DNA of 64,000 bases from the NCBI GenBank assembly GCA_038087875.1, contig CM075988.1:4898001-4962000 (forward strand). Reading direction: 5' to 3'. A program made the translations under genes and the position numbers. The stretch is from Malacoraja senta. Its lineage: Eukaryota. Below, piece after piece: positions 1 through 64,000 of the stretch (position 1 is the stretch's first letter; every line of letters starts with the position of its first letter). A model generated the notes under the pieces. That model saw only the letters and a list, made by a program, of their open reading frames with translations. It was not told the DNA's origin and did no database searches.

Positions 1-194
1 TCTAAAGAGTAGCCATCCCAACAGTCATTATAGGTTGTCAGTGTTATTTCTTTTGGAGATGATTGAAGTGTCCTTTATTCTCCTTCCTTTTATTCCTCCA
101 GTAGCTAGGTGATATTAAAGTTGGACACTAGGGTAGGTCCTTTTCTTTGTCCTTTCTACTGATGGTGTCTGTCACTAGGGAGTGGAGATACTGA

Positions 195-742
195 GGACAA
201 AGGACAAAGGACAAAGGACATTTATTGTCACATACACCAAATGGTGTAGTGAAATTTGTTCTTGCCATGCAGCACAAATAGACACAACATTAAAGAAATT
301 TAACATAAAACATTAAAACATCCCCCCACAATGGATCCCACTGTGGGGGAAGGCACAAAGTCCAGTCCATATCCCCTTGTCCACCCATAGTCTGGCCTAT
401 ATAGGCGTCCACAGTCGCCGCTACGGGGGCCGATGTTACAGGCCCTTCTTCGCCGGGTGATGGTGCTCCGGCGTCGGGAGAACCCTCTCAGCAGCTTGGG
501 ACACTTGGAACGGCCGTCTCCCTACCGGAGTCCGCGGCTTCCGAAGCCGACAGGCCGCGCTCGATGGAGCTCCACCACTGGCGAGATCCCAGGCTCCCGA
601 TGTAAGGTTCAGCGCCGCCGCCCGCACCACATAAAAAAGAATAGAACTCCTAAAAACAAAACAACTAACTAACTAAAAATTTAAAAAAGATGAAAACGGA
701 CAGCTGCAGGCTGGGCAGCCATACCACACAGGACGGCGCCCC
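195..742 (-). mobile_element. Short non-autonomous non-LTR retroelement with Rex1-type 3' tail
   Basis: Minus-strand AATAAA followed by a microsatellite tail (plus-strand ggacaaa repeats, 195-226); GC-rich 5' start; 3' stem-loop 323-349; no credible ORF. Confidence 0.55.
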
Positions 743-749
743 ATGTCGC

Positions 750-1950
750 TCTGCCTGCTGGCCTTCCCAAATGTTTTAAAGGGGCAGGACAGTATCAATT
801 CTGCCTGCTGGTCACCTTTTTCTGGGGAGCTACATTACCTTTCGCTGTCTTCTTCCTGTTCTTAGGGGTCTGTGCATTATTTTACCTCACTCCCCAGACA
901 GTCTCTTGTTGACATACAGTCCTGCAGGCACAAAACTCAGCAATACATTAATTCAACATCTTCTTTCCCCACTCCCATTCCTCCTGCACAGTAAGTTTCT
1001 TTCTTCTCTCCCTAGTGCCATTTCTATTCCTCAGTGTTATCTCTTTTCACGCTAGCTAATATGTTCCTTTTCTTACTCTTTTTATTGCCTCTTGGTTTTT
1101 CTTCTATCCAGCTATGTTCTGCCTTCTCGCTGGACACTCCTTGCTCCAGTGACCTGATTGGGTGCAGTTGAAACAAGCTCCTTGATTTACAATCTTCTTT
1201 GCTCTAAGGGCTTTTCTGGGGTAATCATAAGAGGGTTTATAATTTTCTTCCATAACATTTCCAGTTTTTACTACAATAGTACATCCAATTCGCTCATTCT
1301 GGTAAATGACTTGAGTGGGGTGTAGAGTAGGGGTCTTGTCTCCACGCCCACAATTCCAGGGTGGGTTGGTGAGTCAGGACTGAGAAAATGGGTTCGCTTG
1401 AGTGAACGGTGTGTGACTTCTTGGTTCCTGATACTCTCTCTCTGGTTTCTTGGGTCACAGTATTCTCTTGAATTAAAGGACCTCCCATAATTCCTTGGAT
1501 TTCGGATGTCTCTATATTCTCTAGGATCTCTAAATTCTTCATAATCCTGGAAATCCCTTCTTTGACCCCTCTCTTTCATCCGTTCCTTCGTTGGACAGGC
1601 CCTACTCCAATGTCCCATCCCTTCGCAAGTATAGTATTGGTTAAGCAGCATTGTTGGTCTTATTCTACCCCTGGGTTCCATGGAAATGTGCTTGAGATTG
1701 GGAGTATAACGGTGATAGTAATCTGAGTAATCTGGGACCCTAATATCTCCCAATCGGTAATTTGCTGGCACTCTGGGAATCCATGGTTCAGAGATAGATT
1801 TTGCTAATTCTTCCTTTGCTGTGCGTTCACTTTCTCTCCTAATTACAGAATTTTTTTTCTGGTTCCTACCTTCCTTCCAATAATATCTCACAGCTCTGGC
1901 TATTTGACTGGCTCAGCTCTCAGACCAGTTCCTGTTAATAGTTTAATTAA
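750..1950 (-). pseudogene. gag: ERV gag, C-terminal part with two CCHC zinc knuckles
   Basis: YYTCEGMGHWSRAC at 1595-1636 (first Cys position reads Tyr, TAC) and intact CFNCTQSGHWSKEC at 1134-1175. Confidence 0.75.
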
Positions 1951-2172
1951 TTAGTAAGATTAAATCGAAAACTTACCAGTTGGAAGTTTGATCTTTATTT
2001 TATGAGGAGTTACGATAAGGGATTACGTGAAGAGCCCGCCAGCCCGCATCCACGTCAATCTTCAAAGCAGCGGTGTGAAATCACAGAAAACAGTAGTTGA
2101 ACTGAATAGAGGAAGATTCGAGAAACTAGAACTACCAGCTGACCTTTATGAGAGAGGGTTGGGATCGGAGGG

Positions 2173-2285
2173 CACATAATCCCTCATCGTAACTCCTCAT
2201 AAAATAAAGATCAAACTTCAAACTGGTAAGTTCTCGTTTAATCTTACTATTTTACTTCGGAGTGACGTGAGTGACTACGTGAAGA
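2173..2285. other. DIRS internal complementary region (ICR), copy 1
   Basis: 2173-2249 is the near-exact reverse complement of 1952-2029; 2250-2285 is the reverse complement of 6672-6707; together they spell the circle junction. Confidence 0.92.
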
Positions 2286-2488
2286 TTTCAAAGCTCTGTG
2301 TTTTAATACCGTGAAAACGAGTCCACACAAGCACAACTGCATCAGTTGACCACAGATAAGGGAAACATTCATAATTCCATGGTAATAGCATTACCATGAC
2401 ATAGATTTAAAACATGCTGATGCTTTTCAATGAACAAATAATAATAATAGTAACCCCTTTCTTCCGTGAGGAAACTATAAAATAGAAA

Positions 2489-3441
2489 CTAAAATAGAGT
2501 TGGCAAATACCCCTGGTCTGGCAATGGGTTATTATAAAATGTTTGGAAAGTTCGTTCGTTAGACCATCCCGCAGCCGCTAGGATGTGGTCCAGCGGAACG
2601 TACATAACCCTTGCTGCTGATGTTGTAGCAGCCCTGGTGGAGTGAGATTTGAAAATATTAGTATCTACTCCTGCATGAGCCAAAACCCCGTTTAACCACC
2701 TGGAGATGGTCTGAACTGATACCTTCTTATGAGTTTTTTTGTAACTAACAAACATTGCTAGTATCAGAGCCTCTAAGGCTCTAGGTGACCTTGACGTATT
2801 GTTGTAAATGTGTGACCACATATAACGGAAGGTCCATGGGGTATGCCATGACACCTGATGCCCCTGGGCTGCTCTGCTTAACTAAATCATAACATAAGAT
2901 ATTATATTATTTGCAGATGTAACCATCCTATACAGTCGCAATTTATGTAGTGACTGGACCCGTTGCACTGAGACCAGCGCCATGAGGATAACTACCTTAT
3001 AAAAGCCGGGCCAACGATAAGGATGTAGCTGGAGCCCCCTGGTGAAGTAGTGTTAACACAATGTCAATATCCCATACTTCTGTGTACTTGGGCATGGGAG
3101 AACTAGTGTTAAAGATATCTTTTATAAACTGGATATCAGGGGGTGAGACCCGACAGAGTGGGTCCCGCTGGCTGCAGCAAATATGATGAGAAGGCACGTT
3201 GGGCACAGTTAATGGCACTATAACTTATTTTATTGTCAAAGACCCATTTGAAAATGAACACCAAGACGTCAGTTATCCGTGCCGTATTAAATGTAACATT
3301 AGCATTTAAACAAAACGCTTCCCATCTCCTGAAGAGGAAATGTACTGCTTTTTTGGTGCTATCCCTGCACTCTGCAGTGAGCACAAACATGGATCGGTCT
3401 GACAACCTGAGCCGCAGGAGCAGTCTTCTCAGAGTCTGCAA
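2489..3441 (-). pseudogene. DIRS tyrosine recombinase (fragmented)
   Basis: ORF 2489-2854 contains TISRWL, FKSHSTRAA and AAGWSNERTFQTFY; upstream fragments 2997-3441 resemble the N-terminal region (RRWEAFC, PKYTEVWDIDIVL). Confidence 0.88.
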
Positions 3442-3479
3442 GTCAATGAATTGATTTTACCATGCAGAGGCTGGTTTCC

Positions 3480-5330
3480 CGAGTCACAGGCTGAACCAGC
3501 AACGTTTTATGTTTAGAATAACCATATAAGGTTATATTATTATTCCCAACATAAGCAGGAACCATGGCTGCATAGGCCAGTCAGCCAGTACGAAAAAACC
3601 TGAAGCGGGATCTTGCTGAATTTATTACAAGACCTGACTGATGAGGCAAAATGGAGGAAAGGCATAAAAGAACATTCCTCCCCCGTGTAGTGAGAATGTA
3701 TCTCTCGCCAATGTTATGCCACATATTTTTGCAACCGGTGAATGAGCCTGGATGCAAACATATCGATATTCGGTGTTCCATCGACTCATAATGTCATAAA
3801 ATACTTTGTGATCCAACATCCATTCTGTGTTGTCATTGATTTTACGTGATGATACACCAGCGCCAAATGAGGTTAGGTAAATTATCACAGGATACTTTGA
3901 CTTGATTGCACCCATGTGACTAACATATGCCACCACCACAGTGTATCAACTTGGAATTGAGCATGCAGATTATGCATATATGCACAATAACCCTTTAACC
4001 CATAGAATGCACCTAGTGTCTATAGGTAGTTGATACCAATAACTGAAGAATTGGTAACTCATGCAAATCCCATCCGCCTCTGTAACTAGAGATGGCATTT
4101 GTAATTTTCCATCTTTGAGCACTAGCATCAGTTTGTAATATAACTGAAGATTTACTGACCAAAAACTACTGGAGCAATGCTGAATACTGTTCGTCCACCA
4201 TTGTGACTTTGGTAGCTTCAGCTGGTAATAGCATAGGTCTGTTAACAATGACCCACATGGCACTTGAGAGGTTACTACTTTGCACGTTGTAAGTTCTGAT
4301 AATGCAAAGGTCCATTTGCACAGTTGAAATACCACTACTATATTGCCAATTACACTTGATGAATAGAAGGCTGCTTCATAACAACAAGGTTGTTACAGCC
4401 TTCTATCAATTCCAATCTCTTGCCCCAGGGCAGAGTCACAGACAAATTAATAGTTAAAGGTAAATCCCAATAATCAATAACTCTAGTTGGTTTCAACTTA
4501 AATGTAACTGGATGGATGAGGAACCTCAATTTCTCAAATATAGTTTGCGGCTGAAACAGTTGATTTTAGCAAAATACAGCGTTTAGAATATCATCCAGAT
4601 AAGCCATAACATGTGTTTTTGAGCTCTGAGCAGTCCAAGCACCGGTTTAGTAATTTGGTAAATGACCTGGTAGCTGAATTTAGCCCATTTTGCAACGCAT
4701 TAACTGTTATCATTGCCCCATCCAGATAAATTTCAAATGTCTCCGGTGATCCCTGTGAATGGGACCTGAATAGTATGCATATTTGAGATTGATGCATGCT
4801 AAAGATCCTATGGAAATCAGTTGTTAGACAATAACGAAGTTCCATATTCTGAAAAGTCTATATTGCACATACGAGTTAAATCAAGGATGAACCAACATCC
4901 TCCATCTTTCACAATGAACAGGCCATGCCTGCCTCGAACAACAACTCTGGCCAGATTCCCGAGCCTGTCTTGAAAGGTAATCCTGGCCATAATACTGAGC
5001 CTGCCTCGAAAGACAACTCTGGCCATAATTCTGAGCCTGCCTCGAAAGACAACTCTGGCCTTATTTCTGAGCCTGTCTTGAAAGGCAATCCTGGCCATAA
5101 TACTGGGTCTGCCTCGAAAGACAACACTGGCCATAATTCTGAGCCTGCCTCGAAAGACAACTCTGGCCATATTCCCGAGCTTGTCTCGGAAGGCAATCCT
5201 GGCCATAATGCTGAGCCTGCCTCGAAAGACAACTCTGGCCCCAATTCCAAGCCATGCTTGGAACCCTTGTATATTGTGCATTATAAACTAAACACATGTT
5301 ATCATTTTAGTTTATAAACGGATCTAAATC
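3480..5330 (-). pseudogene. DIRS RT / RNase H / methyltransferase-like ORF (fragmented)
   Basis: IQG, KDGGCWFILDL, NGLNSATRSFTKLL, MAYLDDIL, TDAS..GW, VAYVSHMG, IDMFASRL, YAFPPF occur in the expected order across frameshifts. Confidence 0.85.
4928..5251. repeat. 36-bp minisatellite x9 inside DIRS RT N-terminus, (A-B-A)3 higher-order structure
   Basis: A unit cctgcctcgaaagacaactctggccataattctgag; units 2, 5 and 8 are the B variant (cYtgtctYgRaaggYaatcctgg...). Confidence 0.93.
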
Positions 5331-6708
5331 CCATGTTATCATTTTCATTTGTACAAAAAATAAGTGTAAATATTACTAACTTGTAAATGGTCCACATACC
5401 CCATGTTTCGGAAGAACCAGACGCACCTACCTCCATGGTTACTGGTGGTCTTATGGTAAGCCCAAAGGCCCCTGATGCGGGTTCTATTTCCGTCCTTGAT
5501 TGGAGAGTAGGACTGGTAGGGTGCGTGGATCCCATATTTTTCCTGAGACTGGCTTGGACCTTGGCCTGAAAGACCTCTGCCCAGCTTTCAAGCTGCCACC
5601 AGCTTCAGTGAACTGCTTACTGCCGATGAAGGCGTGGGGTGTGTCGTCGCTGAAACGACGAAGCTTTGCTCATCGTTGGTACCTTGATTAGTCCGACAGC
5701 TTTTGCTTCCTCATCCAGGTATTACCTGTAGAGAAGTTTCAGCGGCTGGTTTCATTTCCCCTCCAATGTCACCCCTGATAGCGCTGTTCACTGCCGGCAC
5801 TTGTGGCGTGAGGGGAACTCTGGCCCCTTCCGGGTTTGCTGCCAACGGCTGGAACCAACTCTTCCGGCAGCAACCCCTTCGTTTGCGAGTATTTCCTTGA
5901 AGCCATATGCATGTGCTCCAGGATGTTCCACGGACATACTATCGAATTGGAAGTCAGTTACACACTGACCACTCGCACTCCTCTCCACAGAGAGGGAGAT
6001 TCGTAAGCAGCCCTGAAAACAGGTGCTGCCGCAGGCCCCTGAGGATACCTGCGCTGATATGGCCCCATCCTACGGACCTATATCAGGAGCATCACATTTG
6101 TGGCATAAACGCCCGAGGGCGCTATCCATGCTCCATCTGGGTTAAACGTCCGAGGACGTACCCAGGTATGTCGGAGGGGAAGCCTCCTGGCCTGACTCGT
6201 CCGAGTCCATAGGCCTGACTGAATTATTCTTGGATTTACCCCCTTTCTGGGGAACCATAGCGGTCTGGGAGCCGCTGACCGCACTGTCATTGACTGGGGT
6301 GGCGAGACCGACTTACTCTTGGCTTTACCCGCTTTCTGGGGAACCACAGCGGTCTGGGAGCCGCTGACCGCATTGTCAGCGACTTGAGTAGTGAACCCGA
6401 CGGCCGACGGCCACCCGCGCTTCCGCTGTCCGGACCGGGATCTCCCCACGGTCCATAACCGGTTTCCCCGCGGCCCGTCCGGACATCTCCCTGAAATTAT
6501 CCAGCAGGAAAAACTCTGTAAGAAGAGATTCCTGCAAGAAAAAACAGAACCTGGAAATAAGTTTAAAACTTACCTGCAGATTTAAACTTACCGCTGGAAG
6601 GAGCGTCGCGCCTGCCAGTCAGTCGCTGCGCAATGCGTTAGACATAATGACGCGCATGCGGGCTGGCGGGCTCTTCACGTAGTCACTCACGTGACTCCGA
6701 AGTAAAAT

Positions 6709-8272
6709 TAAATCCGCTATTTTAGTGGGGAGACAATTCAACAAGATGGCATAATATTGAGGGGAACTTACTCCATTCCGATAGTCTAAATCACCTGATT
6801 GGCGTATATATAATCTCGAAAAGCAGTCTAGAAATTTGTCTGCTCCTTCACCCTTCTCTGGTCTTATTTCCAGGACTCGACTTAAATCGTGTGGTTTCTG
6901 AAACGTTTTGCAAGGGCCGTTAAAACGGCCTCTTCTCTTGCACTGTCATCCATTACTGCATTTGCCAATGTTTCATAAATTGGGTGTCCTAGGGCTACTA
7001 GAAATTTGGTATTCTCAGCTGGAGTAATTATCTGTTGTATGGTCTCCCACAAATCCCGTGAATCTGCATGGTATACACGCATTGTGGTCCGCAAGTACTC
7101 TATAAAGGCAGCAGGGGACTTCTTCCTATCAAGGATTCTGTTTAGTACTGCCATTATTTCATGCGGCTTCCATGGCATATGGGCGTCTGTAACGCGGGGA
7201 TTATTCATATTCACTGCACTGGCCGAATCTGCTATACTTATTCCTTCCCTTACTGGTAATTGCCTATGGGATACCTGTTCAATTCATAAGCTTTCGGTTA
7301 TGTCAAAGTCTATTTCGGTATCTAGGATCACTGTCTCACCCTCTGATAAATCTTCCGGTTCACTAGGGATTTCCCGATACTGCCCAAATAAAGCATTCAT
7401 TTCTACTCGTGTGATTTGCCTAGGTTGTGGCTCACAGAAATACTCTGGCGGTTGCACTATGTCTAACATACCTTTCTTTTCTATAAACACGGGAGCTAAC
7501 CTTTTCGTTCTACTCCGGGTGCCATAAGCCACTGGATGATCTATCAGTGATGGCGTGGATAAGATCGAAGGATCTGGTACCTCAGTATCTGCTGTTGGTA
7601 AAACCTGTTCAGATGTAGAATCGGCCGGAGTTGTTATAGATTCTGCAGACCTAAAATATTTATTACGGACACAAGTCATACACGGTGCTAATGAAGCCTG
7701 GGAAACGCAACATGGTGGGAGCTGTGAAGTTCCACTGGCGTTGACATTTGTCCACTCTTCTAAATACTCATCTTCTTCCCCCTTGAAGTCAGCACTAACC
7801 ATCGGATTCTTAATTTTTAATATTACAGGGACTACTTTTCTTCCAGGAGATCCACATTGCCCTAGTTCTGAGTGTTTCCCTTTATCTCCATTCCTGTTCC
7901 TACCACTACCTGGAGGTCGATCTACTTCACCTTCTTTTAGTTCTAATCCAAGTTTGGCGATCGCATATTCCCAACTCTCCATTTTCTTGACCTCCTTATT
8001 CGCCTTACGATCCTCGAAATATTTTCTCCATAACCCTATTAATTATTTTGCACCCTCGTTATTACTATGCTGCCAAATGATTCGTTCTATGTATTTTATC
8101 CCTCTTGCTGTTCTAATTCCCCCCTGGCGGCCATAGCTTATTCCCTAATTTCTTATTTAATACTCCTGATAAATTTCTTAATTTTTTCTGTCTTGTGAGG
8201 AAACTCATTACACATTAGTTGTAATGGGCTTTTCTCTTCTTCTGTTACATCTCTATCTACATTATTCCCCAT
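6709..8272 (-). pseudogene. gag: ERV gag, N-terminal part (matrix to capsid), with stops and frameshifts
   Basis: ATG at 8272 gives MGNNVD (Gly2) followed by LWPPGG; ORFs 7284-7982 and 6882-7214 (HMPWKPHEIMAVL); MHR-like RVLEIRPEKGEGADKFLDCF after a frameshift. Confidence 0.75.
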
Positions 8273-8682
8273 GCTTCCGAACACCTGAAACAGAATTTTT
8301 TAATCCTTCGTTTTATCCCTAAATTTACCAAGCTCGCTCCTAGACAATGGCTAATGGTTCAAAGCGATCGCAACCACGCAACTCACTACTCCTTCGCTCC
8401 ACCAGTCCTGTTCTCTCATTCAAATTCTTCTCCTATCTCCCATAAGTCAACATTCTTTCAAACTTATGATTTTCTCAATCAAAACATCTAAAAATGAGGG
8501 ACTTCCGGTGGCGCCACGGAGCAGTAAGGGCGCAGCATTGAGCTCCGCTCCCGCTAAAATCCTGAAAAAGACGTTTTGGAAGACGGGACCGATTTAAAAA
8601 TACTCACCGGAGCTGTTTGACGTCGTGTAACTGACGTCATCAGAAATCGCCACGAAATAACGGAGATTAACGACAGTTTTAA

Positions 8683-9526
8683 ATGAGAAAGAGGAATCTT
8701 CCTCAGAGACCTACAAGACCTGCAAGACCTGCTACAAGACTCCATCTGAAAGAACTTGGCAAAACACGGTAATGAGGAAGTGATTGAGCAAATGGCTAAT
8801 CTAAGGAAACGTGTTGAAGAAATTGAGGAGGATTTAAATACAGAAATCAAGCGGGTTGAAAAAGACTGTAACAAGAAGTTTGATTCCATACTCAATACTA
8901 CTAAAAAATACAACACGGTTATGGAAGAAATGGAAGCTGCGATGAGTGCTATGTCTAAGGGGATTAAAGAGACTGAGAAAGGAGCAAGAATGTGCTGGGG
9001 GGCAACTTGCCAAAATGACTGATAAATGCCTGGATTTGGAAGCAAGATCTAGAAGGCAGAATTTAAGAATAGTTGGAGTAAAAGAGAGAAGGGAAGCTGG
9101 AAAAAAACCCTGGGAGTTTGCTGCCAACTTACTTAAACAAGTGTTTAAGCTGCCTGAAAACCCGAGAATAGACGTGGCTCACCGGGTTCGACGAGCTCAA
9201 ACAAGGACAGGTGCCCCTCCAAGACAGATCATAGTGTAAATTCACGACATCTCTGCTCTGGAAGATATTATGAAACAGATCCCATTTGGATCGAATTTGA
9301 TGTATGAAGAGGATAATCTAAGATTCTTCCGTGACTATCCAACTGCTAAAAAAAAATGGACATGTTCACAAAGCCAAGACAGATTCTGAAAGGATTACCT
9401 AATGTAAGATATGGAATAATGTATCCTGCAAAAATGAGGATCACTTATAAGACTGATGAACGTGCCTTCATCGACCCAGAAGAGGCATTTAAATATGCAC
9501 AAGATAGTGTAAAGAGGACCGACTGA
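8683..9526 (+). pseudogene. L1 ORF1 (coiled coil + RRM-like), frameshifted
   Basis: Coiled-coil-like 8756-9022 frame, then DLEARSRRQNLRIVGVKE...IDVAHRV...PPRQIIV. Confidence 0.85.
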
Positions 9527-10638
9527 TTATCAGGAGTTGGTCCCTTATAATATCACAGAGGAGAAGCGGCGAAGATAAGACTTTTAAAATATAAGAATGC
9601 TCTCGTTAAGATGGCGGAATCTTCCACGAGGTGATGGCTAGACATCTTATCTCCCGGGAATGTGAATTCAAGGTTGAACTTTATGTTTCACTCTGAATGA
9701 AGGACTTAAAAACAAAGCAGAGCTGGGGAACATGGAAAACAAAGCGGAGCTTGGGAACATGGAAAAATAATAGAAATGGATTTGAATACAAAAACTTATG
9801 ATTTAAGAAACTCTTTTATAATCAAATACTAACATAAAATAATTAACTAACTCAACAACAGTAATCTACTATTGTGTAATACTGACTAATGTATAATATA
9901 ATAATGACTAACTCCCCTGAGGGGGAAAAGGGGGGCTTATTCCACGATGCTAATTAACTCCTATGTTTAAGGATAATGAGCTAAATATATCGATATATAT
10001 CAACAACATGCTAACAAACTAAAATGTATATAACAGATCTAGTCCAAGCTGTGCGCAAATGAGGGGGGAGGAGACTCAGATACTTGGAAGTTATCCAAGA
10101 GTCTGACTCTGGTTAACCCCTTGGAACCTGCTGTTGTCTAATATAATAGAGTAGGACTTAATTGGGGAGTGAAATGTAATAAATGTCGGTGTATAGGTAT
10201 ATACGGGTATTTAACTAACATATGTACTGGTATATTTTAGTATATATTTAACGTTAGATTAGTTGAAGATGCATTTAGATATTTAGACTCGATTTGTTCT
10301 TTTTCTTATATATATATCTCTCAGTTTTGAATCGGCCTTCTTCCTTTTTACAATATTTGGACAAGGGGACGGAGCTGAATGTAAAACAACATCTACGGAA
10401 GTTCATAAGAACTTATCTACCACCATTAGGTGTTTTTTTTTAAAGTATCCTCAGATACTATAATACCACTTTTTAAAAATTATTATCTCTTCATCAATTC
10501 ACACTTTTTGTCTTTTTCAAGGTTTACTTTGAAAGGGTGATGCCAACAGAATTTAACAGTTGTGGATGACCACCCAACAGCTATAGGTCTGAGGTACTTG
10601 GTTGCACCATATGACTTAAGGGTATCAAAATGATTCAT

Positions 10639-11430
10639 AATGCAAGATGATAAACAAAAGTAAATTGGAGGAATTACGTTTTGTAGCTGGAATATAAGGG
10701 GCGCTAATGAGCCAATTAAAAGGGGTAAGATTTTTGCCCAATGAAAATCACTCAATTCTGACATAATTTTTTTACAGGAAACACATTTGAAACATCAAAC
10801 ACAGATAAGATTAAAGGCAAATTGGATCAGGCAAACATACTACTCTTCATTTACTTCTAAATCTAGAGGCACGGCTATTATTATTCGTAAAGGTATACCA
10901 TTTAAATCAAAGAATATTATATCAGATAAAGAGGGGTGGTATCTTATAGTTACGGGAGAGATTCACTCTACCCCACTTACTATAATAAACATTTATGCTC
11001 CTAACTTTGATAACCCTCGATTCTTTAATACATTTCTGGATATAATTTCAGAGTTTAATTATCAAAACGTGATAATAGGGGGAGAGTTCTACTGTGTTCT
11101 AGATCCATATCTAGACAAATCTGCAAAACAAAAGAGGATTAACAAAGGAAAATACAATTACCAAAATTAAATCAGATAAAGGTGAATTATTAACAGTACC
11201 TAAAGACATTAACAAAAGATTTGCCCAATTTTATCAAAATTTAAATACATCTAAAACCTCAGCAGATAACACTAAAATCATAAATTTCTTAGAAAATTGT
11301 AATCTCCCAAAACTTAATGCGTTGGAACAAGAGGAATTAGGAGCTCAGATTACACTTAAAGAAATAGAAGAAACGTTAAATTCATGAAGAATGGTAAAAC
11401 GCCAGGACCAGATGGTTTTAGTAATGAGTT
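10639..11430 (+). pseudogene. L1 ORF2 APE endonuclease and linker (with internal deletion)
   Basis: SWNIRG, DIIFLQETH, SRGTAIII, INIYAPN, IIGGEF, then KTPGPDGF. Confidence 0.88.
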
Positions 11431-11564
11431 TTTTGTTTAAGAAGGAACTGCAGATGCTGGAAAATCGAAGGTACACAAAAGTGCTGGAGAAACTCAGCGG
11501 GTGCAGCAGCATCTATGGAGCGAAGGAAATAGGCAACGTTTCGGGCCGAAACCCTTCTTCAGAC
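11431..11564 (-). mobile_element. Penelope-like terminal repeat with hammerhead motif, inserted in L1 ORF2
   Basis: Minus strand CTGAAGAAGGGTTTCGGCCCGAAACGTT (11535-11562); flanked by tttagtaatga duplication at 11417-11427 and 11565-11575. Confidence 0.8.
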
Positions 11565-11579
11565 TTTAGTAATGAATTA

Positions 11580-12363
11580 ACAACCCCACTCTCACTATTG
11601 ACGGCACCACTGTCTCCCCATCTCCTCAGGCCCGCAACCTTGGCGTGATCTTTGACTCAACCCTCTCTCTTGAGCCATGTTGTCAAAACATCATTTTTTC
11701 ACCTCCGCAACATTGCCAAAATCAGACCCTCTCTCACACCCCCCGCTGCTGAAAGACTCATCCATGCCTTCATCTCCTCCCGACTGGACTACTGTAACTC
11801 TCTTCTCTTTGGCATTAACTCCAGCAACATCAACCGACTCCAACTGGTCCAGAATGCAGCCGCCCAACAAATCACCCACACCAAATCCTGGCACCACATC
11901 ACCCCAGTTCTCAAAGAACTTCACTGGCTTCCCATTTCCCACCGGATCATCTACAAAATCCTGGTCCTCACCTACAAAGCCCTCAACCACTTGGCCCCCC
12001 CTTATCTCACTGACCTCCTCCCCCCTACCAACCATCACAGTCCCTCAGATCCACATCAGCCGGTCTCCTCTCCATTCCGAAATCCAACCTCTGCACTTTT
12101 GGAGACAGAGCCTTCTCCAGGGCAGCTTCCAGGCTCTGGAACTCCCTCCCACAATTGATCCGAAATGCTGAGTCCCTCACCATCCTCCAGTCCCGCCTGA
12201 AGACCCATCTCTTCACCTCTGTATACCCTTAGTCCCATGTCCCCCTCCCCTTTGCATCTCTGTCTTACTGCTCTATTTTGTTTTGTTTTTGACTCTCCAT
12301 GTAAAGCAACTTTGAGTCCTTGAAAAGCGCTATGCAAATAAAATGTATTATTATTATTATTAT
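11580..12363 (+). mobile_element. L2-clade LINE 3' fragment
   Basis: FFHLRNIAKIRPSL, HAFISSRLDYCNSLL, LQLVQNAAA, HITPVLKELHWLP; ends with AATAAA and a (tat)n tail. Confidence 0.9.
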
Positions 12364-12445
12364 GAATGATTTTACGAGATAATTTCCCCATGCTTACAAA
12401 AAATATACACACATGCTTTTAAAGAAAATATACTACCAGATTCAC

Positions 12446-12856
12446 ACATCACAGTCGCTGCCTCCAAAAGGCTGGCAGCATCATCAAGGACCCACACCAT
12501 CCTGGCCACACACTCATCTCCCTACTACCTTCAGGTAGAAGGTACAGGAGCCTGAAGACTGCAACAACCAGGTTCAGGAATATCTACTTCCCCACAGCCA
12601 TCAGGCTATTAAACCTGGCTCGGACAAAACTCTGAACTTTATTAGCCAATTAACTGTTATTTGCACTTTATCAGTATAGTGATTAATGTGTGTATATGTT
12701 TATAGAATGGTATATGGACACACTGATCTGTTTTGTAGTCAATGCCTACTATGTTCTGTTGTGCTGAAGCAAAGCAAGAATTTCATTGTCCTATCAGGGA
12801 CACATGACAATAAACTCACTTGAACTTGAACTTGAACTTGAACTTGAACTTGAACT
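12446..12856 (+). mobile_element. Rex1/Babar LINE 3' fragment
   Basis: SIIKDPHHPGHTLISLLPSGRRYRSL...YFPTAIRLLN; AATAAA plus (cttgaa)n tail. Confidence 0.88.
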
Positions 12857-15172
12857 GATTATCTTCGGATCAATGGAAGATGGCTAACTACATTTCAAAA
12901 ATCTCTCTTTAATTATGGCTTAATAACAGCAAAAAAAGTATACTTAAATTTTGGAAAAACGCATCTACACCAACGCTTAAAATGTGGATTTCAAATATGT
13001 CGGAAATGTTCCATCTTGAAGAAATGAGTCCTATCAGGCAAAGCAGACCAATTCTTAATGATTTGATCTCCTTTTATCGACTTTTTACAAGCATATGGTG
13101 CAACACAACCATAGAAATTAAATGTTTCAGAACCGGGTGAGGGGTGGGTAAAGATATTAAATAGGTATATCTCTCTTAATCTCTTTCCTTTTATTTCCTT
13201 CTTTTTTTCTATTTCCTTTCTCTCCTTTCATTTTCTCTCTTCACCCTTTTCTACCTTTTTGTTTACTGGTTTCTTTCTTCGGGCTTTCTTTACTATTTCA
13301 CGAACTAACACTATCACCACTTCTTACGATACTCTCTCTTCCTCTATCTTTCCTTTCTTCATTTTCTGTTTTATTGTTAAATTAAAAATAAGAAGTTGTA
13401 CATGAACTGTAATATGTCAGTGTGTATTAGGTACTTATGTACTACATTATTGTACTTACTTCTAATAAAAACAAAAAACAAAACAAACAATAAAACATCT
13501 AAAAATGATTTTCAGTCACTCAAGTAACACAGTCCACAAACAGGATAATATGCTACCTATCACTATTAGACACAACCACACTCCTAAATAATCCACAAAC
13601 ATTAGTCTATTATAAATCACGCACACTAACAAATCTTCCTCGTGGCGCAATCAATCAGCAGGATGACACCTCCCCCGACGCAGCGATCGAATTACAACCT
13701 CTGATCAAAGCACCCCGATTCAGATTCTTGCAAAAGGATATTAAACAAATATGAATATCTAACTTAAACACACTCTCTCTTCAAGTTTTAAATCTGTAAA
13801 CACTCGCACAAGCAGCAACATAAATGACGGTCCGCGGACATAACACGATCGAAATCTTAACTTTTAATTACTCTAAATTTATTTACATACAGAGAATATT
13901 CACAAAATCCGGATCCTATGACAATACGGAAAGCTATTTTTTACAATTTATAAAATGAGTTAAAGCACCACTGCACAATTCACGAACACTCGATCTCGAC
14001 CCTGCGTCACGCTGTTATCACGCAGTGAACCACTCCCTCTGATACCAAAGATTTTCCCCTTCCTAGTTTACCCTTTACTGAGGGGAACTATTCCCTAAAT
14101 GATTACTTTTCCTCCTGAATGTTACTCTCCCTCTGCTGAGACTGGACTTGTACAGGGGGATTTCTATCCCTCCTCTCTAAGTTTGACAGACTTCGCTATT
14201 TGGGTTACTTTTTGTCAAGTAGGGAGGCTTCCGTCTCTCAGGTACTCTTCGCTATCAGGTAATAGTCAACAATCGACCAGAGGGTTACTATTCACTGTTG
14301 ATCAGCCGCTATTCGGAATCGATCACGGACATGCACCAACTTCGAAGTTCTATGTACAGGAATTCGAATCCCACCTTACACAGAACTTCAATATGTAATC
14401 CAGTATTTGAAAATTTGGCTGGAAATATAGACTCAGACTCGAACTCGACCTCCTAATTTTTAGTGCGTATCTCTCTTACTACGTGGGCTCTCGAATTAGC
14501 TAAAATTGCCCAGTTAAATTCTTGAACGAACTGGAGTATTCCGGCCAATCTATACTCAGTTTATTCAAGCTCAGTACCTTCTCGAGGCTCCTCATCCGTC
14601 ACTTCAGGGAGAGACTCAGATACCTACACACAGACACACCCTCTGCTAAGTACCGAGGATCCAGCGCTTAGCCGCTTCGCGCTGTGAATTATCAATGCCG
14701 TTTTTCAGAGCGCACCTTTTCGTTTCGCGCTCCCGGCAACAATCCGATCAAAGACGAGACCTGACTTTAAATACCCCACCAATTTGGACACCAAGTGTAA
14801 CCCTGGGCCACTCCTCGCCCGATGAAGCCCGTTTGGGTCTCGTTAAAGGCAGCTGCAGTCTGCCCAACTATGACCAGTTTTGGGCCTCTAACCCAGGAAA
14901 GGGACTCTAACCCAACCCCACCAGGGCCTCTAACCCCAGTCTGGTTTTATGAGCCTCCAACCCAAAGGCGTGCTAACCACTCCCCCGTGTTTGCTAGACT
15001 CTGTTGTAATTATCTCGATTAGACCCTTTCCCAAGCCCACGAATGATCAATCTGCTCCGACTCATGGTGCCAAAAATCAATGCGAAAACCGCCCGTTAGC
15101 CCAATTTCTGCACTCGCGATCGAAACAGCTCCACACCCTTGATCGCAAACTTGTGTTTGGGGGTCTTTTGAG

Positions 15173-15190
15173 ATCCTGGACGAGCCCCCA
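15173..15190 (-). promoter_or_regulatory. Primer-binding site, tRNA-Pro
   Basis: Minus strand TGGGGGCTCGTCCAGGAT, 17/18 identical to the MLV-type tRNA-Pro PBS TGGGGGCTCGTCCGGGAT. Confidence 0.9.
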
Positions 15191-15192
15191 AT

Positions 15193-15963
15193 TATAATTG
15201 CTCGTTTTTCAGCTTCTCCCCAGTCTAGTTTCAGTAAAAACACTGAATCAAGCACTTGAAACAACTAAATTTCATTTTACCAAAAGCGCGTCACAGATCA
15301 CACACTGTACCTATCCCACCGCGGGTTCGAAGCTCGCATCTGCCTGTTCAAGCCCTCTAGGCCTCGCTCAGACAGAGACACTCCAGAAGTTCACGCAGTC
15401 CCGAGCGCTCTTCCAGAAGATCGACGCTGAGCCTTGTGATCGCGGACTTTTATATGTCCCGGAACTTCAAGGGGTCGAACCACATGGGGGTGGTCTCTCA
15501 ATAACCCAATTACAGATATCTATTAACCCTATACATAACAGGCATTCCCCTAACCCAATGATGCAACAGTTCAATACATTGTATTCACAACGGACTTCGA
15601 GAGGAGGTCAACTTGGAAACATTTACCATGGTTAACAGAAAACCCAGATAAGGTTCAACACCTCATCCAATCAACATTTGGCAAAGATAGACTCTGCAAC
15701 ATTATTTACAACTATTTACAAGGTGCATGTCTGGTTTGCAGCCATCCAATCCATTCTATGCATTTTGCACCAGATTGACAGCGTTTGCAGATCTTCTCAT
15801 TCTTTGCTTGCAAATTGTATCTAAGCTCCAGACACTCTGGCACCTCTTCGCAGCTTGTCCCAGCTCTGCAGGGAGTAATTCCAATTTGACCAAATCTCCC
15901 AACAACCCTGAAACCTACCCCTATTTTGAAGTCCTAGGTGCTCCAATTTAGCCAGGATTTACA
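15193..15963 (-). repeat. 5' LTR of the ERV (~770 bp)
   Basis: Begins 2 nt from the PBS; imperfect terminal IR (plus-strand tataattgct ... aggatttaca); TATAAAA on minus at 15448-15454; CR1 sequence begins immediately after 15963. Confidence 0.65.
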
Positions 15964-16262
15964 CCGGGAATTAACCTTGTAAACCTACGCTGCACTCCCT
16001 CAATACCAAGTATGACCTTCCTCAAAATGGGGACTAAAACTGCACACAATACTCCAGGTGTGGCCTCACTAGGGCCCTAAACAACTGCAGAAGGACATCT
16101 TTGCTCCTATACTCAAATCCTCTTGTTGTAAAGGCCAAAATGCCATTTGCTTTCTTCACTGCCTGCAGATTCATAGAGCCACTTCCTAAGTACCCTGGGA
16201 TGCAGACCATCAGGCCCTGGGATTTATCAGTCTTCAGTCCCATCAGTCTACCCAACACCTTC
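15964..16262 (-). mobile_element. CR1 LINE fragments (probable host of the ERV insertion)
   Basis: LVRPHLEYCVQF segment fused to a KSxGPDGLHPRVL-like segment. Confidence 0.8.
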
Positions 16263-16649
16263 AGAAAAAAAAATCTCCCCATTTCAAATTCAATGCTGAG
16301 GATTTAGTGTTGAAAATGTTTTCAAGAAAAGCATCTTTGGTCTCATCGGCATCTGCCATCCCAGCTATTCTTTAACTGAAGATCACATTTGTTCTCGATT
16401 TCCACTGGTGATAATGCCAAGGATCAGTAAATAGATAATAAATTCTGTGTTGATTTATGACTGTGTCACGTTGGCATCATGAAGTTCTGCTCGAGCGACA
16501 TTTTGCCATCTGAAAAATTGAAGAACTGTGGGAGTGTATTCCTGCACCATGCATCTGTCTCAGAGAGACGCTGAAAATCTTCCTTCCTAAGTCACCTAAT
16601 CCAGTTCTCTTGAACATTATACCTCTCAAGCGTTAACTGTTTCTTTCTC

Positions 16650-17260
16650 ATAAGGTCATAAGGAATAGTAGTTGGGCCATTCGGCCCATCAAGTCTACTC
16701 CGCCATTCAATCATGGCTCATTTATCTCTCCCTCCTAACCCCATTCTCCCGCCTTCTCCCCATAACCTCTGACACCCGTACTAATCAAGAATCTGTCTCA
16801 CTGCCTTCAAAATATCTACTGACCTGGCCTCTAGAGCCTTCCATGTCAAAGAATTCCACAGATTCACCATCCTCTGACTAAAAACATTTCTCCTCATCTC
16901 CTTCCAAAAGGACGTCCTTTAATTCTGAACCCATGACCTGTAGTTCTAGACTCTCCCACTAATGGAAACCACAGCAGTCTCCACTATTGCCATGTGATTT
17001 TCTGATGGTCAGCAGCATTTCTTTAATCAGAGGGTGGTTAATCTGTGGAATTCATTGCCACAGACGGCTGTGGAGGCCAAGTCAATCGATATTTTTAGGG
17101 TGGAGATTGATAGATTCTTGATTAGTACAGGTGTCAGAGGTTTTGGGGAAACGGCAGGAGAATGGGGTTGAGAGGAAAAGATAGGTCACCCATGAATGAA
17201 TGGCAGTACAGACTTGATGGGCTGAATGGCCTAAATCTGCTCCTACAACTTATGAACATG
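16650..17260. mobile_element. Two CR1 3'-end fragments in opposite orientation (~16650-16970 minus, ~17020-17260 plus)
   Basis: Both carry the CR1 RVVNLWNSLP-region and 3' UTR seen in other copies in the window. Confidence 0.75.
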
Positions 17261-17964
17261 AGCATGTTCTGTTTTTTACCTCAGATTTTCAACATCTGCC
17301 GTATTTTACTTTTTTCCAGTTCCATTGTGATCTGCAACACCGGCCCTGTATTTCCTTGAACCTTTTCACTGCTGCATTCAGGATCAATATGCCAGAAATG
17401 TGGCGCCAGCATCAGTTTAAATTTAGACTTTAGACTTTAAACTTTAGTGATACAGTCTTCGGCCCAGAGTCTGCGCTAACCGGGGATCACCCTGTTTGAA
17501 CCGTTGAGTTCCTCCAGCTTTTTGTGTCCACCCTTAATTAACCTGGTAGGAATTCTCCTAAAACTGCTCCTCTGCCAAAGGCATAATTTTACCAGATGTG
17601 GAGTGAAACCATTCAGTGCTTCGGCTTGAAAGGGTGAGTTTTGATCAAGGAATTCATGGTGACTGTATGAAATGCAGGTTGTGTTAGGCATAAAGTTGGC
17701 TTGACTCATTCCTAGTCAGTTGTAAGGTTGGAGATTGTTAGTTGTGGAGGGATTGGCAAGGATGGAGTCATTAATCCATCAACTGCATGATCTTGTTTAC
17801 TCTTAGGATGTGGATGTAGACACAATCTCCCAAACTACCCCATTGTGGCCTTTGCACTTTTTACATCTGTACTTTCTCTATTATAACACTGTAACATTGT
17901 AGTACTATTTTGGTTATTCTTCTCTTTGCATTACCTGTTGTACTTGCGTAAGGCTTATTTGTAA

Positions 17965-18280
17965 CTAACTTCAAGTAACCCCTGCATTCCCTCTCTCTCC
18001 ATCCCTCTCCACACCAAAGTCACACCAGGTTCTTGTTCTCACTCAGCAAACAGCTAACAATGGCATGGTTCCTTTATCATCAGTTTTCTTGCATATCTTT
18101 CATTCATTTGTTCTATATCTCTTCACATCACTGTCGATATCTCTTGTTTCCCTTTCCCCTGACTAGTCTGAAACATTGCCCATTCCTTCTATCCAGAGAT
18201 GCTGCCTGTCCCGCTGAGTTACTCCAGCATTCGGTGTCTATCTTTGGTTTAAAACAGCATCTGCCATTCCTTCCTACACA
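17965..18280 (+). mobile_element. Penelope-like 3' region, decayed
   Basis: Shares gagatgctgcctgtcccgctgagttactccagcat...ttccttcctacac with other copies; hammerhead core deleted. Confidence 0.7.
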
Positions 18281-18429
18281 CTATTTGTACTCATGTTCGA
18301 TTTGATTTGACTGGAGACCATACAAGTTCTTCATTGTACCTCACTACACGTGATAATAATAAACCAATACCAATATGCATATCCCAGTGGAAACCTAATC
18401 ACGCTATCAGAGATACTGCCCTATAATCT

Positions 18430-20398
18430 TCTTAATTCTTAATGCCCCGCAGACTGTCTGTATGGAGGCGTCCCCTGCTGTGTGTGAAAACTTCCTTCAC
18501 TTTTTTATTGATAAGGTCACTTCTATTAGAACTCTAATCCCATCATCTGCTTATGACCCCTCAATCTCTGTCCCCTGCTCTGCTGTATTTGACCAGTTTA
18601 AGCCTGTGACTCTTTCCTTTTTACAGGAGATTGTTGGTCATTTGAAGCCCTCAGGTTCTCCAAACGATGCTGCCCCTCCTCGACTATTTAAAGAGGTTTT
18701 CCCCACTGTAGGACCATCTGATATTGCAGTCATTAATAGCAGTCTGTCCTCAGGTGTTGTCCCTGAAAATTTTAAACATGCAGTTTAACAACCCCTGATT
18801 AAAAAACCTGCTCTTGACCCTGCAGTTCTTGGAAATTTCAGGCCTATCTCCAAACTGCCTTTTCTATCAAAAATCCTGGAGAAGATCGTGCACAGTCAAT
18901 TAATGGCCTTTCTGGAAGAACATAATATTTTAGAAGTCTTCCAATCCGGTTTTAAATCCCTGCACAGCACCAAATCAGCCCTTTTAAGAGTTTTTAATGA
19001 TATTTTTTTAGCTACTAACCGTGGTGACTGTGTTACCCTTGTGCTTTTAGATCTGACTGCTGCTTTTGACAGTGGATCATGAAATATTGATCTCACGTTT
19101 GAAGCAGTGGGTGGGTATCAGGGGCATAGCATTGGGGTGGTTCAGGTCGTACCTGGCTGATCGAACTTTCTGTGTCAGCCTTGGGGACTCTGTATCCTCC
19201 TCTGCTCCTCTCTCGTGTGGGGTCCCACAGGGCTCAGTTCTTGGCCCTCTCCTCTTTTCTCTCTATTTGCTCCCACTTGGTTCCATACTTAGGAAGCACG
19301 GAATTTCATTCCACTTTTATGCAGACAGTCAGATTTATGTGCCTCTTAAAAAGAAGGATGAACACTCTGTCGGACTGTTACTTGAGTGTCTCAACGACAT
19401 AAAGGCCTGGATGGCTCTGAACTTTTTTTAATTTAATGATAAAAAGACGGAAGTAATGGTTTTTGGTGGCACCACTGGGGCCCCCCCTGTAGATCTGGGC
19501 TCCCTGGCCCAGTATATCAAACCAAGCATCACAAACCTAGGGGTTAAAGTGGACCCTGAGCTTAAATTTGACAGTCAAATCAAGGCTGTTGTTAAATCAA
19601 GCTTTTTCCATTTGAAGCAGCTGGCCAAAATAAAGCCAATTCTGTCAAGGCAGCACTTTGAGACGGTAATCCACGCCTTTGTTACCACTGGGCTGGATTA
19701 CTGCAATGCACTGTATGTGGGGGTTAGTGGGTCCTCCATCGCCCGTCTCCAGATGGTACAGAATGCAGCTGTACGTCTTTTAACTGGCACACGTAAACAT
19801 GAGCACATTTCGCACATTTTAGCCTCACTCCACTCCATTCAGTTTAGGATCCATTTTTAAATTCTTTTATTTGCTTTTAAATCCCTGAATGGTCTTGCCC
19901 CGCCCTACCTATCTGAGCTTCTACACCCGTATACACCCGCCCGCTCTCTCAGGTCAGATAATCAGCTGCTCCTGAGTGGGCCTAAAACTAAGTTGAAGCT
20001 CAGAGGGGACCGTGCCTTTGCTGTGTCGGCACCCAAATTATGGAACGATCTGCCTCTCCACATTAAACAGGCCTCTTCTCTGTCTGTTTTTAAATCTCTT
20101 CTTAAAACCCATCTCTTCTCCGTGGCCTTTGATACCCAGTAAGATGTCGACTTTATTTACTTGATTTAATTTCTTTTTTGATTGCTTTTATTGCGTGGCT
20201 ATTATTTTTACTCATGTTTTATTTCTTTTAATTTATTGTTGTATTTCATATGTAATTTTTGCGTCTCATGTGAGCTGTTATGTTATGTTCTGTTATGTTG
20301 TCTGTTTATGATGTCTTGTTTAGTCTTCTGTACAGCACTTTGGTCAACATTGGTTGTTTTAAAGTGCTTAACAAATAAACTTGGATTCGATTGGATAT
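18430..20398 (+). mobile_element. L2-clade LINE, 5'-truncated, RT domain with frameshifts
   Basis: [61 protein letters not shown]; 3' acagcactttggtc...aataaa(cttgga) tail. Confidence 0.92.
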
Positions 20399-21109
20399 AA
20401 TCCCTCTGAATGCACCCTATCTGAAAACAGGATAATATCTGTAACTCTCATCTATTTCTTTAACCTATGGTAAATCAATTTCCCTCAGTTTTTCATCACC
20501 TCAGCCTCTCAATCCATTTTCCCTCTTTCCCAGTTTGGAGGAAGGGACTTTGATCTCACACACTAACTGCTTCTTTCACCGCAGATGCTGCCTGACCTGC
20601 TGAGTGTTTCCAGCATTCCCTGTTTTCATTTCAGATATCCAACATCTGTGGGGATTTTATTTTGACTTTCAAGGAGTCATTCTCTTTGGCAAAAGCAAGA
20701 TGCAGGACAATTTAATTGATATCCTTGAAACTTTAAGAGGGTAAAAAAAGAACTTCTGAAGGAATTCTGCAGGTCAGGCAGCATCTGTGGAGAGAAATGG
20801 GCGTTTCGTGTCGAGATACCTCAGTATTCAAACGTCGAGAGGGGGAGGTGATGAAATACTGAGGGAAATTGATTCAGCATAAGTTGAAGAATTCGATGAG
20901 AGTTGCAGATATTATCCTGTTAAAAGGAGGTTGGATAATAGAAGCAGAAGATTTCATCGCATTTTGAAAAGTATCTGGATGAAAATCAATAATGAAATGG
21001 TTGGGAACTAAGACATGAGGTGCAACGCTCTCTGTTGGCTGACGTGGACACAAAGGGCTGAATGTCTTTGTGGTGTGTTGTAGATGTCTGTGATCCTTTC
21101 ATTGCGTAA

Positions 21110-21395
21110 ATCAAGTCAAGAGTGTTTTATTGTCATATGTCCTAGATAGAACAATGACATTCTTAATTACAGCAGCACAACAGGATGTGTAAACATAGTA
21201 CACTGGAAACAATATAATTAATGAGAGAGAAAAAAAATGTTCAGTTTGTGTGTATGCACACATATTCACAAATATACATATATATAGATCATATATAGAC
21301 ACAAAGAGCTGGAGTAACTCAGCGGGACAGGCAGCATCTCTGGAGAGAAGATATATATATATATATACTGTACACACATACGTATGTACACACAA
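21110..21395 (-). mobile_element. Rex1-type 3' UTR fragment with a small Penelope insert
   Basis: tcaagtcaag tail plus tttattgtcatatgtcc, matching the Rex1 3' end at ~12770-12856 in reverse. Confidence 0.6.
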
Positions 21396-21636
21396 TGAGT
21401 CTCCACTGGATTCCACCAAAGGGACTCTTGAGCTGGACTATGGAAATGGATCAGTTCTGTGACCAAGGTACTGTTTGATCTCTGTTGCCTTCATGAGGTG
21501 GAAATATCACGGCAGGGCTCGACTCAATTATCTTCACTGCAAAGCAAACTGGAGAGTAATGGGAGTCAGGATTTGTAATAATCCATTATTCAGTAGCTCT
21601 GAGATAGCTTCAATGCAAGTGAAGGAGTAGGGTTGG

Positions 21637-21846
21637 TACACAAAAATGCTGGAGAAACTCAGCGGGTGCAGCAGCATCTATGGAGCGAAGGAAATAGGTA
21701 ACGTTTCGGGCCGAAACCCTTCTTAAGGGTTTCGGCCCGAAATGTTACCTATTTCCTTCGCTCCATAGATGCTGCTGCACCCGCTGAGTTTCTCCAGCAT
21801 TTTTGTGTACCTTCGATTTTCCAGCATCTGCAGTTCCTTCTTTAAC
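21637..21846. mobile_element. Penelope-derived fold-back insertion with 15-bp TSD
   Basis: 87-bp arms 21635-21721 and 21725-21811 (1 mismatch); TSD aaggagtagggttgg at 21622-21636 and 21847-21861. Confidence 0.92.
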
Positions 21847-22461
21847 AAGGAGTAGGGTTGGGGTTGGGCGGGCGTGAATTCAAAGCAATATAGGAAGGAG
21901 GCAGAATCAATGTTAGCAAAGCACCATTTTGGGAAGAACGTCCCATTAAGAGCAATGTGGCACATAAAAAATAGACACAAAATGCTGGAGTAACTCAGCG
22001 GGACAGGCAGTATCTCTGGATAGAAGATACTGGATAGAAGATTTCAGGTCGAGACCCAGCTTCAGATTCCATGGGCTTTTGAACCTAAGATCAATACTAA
22101 ATTTTGAGAATGATAATATCGTTTCTGCATATTGTTAGTTTCACTGTACTATTGATAAGATAGTGTTTTTGCAGTCTGAAAAAGGGTTCCGACCCAAAAT
22201 GTCACCTGTTCCTTTTCTCCAGAAATGCTACCTGACCTGTTGAGTTACTCCGACACTTTGTGTCTATCTTCAGCATAAACCAGCATCTGAAGTTTCTTCC
22301 TACATACATAGTTTCTGTCATTGACTTTCTCCCTTTCCCCCTTTGTAATGAAGTTTAGTTTAATGAGAACCCAACTGATACTGTAACTAATGGGAAGTTA
22401 ACAGTTCTGGGACTGAGATCATGGATTGTAAAGTGAGTAGAGGCTATGTAACATTCTCTAC

Positions 22462-22763
22462 TTTAGTTTAGTTTAGTTTAGAGATACAGCACGGAAACAG
22501 GCCCTTCGGCCCACCGGGTCTGCGTCGACAAGCGATCCCGTACACTGGCACTACCCCACACACTAGGGACAATTTACAATCTTTACTAAAGCCAATTAAC
22601 CTACAAACCTGTACATCTTTGGAGTGTGGGAGCAAACCAGAGCAAATACACTCATTCACGGGGAGAACGTACAAACTCCGTACAGACACCACCCGTAGTC
22701 AGGATCGAACCCGGGTGTCTTGCGCTGTCAGGCAGCAACTCCACTGCTGCGCCTCCATGCCGT
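22462..22763 (-). mobile_element. tRNA-derived SINE (HE1/V-SINE-like)
   Basis: A-box-like ggcgcagc and B-box ggttcgatcc, central ggagtttgtacgttctccccgtg, CR1-like 3' end and (ctaaa)n tail. Confidence 0.85.
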
Positions 22764-22783
22764 CTACTAATGCTTTCTGATCC

Positions 22784-23177
22784 CAATGGGCTTGCCCCCA
22801 CCTACATCAAAAGTCTTCTTACCCACCACTCCACCTCCAGGTCCCTCAGATCGGCCGACTTGGGGTTGCTGAATATCCCGCGGTCTAGGCATAAGCTCGA
22901 GGGTGACCGCGCCTTTGCGGTAGCAGCTCCTAGACTGTGGAACAGCATCCCCCTTCCTATCAGAACTGCCCCCTCCATCGACTCCTTTAAGTCAAGACTA
23001 AAAACGTATCTATACTCCCAAGCCTTTCTTGACGTCCTCTGAGCGAGGGCTATATGTATATATGTATGTAGTTTGTTTGTTTATACTATTCTTATAACAA
23101 ATGTAAAGCACTTTAGCCAACGAGAGTTGTTTTTTAAATGTGCTATATAAATAAATGTGACTTGACTTGACTTGACA
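22784..23177 (+). mobile_element. L2 3' fragment
   Basis: GLAPTYI...RSLRSAD...GDRAFAVAAPRLWNSIP...FKSRLKTYL; (gactt)n tail. Confidence 0.88.
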
Positions 23178-23475
23178 ATCATTGTCGGTTCAAGTGCCAC
23201 ATGCCATTAAGTCTGGGCTGGCATTTCTGGTACAGAATTAAAGGAAGGAGTGCAACAACATTGGATTGAACGTCAATTGAATGAAATGTAAGTGGTGTCA
23301 AAGTTCCAACAGTTTAATCTAAAAAACAACTCGGGATTTTATCACCAACATCAGGGTCAATGATCTCTCAAAGAGCAACTCAGATCTGGCAACTTGACCC
23401 AAGGTGTTGAACAGGAACGTTAAAACCTTCGGTTTCTGTCTGCATTATTTTTCCTCTACTCACCTGCAATTATTT

Positions 23476-23756
23476 TGTTTAGTTTAGAGATACAGCGCGA
23501 AACAGGCCCTTCTGCCCACCAAGTCCGCACCGACCAGCGACCCCCCTATACTAACACTATCCTACACACTAGGCACAATTTAACCTACAAACCCATACAT
23601 GTTTGGCACGTGGGAGGAAATCAGAGCGCCTGGAGAAAACCCACCTGGTCACGGGGAGAATGTACAAAATCTATTCAGACAGCACCCGGAGTCAGGATCA
23701 AACCCGGGTCTCTGGCGCTGTAAGGCAGCAACTCTACCGCTGCGCCACCGTGCCGC
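23476..23756 (-). mobile_element. tRNA-derived SINE (HE1/V-SINE-like)
   Basis: Same family as 22462-22763; 5' ggcacggtggcgcagcggtagag. Confidence 0.85.
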
Positions 23757-24983
23757 AATTAACTGGTCTACGAATGGAACTCCCAGGAAGAGAGTTTAAT
23801 TAACCTTTGTTACAATACATTCAACTTCAGTTTTCAATTTGAACGTAACTCTATTTTTTACCATTGGATTTCCTATTGCAGAATCCAGTAAGTGAGTGCA
23901 GTGGATAGGGAGGGTACTTTTATCTTTGTTTCCTCCCTCTGTAGTATGTAAAACACTGTAATATTTAACTGGCAATCTGTTTTTTTTAGGAACATTATTT
24001 GCTTCTATTATACAACGGTCCTTGGGGGGAAATATTGCCTCCAGCCCTTCTGTCTTGTTTCAGATCCTGCACACATTGCTGGCTGCACAGGCAATTTATT
24101 TCACTTGTATTAATTGTTCCAGCAATTGGTTTTCGCAGTCATTTTATTCTCTGGTGAGCTGACCTCCCTGACCTTTGAGGTATTCGCTGTTCTCACCCTG
24201 ACCTTCTCTCTTGTTTCCTATCTCTTTTATCGTCAGTTCTGTGCTATTTTCACCCAATCCTTCCCCGTCTTGACAATTTAAAGTTCTGGAGTAAAACCTG
24301 AATTATACATGACAGTCGGGACCTTTCTTTCCAACGGGATTACTCAGCATTTACAGTGAACATTGAAGCATTGACCTTTCTTTGTGTCGTCCATGAAGAC
24401 CACATTGATATCTCCAGTGCTGTAGGCAAAGGGGTGCTTCCGGCAGTCTCACCCTTTGTCTGTACATTCATTCCTCCACTTTGCTTGATTGCACTCTTTA
24501 AAAGCTTTCGTTCCACATTAACTGCTGGGCTCATCAGTTTCAAGACACACAACTTTGCATTGTTTGGGAACAAAGAGATTGATTTCAGGCCAGCTACACA
24601 ATCTGAAGGAGCGGAGAATGCAGTCTATTCAGATTTAGTACCGGCCCGTGAATGTGGATCACAGCCACGTGCTCTTTGGGGTATGGGATGCTGGTGCCGG
24701 GGCCAGAACTAATCTCTCAGGGTCTGAAGAAGGGTCTCGATCCCGAAATGTCACCCATTCCTTCTATCCAGAGATGCTGCCTGTCCCTGCCTCAACTACC
24801 TCCTCCAGCAGCTCGTTCCATACACCCACCACCCTTTGTGTGAAAAGGTTACTCCTCAGATTCCTATTAAATCATTTCTCCTTCACCTTGAACATAAGGT
24901 GAAGAATGATGTTTCCTGTTGCTTGTCGTAACCACTATGCCATTCATGAAATGTTCACATATCCATAAGGGTGGCACAGTGGC

Positions 24984-25714
24984 TAGGGTTGCCAACTGTC
25001 CCGCATTAGCTGGGACATCCCGTATATTGGGCTAAATTGGTTTGTCCCATACTGGACCACTCTTGTCCCATATTTGACTGCTACTACCAGGTGCTCCTCA
25101 TTCCGATAAACTCATCGTGAATCAAAAATCGTAAATGCATTTAATACACCTAACCTACCATCATCAGAGTGTTGAGGGCTGGACTGCCAGGCGCCTATGG
25201 GTTTTCATTCTCTGGGTTAGTTCCCCCCTCCCCCCTCCCTCTCTCTCCTCTTCAGTCCTCTGCCTTGGGGAGTGTTTCTTTAATTTTCACATTTTAATTA
25301 TGAAATCTCTTTGGCGTCTCTCAACCACCCCACCCCACCCCAGCCCCACTCCCACCACCGCCCCTGTTCGGTTGGAGCGCTCACCAATTCCCTGAACACC
25401 GATGCCCCTTAAATCTCCCAAGTGCCAGCCCCCCCAGGAGCGAACACATGGCGAACTGTCACAGCAGGTAGCAGCAGCTCTGAGATTTTATCAACCGGCT
25501 CATCAGATCTGTTGCCGTTCGATGTCCATCTCGCTTCCTGCAAGATCCCTCACAAGTCCCTCCCTCATCGCTTCCTCCCACGGAGAGGCTAACGCGCTTC
25601 ACTTAATCCCGGGTGAGCACCATAACCACACCGTGGCGGCAGCACGCCACCTTTTGCCCCTTATTTGGCCACCTTTTTTGTCCTTGTTTGGGAGTGAGAA
25701 AGTTGGCAACCCTA
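24984..25714. mobile_element. Non-autonomous hAT-type DNA transposon inserted in a SINE head
   Basis: 14-bp TIR tagggttgccaact / agttggcaacccta; 8-bp TSD acagtggc (24976-24983) / acggtggc (25715-25722). Confidence 0.88.
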
Positions 25715-26950
25715 ACGGTGGCACAGCTGGTAGACCTGCTGCCTCACAGCGCCAGAGACCCAGGTTCGATCCTGACCTCGGGTGCTGTCAGTGTGGAGGT
25801 TCCATGTTCTCCACGTGACATGCTGCCAGGGGTGGTGGTGGAGGCAGATACAATAATATTATTTAAGAGGCTTTTAGATAGGTGTATGGATCTACCGGGA
25901 ATGGAGGGACATGGATCATGTGCAGGCAGAGGAGATTAGTTTAACTTGGCATCATGTTCGGCACGGACATTGTGGGCCGAAGGGCCTGTTCCTGTGCTGC
26001 ACTGTGCTATGTTCTAAGTGTTATAACGAAAGCTATACAAAGAATACATCATGACCTCTCTCCACAGGCACTGATTCCCAGAACTGTGTTCCAGCATACT
26101 CCATTTTGTGTGGAGAGACAATTAAAATTATAACAGAATTTGAAAATAATGGGAAACTGTTATGAGCAAAGGAGGTCCAATGATCACAGAAATCTGATTT
26201 AAGATAATGGTAACGAACAGGGGGCAAATGAGGAGAGATTAGAGGCAGCGAGTTGTGACTTGGGTGGGGAATAAGTTCCTCGACATGCTCTATTTTCCTC
26301 TCATGTCCCAAAGCCACGCAGGTTTGCGGTTTAATTGACCCCTTTGTAACTACCCCCCCCCCCCCCCACCATGTGGAAGGGAACTGATGCCAAAGTGGGA
26401 TAACATGGAACGAGTGTGTGAGTCTGAAGAAGGGTCTTGGCCCGAAACATATGCTGAGTTACTCCAGCTTTTTGTGCCTACCTTCTGTAAACGGGTGATC
26501 GTAGCAGGCACCTTTCGATTAATACAACCAATCTATCAATAGTTCAGGTTAACTAATAAAAACGCAGGCCGGCGCAAATGCTGAAAACATAATACCACTG
26601 AAGTATAGAGCAGATATGGAGGCCATTTGTTCCAATGTGGCTGTGCTGGGAGTTGCAAAGAGCAATTACTCCACAGTCATCCCTCCACAGTTTTCTGATT
26701 ACATTGTCAATATTTTTCTTATTACATCTAATTCCCTTTAAAATGTTACAATTGAACTTATCCCCACTCAAGTCACAACTCAGTGCCTCGAATTATTTCT
26801 CTTCATCTGCCCCCCCCCCTCCCCCGGTCCTTTGCCATTATCTTAAATTAATTTTCTGTGATCATTGGACCTTCTGTGTTGGAAACAGCTTCCCCTTATT
26901 TTCATTTTACGACCCGTTGTAATTTTAATCATCCCTCCACACAAAAATGC

Positions 26951-27283
26951 TAGATGCAGGAAAAATGTTCCCGATGTTGGGGGTGATCCAGGGTCACAGT
27001 TTAAAAATAAGGAGGGGGTAGGTCATTTAGGACTGAAACGAGGAAAAACTTTTTCACCCAGAGAGTCGTGAATCTGTGGAATTCTCTGCCACAAAAGGCA
27101 GTGGAGGCCAATTCATCGGATGCTTTCAAGTTAGATTTAGCTCTTAAGGCTAAGGGAATCAAGGGATATGGGGAAGAAGCAGGAACGAGGTACTGATTTT
27201 AGATGATCAACCATGATCGCATTGAATGGCGGTGCTGGTTCGACGGGCCGAATGGCCTACTTTTTTTCTATGTTTCCATGTTT
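26951..27283 (+). mobile_element. CR1 3' fragment with 15-bp TSD
   Basis: TSD tccacacaaaaatgc at 26936-26950 and 27284-27298; RVVNLWNSLP coding end and CR1 3' UTR. Confidence 0.88.
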
Positions 27284-27421
27284 TCCACACAAAAATGCAG
27301 TATGCTGGAACACGGTTCCAGGAGCCAGTGTGTGTCCAGAGAGGTCATGATGTATTCTTTGCCTAGCTTTTGTTATAACATGTAGAACATAGAACAGTGC
27401 AGCATAGAAACAGGCCTTTCA

Positions 27422-28464
27422 GTAGCAATGTTACAAAATTTTGATATTTTAAAAATCAAGTCTGTAATTTATCCCATCAGATAAAGCATAAAAAGACATT
27501 TAGTTTGACACCTAATTCACTTTCATATCTTCAGTATTAAAAATGTTATGGCCATTTTCATACTCGGAAATTAGTATCTTGTTCCCTATTGCTTTTCCAT
27601 TGACTTAACACAAAAGCTGTGATCGAGGACAGTCAAAAGCCCATAACTTTCTTAAAAATTAAGAGAACTGAAAGAAATTTTCAGTTATTATAGATTGAAG
27701 CATTCTGAAACAAATATGAAACAATCTTACTTAGATGACATGAAATTAAAGCATATAATTAGTTAGTTACCTAATTGTAGCTAATTACAAAATTCAATTA
27801 CTAGATCTAAACATCTATCAATTTCTTAAGAATAGATTAACATTTTTAAATAGCCTAAGTGTCCAAATAACATTCACACAAGAATTCACAATATAACATA
27901 ATTTTTAAATCTCATTGTCATGCATTTACAGGCCAAATGGATGGAAATTAATGTTTAATACCTGTAAATTAATGGGCATTTAAATCATCTTGCGAGTGGG
28001 TTTTTCTGGAACATGATCATTTGGAACGTTGATTTGCAGTGAATTTAACTCCGTATCGGCATGAAAAATTCTGCCGTTAGTTCAGGGAAAAGAATCACCG
28101 TTTCGCATTTAAAAATGTGAATTAAAGGCCTCTTAAGAAGCACTTTTATAATAAAATAAACTGCTTTCGTTTACCTGTCCCGTGCATGAAATCCGTCCCC
28201 GTTGTCGGCGTTGACGGCTTTCGAAGCTGATTTTAAAATAATTCCAGCGCTGAACTTGTCGATCGAATAAAAATAAAAAATACTCAAAACGCCCGTTGGA
28301 ACGATTTTTCAGCAAAAGCTGGCACTCCAACGAAATATAATTCATGACAAGGTAGGAGAAACCCGCGTTTTAACCCCACCCCCCACTCAAAGGCACCAAA
28401 ATCGCGCACGCGGCCAGTGGCAGAATTGCAGCGCCGCTGAAGCTAAGTATTGTAACATACCTAC
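27422..28464. mobile_element. Non-autonomous DNA transposon, superfamily unresolved
   Basis: Imperfect ~20-bp TIR gtagcaatgttacaaaattt / aagtattgtaacatacctac; splits a CR1 3' UTR and duplicates (c)cttca(g). Confidence 0.75.
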
Positions 28465-29099
28465 CTTCAGCCCACAATGTCCAGGTCGAACATGATGCCA
28501 AGTTAATCTAATCTCCTCTGCCTACACGTGATCTATGTCCCTCCAATCCCTGTATATCCATGTGCCTATCTAAAAGCTCTTAAACACCATTATCCTATCT
28601 GTGTAGGAAGGAACTGCAGATGCTGGTCTACACCGAAGATAAACACAAAATGCTGGAGTAACTCAGAGCGGACAAGCAGCATCTCTGGATAGAAGGAATG
28701 GGTGAGGTTTCGGGTCAAGACCATTCTTCAGACAAAGAGTCAGGGGAAAGGAAGACACAAAGATATGGAGGGGTAGGGTGTGAAAATGAGACATCAAATG
28801 AGATATGATTCAAGGAAAAAGTGGAATAGATCTTTGTTAGCTAAGAGAAGGTGAAAATGACGCACGCAGAGATACATTTTAATCAGGGGACAGTCCAACT
28901 GGTCAGAGAACTAGGAAGGGGGTGGGATGGAGAGAGTGAGAAAGTACAGGTTACTTTAAGTTAGAGAAGTCAATATTTATACCACTGAGGTGTAAGCTGC
29001 CTAAGCAAAATATGAGGTGCTGTTCCTCCAATCTGCTTTTGGATAAGGGGGAACACTTTCGTGTTCTTTTTCTCGGTCTGCACAAAACTTGAGAGTCTT

Positions 29100-30318
29100 A
29101 CATAGATACATAGAACATAGGTGCAGGAGTAGGCCATTCGGCCCTTCGAGCCTGCACCGCCATTCAATACGATCATGGCTGATCATCCAACTCAGTATCC
29201 CGTACCTGCCTTCTCTCCATACCCCCTGATCCCTTTAGCCACAAGGGCCACATCTAACTCCCTCTTAAATATAGCCAATGAACTGGCCTCAACTACCCTC
29301 TGTGGCAGAGAGTTCCAGAGATTCACCACTCTCTGTGTGAAAAAGTTTTTCCTCATCTCGGTCTTAAAGGATTTTCCCCTTATCCTTAAGCTGTGACCCC
29401 TTGTCCTGGACTTCCCCAACATCGGGAACAATCTTCCTGCATCTAGCCTGTCCAACCCCATAAGAATTTTGTACATTTCTATAAGATCCCCTCTCAATCT
29501 CCTAAATTCTAGCGGGTATAAGCCAAGTCTATCCAGTCTTTCTTCATATGAAAGTCCTGACATCCCAGGAATCAGTCTGGTGAACCTTCTCTGCACTCCC
29601 TCTATGGCTATAATGTCCTTCCTCAGATTTGGAGACCAAAACTGTACGCAATACTCCAGGTGTGGTCTCACCAAGACCCTGTACAACTGCAGTAGAACCT
29701 CCCTGCTCCTATACTCAAATCCTCTTGCTATGAAGGCCAACATACCATTCGCTTTCTTCACTGCCTGCTACACCTGCATGCCTACTTTCAATGACTGGTG
29801 TACCATGACACCCAGGTCTCGCTGCATCTCCCCATTTCCTAATCGGCCACCATTTAGATAATAGTCTGCCTTCCCGTTTTTGCCACCAAAGTGGATAACC
29901 TCACATTTATCCACATTATACTGCATCTGCCAAACATTTGCCCACTCACCCTGCCTATCCAAGTCACCTTGCAGTCTCCTAGCATCCTCCTCACAGCTAA
30001 CACTGCCCCCCAGCTTAGTGTTATCCGCAAACTTGGAGATGTTGCTTTCAATTCCCTCGTCCAGATCATTAATATAAATTGTAAATAGCTGGGGTCCCAG
30101 CACTGAGCCTTGCGGTACCCCACTAGTCACTACCTGCCATTGTGAAAAGGACCCGTTTACTCCTACTCTTTGCTTCCTGTTTGCCAGCCAGTTCTCTATC
30201 CACATCAATACTGAACCCCCAATCCCGTGTGATTTAAGTTTGTATCCTAATCTCTTATGTGGTACCTTGTCGAAAGCCTTCTGAAAGTCCAGATACAACA
30301 CATCCACTGGTTCTCCCC
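29100..30318 (-). mobile_element. CR1 LINE, 5'-truncated, near-intact RT frame, inserted in the Gypsy LTR
   Basis: ORFs 29768-30307 ([31 protein letters not shown]) and 29192-29761 are in the same frame, separated by a single stop. Confidence 0.95.
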
Positions 30319-32276
30319 TTCAAGGTACAACAGAAGTCTTTATTACATTACTCAATGCTGGCAGCAAGACAACTCAAAATGGCTGCGCACACACACACAC
30401 ACACATAGACAGGAGAAAACTATATACAAAACATCTCCCTTTGTCCTGTGCAGCACCACCTGCTGCATGGGAGGAGCAACGGGTCCCCGCAACGGGTCTC
30501 CGAACCCACACAGTCCACCAAACATTACATTCCCCCTTTCCAGTTTGAACTTCTCTATTTTGGACCTCGCTTCACTCTTTTCCAGCCTTTTTTTGCGTTT
30601 CACAACTCTTGCTAAAGGCTCACAATCAACAGAGTTTTCCTCGGTGTTTTCTTTTGAAGAGATATCAGTATTTGCTTTATCAGTATGCTGTTCATTCTCC
30701 ACTTGACTGTAGTTTTTCTCGGCGATCGTCAACGTTTTGGATGTGAACGCGATTGGTTCTTCCTTGCCGTTCGGCGCCATTTGTGAGATTACAGCTCCAA
30801 GACCAGACGGCAATGCATCGGCGGCCAGCGAGATCGGCTTCGATGGGTCATAGTGGACCAAACGCGTCTTCTGGGCGAGCATCTCCTTCAACCTGTTGAA
30901 TGCATGGTCACACTCTTTGGATCAGTGCCATTCGACGTCCTGTTTTCGCAGGTTGTTCACGCACTTGCTGACCATGTTGCAATCCGTGGTCGATGACAAT
31001 GCCATAGTTGATCCGTCGTAGATCAAGGCGTTCATGTCAAGCTTGAAAGCATGGATCCAGTCGATGTGGCACAGGGATGTGCCTTCTTTACCAACGACGA
31101 TCAGCGGCAACATCTGTGTCAGACCATTACAGGAAACGGCGACAGTGCATTTGCCTTTCGTGAGAATGGGCTGTCGTCCGTATCTGAAAATCGGATGTTG
31201 GCCGGTTTCAGTTTGGGCGATCCGATCCTCTCCCAGATGTCCTGACCCACTAGCGACACAGCCACACCAGTGTCCACCTGGAACTATAGATCAACGTTCG
31301 AGACCCGCAGCGAAATTCTCGTATTGTCGGTGATCGTAGACACACCGAGCACTTCAATAGGAATAGTCCGCGATTTGGTCGACTGTGTTTTGCGATTTCT
31401 TGCCCTTTCTCAGCTTTCCTACGGATTGGCACACTGCCTGGAGATGACCTTTTTGGTAACAGGCATAACATAACGGACTTGATATACGGGCACTCACGGT
31501 GATGATGAGCAGTCGAGCCGCACCGGTAGCAGGGTTTCGATCCTCCCCCCACAGGGGGACGGCACTTCTGAAACTGTCCCACCTTCTCCGGATTTGGTCT
31601 GGGTCGATCAACTGGTTTCTGGCGTTGCGGACGAGTCTGACGAACTGTATACACCTCCTGAGGGAGCTTCGACGCTGTTTCGCCGGCCATTTTGTGCAGT
31701 TCTTTACTCAACAGCTTGGCCATCTTAGCACACTGCAACATATTCTTCAGTGAGGCATCTGATTCCTTGCAAATGCGTGCCTGCAACCCATGACTAGTCT
31801 ATCCCGCAACGCATTGTCTTGCCACTTTTCGCAGCACTGAGTTTTTAAATCACATACCTTTGCCTTGGTGCGAAGTTCGGCAAGAAATTCGGTAATCGAT
31901 TGCCCTTCCTGTTGCACCATCCTGTAGAAATCAGGGCTTAGCTGCGAGGAAATTTAGACTTTCTTCGAAATGCAGCTACAAAGCCGTTGTGATTTCAGCA
32001 TATGAGGCTTCAGTTACTTCTTCTGTAAGTTAATTTTGAAGCAGTGCAAAAGTTTCTGGAGACACTGATGAACACAAGAGAGCCTTCTTCCTCTGGTCAG
32101 TCGTAATTGCCATACTTTCAAAATAAAATTCAGCTCGCATTAAATACGACGACCACCTTTCTCGCTCGGGATCGAAACGATCGAATTGCCGAGACATGTT
32201 AGTTTGAGTACAATACAGAACCCCCCCCCCAAAAAAAGTTTTAAAAAAATAAAAAACAGGCTCTTATCTAGGTCTT

Positions 32277-32458
32277 AAAGAAGGAACTGCAGATGCTGGA
32301 AAATCGAAGGTACACAAAAATGCTGGAGAAACTCAGCGGGTGCGGCAGCATCTATGGAGCGAAGGAAATAGGCAACGTTTCGTCCCGAAACGTTGCCTAT
32401 TTCCTTCGCTCCATAGATGCTGCTGCACCCGCTGAGTTTCTCCAGCATTTTTGTGTAC
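32277..32458. mobile_element. Penelope-derived fold-back insertion with 16-bp TSD
   Basis: 75-bp arms 32308-32382 and 32386-32460; TSD ctcttatctaggtctt at 32261-32276 and 32459-32474. Confidence 0.92.
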
Positions 32459-34134
32459 CTCTTATCTAGGTCTTTGGACGCAAATCAAAGTATCCCAGTC
32501 CTGACACCACTTTCGTGTTCTTTTCCTAGGTCTGCACAAAACTTGAGAATCTTCAAGGTACAACAGAAGTTTTTATTACATTACCCAGTGCTGGCAGCAA
32601 GACATCTCAAAATTGGCTACACACATATAGACAGGAGAAAATTATATACAAAACATCTCACTTTGTCCTGTTCAGCGCCACCTGCTGCATGGGAGGATCA
32701 ACGGGTCCTCTCACTCCACACAGTCCACCAAACATCACACTCACCCTGACAGTGGCGGAGGCCCAGGACAGAAAGATCATGTGGGAATGGGAAGGAAATT
32801 AAAGTGTTCAGCAACCAGGAGATCAGGTAGGTTTAGGCGGACTGAGCGGAGATAATAGATAGGCAGATCTATCGTCTCAGCCTCCACTACCACTCCTGGC
32901 AGCGATTTCCAGGCATCCACCACCCTCTGTAAAAACTTGTTACGCACATCACCCTTCAACTTTGCCCCTCTCACCTTAAAGATAGTGTGTGTCCTTTAGT
33001 CCTTGACATTTCCATCTGGGAAAAAAGGTTCTGACTGTCAATGCCTCTCATCATTTTATATACTTCTATGAATCTCCCCCCCCCCCCCCCAATATCTCTG
33101 ACGTTCCAGAGAAAGCGATCCATGTTATGATTAAGTAAGAGATTACAAACCCAATAACTGGCTGGAGATTGCTCTGCTGACCCATTTTTTTTTTGTAAAT
33201 TACTTGGAACATGTTATTGTAAACTAGAAACATTTGTTGTCATCTTAACACCCGTAGTAATCATCTTACAATTATGTGATTAATTTTGGAGGAGCTTTGT
33301 GTCTTCTGTGTGAAAACCCCCCACAACATTTCCAAAAGATCTTTCAGTAAAGTTAATGCCCATAATAATAATTTAACTGGAATGTGGGAATATTGAAAAA
33401 AAATCACCTCAACTTGGAGGAACAGCACCTCATATTTCACTTGCGCAGCTAACACCCCAGCGGTATGAGTGTTGAATTCTCTAACTACAGGTAGCCCTTG
33501 CTTGCCCTCTTTCTCCATCCCTCACCCTTCCTAGTTCTCCTCCCAGTTTTTTGTACAATTGCTTCCATTAGAATAAATATATTTTTTTAAAGAGTGGGTA
33601 AAGAGGTGATATGGGCCAAATGCAGGCAGGTGGGACTAGTGAAGATGGTGCATCTTAGTCAGCATGGGCAAGTTGGGCGAATGGATCTGTGGTCTTGTTG
33701 TATCACTATGACTGAGATGTGTCTTTCTGGCCAACCTCATCCATGTTGCCTTGATGCTGATCTATATTAATCCCATTTGCCTGCATGAGGGTCAAAATCC
33801 TTCTACATCTTTCCTTTCCAAGAAACTTTTCAAATGCCTTTTAAGCATTGTAATTGCAGCTGCCTCTGGTAGCTTGCTTCAGATATCCACTATCCTCTCT
33901 GTGGAAAAACCTATCGCGCAGATCTCCTTTAGCTTTCTCCCCACTCACTTTAAAACTGAGTCCTCTAGTTCTGGGCTCTGTCACCCTGGGGAAAAGATTA
34001 AGACTATCAATCTTATCTATCTGCCTCATCATTTTGTAAAACTCTCTGAGGTCACTTCTCAGCCTCTTACTTCCCATGTAGTTGTGGGAGCATCTTCGCC
34101 AGATGGACTGCAACTGGTTAATAGATTAGCTCAC

Positions 34135-34440
34135 TTTAGTTAAATTTAGAGATGCAGCATGGGAACAGGCCCTTCGGCCCACCAACTCTACCCTGACTGG
34201 CGATCCCCGCACATTAACAAAATTCTATATACACCAGGGACAATATACATTTGTTCCAAGCCAATTAACCTGCAAACCTGTATGTCTTTTGGTGTGTGGG
34301 AGGAAACTGGAGCACCCAGAGAAAACCCACGTGGTCACAGGAAGAACGTACAACTCCATATAGACAGCACCCGTAGTGACGATCGAACCCAAATCTCTAG
34401 CGCTGTGAGTCAGCAACTCTACCGCTGCGCCACCATGCCA
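34135..34440 (-). mobile_element. tRNA-derived SINE (HE1/V-SINE-like)
   Basis: Family consensus with A-box, B-box (ggttcgatc) and ctaaa tail. Confidence 0.83.
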
Positions 34441-34892
34441 CCCTTGTTTAATAGCTCGCCACCATTTTCCTCAAGGGATGGGCAATAAATGCTGGCCTTG
34501 CTGGTAAAGCCCAGATGCCAAAAGTAAAAAAATTCAAAAGATAATTTCACACTTGTTTAATCTCTAAACTGTAAACTGTAAACTTCTCTCGCCAGCAACC
34601 AGCTGTAACTCTGCATTTGGGCAAAACTCAGCTCACTGATCAATCAAAAGAGTCAGCCCACATCTGGCTGAACAGCTGATCAAACTGCCCGCAGGATTCT
34701 TTAATGATGCATTATTTGTCACAGTGAAATTCGTTATGCATATTTACACATGTTTTGCGCCATTCCCACAGTCGACAGTCCAGTCCGCCCGCACGCTCAG
34801 TCTACTGGAGCGGTTCCTGATCCAGATAAGCCCCAGGCTCCTGCAGGGCCTTCCTTCGTCACCTTAGACCCGAATCGGCCCGTGATCCAACG

Positions 34893-35220
34893 TCCCTCTC
34901 CTCCCCTCTCCCTTCTTCTCCCTTCCTCTCCCTTCCTCTCCCCTCCTCTCCCCATCCTCTCCTCTCCTCTCCCCCATCCTCTCCCCTCCTCTCCCTTCCT
35001 CTCCCCTCCTCTCCCCATCCTCTCCTCTCCTCTCCCCATCCTCTCCCCTCCTCTCCCTTCCTCTCCCCTCCTCTCCTCCCCTCTCCCATCCTCTCCCCTC
35101 CTCTCCCTTCCTCTCCCCTCCTCTCCCCATCCTCTCCTCTCCTCTCCCCATCCTCTCCCCTCCTCTCCCTTCCTCTCCCCTCCACTCCCCGCCTCTCCTC
35201 TCCTCTCCTCTCCCCCCCCG
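34893..35220. repeat. Polypyrimidine/polypurine simple repeat (cctct/ctccc)
   Basis: ~325 bp almost entirely C/T on the plus strand. Confidence 0.95.
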
Positions 35221-35559
35221 GTTCACCCTCCAACATTTGCTTTTGCTTCTAGCATCCGACATCTCCAGCAGCTCTCGTTACCATGACTGGCTGAGTCTGG
35301 GGCCGGATCCCGATGCCATGGTTCATCGATCCTTCCTTGTACGTTGCCCAGATCTGCCCAAAACCTCTCTTTAATAATGTGTCATTGCTGATTGATACAA
35401 CCTCTTCCTTTTCTAATTGTCTTTTCTGCATCCAGATTATAGACTTTATGTCCATATTGTTTTTGCATGTCTTTCATTCATTTGTTCTGGTGGTGGTGGC
35501 CCATCGTAGACAGTGATAGTATGGATGTGCACACACGTGGGGGGAGTTGGGGGGGGGCG

Positions 35560-35835
35560 GGGGTTTAGGGCTGCAGCCTTCTGCCCGTCTTTGGCACTAG
35601 CGAGTCGACTTTGGCGATTATCTTTGAAACTGCTGACCGCCTTCCTAGTGGTTGTACGGCAGCCAGTCCTGTCACTGACACGGGTTTACAGTTCTTTTGG
35701 GGCTGGGCCTGCGTGCTGGAGGTGGTCCTTGACACAGTCTTTGAACCATTTCTTTGGGCACCCTGGGCTCCTTTGACCCTGTGACAGAACTCCGTACAGG
35801 AGTTGACGAGGCATGTGGGGTTCATTTGTTCTATA
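35560..35835 (-). mobile_element. RTE (BovB-like) LINE C-terminal fragment
   Basis: HMPRQLLYGVLSQGQRSPGCPKKWFKDCVKDHL matches the RTE C-terminal motif. Confidence 0.8.
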
Positions 35836-36226
35836 TCTCTCGATACGATATGATATGGTATGATACAATACGAAATAACTTTATTTATCCCAAGAGGGAA
35901 ATTGATCTGCCAACAGTCATAAAACACAAGATACATGAAACATGGAATTAAAGAGACCAGTAGAAAGGATTGGGTATGGGGGAGAGGGGGAGAGGGGTGG
36001 AGGGGGGGTGTAGTCTACCCCATGACAGAGGTGGGAGGTGTTGTCCAGTTTGATAGCCACAGGGAAGAAAGATCTCCTGTGGCATTCTGTGCTGCATCTT
36101 GGTGGAACCAGTCTGTTGCTGAAGGTGCTCCTCAGGTTGACCAGTGCGTCATGGAGGGGATGAGCTGTATTGTCCAGGATGCTCCGCAGTTTGAGGAGCA
36201 TCGTCCCCTGCAACAACACCTTCCAT
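35836..36226 (-). mobile_element. Rex1/Babar 3' fragment
   Basis: KLRSILDNTAHPLH...RRSFFPVAIKL; AATAAA and (atatc)n tail. Confidence 0.85.
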
Positions 36227-36710
36227 GATCACCTCCCATTATACCAGCATCTGCAGTTCCTTCCTACACATTTTGTCTATATGTCCCTTACTTTGTTTAG
36301 TCCTGCTTCAACAAATTAACACTGACAAGTTGTTCTGATGAAGAATATCTCTGACGTCACAGGCACCTGGAGTTACTCTGCAGAAAATCTGAAGTGACAA
36401 TGCTGCGTAAGAATGGAGAAAGCTCATGGTATTATCATTCCTTTGTTTAAATCTCTTTGAAAGAAAAGGTTTTGCTCTCTGATTCTTCAAGTTTCAGCGT
36501 CTTTTTTTAAAGTTGCTTTAAACAGAAAGCCCTGTGGTGCCTTGTTGTAATTTGATTGTTGTTTTGTCAATTTATGGTCAATGTTAGTTCACCAGGAGTC
36601 AAATAGACTTTTAAATACAGATTTCTGGCAACGATCCCCCAAATAATGCTTCTGAACACTGACTATCACATATAGTGCAGCCTCTCCCTCTCACGCTCTC
36701 ATTTCCTCTC

Positions 36711-36990
36711 TCACATACTCACACACACATGCAAACAAACACACATGCACAATGACACACACTCATATGCACACGTACACATACCCACGCACAGGTGCAC
36801 ACATATACACACACACGCATACACACATGCACATGTACAAATACACACAAGCCAGTGCGCACATATGCTCATATATGAACACGCACACATGCACACGTAC
36901 AAATAATCATACACAAGTGCACACATATGTACACACTCACACACATGCAAACATAAAAATATATACACACAAGTACATACACACACACAC
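36711..36990. repeat. Degenerate (CA)n microsatellite
   Basis: Alternating purine-pyrimidine tract. Confidence 0.92.
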
Positions 36991-37044
36991 GTGATGGTGC
37001 AACGGGTAGTGTTGAGTTTAGTTTTGACCTTGGGTGATGTTTAA

Positions 37045-37340
37045 TTTAGTTTAGTTTAGAGATATAGTGCGGAAAACAAACCGTTCGGCCCACCGATTCC
37101 ACACCGACCAGCGATCCCCGCACATTAACGCTATCCTACACACTCTAGGGACGATTTACACTTATACCAAGCCAATTAACCTACAAAGCTGTACGTCTTT
37201 GGAGTGTGGGATGAAACCGAAAACACACGCGGTGATGGGGAGAACCAGCAACTCCTTACAGCCAGCACCCGTAGTAGGGATCGAACCCGGGTCTCCGGCG
37301 CTGTAAGGCAGGAACTCTACCGCTGCACCACCGTGCCACC
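37045..37340 (-). mobile_element. tRNA-derived SINE inserted into an older plus-strand SINE
   Basis: Family consensus; the older SINE body resumes at ~37350-37545. Confidence 0.82.
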
Positions 37341-38449
37341 CCATGCCCTTGTGGAGTTTGCATGATCTCCCTGTGATCGCTTGGGTTTCCTCCGGGTGCT
37401 CCGGTTTCCACCCACATCCCAAAGATGTGCGGGTTTGTAGCTTAGTTGGCCCTTTGTAAAATTGGCCCTAGTGTGCAGGAAGGATGGAAAATTGAGATAA
37501 CATAGAAATAGTGCAAACTGATGATGGATGGTTGACATGAACTTGAATGGCTGTGTCTTTCAATCAACTATTCTCTCTGCCTGGCTCACTTTATGGTCTG
37601 AAGAAGGGTCTTGAACGGAAACGTCACCCATTCCTTCTCTCCAGAGATGCAGCCTGTCCCGCTGAGTTACTCCAGCATTTTGTGTCTATCTTCGGCATCT
37701 GCAGTTCCTTCACACATTTTACTGCTTAACAGTCAGACTTCATTTATTTGTAATTGAATTCCAAGAAAGGGGTGGGATTGATGATGCGGATATCACCAGG
37801 ACCGCAGGTATGAATGTATTCATGCTGCAGTTAGGAATATTTTTGCATCTCACTGTTAGTCATTAGGTGATTATTACAATCTGATGCAGAAACCTGAAAA
37901 TCGGTAGGATTACAGCCTAACAGAATGAACATTGAATCCTCCAATCTTAGGTAACTAATCTACAAACAACCCTCTCCCACCCTCTTGCTCTCCCCCCCCC
38001 CCTCCATTATACTCCCACAGTTCCCTGTGCCCCATCTGGATGCCCCACCCATTTCTCCCCCTCACCCCTCCCCAACCTCCCCCCATCCTCCTCTCCCTGC
38101 CCATCCTCTTCCACCTATATTCCTTCTCTGGCTTCACAGTTCTCACCTCATTTTAGTTTGGTTTAGAGATGCAGGCCCTTCGACCCACCAAGTATGTGCT
38201 GACCAGTGGTCCTCGCACACTAACACTATCCTACACACACTAGGGACAATTTTACGATTTACCAAGCCAATTAGTCTACAAACCTGTACGTCTTAGTAGC
38301 ACGTCATCTATCCTTGTGCCACACTTTTTTGTCTTTTCATCTCTGGCCTGTTTTTACGCTGCATCTTTAAATGCTAAATAAATAAATAAATGCGGGAAAA
38401 ACTGTAGGTCAGGCACCATTTGTGGAAAGAGAAGTAGTTAATGTGTCAG

Positions 38450-38667
38450 TAGACAACAAACGTTGGAGAAACTCAGCGGGTGAGGCAGCATCTATGGAGA
38501 AAAGGAGTAGGCGACGCTTCAGGTCGAGACCCTTCTTCAGACCTGAATCCAGAGTGAAAAAGGGCCTCGACCCGAAACGTTGCCTACTCCTTTTCTCCAT
38601 AGTTGCTGCCTCACCCGCTGATTTTCACCAGCATTTTTTGCATCTGCATCTGCAATTTCTTCTTAAA
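38450..38667. mobile_element. Penelope-derived fold-back insertion (older subfamily) with 15-bp TSD
   Basis: Inverted arms around ~38540-38553; TSD tagttaatgtgtcag at 38435-38449 and 38668-38682. Confidence 0.85.
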
Positions 38668-39062
38668 TAGTTAATGTGTCAGGTAGTGTGTAGGCTTGTG
38701 CTAGTGTATGGGGTGATCGCTGGTCGGTATGGACTCGGTGGGCCAAAGGTGATTTTTCGGGTTGAATTCCTTTAGCAGAGTATGAAGAAGGATCTCGATC
38801 CGTAACGTCACCTACTCCTTTTCTCCAGAGATGCTGATTGACCCAATGAATTACTTCAGCATGTGTCTACCTGAGGTTACATGTTTTCCTTTCAGAAGGT
38901 AGTGAGACTTGATTGATTGATCAATTGAAAGCTCCAACACAGAAAGATACAGCATGATCTGCACTGACCACTCAACACCCATTCACATTAGTTCAATGTT
39001 AACCCAATTTTGCATCTGCACCCTACATATTGGAGGCAATTTACAGTCCAATGAACCTACAA

Positions 39063-41005
39063 ACATAGAAAATAGGTGCAGGAGGAGGCTTCAAGCCAGC
39101 ACCGCCATTCATTGTCATCATGGCTGATCATCCACAATCAGTAACCCGTGCCTGCCTTCTCCCCATATCCCTTGATTCCGCTAGCCCCGAGAGCTCTATC
39201 TAACTCTCCTTTAAATTCATCCAGTGAATTGACTTCTACTGCCTTCTGTGGCAGAGAATTCCACAAATTCACAACTCTCTGAGTGAAACATTTTTTCTCA
39301 TCTCAGTTTTAAATGGCCTCCCCTTTATTTTTAGACTGTGGCTCCTGGTTCTGGACTCCCCTAACATTGGGAATATTTTTCCTGCATCCAGCTTGTCCAG
39401 TCCTGTTATAATTTTATTGGTTTCTATAAGATCCCCCCTCATCCTTGTATACAAGCCCAGTCTTTCCAATCTTTCCTCAAATGACAGTCCCGCCATCCCA
39501 GAGATTAACCTCGTGAACCTACGCTGCACTGCCTCAATAGCAAGGATGTCCTTCCTCAAATTAGGAGACCAAAACTGCACACAATACTCCAGATGTGGTC
39601 TCACCAGGGCCCTGTACAACTGCAGAAGGACCTCTTTACTCCTATACTCAATACAATACAATACAATATTTATTACATGTCATTTGAACCTCAGTGAGGC
39701 TCAAACGAAACTCAGTTTCCACAGCCATACAAAAAAAGACAATTCCTACAAAACATACAAACAATTCAATTTACACAAACATCCATCACAGTGAATCTCA
39801 TCCTCACTGTGATGGAAGGCAAAGTCTTTTCTCTCCCCTGCACTATTTCTCTCCCGATGTCGAAGACCCAGGCGGGCGATGGTAAGTCCCACGGCCATTT
39901 AAGGCCGCGCCGGGCGATGTACGGCCCCGCTCCAGGCCCAAAAGTCACAAAGTTGGAGCCCCCGGCGGGCGCTGGAATGTCCCGCGGCTTTAACATTATA
40001 GCCGCGCCGTGCGATGTCCAACCCCGCGACACGGGCGGGAGAAGTTGCGTTGCGGGAGCTCCGAAAAGCGGTCTCCACCCGGACCCGCGAGCTCCCGATG
40101 TCCCAGTCCACCGGTCTGCACCTGGAGCCTCCGAGCTCTGGAGTGAGCAGCAACGAGCCACCACCGCTCCCCACACTCCGAGGCCAGCCAGCCACACGAT
40201 GGTGAGTCCGTCGTTCCAGTTGGATGCCGCTCCATGGTGCTAGGCCCCAACGACAACGGAGACCCGACAGGAAAAAGGTCGGGTCTCCCGTGCAGGGAAG
40301 AGATTTTTTAAAGTTTCCCCCTCCCCCCCCCCCCCCGCCCCCCACATATACACAGTTTAAAACAGTATTAAAAAACACAAACAACTACATTTAACTAGAC
40401 AAAAAAGAAGAAAAAAAGAGAGTCAGGCTGTAGGGGCCGCTGCAACGGGAGTCGCGCCGCCTCCTCAGTAGTTATGAAGGTCAACAAATCCTATCGTTAT
40501 GAAGGTCAACATGCCATCAGCTTTCTTCACTGTCTGCTGGACCTGCATATTTATTTTCAGTGACTGGTGTACAAGGACACCCAGGTCTCGTTGCACTTCC
40601 CTTTTTCTTAATCTGACACCATTGAGATAACAATCTGCCTCCTTGTTTTTGCCGCCAAAGTGGATAGCCTCACACTTATCTACATTATACTGTATCTGCC
40701 ATTCATCTGTCCACTCACTCAACCTGCCCAAGTCACCCTGCAACCTCCTAGCATCCTCTTCGCAATTCACACTGCCAGCCAGCTTGGTGTCATCTGCAAA
40801 TTTGCTAGTGTTACTTTTAATCCCATCATCTAAATCATGAATATATATTGTAAATAGTTGCGGCCCCGTCACCGAGGCTTGCGGCACTCCACGTGCCACT
40901 GCCGGCTATTCTGACAGGGACCCGTTTATTCCTGTCTGCCAACCAATTCTCTATCCATGTCAATACCCTACCCCCAATACCATGTGCTCTAATTTTGCCC
41001 ACTTA
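39063..41005 (-). mobile_element. CR1 LINE RT/3' region, split by an insertion at 39651-40463
   Basis: ORFs 39269-39661 and 40465-40899 (GVPQ, KFADDTKL, RPHLEYCVQFW). Confidence 0.9.
39651..40463 (-). mobile_element. Non-autonomous non-LTR element (GC-rich head, (gtatt)n tail)
   Basis: Minus strand starts ggcggcgcgactccc with a T-run, has a 13-bp stem-loop at 39782-39816, and ends with AATAAA and a microsatellite tail; no coherent ORF. Confidence 0.65.
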
Positions 41006-42201
41006 TCTCCTGGGACCTAGCACATTTTGGGATGCAGGAGGAAACTGAAGCACCAAGAAGTAACCCATGCTGTCACAGGGAAAATGTACAAACACAAACA
41101 TACGTACATAGATGGCACCCAAGGTCAGGAAGGAACGTGGGTATCTGGTGCGAGGAGGCAGCGATACGACCAGCTGCGCCACAGTGCCTTTGGAATTCTC
41201 TTCCTCAATGAGAAGCGGAAATGGAGTCTTTGACATTTTCAAGACGTATTGATAGTTTGAAAAGCTAAGTGAAAGATTATTTGGTGAAAGGAAGGATTGT
41301 GGATTTGAGATGATGACGAGATCAATCACGACTGAAGAAGGGTCTCGACCAGAAACGTCAGCCATTCCTTCTCTCCAGAGATGCTGCCTGTCCCGCTGAG
41401 TTATTGCAGCTTTTTGTGTCTATCTATGATGGTATTAACGCTGGAGCAAACTCACGTGACCATGTGGCCTATTCCTGCTCCAAATCCATAAGTTAAAATG
41501 TGAGCTGTACACTTACACACTGTGACACATACGCACACAAACAGAGTGTGACACCTTCAACACTAACATGGTAGGACGTGCACCACAACATATCCTGGCA
41601 ACACATACCCATACTGATGCAATGTGACATATCCCCACACAAACATAGTGTAACCTACCCCTCACTTAACATGGTGTGACACATCCCCATAGGTAGCATG
41701 CAACACATCCTCACATTGATAACGTTACATCTACCAACACTAAGGTTGAGGAGCACAGAATGTTCTGGTGCTAAAAATGGTCTGATGTTGGCTCTGCTTT
41801 GACAAGGTTGCTGTTCCTGTGTAACTGTTGGTAGATGTCACATATAAAGGGGAGAGGGCACGGAGAAATATGACATGAGCAGGTTGTATAGAGGCTGCAT
41901 GGAGATTGAGTTTAAATAAAGGTGAAGTTGCCAACTTTGAGAGGAAACACGAAAGTTCAGAATGTTACTTAAAGTGTGATGCTTCATCAAGTGCTGATTT
42001 ACAAAGAGATCTGGGTGCTCTTGTTCACAACTGAAAACAAACAAGCAGTTAAGTTCAGAAGTTAATAAACTCATAAGTCATAGGAGCAGAATTAGACCAT
42101 TTGGCCCATCGAGTCTGCATTGCCTTTCAAAACATGGCTGATCTTACTTTCCCTCTCAACCCCATTCTCCTGCCTTTTCCCCATAACCTTTGACACCCTT
42201 A

Positions 42202-42983
42202 TGGGCCTGTCCCACTTTGAAGACTTTTTAGGCGACTGCAGGAGACTAGGCAGTCGCCACATGGTCGCCACCTGTTCGCGGGTAGTTGCCGGGGAGTTGC
42301 CTTCATGGTCGCGAGGAGTTCCCGCATTCTGGGAACACGGTCGCGGCCTCATTATGGTCGCTGCGAATGTTTCAACATGTTGAAAAATTAGCGGCGACTA
42401 GAATGAAGCCGCCATGGAGAGTAGCGAGAATTCTCGAGCCGTAGGTGGGTCGCCAGGAGGTCCTAATGGGTTGTCAGGAGGTCGAAGGTTCTCGGAGGGT
42501 TTCGTAGGTTGTAACCGGTGCTGACCGGTGAATTTCATTGACTCATTGGGGAAAAAATAGGTAAGCAGTAGTTTTCAGAATTAAGGTTAACCGACCGGTA
42601 ATGTTAAATGTCCGCCGAACTTCACAGCCTGTATTTCTGGCTTCTTAAAAGCTGTCTCCATTCCTTCTCCCCCCTTCTCCCCCCTCTTTTAAAGGGATTA
42701 TCGTACACGGTGATTTAACCGTCATTTTACAGTGCCAACCTTCCTGTTCATTGAGGTGTGTGTCTGTATCACCTTGGCTTTGCACCATGTGAATTTTTTA
42801 GACAGGGCAAGCGGGGGGAGCACTGTCTAAAAAATTCACACGGGCTGGTGAAGGAAGTGGTGTGTGTGTGTGTGTGTGTGTGTGTGTTTCACTCTGACAG
42901 TCGCCGTTCCAGTTCCCGGTTTTTCAGGCGACTGCCAACAACTTGACAGTCCGTTGAAAAATCGCCTAAGTGGGACAGGCCCA
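42202..42983. mobile_element. Non-autonomous PIF/Harbinger-type transposon, copy 1
   Basis: 16-bp TIR tgggcctgtcccactt; TTA TSD at 42199-42201 and 42984-42986; splits a CR1 3' end; internal (GT)n. Confidence 0.88.
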
Positions 42984-43169
42984 TTAATAACCAAGAAACT
43001 ATCAAGCTCCACTTGATAAATACCCAGACTTGGCCGCCATTGCCGCCTGTGGCCAGGAATTCCACAGAGTCATCTCCCTATGGATAAAGAAATTCCTCCT
43101 CATTTCTTTTCTAACGTGAATGTTAATTGGTATGTCGGCCTTCCTTGTAAGTGGGTTTGAGTACAGGAG

Positions 43170-43435
43170 AAATCACAATCACAATCTCGATCACAAATCA
43201 CAATCACAATAATATTTCATTAGCCAAGTATGTTTTGCAACATACGAGGAATTTCATTTGCCAAGTCAATCATACAAATAGAAAGCAACGGAACACACAA
43301 AATACATTTGAACATAAACATCCACCACAGTGACTCCTCCACGTTCCTCACTGTGATGGAAGGCGAAAAAAGTTCAATCTCTTCCCTTCTTTGTTTTCCC
43401 GCGGTCGGGGGCCTCGAGCCTTGCGCTGATGGAAC
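43170..43435 (-). mobile_element. 3' end of a non-autonomous element related to 39651-40463
   Basis: (gattgt)n tail; shared stem-loop tccaYcacagtga...tcactgtgatggaaggc. Confidence 0.6.
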
Positions 43436-43534
43436 ATGTGTAGGATAGTGTTAATGTGCGGGAATTGCTGGTCGGCACAGACTCGGTGGGCCGAAGGGCC
43501 TGTTTCCTCACTGTATCTCTAAACTAAACTAAAT

Positions 43535-43818
43535 AGTGTGGGAACAGGCCCTTTGGCCCATCGAGTCCACACCTACCACTGATCACCTGTACAATAGTTC
43601 TATGTTATCCCAGTTTCGCATCCTACACACTTGGAGCAATTTGCAGAAGCTAATTAACCTACAAGCATGTGCTTCTTTGGAATGTGGAAGGCAATCGGAG
43701 CACCGCGTGGTCACGGGGAGAACGTACAAACTCCATACAGACAGCACCCATAGTCAGGATTGAACCCGGGTCCCTGGCGCTGTAAGGCAGCAACTCTACC
43801 GCTACAACGCTGTGCCAC
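43535..43818 (-). mobile_element. tRNA-derived SINE
   Basis: Family consensus head and body. Confidence 0.78.
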
Positions 43819-44445
43819 TCTGGCAAGTTTCTGTGAGGTACAAAAGTAAGAAGGTCATGATATTTAGGGATATCTAATGCTCCAAAATAGAACAGTACAG
43901 CACACAAACAGACCCTTCAGCGCATAACGTCTGCGCTGAACATGATACCAGGTTTAACTAACCTCCTCTGTCTGGGTGTGTCCATATTAACCCATTCCCT
44001 GCATATCCATGTGCCTATCTAAAAACCTCTTAAATGCCACTATCATATCTGCCTCCACTACTAATCCCAGCCGTGCATTACTCACCACTCTGTAAAAAAC
44101 GGCCATGCATATCTCCTTTAAAACTAACCCCTCACCTTCAAGCTATGCCCTCTAGTCTTTGGCATCTCCACCTTGGGAATGTTTCTGACTCTCCACCTTA
44201 TCTATGCCACTCAAAGGTTTTTACACTTCTATTAGGCCTCCCCTCAGCCTCTGACATTTCAGAGAAAACAATCCAGGTTGTCCTTCTAACTGATATCTTC
44301 TAATCCAGGGGCACATTCTCATAAATCTCTTCTGCTCCTCTACAAAGCATCCACACCCTTCCTGTAATGGGGCAACCTGAACTGCACACAATACTCCGAT
44401 TGTGGCGAAACCCAGGTCCTATAAAGCTGCAACATGACATCCTGA

Positions 44446-44551
44446 TGGGCCTGTCCCACTTCGGAGATTTTTCAGCGGACTGCCAGCGACTGTCAAGTTG
44501 CCAGCAGTCGCCTGAAAAACCAGCTACTGGAACGGTGACTGTCAGAGTGGA

Positions 44552-44585
<34 letters not shown>

Positions 44586-45215
44586 CGCTTCCTTCACCAG
44601 CCCATTATTCAGGCAAGGGACAGGGCAAGCGGGGGGAGCGCTGTCTAAAAAACGCACACGGTGCAAAGCCAACGTGAAACAGACACACACCGCGATGAAC
44701 AGGAAAGTTGGTGCTGTAAAAAGATGGCTAAAGCACAGTGTACGGTAAGTCCTTTAAACGAGGGGGGGAGAAGGAGTGTAGACAACGTTTAAGAAGCCAG
44801 AGATACAAGGCTGTGAAGCTAGGCGGACATTTAACATCACCAGTCGGTTATCCTTGGTTTTGAAAACTATTGCTTACCTTTTGTTTTCCTAATGAGCCAA
44901 TGAAATTCAACCTACGAGAATCTCTGAGAACCTTTGACCTCCTGACAACCCATTAGGACCCTTCGCGCCACCCACCTACGGATCAAGAATTCTCGCTAAT
45001 CTCCATGGCGGCTTCATTCTAGTCGCTGCTAATTTTTCAACGTTGAAAAATTCACGGCGACCATAATGAGGCCGCGACCAATTCCCAGAATGCGGGAACA
45101 CCTCACGACCATGAAGGCGACTCCCCGGCAACTACCCGCGAACATGTGGCGACCATGTGGCGACTGCATAGTCTCCTGCAGTCGCCTAAAAAGTCGCCTA
45201 AGTGGGACAGGCCCA
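44446..45215. mobile_element. Non-autonomous PIF/Harbinger-type transposon, copy 2 (opposite orientation)
   Basis: Same TIR; tga/taa 3-bp flanks; reverse complement of 42202-42983; splits a CR1. Confidence 0.88.
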
Positions 45216-46540
45216 TAACTCGTGTACTCAATATAGACACAAAATGCTGGAGTAACTCAGCGGGACAGGCAGCATCTCCGGATAGAAGGAACGGGTGACG
45301 TTTCAAGTCAAGACCCTTCTTCTGCCTCAATGTTCTGCTGTAGATATTCTGGTCTAGATGTTATTTCAATGTTGACGTTGCCTGGCTGAATTTATTAAAA
45401 CAGACTCTCACTGTGTATGGTGTTAATGAGCAAATATGTTTTACATATTGCAGCTCTTCTGCTGTAGGTGAATTTGGGGTCATTGCTGTTTTGGTGGAGA
45501 TGTTATTGTTCTTTTAATGATTTTCAGATATTGTTGCAGTTTGTGCAGTTTCCGTGCCTTTGTACGGCTTGTATGTAGATAAAGCTGTGGAGTAGCTGTG
45601 AGTCCTATTTCTATGTCGATGCCACGTATGTGTAGGTACGACACTAGAGTTGATGCTGTTACCATGTGCATTTGGCTCTGTGCTATAATTATTTTGGGCA
45701 GCAAAATAAATGGTATTACCTGGCCCGAGATAATTTCATTTCCAATAATTAACTATCACAGAGATTGTGAAACCATGGCTTTATTCTCTTTACTTTCCAC
45801 ACATGCTCCCATTTTCGGAATTGGAGATGATATGTGAAAACAGCCTAATCTGTAAATAATGACAACATTGAATCGCGTTATGTCTTACCACTGCAGTCTG
45901 ACCCGCCACAGTGTCAGGTGTGCATTGCATGGCATCGTCAATTGTGAGCAGAATTTAATTTGCATCTGTGAATCATAACATGAATTATTTAAATAGCCAA
46001 GGAGCACATATGACAATTATGCAAAATATATAACACAATTACTATGAATAGGGATAAAATAGATATAAAGGTGGCAGAAGCAGAAAATTCCAATAAACAA
46101 ATCATGGCTGCAACCTGATTTATTGTTTAAAGTTGATTTGGTTGACAACAATGCATATTTTTCCTTCATACAATAGTAACCAGCGGTAAGGAAATTCTAA
46201 AAATTAAAGCAATCTGATTGTTACCAACGGGACTTATCAGTGTCTTCCTCTGTGAATCGTCAGCTCTGCAGATTCAGTCTCTCTGCTGATTTCCCTCTCC
46301 GTGACTTTTCCCCTTCTCCCCCACACCCGTAATTCCACTGGGAACATTAGTTCTGCGACTCGTTTTGCAGAGGATGAGAGATCACTGCGTACAGCGGTAA
46401 CCGGAATGATCCAATGCTTTCATGTCTGAAGGCAGTGACAGAAATTAACATTTTGTTTCAAATTAATGTTTTTACTTTGCACAATTTTTGAGCAGTGAGA
46501 TGCAGCAGGTGACTTCACAGCAGAACCGAATACGGCTCCG

Positions 46541-47124
46541 TGTGTGGGAAGGAACTGCAGGCGCTGGTTTTCACCGAAAATAGACACAAAACGCTGGAAT
46601 AACTCAGCGGGACAGGCAGCATCTCTGGAGAAAAGGAATAGGTGACATTTCGGGTCGTGACCCTTCTTCAGACTGAGAGCCAGGGGACAGGGAACCGAGA
46701 GATATGAAAATGTACTTAGAACAAATTAATGGAAGGTGTGCAAAAAGACAGAGCAAAGCCAGCAACGATGATCAAGGAAAGTTGGAGCCCACAATGGTCC
46801 ATTGTTGGCTGCGGGGAAGTTGATAACGAGTGATACAAACAGTGAAACTCAACAGGACGACAGTGAAACTAGTACGATGAATAGGGTGGGGAGGGACGGA
46901 GGAAGAGGGGATGCAAGGGCTACTTGAAGTTAGAGAAATCAATATTCATACCGCTGGGTTGTAAGCTGCCCATGCGCTGTTCCTCCAGTTTGAGTTTGCT
47001 CTCACTCTGACCTTGGAGGAGGCCGAAGACAGAAAAGTGAATATGGGAATAGGAAGGAGAGTTAAAATGTTTGGCAACCGGGAGATCGCGTAGGCCAAGG
47101 TGGCTGAGTGAAGGTGTTCAGCGA
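46541..47124 (-). mobile_element. Penelope-like 3' fragment
   Basis: GIY-YIG C-terminal coding remnant plus terminal repeat with hammerhead-like core at 46644-46671. Confidence 0.8.
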
Positions 47125-47289
47125 ATGTAACTCCATTTGGAATATTAAGAGGAAATTCAAAGTTGGCGATTTCACTGGAATCTATTCAACTCTGCATAGA
47201 ATTACAAGTTCGATTTATACTGTGGCTTTAATACAGTAAAATGTTGCTAAGTTCTTTGATCCAAATATCCTAACAATCTGTCCTAGACC

Positions 47290-48260
47290 AACCTTGTAGA
47301 AGGCATGATCAAAAAAGCACAATGCCTCTACATCCCCAGGAGATGAAGGACGTTTGTCATGAGTCCAACAAATCTGCCGACTTCTATAATGCACTGCAGG
47401 AAGCGTGCTGCTGGTTGAGGGTTGCATCACACATTAGTTTAGCGACAGCTCTGCCCAAGACAGCAAGATGTAGACCAGACCATCACACAGACCATCCTCC
47501 CACCCCATTGACGCCATCTACACTTCACACAGACTTAAGGTCATCAGGTCATGAATGATAGGAGCAGAATTAGGCCATTCAGTCCATCAAGTCTACTCCA
47601 CCATTCAATCATGGCTGTTCTATCTCCCCCTTCTAACCCCATTCTCCTACCTAATCCCCATAACCCCTAACACCTGTACTAATCAAGAATCTATCTATCT
47701 CTGCCTTTAAAATATCCATTGACTTGGCCTCCACAGCCTTATGATTCTTGTGAGAGCAGCCAAGATAATCAAGGACCTTTCTCAGCCCAATCAATAGAAA
47801 ATAGACAATAGGCACTAGGTGCAGGAGTAGGCCATTCGGCCCTTCGAGCCAGCACCGCCATTCAATGTGATCATGGCTGATCATCCCCAATCAGTACCCC
47901 GTTCCCGCCTTCTCCCCATATCCCCTGACTCCGCTATTTTTAAGAGCCCTATCTAGCTCTCTCTTGAAAGCATCCAGAGAACCCACCTCCACCGCCCTCT
48001 GAGGCAGAGAATTCCACAGACTCACAACTCTCTGTGAGAAAAAAGTGTTTCCTCATCTCCGTTCTAAATGGCTTACTCCTTATTCTTAAACTGTGGCCCC
48101 TGGTTCTGGACTCCCCCAATATCGGGAACATGTTTCCTGCCTCTAGCGTGTCCAAACCCTTAACAATCATTCCCACTTCTCCCCTTTTCCTTTGGGAAGA
48201 AGATACAAAGACCACGTATCAACGGACTCAGGAGCAGCATCTTCTCCTCTACCCATCAGA
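47290..48260. mobile_element. Old plus-strand Rex1 fragment interrupted by two minus-strand CR1 3' ends (~47535-47720, ~47795-48167)
   Basis: Rex1 C-terminal remnants (IIKD..P, GRRYK) on either side of CR1 3' UTR copies. Confidence 0.65.
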
Positions 48261-49234
48261 ATCCCGATGAATGCATTAGATTATTCTGGTTAACACTGTA
48301 CACAATGATGTCTCTTAATCTGTAAAACAAGTCTCAGAACTAATGCTCTCAGTGGGATTACCCCAGATGTTAGTGAGACGACTGAACGGTCCTTCCACAA
48401 ATTAGGGTGCAGTCCCAAACTTCCAACCTACCTCGATGTGGACATTGTGCTTTTTCTCTGCAACTGTAATGCTACAGTTTTAAAAACTATGTGCTGCACT
48501 CTGGTACTTTTCTCTTTGCACAACCTATTGTACTTGTGCATAGCTTGCTTGTATTCATGCATCATGTATTATCTGATTTAATTGGATAGCATGCAAATAA
48601 AAAGTGTTTCACTATTTCTTAGTGCATGTGACAATAATAAACTAATACCAATACCAAATGTCTTAGAAATTTTAGGACTAAGAAATAGTTTTACTGCAGC
48701 TTTGACCATTCTGGTGTTTGTCAGCCGACTTAACCTGAAACATTGCCTATCCTTGCTTTCCAGAGATGCTGCCTGACCCACTGAGTTACTCCAAAGCTTT
48801 GTGTCCTTTTTTTTGTAAACCAGCACCTGCAGTTCCTTGTGCCTACATTGCCTTGTCTTAATTTGACATTCATTTGGATTCACATTTCCTTCAGCATCTC
48901 ATCTTTCCGCCAGTTGCCTTTGCCTGTGGCAATGTGTGCAATTTGCAACTTGGTTTAGATTAGTTTTCGACATACAGCGCGGAAACAGGCCCTTCGGCCC
49001 ACCGAGTCTGCACCAACCAGTGATCCCCATACACTAGCACTATCCTACACAATAGGGACAATTTAAAACCTTTACCACAGCCAATTAACCCATAAACCTG
49101 TACGTCTTTGGAATGTGGGAGGAAACCGGAGTGCCTGGAGAAAACCCACGCAGGTCACGGGGAGAACGTACAAACTCCGTGCAGGCAGCACCCATAGTCA
49201 AGATCGAACCTGGGTGCTGTAAGGCGGCAACTCT

Positions 49235-50246
49235 TTTTTTTTAATTTTTAAAAAAAAATTATTAGAGGTACATTACATTACAACCACATACATTAGTACT
49301 CGTCACTTATGTCTTCTTACAATTAATGTACTCCATTTGTTTTTTACACTAGAAGAGGAAAAGATTGAAAGAAAGAAGAAAGTGAAGGAAAAAGTGAGAG
49401 TGTAGAAAATGTGACAACAAAAAAGGACGAAGACCCTATAAGAACAAAATTAAAAACAAAAGATAAAGAGTTAAGAAATAGACCCTAGAAAAGAAAGAGA
49501 AAGAGAAAGACGAAAAAGAGAGAAACAAATATTTTTATGAGCATTATGTAAATGGGACATACCAACTCTTCAACTATCATCCCCCATTACCTGACCTCAA
49601 TTTTTTTTTTTAAGGTACCTTTGCACCCTATATTTGTAATAATTCTATAAATGCAGACCACGTCAGGTGGAAGTGATCTGGTTTACCTGCTAGGAGGAGT
49701 CTTATCTCTTCTAGGTGTAATGTTTCAAACATATTTGAAATCCACATGTTTATAGTTGGTATTGGAGCCTTCTTCCAAAATTTTAGAATTAGCTTTTTTT
49801 CCAGTTATTAACCCATAGTCTACTAGTTTCTTTTGAAACACATTTAGTTCTGGACCATCTTCCGTTATTCCGAAGATAATCCATTCTGCTTTGGGTATCA
49901 GTCTTATTTCAAATAATTTTGTAAAGATTTCGAAAATGTAATTCCAAAATTTTTGAATTTTTGTACAGAAAACGAATGAGTGCGCTATAGTAGCTTCTTG
50001 GGATTGACATTTATCACAAATAGATGATACATTTGGGGAAATTTTATGAATTTTAGTTTTGGAATAATATAATCTATGTAAAATTTTAAATTGTATTAAA
50101 GTGTGTCTTACATTAATCGAACATTTATGCACGTTTAATAAGTGTTCATTCCAACTTTCCTTTGAAATTTTAATAGCTAACTCTTGTTCCCAGTCTCTTC
50201 TGATACCCTCCGTAGATGGTATTTGTACATTTAAGATAATATTAAA
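49235..50246 (-). mobile_element. L1 3' fragment inserted in a SINE (48953-50284), 17-bp TSD
   Basis: ORF 49725-50132 has IQFKILHRLY and the CDKC..ATIAHSFVFC knuckle; poly-A end; TSD tgtaaggcggcaactct at 49218-49234 and 50247-50263. Confidence 0.92.
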
Positions 50247-51395
50247 TGTAAGGCGGCAACTCTACCGCTGCGCCATCGTGCCGCAGATTGCAAACAGTTT
50301 GGGACCAAGGACAATATCTAAGCATTTGTTTCTCGTCTCAGTCATTCACTGGGAGCTGCCATTTCCCATTGCCTCCAAGGGCGGCAAGCTAATGCAGTGA
50401 CAGAAGTTTCCCCGTGGAAAGATTCCACTCCTTGCATCTTTCGGTCGGCACACAGCAGGCAGCTAGAGCAAACACCAGCATTATTTATCTGCTGCACACG
50501 CTTCATCTGGTGCCAGATGAAGAACAATGAATGAATGAATGAATTAATTAATTCATACTTTTTTGTCACATGTGACAAGTCACAGTGAAATTCTTTGTTT
50601 TGCATATCCAAGGTATGGATATACCAAAAGGGCACCAACAAACTTACAAAGTATCCCATGCCAGGCCTCCCCCCTCCCCCCTCCCCCTCACAGCGGTCCT
50701 CCATATGACGGCTCCTCCTTTATTCCCCACCTCCGCATGTAGTCCCCCCACATTGGGTCCACACAAGGAGATTTGGAGTCTGAGGAGTATGAAGAGGAGT
50801 CTGGAGACCAGTAAATGCAAGAGGAGTAGGAGGGATATCCCAGCACACCGGCTTTCCTCCGGGAGCTCCGGTTTCCACCCACATCCCAAAGCCGCGCAAG
50901 TTTGTAGGTTAATTGGCCTCTGTGTGTAGATTATGGATGAGAAAGTGGGATAACATAGAACTCGTGTGACTGGGTGATTGATAGTCTTTGTGGACTCCGT
51001 GGGCCGAAGGGCCTGTTTCCATGCAGTCACACTATCTGTTGCCCGATTCCTCTAGACTGTGCGTGTTTGAGTGCCAATGCACTGTCCCGCTGAGTTACTG
51101 CTTGCAGGATGGGTTCAGTGCAGTGTGGTCCTTTCAGGAACTGCACAGAAGCTTGTCTCCAGAATAATCTCTGATGCAACAATGATATAACGCACCAACA
51201 TTGGATGAGAGGCAATCTGTGCTTGGAGCCAGAAGACACAGGTGAGGTCGTGAATGAATACCTTTCATCGGTATTCACAAAGGAGACGGACCTTTAGATG
51301 GAGATTTTAGTGAAAGTGTTGATGAAATTCTGGTACAGGTCTCCATGGATCAAAGGGTACTTTTTTATTTATGGAGAACTGTTCTCAAAGAAAAC

Positions 51396-51703
51396 ACGGC
51401 ATGGTGGCGCAGCGATAGAGTTGCTGCCTTACAGCGCTGGAGAACCAGGATCGATCCGGACTACGGGTGCTGTCTGTACGGAGTTTGTGAGTTCTCCCTG
51501 TGACTGCATGCGTTTTCTCCACTATTTTCGGTTTCCTCCCACTCTCCAAAGAGGTACAGGATTGTAGGTTAATTGGGTTGGTATAAATGTACATTGTCCT
51601 TAGTATGTGTGGGATAGCGTTAATGTGCATGGATCACTGGTCGGCGCAGACTCGGTGGGCCAAAAGGCCTTTTTCCACGCTGTATCTCTAAACTAAACTA
51701 AAC
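51396..51703 (+). mobile_element. tRNA-derived SINE, full length
   Basis: tggtggcgcagcg A-box, gatcgatcc B-box variant, (aaact)n tail. Confidence 0.85.
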
Positions 51704-51729
51704 TTAATAGACCTTGATACTTTGACAGG

Positions 51730-53152
51730 CATAGAAACATAAAAACAAAGAAACATAGAAAAATAGGTGCAGGAGTAGGCCATTCGGCCCTTCGAGCCTG
51801 CACCGCCATTCAATATGATCATGACTGATCATCCAACTCAGTATCCCGTACCTTCCTTCTCTCCATACCCCCTGATCCCTTTAGCCACAAGGGCCACATC
51901 TAACTCCCTCTTAAATATAGCCAATGAACTGGCCTCAACTACCTTCTGTGGCAGAGAATTCCAGAGATTCACCACTCTCTGTGTGAAAAATGTTTTTCTC
52001 ATCTCAGTCTTAAAATAATAATAATAATAATAATATCTTTTATTGTCATTGCACGTCAGTGCAACGAGATTTAGTATGCAGCTCCACCGATGTACAAGAA
52101 AAGTAAGATAAATAAATAAGCAAGCAAGCTGAGTGACGTGACCATCCGAGGGAGACTGTCCAGGGGGGTGGGTGGGGGGGCACGCAGCAGGGCCGGTTCA
52201 GAGCCGCTATAGCTCTTGGAATAAAGCTGTTTCTGAGTCTGGAGGTTCGGGCGTAGAAGGCCTTGTAACGTCTGCCGGAGGGAAGTAGTTCAAACAGTCC
52301 GTTACAAGGGTGTGATGAGTCCTTATGGATGCTGACGGCCTTCCTGAGGCACCGTGTGTGGTAGATGCCCTCCAAGGCTGGTAGCTCTGTCCCAATGATC
52401 CTCTGCGCTCTGTGGACGACGCGCTGAAGAGCTCTCCTCTCCGCCTCCGTGCAGCTGAGATACCACACAGAGATGCCATACGTTAATATGCTCTCTGTGG
52501 TGCAGCGGTAGAACGTTGTCAGCAGCTGTTGGGGCAGACCAGTCTTTTTTAATGTCCTCAGGAAGAACAGTCATTGCTGTGCCTTCTTGACCAGCGCAGC
52601 GGTGTTGGTGGACCATGTGAGGTCCTCTGAAATGTGAGTGCCCAGAAACTTAAAGCTGGACACTCTCTCCACACTTTCCCCATAAATGGAGATTGGGGCG
52701 TATTCTCCATTATGGGACCTCCTGAAGTCAATAATTCAGCTCCTTGGTCTTGGAGGTGTTTATTGACAAGTTGTTATGAGCGCACCAGTCCGCCAGGTTC
52801 TGCACCTCCGCTCTGTATTTTGTTTCATCACCGTTGGTGATCAGCCCAATCACTGTTGTGTCGTCTGCAAACTTCACGATGGTGTTGGTGTCGAATGCAG
52901 ATTTCGAATAAAAGATTTCCCCTTTATCCTTAAACTGTGACCCCTTGTTCTGGGCTTCCCCAACATCGGGAACAATCTTCCTGCATCTAGCCTGTCCAAC
53001 CCCTTAAGAATTTTGTAAGTTTCTATAAGATCCCCCCTCAATCTTCTAAATTCTAGCGAGTAGAAGCCGAGTCTATCCAGTCTTTCTTCATATGAAAGTC
53101 CTGACATCCCATGAATCAGTCTGGTGAACCTTCTCTGTACTCCCTCTATGGC
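51730..53152 (-). mobile_element. CR1 3' region split by a Rex1 insertion
   Basis: 3' UTR 51730-52014 is nearly identical to ~29100-29367; coding resumes at 52910-53152. Confidence 0.88.
52015..52895 (-). mobile_element. Rex1/Babar LINE, RT C-terminal half
   Basis: KFADDTTVIGLI, FKFLGTHI, LLPSGRRYK, RLRNSFIPRAI; (tat)n tail. Confidence 0.92.
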
Positions 53153-53476
53153 ATCCACGTAGGTGGATAAAATCCCAGGGGTGGAAGGGATTTCTCCCAG
53201 CCTGCTGCAGGAGGCAAGTGAGAGATACCTGATGCTCTGGCTGAGATTTCGAACGCACCTGAAGGTCAGTAAAGGTGGATTCTCTTTGCAAGCAATGCAG
53301 TAGGGCAAAGTGTGATAACAATCAGCCTAACATCAGTGCTGCAGAAGATACTGGAAGAATAAGTTCTGAGGGAATGGATTAATGATTATCTGGAAAGGCA
53401 AGGACTAATCTGAGACAGCCAACATGGCTGACCTATTTGAATGAATTATTTGAAGAGATAACAAAGTGTATCGACG

Positions 53477-54075
53477 ATAGACACAAAATGCTGGAGTAAC
53501 TCAGCGGGACAGGCAGCATCGCTGGATAGAAGAAATGGGTGATGTTTCGGGTCGAGACCCTTCTTCAGATTGAGAGTCAGGGGAGAGGGAGACACAGAGG
53601 TATGGAAGGGTAAGTTGTGAAATTGAGACATCAAAGGGGACGAAGGTCAAGGAGAATGTAGAATAAATTGTTGTCATCTAGGGGAAGGTGACAATGAAGC
53701 ATACAAAGATAAAATATAACTAGGGAGACAGTCAGACTAGTCGGAGAACTAGGATGGGGAGGGATGGGGGAGAGGGAAAGTAGCGATTATTTGAAGTTAG
53801 TGGTCGATATTCATACCACTGGGGTGAAAGTTGCCCTAGCAAAATATGAGATGTTGTTCCTCCAATTTGCGTTGGGCCTCACTCTGACAATGGAGGAGAT
53901 CCATGGACACAAAGGTTAGCATGGGAATGGGAGGGGGAGTTAAAGTGTTTGGCAACTAGGAGATCACGTAGGTTTAGGCGGACTAAGTGGAGGTGTTCAG
54001 CGAAACGATTGCCGAGCCTGCGCTTGGTCTCGCCGAGATATATAGGAGTCAACACCTGGAACAGCAGATACTGTA
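53477..54075 (-). mobile_element. Penelope-like 3' fragment
   Basis: GIY-YIG remnant (YLGETKRRLGNRFAEHL, HFNSPSH, KLEEQHLIFC) plus terminal repeat. Confidence 0.85.
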
Positions 54076-54396
54076 GATGTAATGTTACAATACAAAGTGT
54101 ATCAATGAGGAGAGCAAGTAGATATGATATTCATGGACTCTAATAAAGCCTGTTTGACAAGGTCAAAGGTTTGATTAGTTTGACTGGTTCAAGAGGCTGG
54201 GTTGCCATGGGATCGAGGCATATTGGTGAATGGGATGCAAAATTGTCTTTGGATAAATAGGACAGACAATGACAGTAGAGGGTTGTATTTTGTAATACAG
54301 AAAATTGTGAGGTGATGCGCTCAGGAAGTATTAATGAGGCTCGTGCATATAACATGAACAATGGGGTACTACAGAGTATGGAGAAACTGATCCAGT

Positions 54397-57300
54397 AATA
54401 GTAAGATTAAATGAGAACTTACCAGTTTGAAGTTTGATCTTTATTTTATGAGGAGTTACGATGAGCGATTACGTGAAGAAGCCCGCCAGTGCGCATGCGC
54501 GTCAATCTTCAAAGCAGCGGTGTGAAATCGCAGATAACAGTAGTTGAAGTGACATAGTAAGATTAGAGAAAACTAGAACTACCAGATGACCTTTATGATA
54601 CAAGGGTTGGGAGCGGAGGGCACGTAATCGCTCATCGTAACTCCTCATAAAATAAAGATCAAACTTCAAACTGGTAAGTTCTAGTTTAATCTTACTATTT
54701 TACTTCGGAGTCACGTGAGTGATTCCGTGAAGATTTCAAAGCTCTGTGATTTCATGCCGTGGAAAAGTCCACACAAACACAACTGCATCAGTTGACCACA
54801 GATAAGGGAAACATTGATAATGCATACAGACATGACATGGGTTTAAAACATGCTGATGCTATTTAATGAACAAATAATAATAATAGTAACCCCTCTCATC
54901 CGGGAGGAAACTATAATATAGAACCTAAAATAGAGTTGGCAAATACCACCGGTCTGGCTATGGGTTATTATAAAATGTTTGGGAAGCTCGTACGTTAGAT
55001 CATCCTGCAGTCGCTAGGATGTGGTCCAGCGGACCATACATAACACTTGCTGCTGATGTTGTAGCAGCCCTGGTGGAGTGAGATTAGAAAATATTAGTAT
55101 CTACTCCTGCATAAGCCAAAACCCCGTTTTAACCACCTGGAGATGGTCAAAACTGATACCTTCTTATGAGGTTTTTCGTAAATAACAAACATTGCTAGTA
55201 TTAGAGCCTCTAAGGCTCTAGGTGACCTTGACGTATTGTCGTAAATGTGTGACCACACATAACCGAAGGTCCATGGGATATGCCATGAGAACTAGTTTGA
55301 GACCTGACGCACCTGGGCTGCTCTACTTAAGTAAATCATAAACGTAAAATATTATATTATTTGCAGGTGTAACTGCAATTTATGTAATGACTGGACCCGT
55401 TGCGCTGAGACCAGCGCCCTGAGGATAACTACCTTATGAGAGCCGGGCCAAAGATAAGGATGTAGCTGGAGCCCCCTGGTGAAGTAGTATTGACACAATG
55501 TCAATATCCCATACTTCCGTGTGTTTGGGCCTGGGAGAACTTGTGTTAAAGATATTCTTTATAAACTGGATATCAGGGAGTGAGACCCGACAGAGTGGGT
55601 CCCGCTCACTGCAGCAAATATGATGAGAAGGCACGTTGGGCACAGTTAATGGCTTTATAACTTAATGTATTGTCAAGGACGCATTGTAAATGAACTCAAA
55701 GACGTCAGTTATCCAGCCGTATTATATGTAACATAGTATTTAAACAAAACGCTTCCCATCTCCTGAAGAGGAAATGTACTGATTTTTTGGTGCTATCCCT
55801 GCACTCTGCAGTGAGCACATACATGGATCGGTCTGACAATCCAAGCCGCAGGAGCAGTCTTCTCGGAGTCTGCATGTCAATGAATTGATTTTCTCATGCA
55901 GGGACTGGTTTCCCGAGTTGCAGGCTGAACCAGCAAAGTTTTATGTTGAGAGTAACCATATAAGGTTCTATTATATTCCCAACGTAAGCGGGAACCATGG
56001 CTGCATAGGCCAGTCAGACAGTACAAAAACCCCTGAAGCGGGATCTTGCTGAATTTATTGCAAGACCCGACTGATGAGGCAAAATGGAGAAAGAACACAA
56101 AAGAACATTCCTCCCCGTGTAACGAGAATATATCTCTCGCCGCTGTGAACCACATATTTTTGCAACTGGTGAATGAGCCTGGATACAAACATATTGATTT
56201 TCGGTGTTCCATCGAGCCATAATGTCATAAAATACTTTGTGATCCAACATCCATTCTGTGTTGTCATTGATTTTATGTGATGATACACCAGCGCCAAATG
56301 AGGTTAGGTAAATTTGACAGGATACTTTGACTTGATTGCACCCATGTGACCAACATATACCACCACCACAGTGTATCAACTTGGAATTGAGCATGCAAAT
56401 TATGCATATTCACACAATAACCCTTTAACCCATAGAATGCACATAGTGTCTATAGGTAGTTGATACCAATAACTGGAGAATTGGTAACTGATGCAAATCC
56501 CATCTGCCTCCGTGACTAGAGATGGCATTCGTAATTTTCCATCTTTGAGCACTAGCATCAGTTTGTAACTGAAGATTTAGTGACCAAAACCTACTGGAGC
56601 AATGCTGAATAATGTCCGTCCACCATTGTGACTTTGCTAGCTTCAGCTGGTAATAGCATAGGTCTGTTAACAATGACCTACATGGCACCTGAGAGGTTAC
56701 TACTTTGCAGGTTGTAAGTTCTGATAATGCAAAGACCCAATTTGCACAGCTGAAACACAGCTGCTATATTGCCAATTACACTTGATGAATAGAAGGCTGC
56801 TTCATAACAATAAGGTTGTTACAGGCTTCTAATGTTTCCAATCTCTTGCCCCAGGGCATAGTCACAGACAAATTAACAATTAAAGGTAAATCCCAATAAT
56901 CACTAACGCTAGTTGGTATCAACTTAAATTTAACTGGATGGATAAGGAACCTCAATTTCTCAATTATAGTTTACAGTTGAAACAGTTGATTTTAGCAAAA
57001 TACAGCGTTTAGAATATCATCCAGGTAAGCCAGAACAAGTGTTTTTGAGCTTTTGGCAGTCCAAGCACCGATTTAGTAATTTGGTAAATAACCTGGGAGC
57101 TGAAGTTAGCCCATTTTGCAACGCTTTAACTGTTATCATTGTCCCATCCAGATCAATTTCAAATGTCTCCGGTGATCCCTGAGAATGGAAATCAGTTGTT
57201 TAACAGTAACGAAATTCCATATTCTGAAAAGTCTGTGTTGCACATGCGAGTTAAATCGAAGATGAACCGACCTCCTCCATCGTTCACAATGAACAGGCCA

Positions 57301-59099
57301 CACCTGCCATAATTCCGTGCCTGCCTTGAACGACAACACTGACCAGATTCCCGAGCCTGTCTCGAAAGGTAATTCTGGCCATAATACTGAGCCTGCCTTG
57401 AAAGACAACTCCTGCCATAATTCTGAGCGTGCCTCGAAAGACAACTCTGGCCTTATTTCCAAGCTTGTCTCGGAAGGCAATCCTGGCCGTAATACTGAGC
57501 CTGCCTCGAAAGAAAACTCTGGCCCCAATTCCAAGCCATGCTTGGAACCCTTGTATACTGTGCAAAATAAACCAATCACATGTTATCATTTTAGTTTATA
57601 AGCGGATCTAAATCTCATGTTATCATTGTCATTTGTACAAAACACAAGTGTAAATATTACCAACTTGTAAATGGTCCACATACCCCATGTTTCGGAAGAA
57701 CCAGACCAACTTACCTCCATGGTAAGCCCAAAGGCCCCTGATGTGGGTTCTATTCCCGTCCTTGATTGGAGAGTAGGACTGGTAGGGTGTGTGGATTCCA
57801 TATTTCCTGGGACCGGCTTGGACCTTGACCTGAAAGACCTCTGCCCAGCTTTCAAGCTATCACCAGCTTCAGTGAACTGCTTACTGCCGATGAGGCGGGG
57901 GGTGTGTCGTCGCCGAAACGATGAAGCTTTGTTCGTCGTTGGTACCTTGATTAGTCCGACAGCTTTTGCTTCCTCATCCAGGTATACCTGTTGGATAAGT
58001 CTGACCTGAAGAGAAGATTCGGCGGCTGGTTTCATTTCTCCAATGTCACCCCTGATAGCACTGATCACTGCCGGCACTTGTAGCATGAGGGGAACTCTGG
58101 CCCCTTCCGGGTTTTCTGCCCACGGCTGGAACCAACTCTTCCGGCAGTAACCCCTCGTTTGCGACTATTTCCTTGGAGCCATATGCATGTGCTCCAGTAT
58201 GTTCCACGGACATACTTTCGAATTTGAATTCAGTTACACACTGACCACTTGTACTCCCCTCCACAGAGAGGGAGATTCATAGGCAGCCCTGAAAACAGGT
58301 GCTGCCGCTGGCCCCTGAGGATACCTGCCCTGATACGGCCCCTCCTACGGACATATATCAGGATTTTTGCTCTGACAGGAACTGATCCCGAATGCTCCCC
58401 TCCTCAGAGAGGAAGACATTGTGCAGCTCTGAAACAGGTGCCACTGCCGTGGGCCCCCGAGGAGACCCGCGTTGATAACTCCCTCCTTTGGAGTATATCA
58501 TTGTGGATTATTATTATCAGGTGCTCCATGTGGGTTAAGACATCTGCAGACGCTACCCATTGAAGGAGGGGAACCCTCCTGGCCTGACTCGTCCGAGTCC
58601 ATAGGCCTGACCGACTTACTCCTGGTTTTACCCCCTTTCTGGGGCACCATAGCGGTCTGGGAGCAGCTGACTGCCCTGTCAGCGACTCGGGTGGCGAGAC
58701 CGAATTACTACTGGTTTTACCCCCTTTCTGGGGAACCACAGCGGTCTGGGAACCGCTGACCCCATTGTCAGCGACTTAGGTAGCGAACCCGACGGCCGAC
58801 GGCTACCCGCGCTTCCGCGGACCGGACCGGGATTCCCCATGGTCTATAACCGGTTTCCCCGCGGCCCGTCCGGACTTCGCCCTGAAATCATCCAGCAGGA
58901 AGAACTCTGTAAGAAGAGTTTCCTGCAAGATATAACAGAACCTGGAAATAAGTTTAAAACTTACCTGCAGGTTTAAACTTACCGCTGGAAGGAGCAGCGC
59001 GCCTGCCAGTCAGGTGTTGCGCCATGCGCTAGACATAATGACGGGCATGCGCACTGGCGGGCTTCTTCACGGAATCACTCACGTGACTCCGAAGTAAAA
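54397..59099 (-). mobile_element. DIRS1-type retrotransposon, copy 2 (full length, defective)
   Basis: Collinear with copy 1; ICR 54621-54733; ITRs ~54472-54504 and ~59039-59070; LAYLDDI, HSTR and 36-bp array present. Confidence 0.93.
57320..57535. repeat. 36-bp minisatellite x6, (A-B-A)2
   Basis: Same unit as 4928-5251, shorter by one 108-bp trimer. Confidence 0.9.
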
Positions 59100-60721
59100 C
59101 ACAGATTCAATCCCTACTGCCAGCACTGTCTGTGTGGAGTTTGCAGGTTCTCTCTGTGACCACCTGGGATTCCTCTGGGAGCTCCAACATCCCCAAGATC
59201 TGAAAGTTGGTCAGTTAATAAGCTGTAAATTGTCGTTAGTGTGCAAGTGAGTGGACGAATCTGGGGGAAACTTTAATGGAAGTGTGGGGAGGCATAAATG
59301 GGCATGATTAGTGTAAGTGCAGGAAGGAACTGCAGTTGCTGGTTTAAACAGTGGATAGACACAAAAAACTGGAGTAACTTAGCAGGTCAGACAGCATCTC
59401 TGGAGAAAAGGAACTGGTGACATTTCGGGTCGAGACCCCTCTTCAGATTAATACAGATTTAGTTTAGTTTAGTTTAGAGATACAGGGCGGAAACAGGCCC
59501 TTCAGCCCACCGAGTCCGCATCGACCAGCGATCACCACACATTAACACTATCCCACACATACTACAGACAATTTACAATTTTACCGAAGCCAATTAGCCT
59601 ACAAACCTGTACGTCTTTGGAGCGTCGGAGGAAAACAAAGATCTCGGAGAAATGAATAGGTGACGTTTTGGGTCGAGACTCTTCTTCAGACTGAGAGTCA
59701 GGGGACTCAGTCAGTCAGCCCGTCCCCTCCCCTGACTCTCATTAGGACAGATGCAAAAAATATGTGAAAAAGGACGGCTGGCTTATTCCCCAGTGCCGGA
59801 ACATACCTCTGGCTGTGTGAAGAATGGTATTGTTTTAATAATAATTAAGTTTTACTGGAGTTATATCTGGAATAGATGAGTATCATCTGGACAGCCCAGA
59901 TCTGCATCCACTAGTTTCAAAGAATGCGAAGGGACTTGATAGAAAGGTTTCAGATACTGAGGGGTCCATCATGGAAGAATATAGATATAGAGGTTACTGT
60001 TTAAAAATAAGGCATTGGCCGTTTAAGGCAGGGAAAAGTTATTCTTTCTCTTTGGGAGATGGTGAAGCTGGGATGTCTTCCTTAAAGAGCAGTGGGTGAA
60101 GAGTCTTTGAAAGTTTTGAAGGCAAAGTCAGACAAGTACTTGATAAGCAAGGGGAAGAAAGTTCAATGCAGAAAGTTCCAGGTAGGTGGGAATGTGGAGC
60201 TATGGTTATAGTCAGTGGACAGCAGGCTCAAGGGGCCAAGGGATCTACTGGTCCGCAGAAGTGTCTGAACCCGAAACACCACCCAAATACACAAAGAGGA
60301 CATCTCTGATGTCCTAGAAAGGAAATCCTCAGCTTGGCAGCAGATGCAGTGAACCAAGTCTAACTCACAGAGTACACAATTCATGGCTCTGTTAAGTTTA
60401 TGAAAGCTGATTAAGCATTGCAATTAAAATCACATAAAGCCCTACAAATAGAAATGCATAAAATATTACAAAAATAGCATAATGATATAAAATACAACAA
60501 AACACGAATAAAAAATTCAATGCTCTGATGTAGCCTCTGTACTCCAATGATCTTACACAGGTTCTTAATTTGAATTGTAATTTTAGTCTGTGCATTTCTG
60601 GTACCATTCTTACCGTGTGATCCCTTACCCAGGCCCATCCCCATCTGTGCAGGTGACCAGTTCTGAGCCGTTGAGTTACTCCAGCATTTTGTGTCTATCT
60701 TTACAAACCATCATCTGCAGT

Positions 60722-61008
60722 TTAGTTTTGTTTGGTTAGATTTAGAGATACAACGCGGACACGCCGACCATCGATCCCCGCACATTAACACTATCTTACG
60801 CACACTAGGGACAATTTACACTTATACCAAGCCAATTAGCCTACAAACCTATGGAGTGTGGCAGAAAAACGGAGATCTCGGAGAAAACCCACTCAGGTCA
60901 CGGGGAGAAGGTACAAACTCTGTACAGACAAGCACCTGTAGTCAAGATCGAACCCGGGTCTCTGGCGCTGTAAAGGCACCAACTCTACCACTGTGTGGCC
61001 ATGCCGCC
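60722..61008 (-). mobile_element. tRNA-derived SINE
   Basis: Family consensus. Confidence 0.78.
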
Positions 61009-61019
61009 CTTACAACTTG

Positions 61020-61427
61020 TTAAAGAAGGAACTGCAGATGCTGGAAAATCGAAGGTACACAAAAATGCTGGAGAAACTCAGCGGGATGCAGCAGCATCTA
61101 TGGAGCGAAGGAAATAGGCAACGTTTCGGGCCGAAACCCTTCTTCAGACTGATAGGGGGTGGGGAGAAGAAAGGAAAAAAGGAAAAAAGGCAGAGGAGGA
61201 GTCCGAGGGCTGGGGGATGGGAGGAGACAACCAGAGGGCTGATGAAGGGGAGGGGACAGCAAGGGCTAGCAGAGTTGAGAGAATTCAATGTTCATGCCCC
61301 CAGGGTGCAGACTGACCAAGCGGAATATGAGGTGCATTTCCTCCAATTTCCGGTGTTGCTCGCTGTAGCCATGGAGGAGACCCAGGACAGAGAGGTCAGA
61401 TACGGAATGGGAGGGGGAGTTGAAGTG
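61020..61427 (-). mobile_element. Penelope-like element 3' end with GIY-YIG C-terminus, hammerhead motif and 11-bp TSD
   Basis: ORF 61266-61520 includes KHFNSPSHSVSDLSVLGL..RKLEEMHLIFRLVSLHPGGMNIEF; core at 61120-61147; TSD cttacaacttg at 61009-61019 and 61428-61438. Confidence 0.9.
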
Positions 61428-61680
61428 CTTACAACTTGCCCCTTTTACAACTTGCGTCGAATACCCATTTTTTACAGTACAAAAATCACACCCAAGACAG
61501 CCGATTGACGCAAGCCCCACCCTGTGTCCGGCCTGTTTCTTGCACTGCTCAATTTAATTAATTCTTGTCATCATTTTTCACAGAAAGGTTGAGACAGGGA
61601 ACTTTGAACCTATCAGTGCATGGACAAATTTTACTGCAATGACTCTAAACAAGACATAAAGTGCAGGAGCAACTAGTGCA

Positions 61681-61998
61681 GGGTGGCACAGTGGTGCAGC
61701 GGTACAGTTACTGCCGTACAATGCCAGAGACCCGGGTTCCATCCCGACTACGGGTGCTGTCTCTACGGAATTTGTACGTTCTCCATGCGACATGCTTGGA
61801 TTTTCTCCGGGAGCTCCGGAGTTTCCTCCCACACTCCAAAGACGTACAGGTTTGTATGCTCATTGTCTTGCTAAAATTGTAAATTATCCCTAGTGTGTAC
61901 TGGAAAGAGTTAGTGTGCGGGCATCACTGATAATGGACTCGGTGGGCCGAAGGGCCTGTTTGCACTATATCTCTGAACTAAACTAAGCTAAACTAAAC
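61681..61998 (+). mobile_element. tRNA-derived SINE, full length
   Basis: Family consensus with (aaact)n tail. Confidence 0.82.
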
Positions 61999-62656
61999 TC
62001 AGCTGGCAGTATGTCCAGAGAATATGGATAGGTGACGTTTTGAGTCAGGATCCTTCTTCAGATTGCATGTTCTCCACAGGTGCCATCTGACCCGATGAGT
62101 TACTCCAGCACTTTGTGCCTTTTTTTGTAAACGAGCATCTGCAGATTTTTGTTTCTACACACAACTCAAACTGCAGCCACACTACAGGAGGTCCACGGAG
62201 AAAGTGTTAAGTACTTGTGTTCATACATATGAACATGTAAATTAGGAGGATTGACACAAAATGCTGGAGTAACTCAGTGGGACAGGCAGCATCTCCGGAG
62301 AGAAGGAATGGGTGACATTTCGGGTCGAGACCCTTCTTCAGACTGAGAGTCGGGGGGAGGGAGACACTTTTCGTTTTGCTGAAGTTTCCAGCATCTGCAG
62401 TTCGTTGTGTGTCATAGCTTTTTCTGTTGATTGTCTTTACACTCTGCAGTTCAAAAAGTCCATGCCTGGTGAAAACACTTGGACAACAATAGCAACAGCC
62501 TGCACTTATATAGCACATCCAATGTAGAAAGAACATCCTAACGCAAGTCAGTCTTGGGGTAACTGAGTGTTACATGACGACATACCTGGCCACGATCAAA
62601 ATCACGGCCAAAGAGGTAGGTTTTAAATAAATGATCACAGTGAACAGTGAGCATTG

Positions 62657-62854
62657 AAGATAGACACAAAATGCTGGAGTAACTCAGCTGGACAGGCAGT
62701 ATCGCTGGATAGGAGGAATGGGCGACGTTTCAGGTTGAGACCCTTCCCAAAATGTCATCTATTTCTTCTCTCCAGAGATGCTGTCTGGCCCGCTGAAATA
62801 CTCCAGTATTTTGTGTCTGCAGTGTAAATCAGCCTCTGCAGTTCCCTCTACACA
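62657..62854. mobile_element. Penelope-derived fold-back insertion (diverged)
   Basis: Inverted arms around ~62745; degenerate TSD aacagtgagcattg (62643-62656) / aacagtgaacactg (62855-62868). Confidence 0.72.
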
Positions 62855-62869
62855 AACAGTGAACACTGT

Positions 62870-63035
62870 TGATAGAATGCTCCTCCTGCGGGATGTGGGA
62901 TGTCAGGGAAGTGACTGCGTAGACCTGTGGGAATTGTGTACAGGTACAGCTCCTTAAGGACTGCGTTAGGGAACTGGAGAACCAGGTGAATGACCACTGG
63001 ACTATCTGGAAATTGAGAGCTTGCTGGACAGGATA
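62870..63035 (+). mobile_element. CR1 ORF1 N-terminal remnant (zinc finger / leucine zipper)
   Basis: CSSCGMWDV...TCGNCVQVQLLKDCVRELENQV. Confidence 0.7.
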
Positions 63036-63611
63036 TGAGTTGGGCCAAAGTGCCTGTTCCCATGGTGTATGACTCTAAGACTTTGCAACTGTTTTTACCT
63101 CATAGTTCCCTTTCATCTTTCTCCTTCCCTTTAAGATTACTTTGTAATATTTGCCTGACTTGCTTTGCTGATTAATTTTATCTGCTCGCACTGTCCGTCA
63201 CCCTGTCGTAATCCTATGGCAGAGTGTCTACATTTCTTCCTCTCTCACCTCAGCGGACCCAGTCACCTGTTAAAACGGCAGAGGGAAAATCAATGTAATA
63301 TTGGGGGTTACTTGAATTTAATTTGTGACAGGATTAATGCAGAGTTGGTGTTGGTATCCACCCACCAACACTCCTGTCGAGGACTGTGGAGAATATTAAT
63401 AGGTGAATGGTAAAAGCAGCATCCATCCCCAACACACTCAAGTCACACTAGCTTTTCGTTTTCACCCTACAAACAGCGAACAATGTCCTGTTTCCTTTAT
63501 CATTGTTACTTTTTTGCATATCTTGTATTCATTGTTCTTAATCCATATTCTACATCATCATCGTCTACATCATCATCTATATCTCTTGTTTATCCCTTAT
63601 CCCTAACCAGT

Positions 63612-63639
63612 CTGAAGAAGGGTCTCGACCCGAAACGTC
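63612..63639 (+). ncRNA. Minimal type-I hammerhead ribozyme motif in a Penelope-like repeat (~63400-63712)
   Basis: CTGAAGA-A-GGGT(CTCG)ACCC-GAAA-CG-TC: core boxes, stem II with tetraloop, palindromic ACGT stem III. Activity untested. Confidence 0.7.
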
Positions 63640-64000
63640 AGCCATTCCTTCTCTCCAGAGATGCTGCCTGTCCCGCTGAGTTACTCCAGCATTTTGTGTC
63701 CATCTTCGGCCCAACCCACGATTGCAGTTTTAATGAATTCATTTAAATATTCTGAGGTAAAACAGCTACAACATTGGAGAGTGCCACAAAATAAACTTAC
63801 TTGAAGCGAACATTAAACTGCGGAAGGAACAGTGAGTCGAGCAGCATCTGTTCGGTGACCCTTCTTCAGCCTGGAGTTTTGGGCTGACTTTGAAGTAGTT
63901 CTCTCCTACGGCATCTGTGGACGAAATAGATGGGTGACATTTTTGTTTGCAACCCTTCTTCAGACTCTGTAACAGTCACAGAGTCAAAGAGAGAGTCATA

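Follow-up and report, generated by a model that had tools for sequence, protein, structure and literature searches.

Two DIRS1-like copies at the locus

The window (the whole 64,000-nucleotide stretch that was analysed) contains two copies of a DIRS1-like element, copy 1 at positions 1950–6708 and copy 2 at 54397–59100, which differ from each other by 9.0% and which, like their parts located below, lie on the minus strand. Both have a recombinase relic with pol upstream of it, inverted terminal repeats (ITRs), an ICR and NTT-type ends, as expected of DIRS1-like elements; assignment to the Ngaro, PAT or VIPER groups, which have split direct repeats, was rejected because the terminal matches here are inverted. 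The termini reach the trinucleotide, slightly outside the limits set in a preliminary description of this DNA: copy 1 starts with ATT and ends with AAT, copy 2 starts with GTT and ends with ATT, and there is no target-site duplication past the trinucleotide. Internal mismatches indicate a post-insertion decay of about 2.9% for copy 1 and 1.1% for copy 2.

Shared flanking DNA would, according to the preliminary description, speak against its reading. We found no homology between the flanks next to the termini, compared over 1 kb on each side; a SINE that copy 2 may interrupt is matched on the high flank only. Because the flanks are unrelated and the copies have only 0–1 ICR/end mismatches in common, where ends without any renewal should have left about 32, the data support two independent insertions, and the earlier argument against segmental duplication holds.

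The coding regions were dead before the lineages split

The tyrosine recombinase relic spans 2484–3450 in copy 1, where it contains an HSTR motif and is broken, mostly at places shared with copy 2, and 54920–55884 in copy 2. Its match to Pfam PF00589 is weak and below the cut-off, and it is 66% identical to P0001, which passes that cut-off. The pol relic spans 3482–4909 in copy 1, with reverse transcriptase (RT, with YLDD), RNase H and methyltransferase regions recognizable by homology, and 55986–57192 in copy 2. It has no direct Pfam match; tblastn against the pol of metagenome locus L001 gave E=7.6e-39, and the L004 pol was also matched (41–43% identity). Both of these relatives carry RVT_1, and L004 also has weak RT_RNaseH and Dam matches. 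Upstream of the RT core there is a 36-bp tandem array without assigned strand (4903–5346), whose counterpart in copy 2 (about 57290–57630) has fewer units. No Pfam or tblastn match for a gag-like ORF1 was found in 5320–6100.

Measured against the L001 pol, copy 1 has 17 frameshifts and 8 stops and copy 2 has 12 frameshifts and 6 stops. Eleven frameshifts and five stops in pol, and five frameshifts and one stop in the recombinase, are common to both copies. Given these shared breaks (about 16 frameshifts and 6 stops) and the absence of a third-codon excess between the copies (24, 22 and 16 differences by codon position), the breakage of pol and recombinase predates the lineage split and the ancestor was already coding-dead; the intact ORFs of an autonomous DIRS1-like element were lacking in the ancestor that transposed. 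As a control for the aligner, five of seven alignments of relatives yielded no event, and the others gave three frameshifts (L006) and one stop (L002). The common breaks are not enriched in homopolymers (2 of 16, against a 12% background), most survive a second query or a stiffer penalty, and the common stops are substitutions. By rough scaling, the common frameshifts imply a divergence of 11.5%. The coding death of the family had been missed in the preliminary description.

Changes at the ends are mirrored within each copy

The terminal repeats are imperfect and inverted, with divergent and conserved parts, and the ICR, near the 3' end, is complementary to both termini through two halves that overlap at a trinucleotide. 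In copy 1, the right terminus (extension plus divergent ITR, 1950–2029) is complementary to the right half (rICR) and has a mirrored site at 2020, and the right conserved ITR (2026–2057) has a mirrored indel near 2033 and two mirrored substitutions at 2043–2044. The ICR (2173–2285) consists of rICR (2173–2251) and lICR (2249–2285), joined at the trinucleotide 2249–2251, with mirrored sites at 2181, 2275 and 2277. The left terminus (6648–6708) matches lICR over 6672–6708 (mirrored sites 6680 and 6682) and the right ITR over 6648–6671, with an 8-nt switch box at 6672–6679. Copy 2 is built alike: the right terminus and conserved ITR occupy 54397–54504 (terminus to 54475, mirrored site 54466; ITR 54472–54504, mirrored sites 54480, 54490 and 54491), the ICR 54621–54733 (rICR 54621–54699, lICR 54697–54733; mirrored sites 54630, 54723 and 54725) and the left terminus 59039–59100, in which 59064–59099 is the lICR complement (36/36 identical).

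It had been proposed that copy-specific differences are mirrored in each copy's own partner sequence, and this was borne out. The 5'-end segments 6678–6684 and 59070–59076 are reverse complements of ICR positions 2273–2279 and 54721–54727, respectively; the 3'-end G/C difference is in place (2020/2181 in copy 1, 54466/54630 in copy 2); and the ITR strings occur at both ends (2029 and 6658 in copy 1, 54475 and 59049 in copy 2). Across four-row alignments of 138 columns (78 right end/rICR, 36 left end/lICR and 24 inner ITR), six columns are mirrored (1, 2 and 3 by region, including the 1-nt indel), three of them between ends and ICR and three between the two ITRs. The chance of at least six coinciding columns was 7.5e-5 by permutation, and with neighbouring changes merged into four events that of at least four was 0.014. 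The alignments also contain 11 private, unmirrored changes (8 in copy 1 and 3 in copy 2), which the preliminary description did not mention. At column 1965/54412, both 3' ends have T and both ICRs have C; this is one common end-versus-ICR mismatch in two alignments and two private events in another. Parallel CpG decay as the origin of the mirrored sites was rejected, as by sequence context deamination explains 0 of the 6 mirrored columns.

The ends and ICR, and the left and right ITRs, are thus inherited as coupled units, as had been claimed: each pair was identical within its lineage at insertion, though the lineages differ. The word 'compensatory', earlier applied to these changes, is wrong, because their number fits a single mutation that was copied (6.9 mirrored columns expected) and not two independent hits (0.37–1.1). 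Half of the mirrored sites, those of the inner ITR, are located outside the ICR and would reflect the model's other step, copying of the left ITR from the right. That each lineage re-copied its ends after divergence holds only if the majority alleles in contigs are ancestral, in which case the derived substitutions are in copy 2 and the derived indel in copy 1. Because covariation is symmetric, it does not identify direction: copying from ICR to ends would rest on work in Dictyostelium (PMC7192593), and the covariation in the window is compatible with either direction.

The right end pairs with the ICR in a 77-bp fold-back (z=-17). The hairpin that contains the two left-end changes is about equally stable in copy 1 and copy 2. 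A junction hairpin as a generally conserved feature was rejected: folds of the left end or lICR were stronger than those of shuffles in only 4 of 10 elements (shuffle fraction at most 0.033 on one or both strands), such folds being absent in the L005/L009/L011/L016 group and in L004. Rfam gave no matches. The ICR itself contains the predicted circle-junction sequence; for this reason, and because inverse PCR for the junction gave no product in Dictyostelium (PMC7192593), the junction PCR suggested earlier would be a weak test.

Relatives and alleles beyond the window

Seventeen metagenome loci were considered, and four (L001, L009, L011 and L016) entered the covariation count. L008 and L017 were dropped because their identity to L009 and L016 exceeded 99.6%; L005 and L002 were left out as apparently rearranged or collapsed near the ICR, and L004, L010 and L015 as having no close partner. 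In the rest of the 17 loci the inverted match was absent. With edge columns removed, L011 and L016 have five mirrored columns and the window copies compared with L001 have 16, in both cases with no common mismatches. The left end of L011 differs from its own ICR at about 7 of 40 positions, and the right end of L009 is heavily decayed. The junction pattern had no matches in metagenome contigs, no recombinase relatives were found in viral or prokaryote collections, and a pol homologue search with a single frameshifted frame as the query found nothing.

DNA contigs from 4 of 23 runs, representing four organisms, were placed on 451 bases of the element. At each of the five sites with a mirrored substitution, the letter of copy 1 and that of copy 2 are both common in all four runs (as unphased contig shares), and because 27–41% of placed contigs fit two places, matching frequencies are partly built in. 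The unmirrored base of copy 2 at 54683 occurs in under 2% of contigs, and the pair 54428/54668 reaches 0.01/0.03 in one organism and 0.17–0.26 in three. Among the 40 rows listed, with 85 further rows, none mirrors the ICR variant 54635 T>A, whose share is 0.36 in X1. In all four runs, 5' ends with diverse flanks start at ATT. Only the two copies in the window are phased in full.

A dead family with probably renewed ends

Taken together, we consider it probable that the copies represent separate insertions of a single high-copy, near-full-length, coding-dead (non-autonomous) DIRS1-like family that was moved in trans and had its ends rebuilt in each cycle. Following the Cappello model and the Dictyostelium work, RNA lacking both ends would be reverse-transcribed by proteins of a predicted autonomous DIRS relative, and the left inner ITR would be copied from the right one. 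At a shared box (CGTG/CGTGAAGA), synthesis would jump to the ICR, which would be copied across the junction to rebuild both ends; the allele pattern places the left-end template switch in the 8-nt box. The predicted circle would integrate by tyrosine recombination at an ATT trinucleotide, and the end pattern fits exchange after its first base. Every descendant would then show an ICR or right-ITR mutation twice, and mutations after insertion would remain unmatched.

Reverse or two-way copying, in which the ICR takes its sequence from the ends or both are homogenized when folded cDNA undergoes mismatch repair, would suit the symmetry of the covariation, and the fold-back between right end and ICR is a possible repair substrate. 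We judge it unlikely: throughout the stretch that the RNA lacks under the published model, both ends match the ICR exactly, and in Dictyostelium ICR deletion stops completion downstream of first-strand synthesis (PMC7192593). It is quite improbable that the ends are carried in the RNA and that selection for pairing fixed compensatory double mutations with no copying. The ICR is essential (its deletion blocks retrotransposition; PMC7192593), divergence between the copies is somewhat lower in the ICR and termini (5.2–5.6%) than in the interior (7.4–11%), and the left-end hairpin has kept its stability; however, mirrored changes arise at about the neutral one-hit rate, they include an indel and are identical at both places, and the DIRS-1 transcript lacks the ends (PMC7192593).

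Gene conversion within each chromosomal copy after insertion could act on the right-end inverted repeats, which are only about 150 bp apart, but it leaves 11 changes unmirrored, the mirrored alleles are common to many copies in four organisms, and the left end, 4.4 kb from the ICR, is matched equally well; we regard it as very improbable. Duplicating one dead copy at the DNA level would yield common coding breaks, and common assembly errors might mimic them. Against this, homology ends at both termini, the common ICR/end mismatches fall far short of the number expected, the common stops are substitutions without homopolymer enrichment among the breaks, and within bases 1–420 of the 451 (the non-coding part only) no indel sets the two copies jointly apart from the run contigs. 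We give this explanation hardly any credence.

The preferred reading, in which the ends are renewed although the family is dead, implies that every step can be carried out in trans. A fuller account, which we advance tentatively and at slightly below even chances, is natural and complete trans-mobilization of an ITR/ICR-type DIRS element: a near-full-length coding-dead family that went on multiplying in several related hosts by means of borrowed RT and recombinase, with alleles that map the ITR-to-ICR switch to the 8-nt box and an ICR-versus-end mismatch that serves as an insertion clock for each copy. If true, phased copies would allow the 1985 model to be tested base by base at genome scale.

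ICR anatomy, the Cappello model and non-autonomous DIRS-order elements are already published; what is new is an ancestor that was coding-dead and yet probably had its ends renewed. The replication model has had little direct support: the ICR was known to be required, and we found no demonstration of ICR templating or of the circle in the literature examined. Nor did we find allele-level ICR/end covariation or ICR-based dating in a search that left aside Cappello 1985, the Goodwin and Poulter papers and supplements (for example, Additional file 3 of PMC3266345). The mirrored alleles show a joint resetting of ends and ICR, pinpoint where the switch takes place and provide a way to date DIRS copies; they back the accepted model and do not overturn one.

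Comparison with known systems

In LTR retrotransposons, the LTRs are reset at insertion, so that mismatch between them dates a copy; unlike an LTR pair, the element here has three coupled pairs, which are inverted and of which one is internal. Chlamydomonas TOC1 has split direct repeats instead of an ITR and ICR. TOC1 is likewise mobile without functional enzymes of its own (bioRxiv 10.1101/2022.06.16.496473), whereas the family in the window retains near-full-length, decayed ORFs. A zebrafish element named DIRS-N1 (PMC5400779) is, to judge by its name, another non-autonomous member of the DIRS order.

As in Dictyostelium DIRS-1, the ICR is complementary to both ends, and the two-step restoration described there predicts both kinds of mirrored site (PMC7192593). 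The ITRs are about 60 bp here and about 300 in DIRS-1, and the evidence in the window is natural variation rather than a marked element. In Dictyostelium, RT acts in trans, and trans action of the other proteins, the recombinase among them, was left open (PMC7192593). Close in anatomy are DIRS1-like retrotransposons with a short conserved ITR, of the AcaDIRS1/2 and LgDIRS1/3 type (PMC3266345, Table 3). The window ORFs, unlike those of these elements, were dead before the lineages split, and a 36-bp array lies upstream of the RT core; the ICR measures 37+79 here and 39–45 + 86–88 there, and the four-way box is only 4–6 nt exact, against at least 10. Shared with them are ATT termini, an AAT junction and a right extension, a divergent ITR that tracks the ICRs, a conserved ITR of about 30 bp, a box common to both ITRs and both ICRs, and end trinucleotides with one target-derived mismatch.

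Two DIRS1-like copies and their surroundings

The window holds exactly two copies of one DIRS1-like element, both on the minus strand (copy 1, 1950-6708; copy 2, 54397-59100). Their alignment spans 4547 columns and contains 408 substitutions (9.0%) and 32 gaps. Near its 3' end each has the internal complementary region (ICR), which complements the right terminus over 78 columns and the left terminus over 36, and an inner inverted terminal repeat (ITR) pairs left with right over 24 columns. One copy ends in ATT..AAT and the other in GTT..ATT; ATT starts 5' ends with diverse flanks in all four sequencing runs (85-281 contigs per run). The strings quoted in the preliminary description all lie where it placed them, and the flanking DNA has no homology next to either terminus. 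The low flank of copy 2 (54350-54381) is covered by only one of the four runs, X1 (organism A). A 36-bp tandem array lies directly upstream of the reverse transcriptase (RT) core (4903-5346 and about 57290-57630), its unit number differing between copies, and 89-bp repeats occupy 6217-6401 and 58609-58792.

Copy 1 sits in a gag-like relic of another retroelement (1-1912 and 6709-8400, minus strand), which has two zinc knuckles below the copy and, above it, a stretch with no Pfam match for which Retrotrans_gag is a weak Atlas lead (rank 3, score 0.92). At 29768-30921 on the minus strand there is a further, distinct relic, which is of LTR-retrotransposon type and has RT and RNase H (RVT_1, E=4.8e-20; RT_RNaseH_2, E=6.9e-22). 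Matches to zf-RVT and ALKBH8_N at 49725-50261 and 52046-52570 are probably LINE 3' fragments, and SINE copies, which we take to resemble HE1, are numerous across the window; on that resemblance the host is probably a cartilaginous fish.

Mirrored changes reflect copying of single mutations

At six of the 138 end, ICR and ITR columns the copies differ and each agrees with its own partner repeat (mirrored), and 11 changes are private, that is, unmatched within their own copy (8 in copy 1 and 3 in copy 2). Column 1965/54412 is either an end-versus-ICR mismatch common to both copies or two private events, depending on alignment. Permuting the observed differences gave P=7.5e-5 for at least six coinciding columns, and P=0.014 with changes merged to four events. 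Private mismatches put post-insertion decay at about 2.9% and 1.1%; subtracting it leaves a parent-lineage divergence of about 5.0%. The expectation is 6.9 mirrored columns if one mutation is copied to two places and 0.37-1.1 if two independent hits are needed. CpG deamination accounts for none of the six. The preliminary description had called these changes copy-specific and compensatory: the mirrored differences stand, but their number fits one-hit copying, so they represent the copying of one mutation, not compensation. The observation is real, well beyond chance and expected under the known model.

DNA contigs from four organisms, aligned to 451 bases of the window, commonly carry the letters of both copies at the five mirrored substitution sites. 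In these unphased contigs, 27-41% of which fit two places, 54466 C>G has a share of 0.54-0.72 and its mirror site 54630 one of 0.64-0.81. At each mirrored site some contigs run at least 30 bases into site-unique sequence. The unmirrored copy 2 base at 54683 occurs in <2% of contigs, and an extra pair, 54428/54668, has a share of about 0.2 in three organisms but is rare in the fourth. For 54635 T>A there is no mirror change among the variants listed; the mirrored base is present in an X1 loose-end consensus.

In metagenome relatives, too, the right end tracks its own ICR. With edge columns removed, L011/L016 have 5 mirrored columns and no mismatches in common, L009/L016 have 4 mirrored, L009/L011 have 0 mirrored and 25 other differences, and the window copies against L001 have 16 mirrored and no mismatches in common. 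At its left end, L011 disagrees with its own ICR at about 7 of 40 positions. At L005:1010-1125 and L002:1480-1600 the ICR and right terminus look fused or collapsed, either a fold-back assembly artefact or a real template-switch product.

Coding decay preceded the split

Frameshift-aware alignment to relatives showed that copy 1 has, at matching positions, 11 of the 12 pol frameshifts and 5 of the 6 pol stops of copy 2. The recombinase has 5 frameshifts and 1 stop common to both copies, excluding a sixth pair close to a copy-to-copy gap. Control alignments among relatives were event-free in 5 of 7 cases (L006, three frameshifts; L002, one stop), most breaks remain with a second query or stiffer penalty, and 2 of the 16 are close to a homopolymer at least four long, against a 12% background. 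Copy-to-copy differences fall 24/22/16 by codon position 1/2/3, so the protein was not under selection. The family was coding-dead before the copies split, which makes the mirrored ends more useful.

Scaling with the rate of frameshifts between the copies puts neutral decay ahead of the split at roughly 11.5%. About 32 ICR/end mismatches would be expected in both descendants of a copy left unrenewed that long, and 0-1 was observed (P=6e-13; P=2e-6 with the expectation halved). As evidence that the ends were renewed, and that the copies did not arise by DNA-level duplication, this deficit is stronger than the six mirrored sites on which the preliminary description had based its case against segmental duplication; together with the unrelated flanks, it supports that reading.

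A model for end renewal

PMC7192593 summarises the Cappello model as follows: the ends are absent from the RNA; the left repeat is remade from the right one, and both extremities are then remade from the ICR; and the product is a circle that integrates via the recombinase. ICR deletion blocks retrotransposition, and RT is able to act in trans, a question that the authors could not answer for other proteins (PMC7192593). The window copies would have passed through an RNA without ends, the left repeat being rebuilt from the right and both extremities from the ICR, and the resulting circle would integrate via recombinase. Under the model, copying would have run from ICR to ends, the mirrored changes themselves fitting either direction. 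The left-hand switch is bounded by site 6680, which tracks the ICR, and by the indel at 6671, which tracks the right ITR, leaving an interval of 8 nt, 6672-6679. For the right-hand switch the bounds are site 2020, which tracks the ICR, and position 2029, where complementarity stops, so that it falls within 2021-2029. ITR coupling extends at least as far as the pair of substitutions at 2043-2044. With its ORFs already dead, the family must have obtained RT and recombinase from another family; no such helper was seen within the window.

A small hairpin is predicted at the left terminus (6672-6708 and 59064-59100), at -7.8 and -7.3 kcal/mol; 0.3-0.7% of shuffles do as well, and its arm contains the two mirrored sites of the left end. 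The hairpin also occurs in L001 and L003 and is not general among relatives. A GCATGCG palindrome core lies in the inner ITR at 6653, 54492 and 59045 (three of its four window matches) and in distant relatives (L001:4348, L002:1587, L009:8340, L011:1002, L016:1018). It presumably resembles an NRF1 site and may mark a promoter.

Comparison with known DIRS elements

For the recombinase relic the direct match to Pfam is weak, but the relic is 66% identical to P0001, a related protein that passes the PF00589 cut-off. A Pfam profile search of the window sequence gave no direct match for the pol relic, which matches pol of L001 and L004; both carry RVT_1, and L004 pol also has weak RNase H and Dam matches.

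Earlier publications, vertebrates included, already describe the ICR, the model and complementarity at the family level (PMC3266345, PMC9210276, PMC8969392 and PMC5633606). An allele-level ICR/end test was not found in the literature searched; the Cappello 1985 or Goodwin and Poulter papers may already include one. Non-autonomous DIRS-order elements include TOC1 (bioRxiv 10.1101/2022.06.16.496473) and, by name, DIRS-N1 (PMC5400779). DIRS1-like elements are described as having ATT ends, a divergent ITR largely constrained by the ICRs, a conserved ITR that is short, and one box common to all four repeats (PMC3266345), and the repeat anatomy of the window copies agrees with that description.
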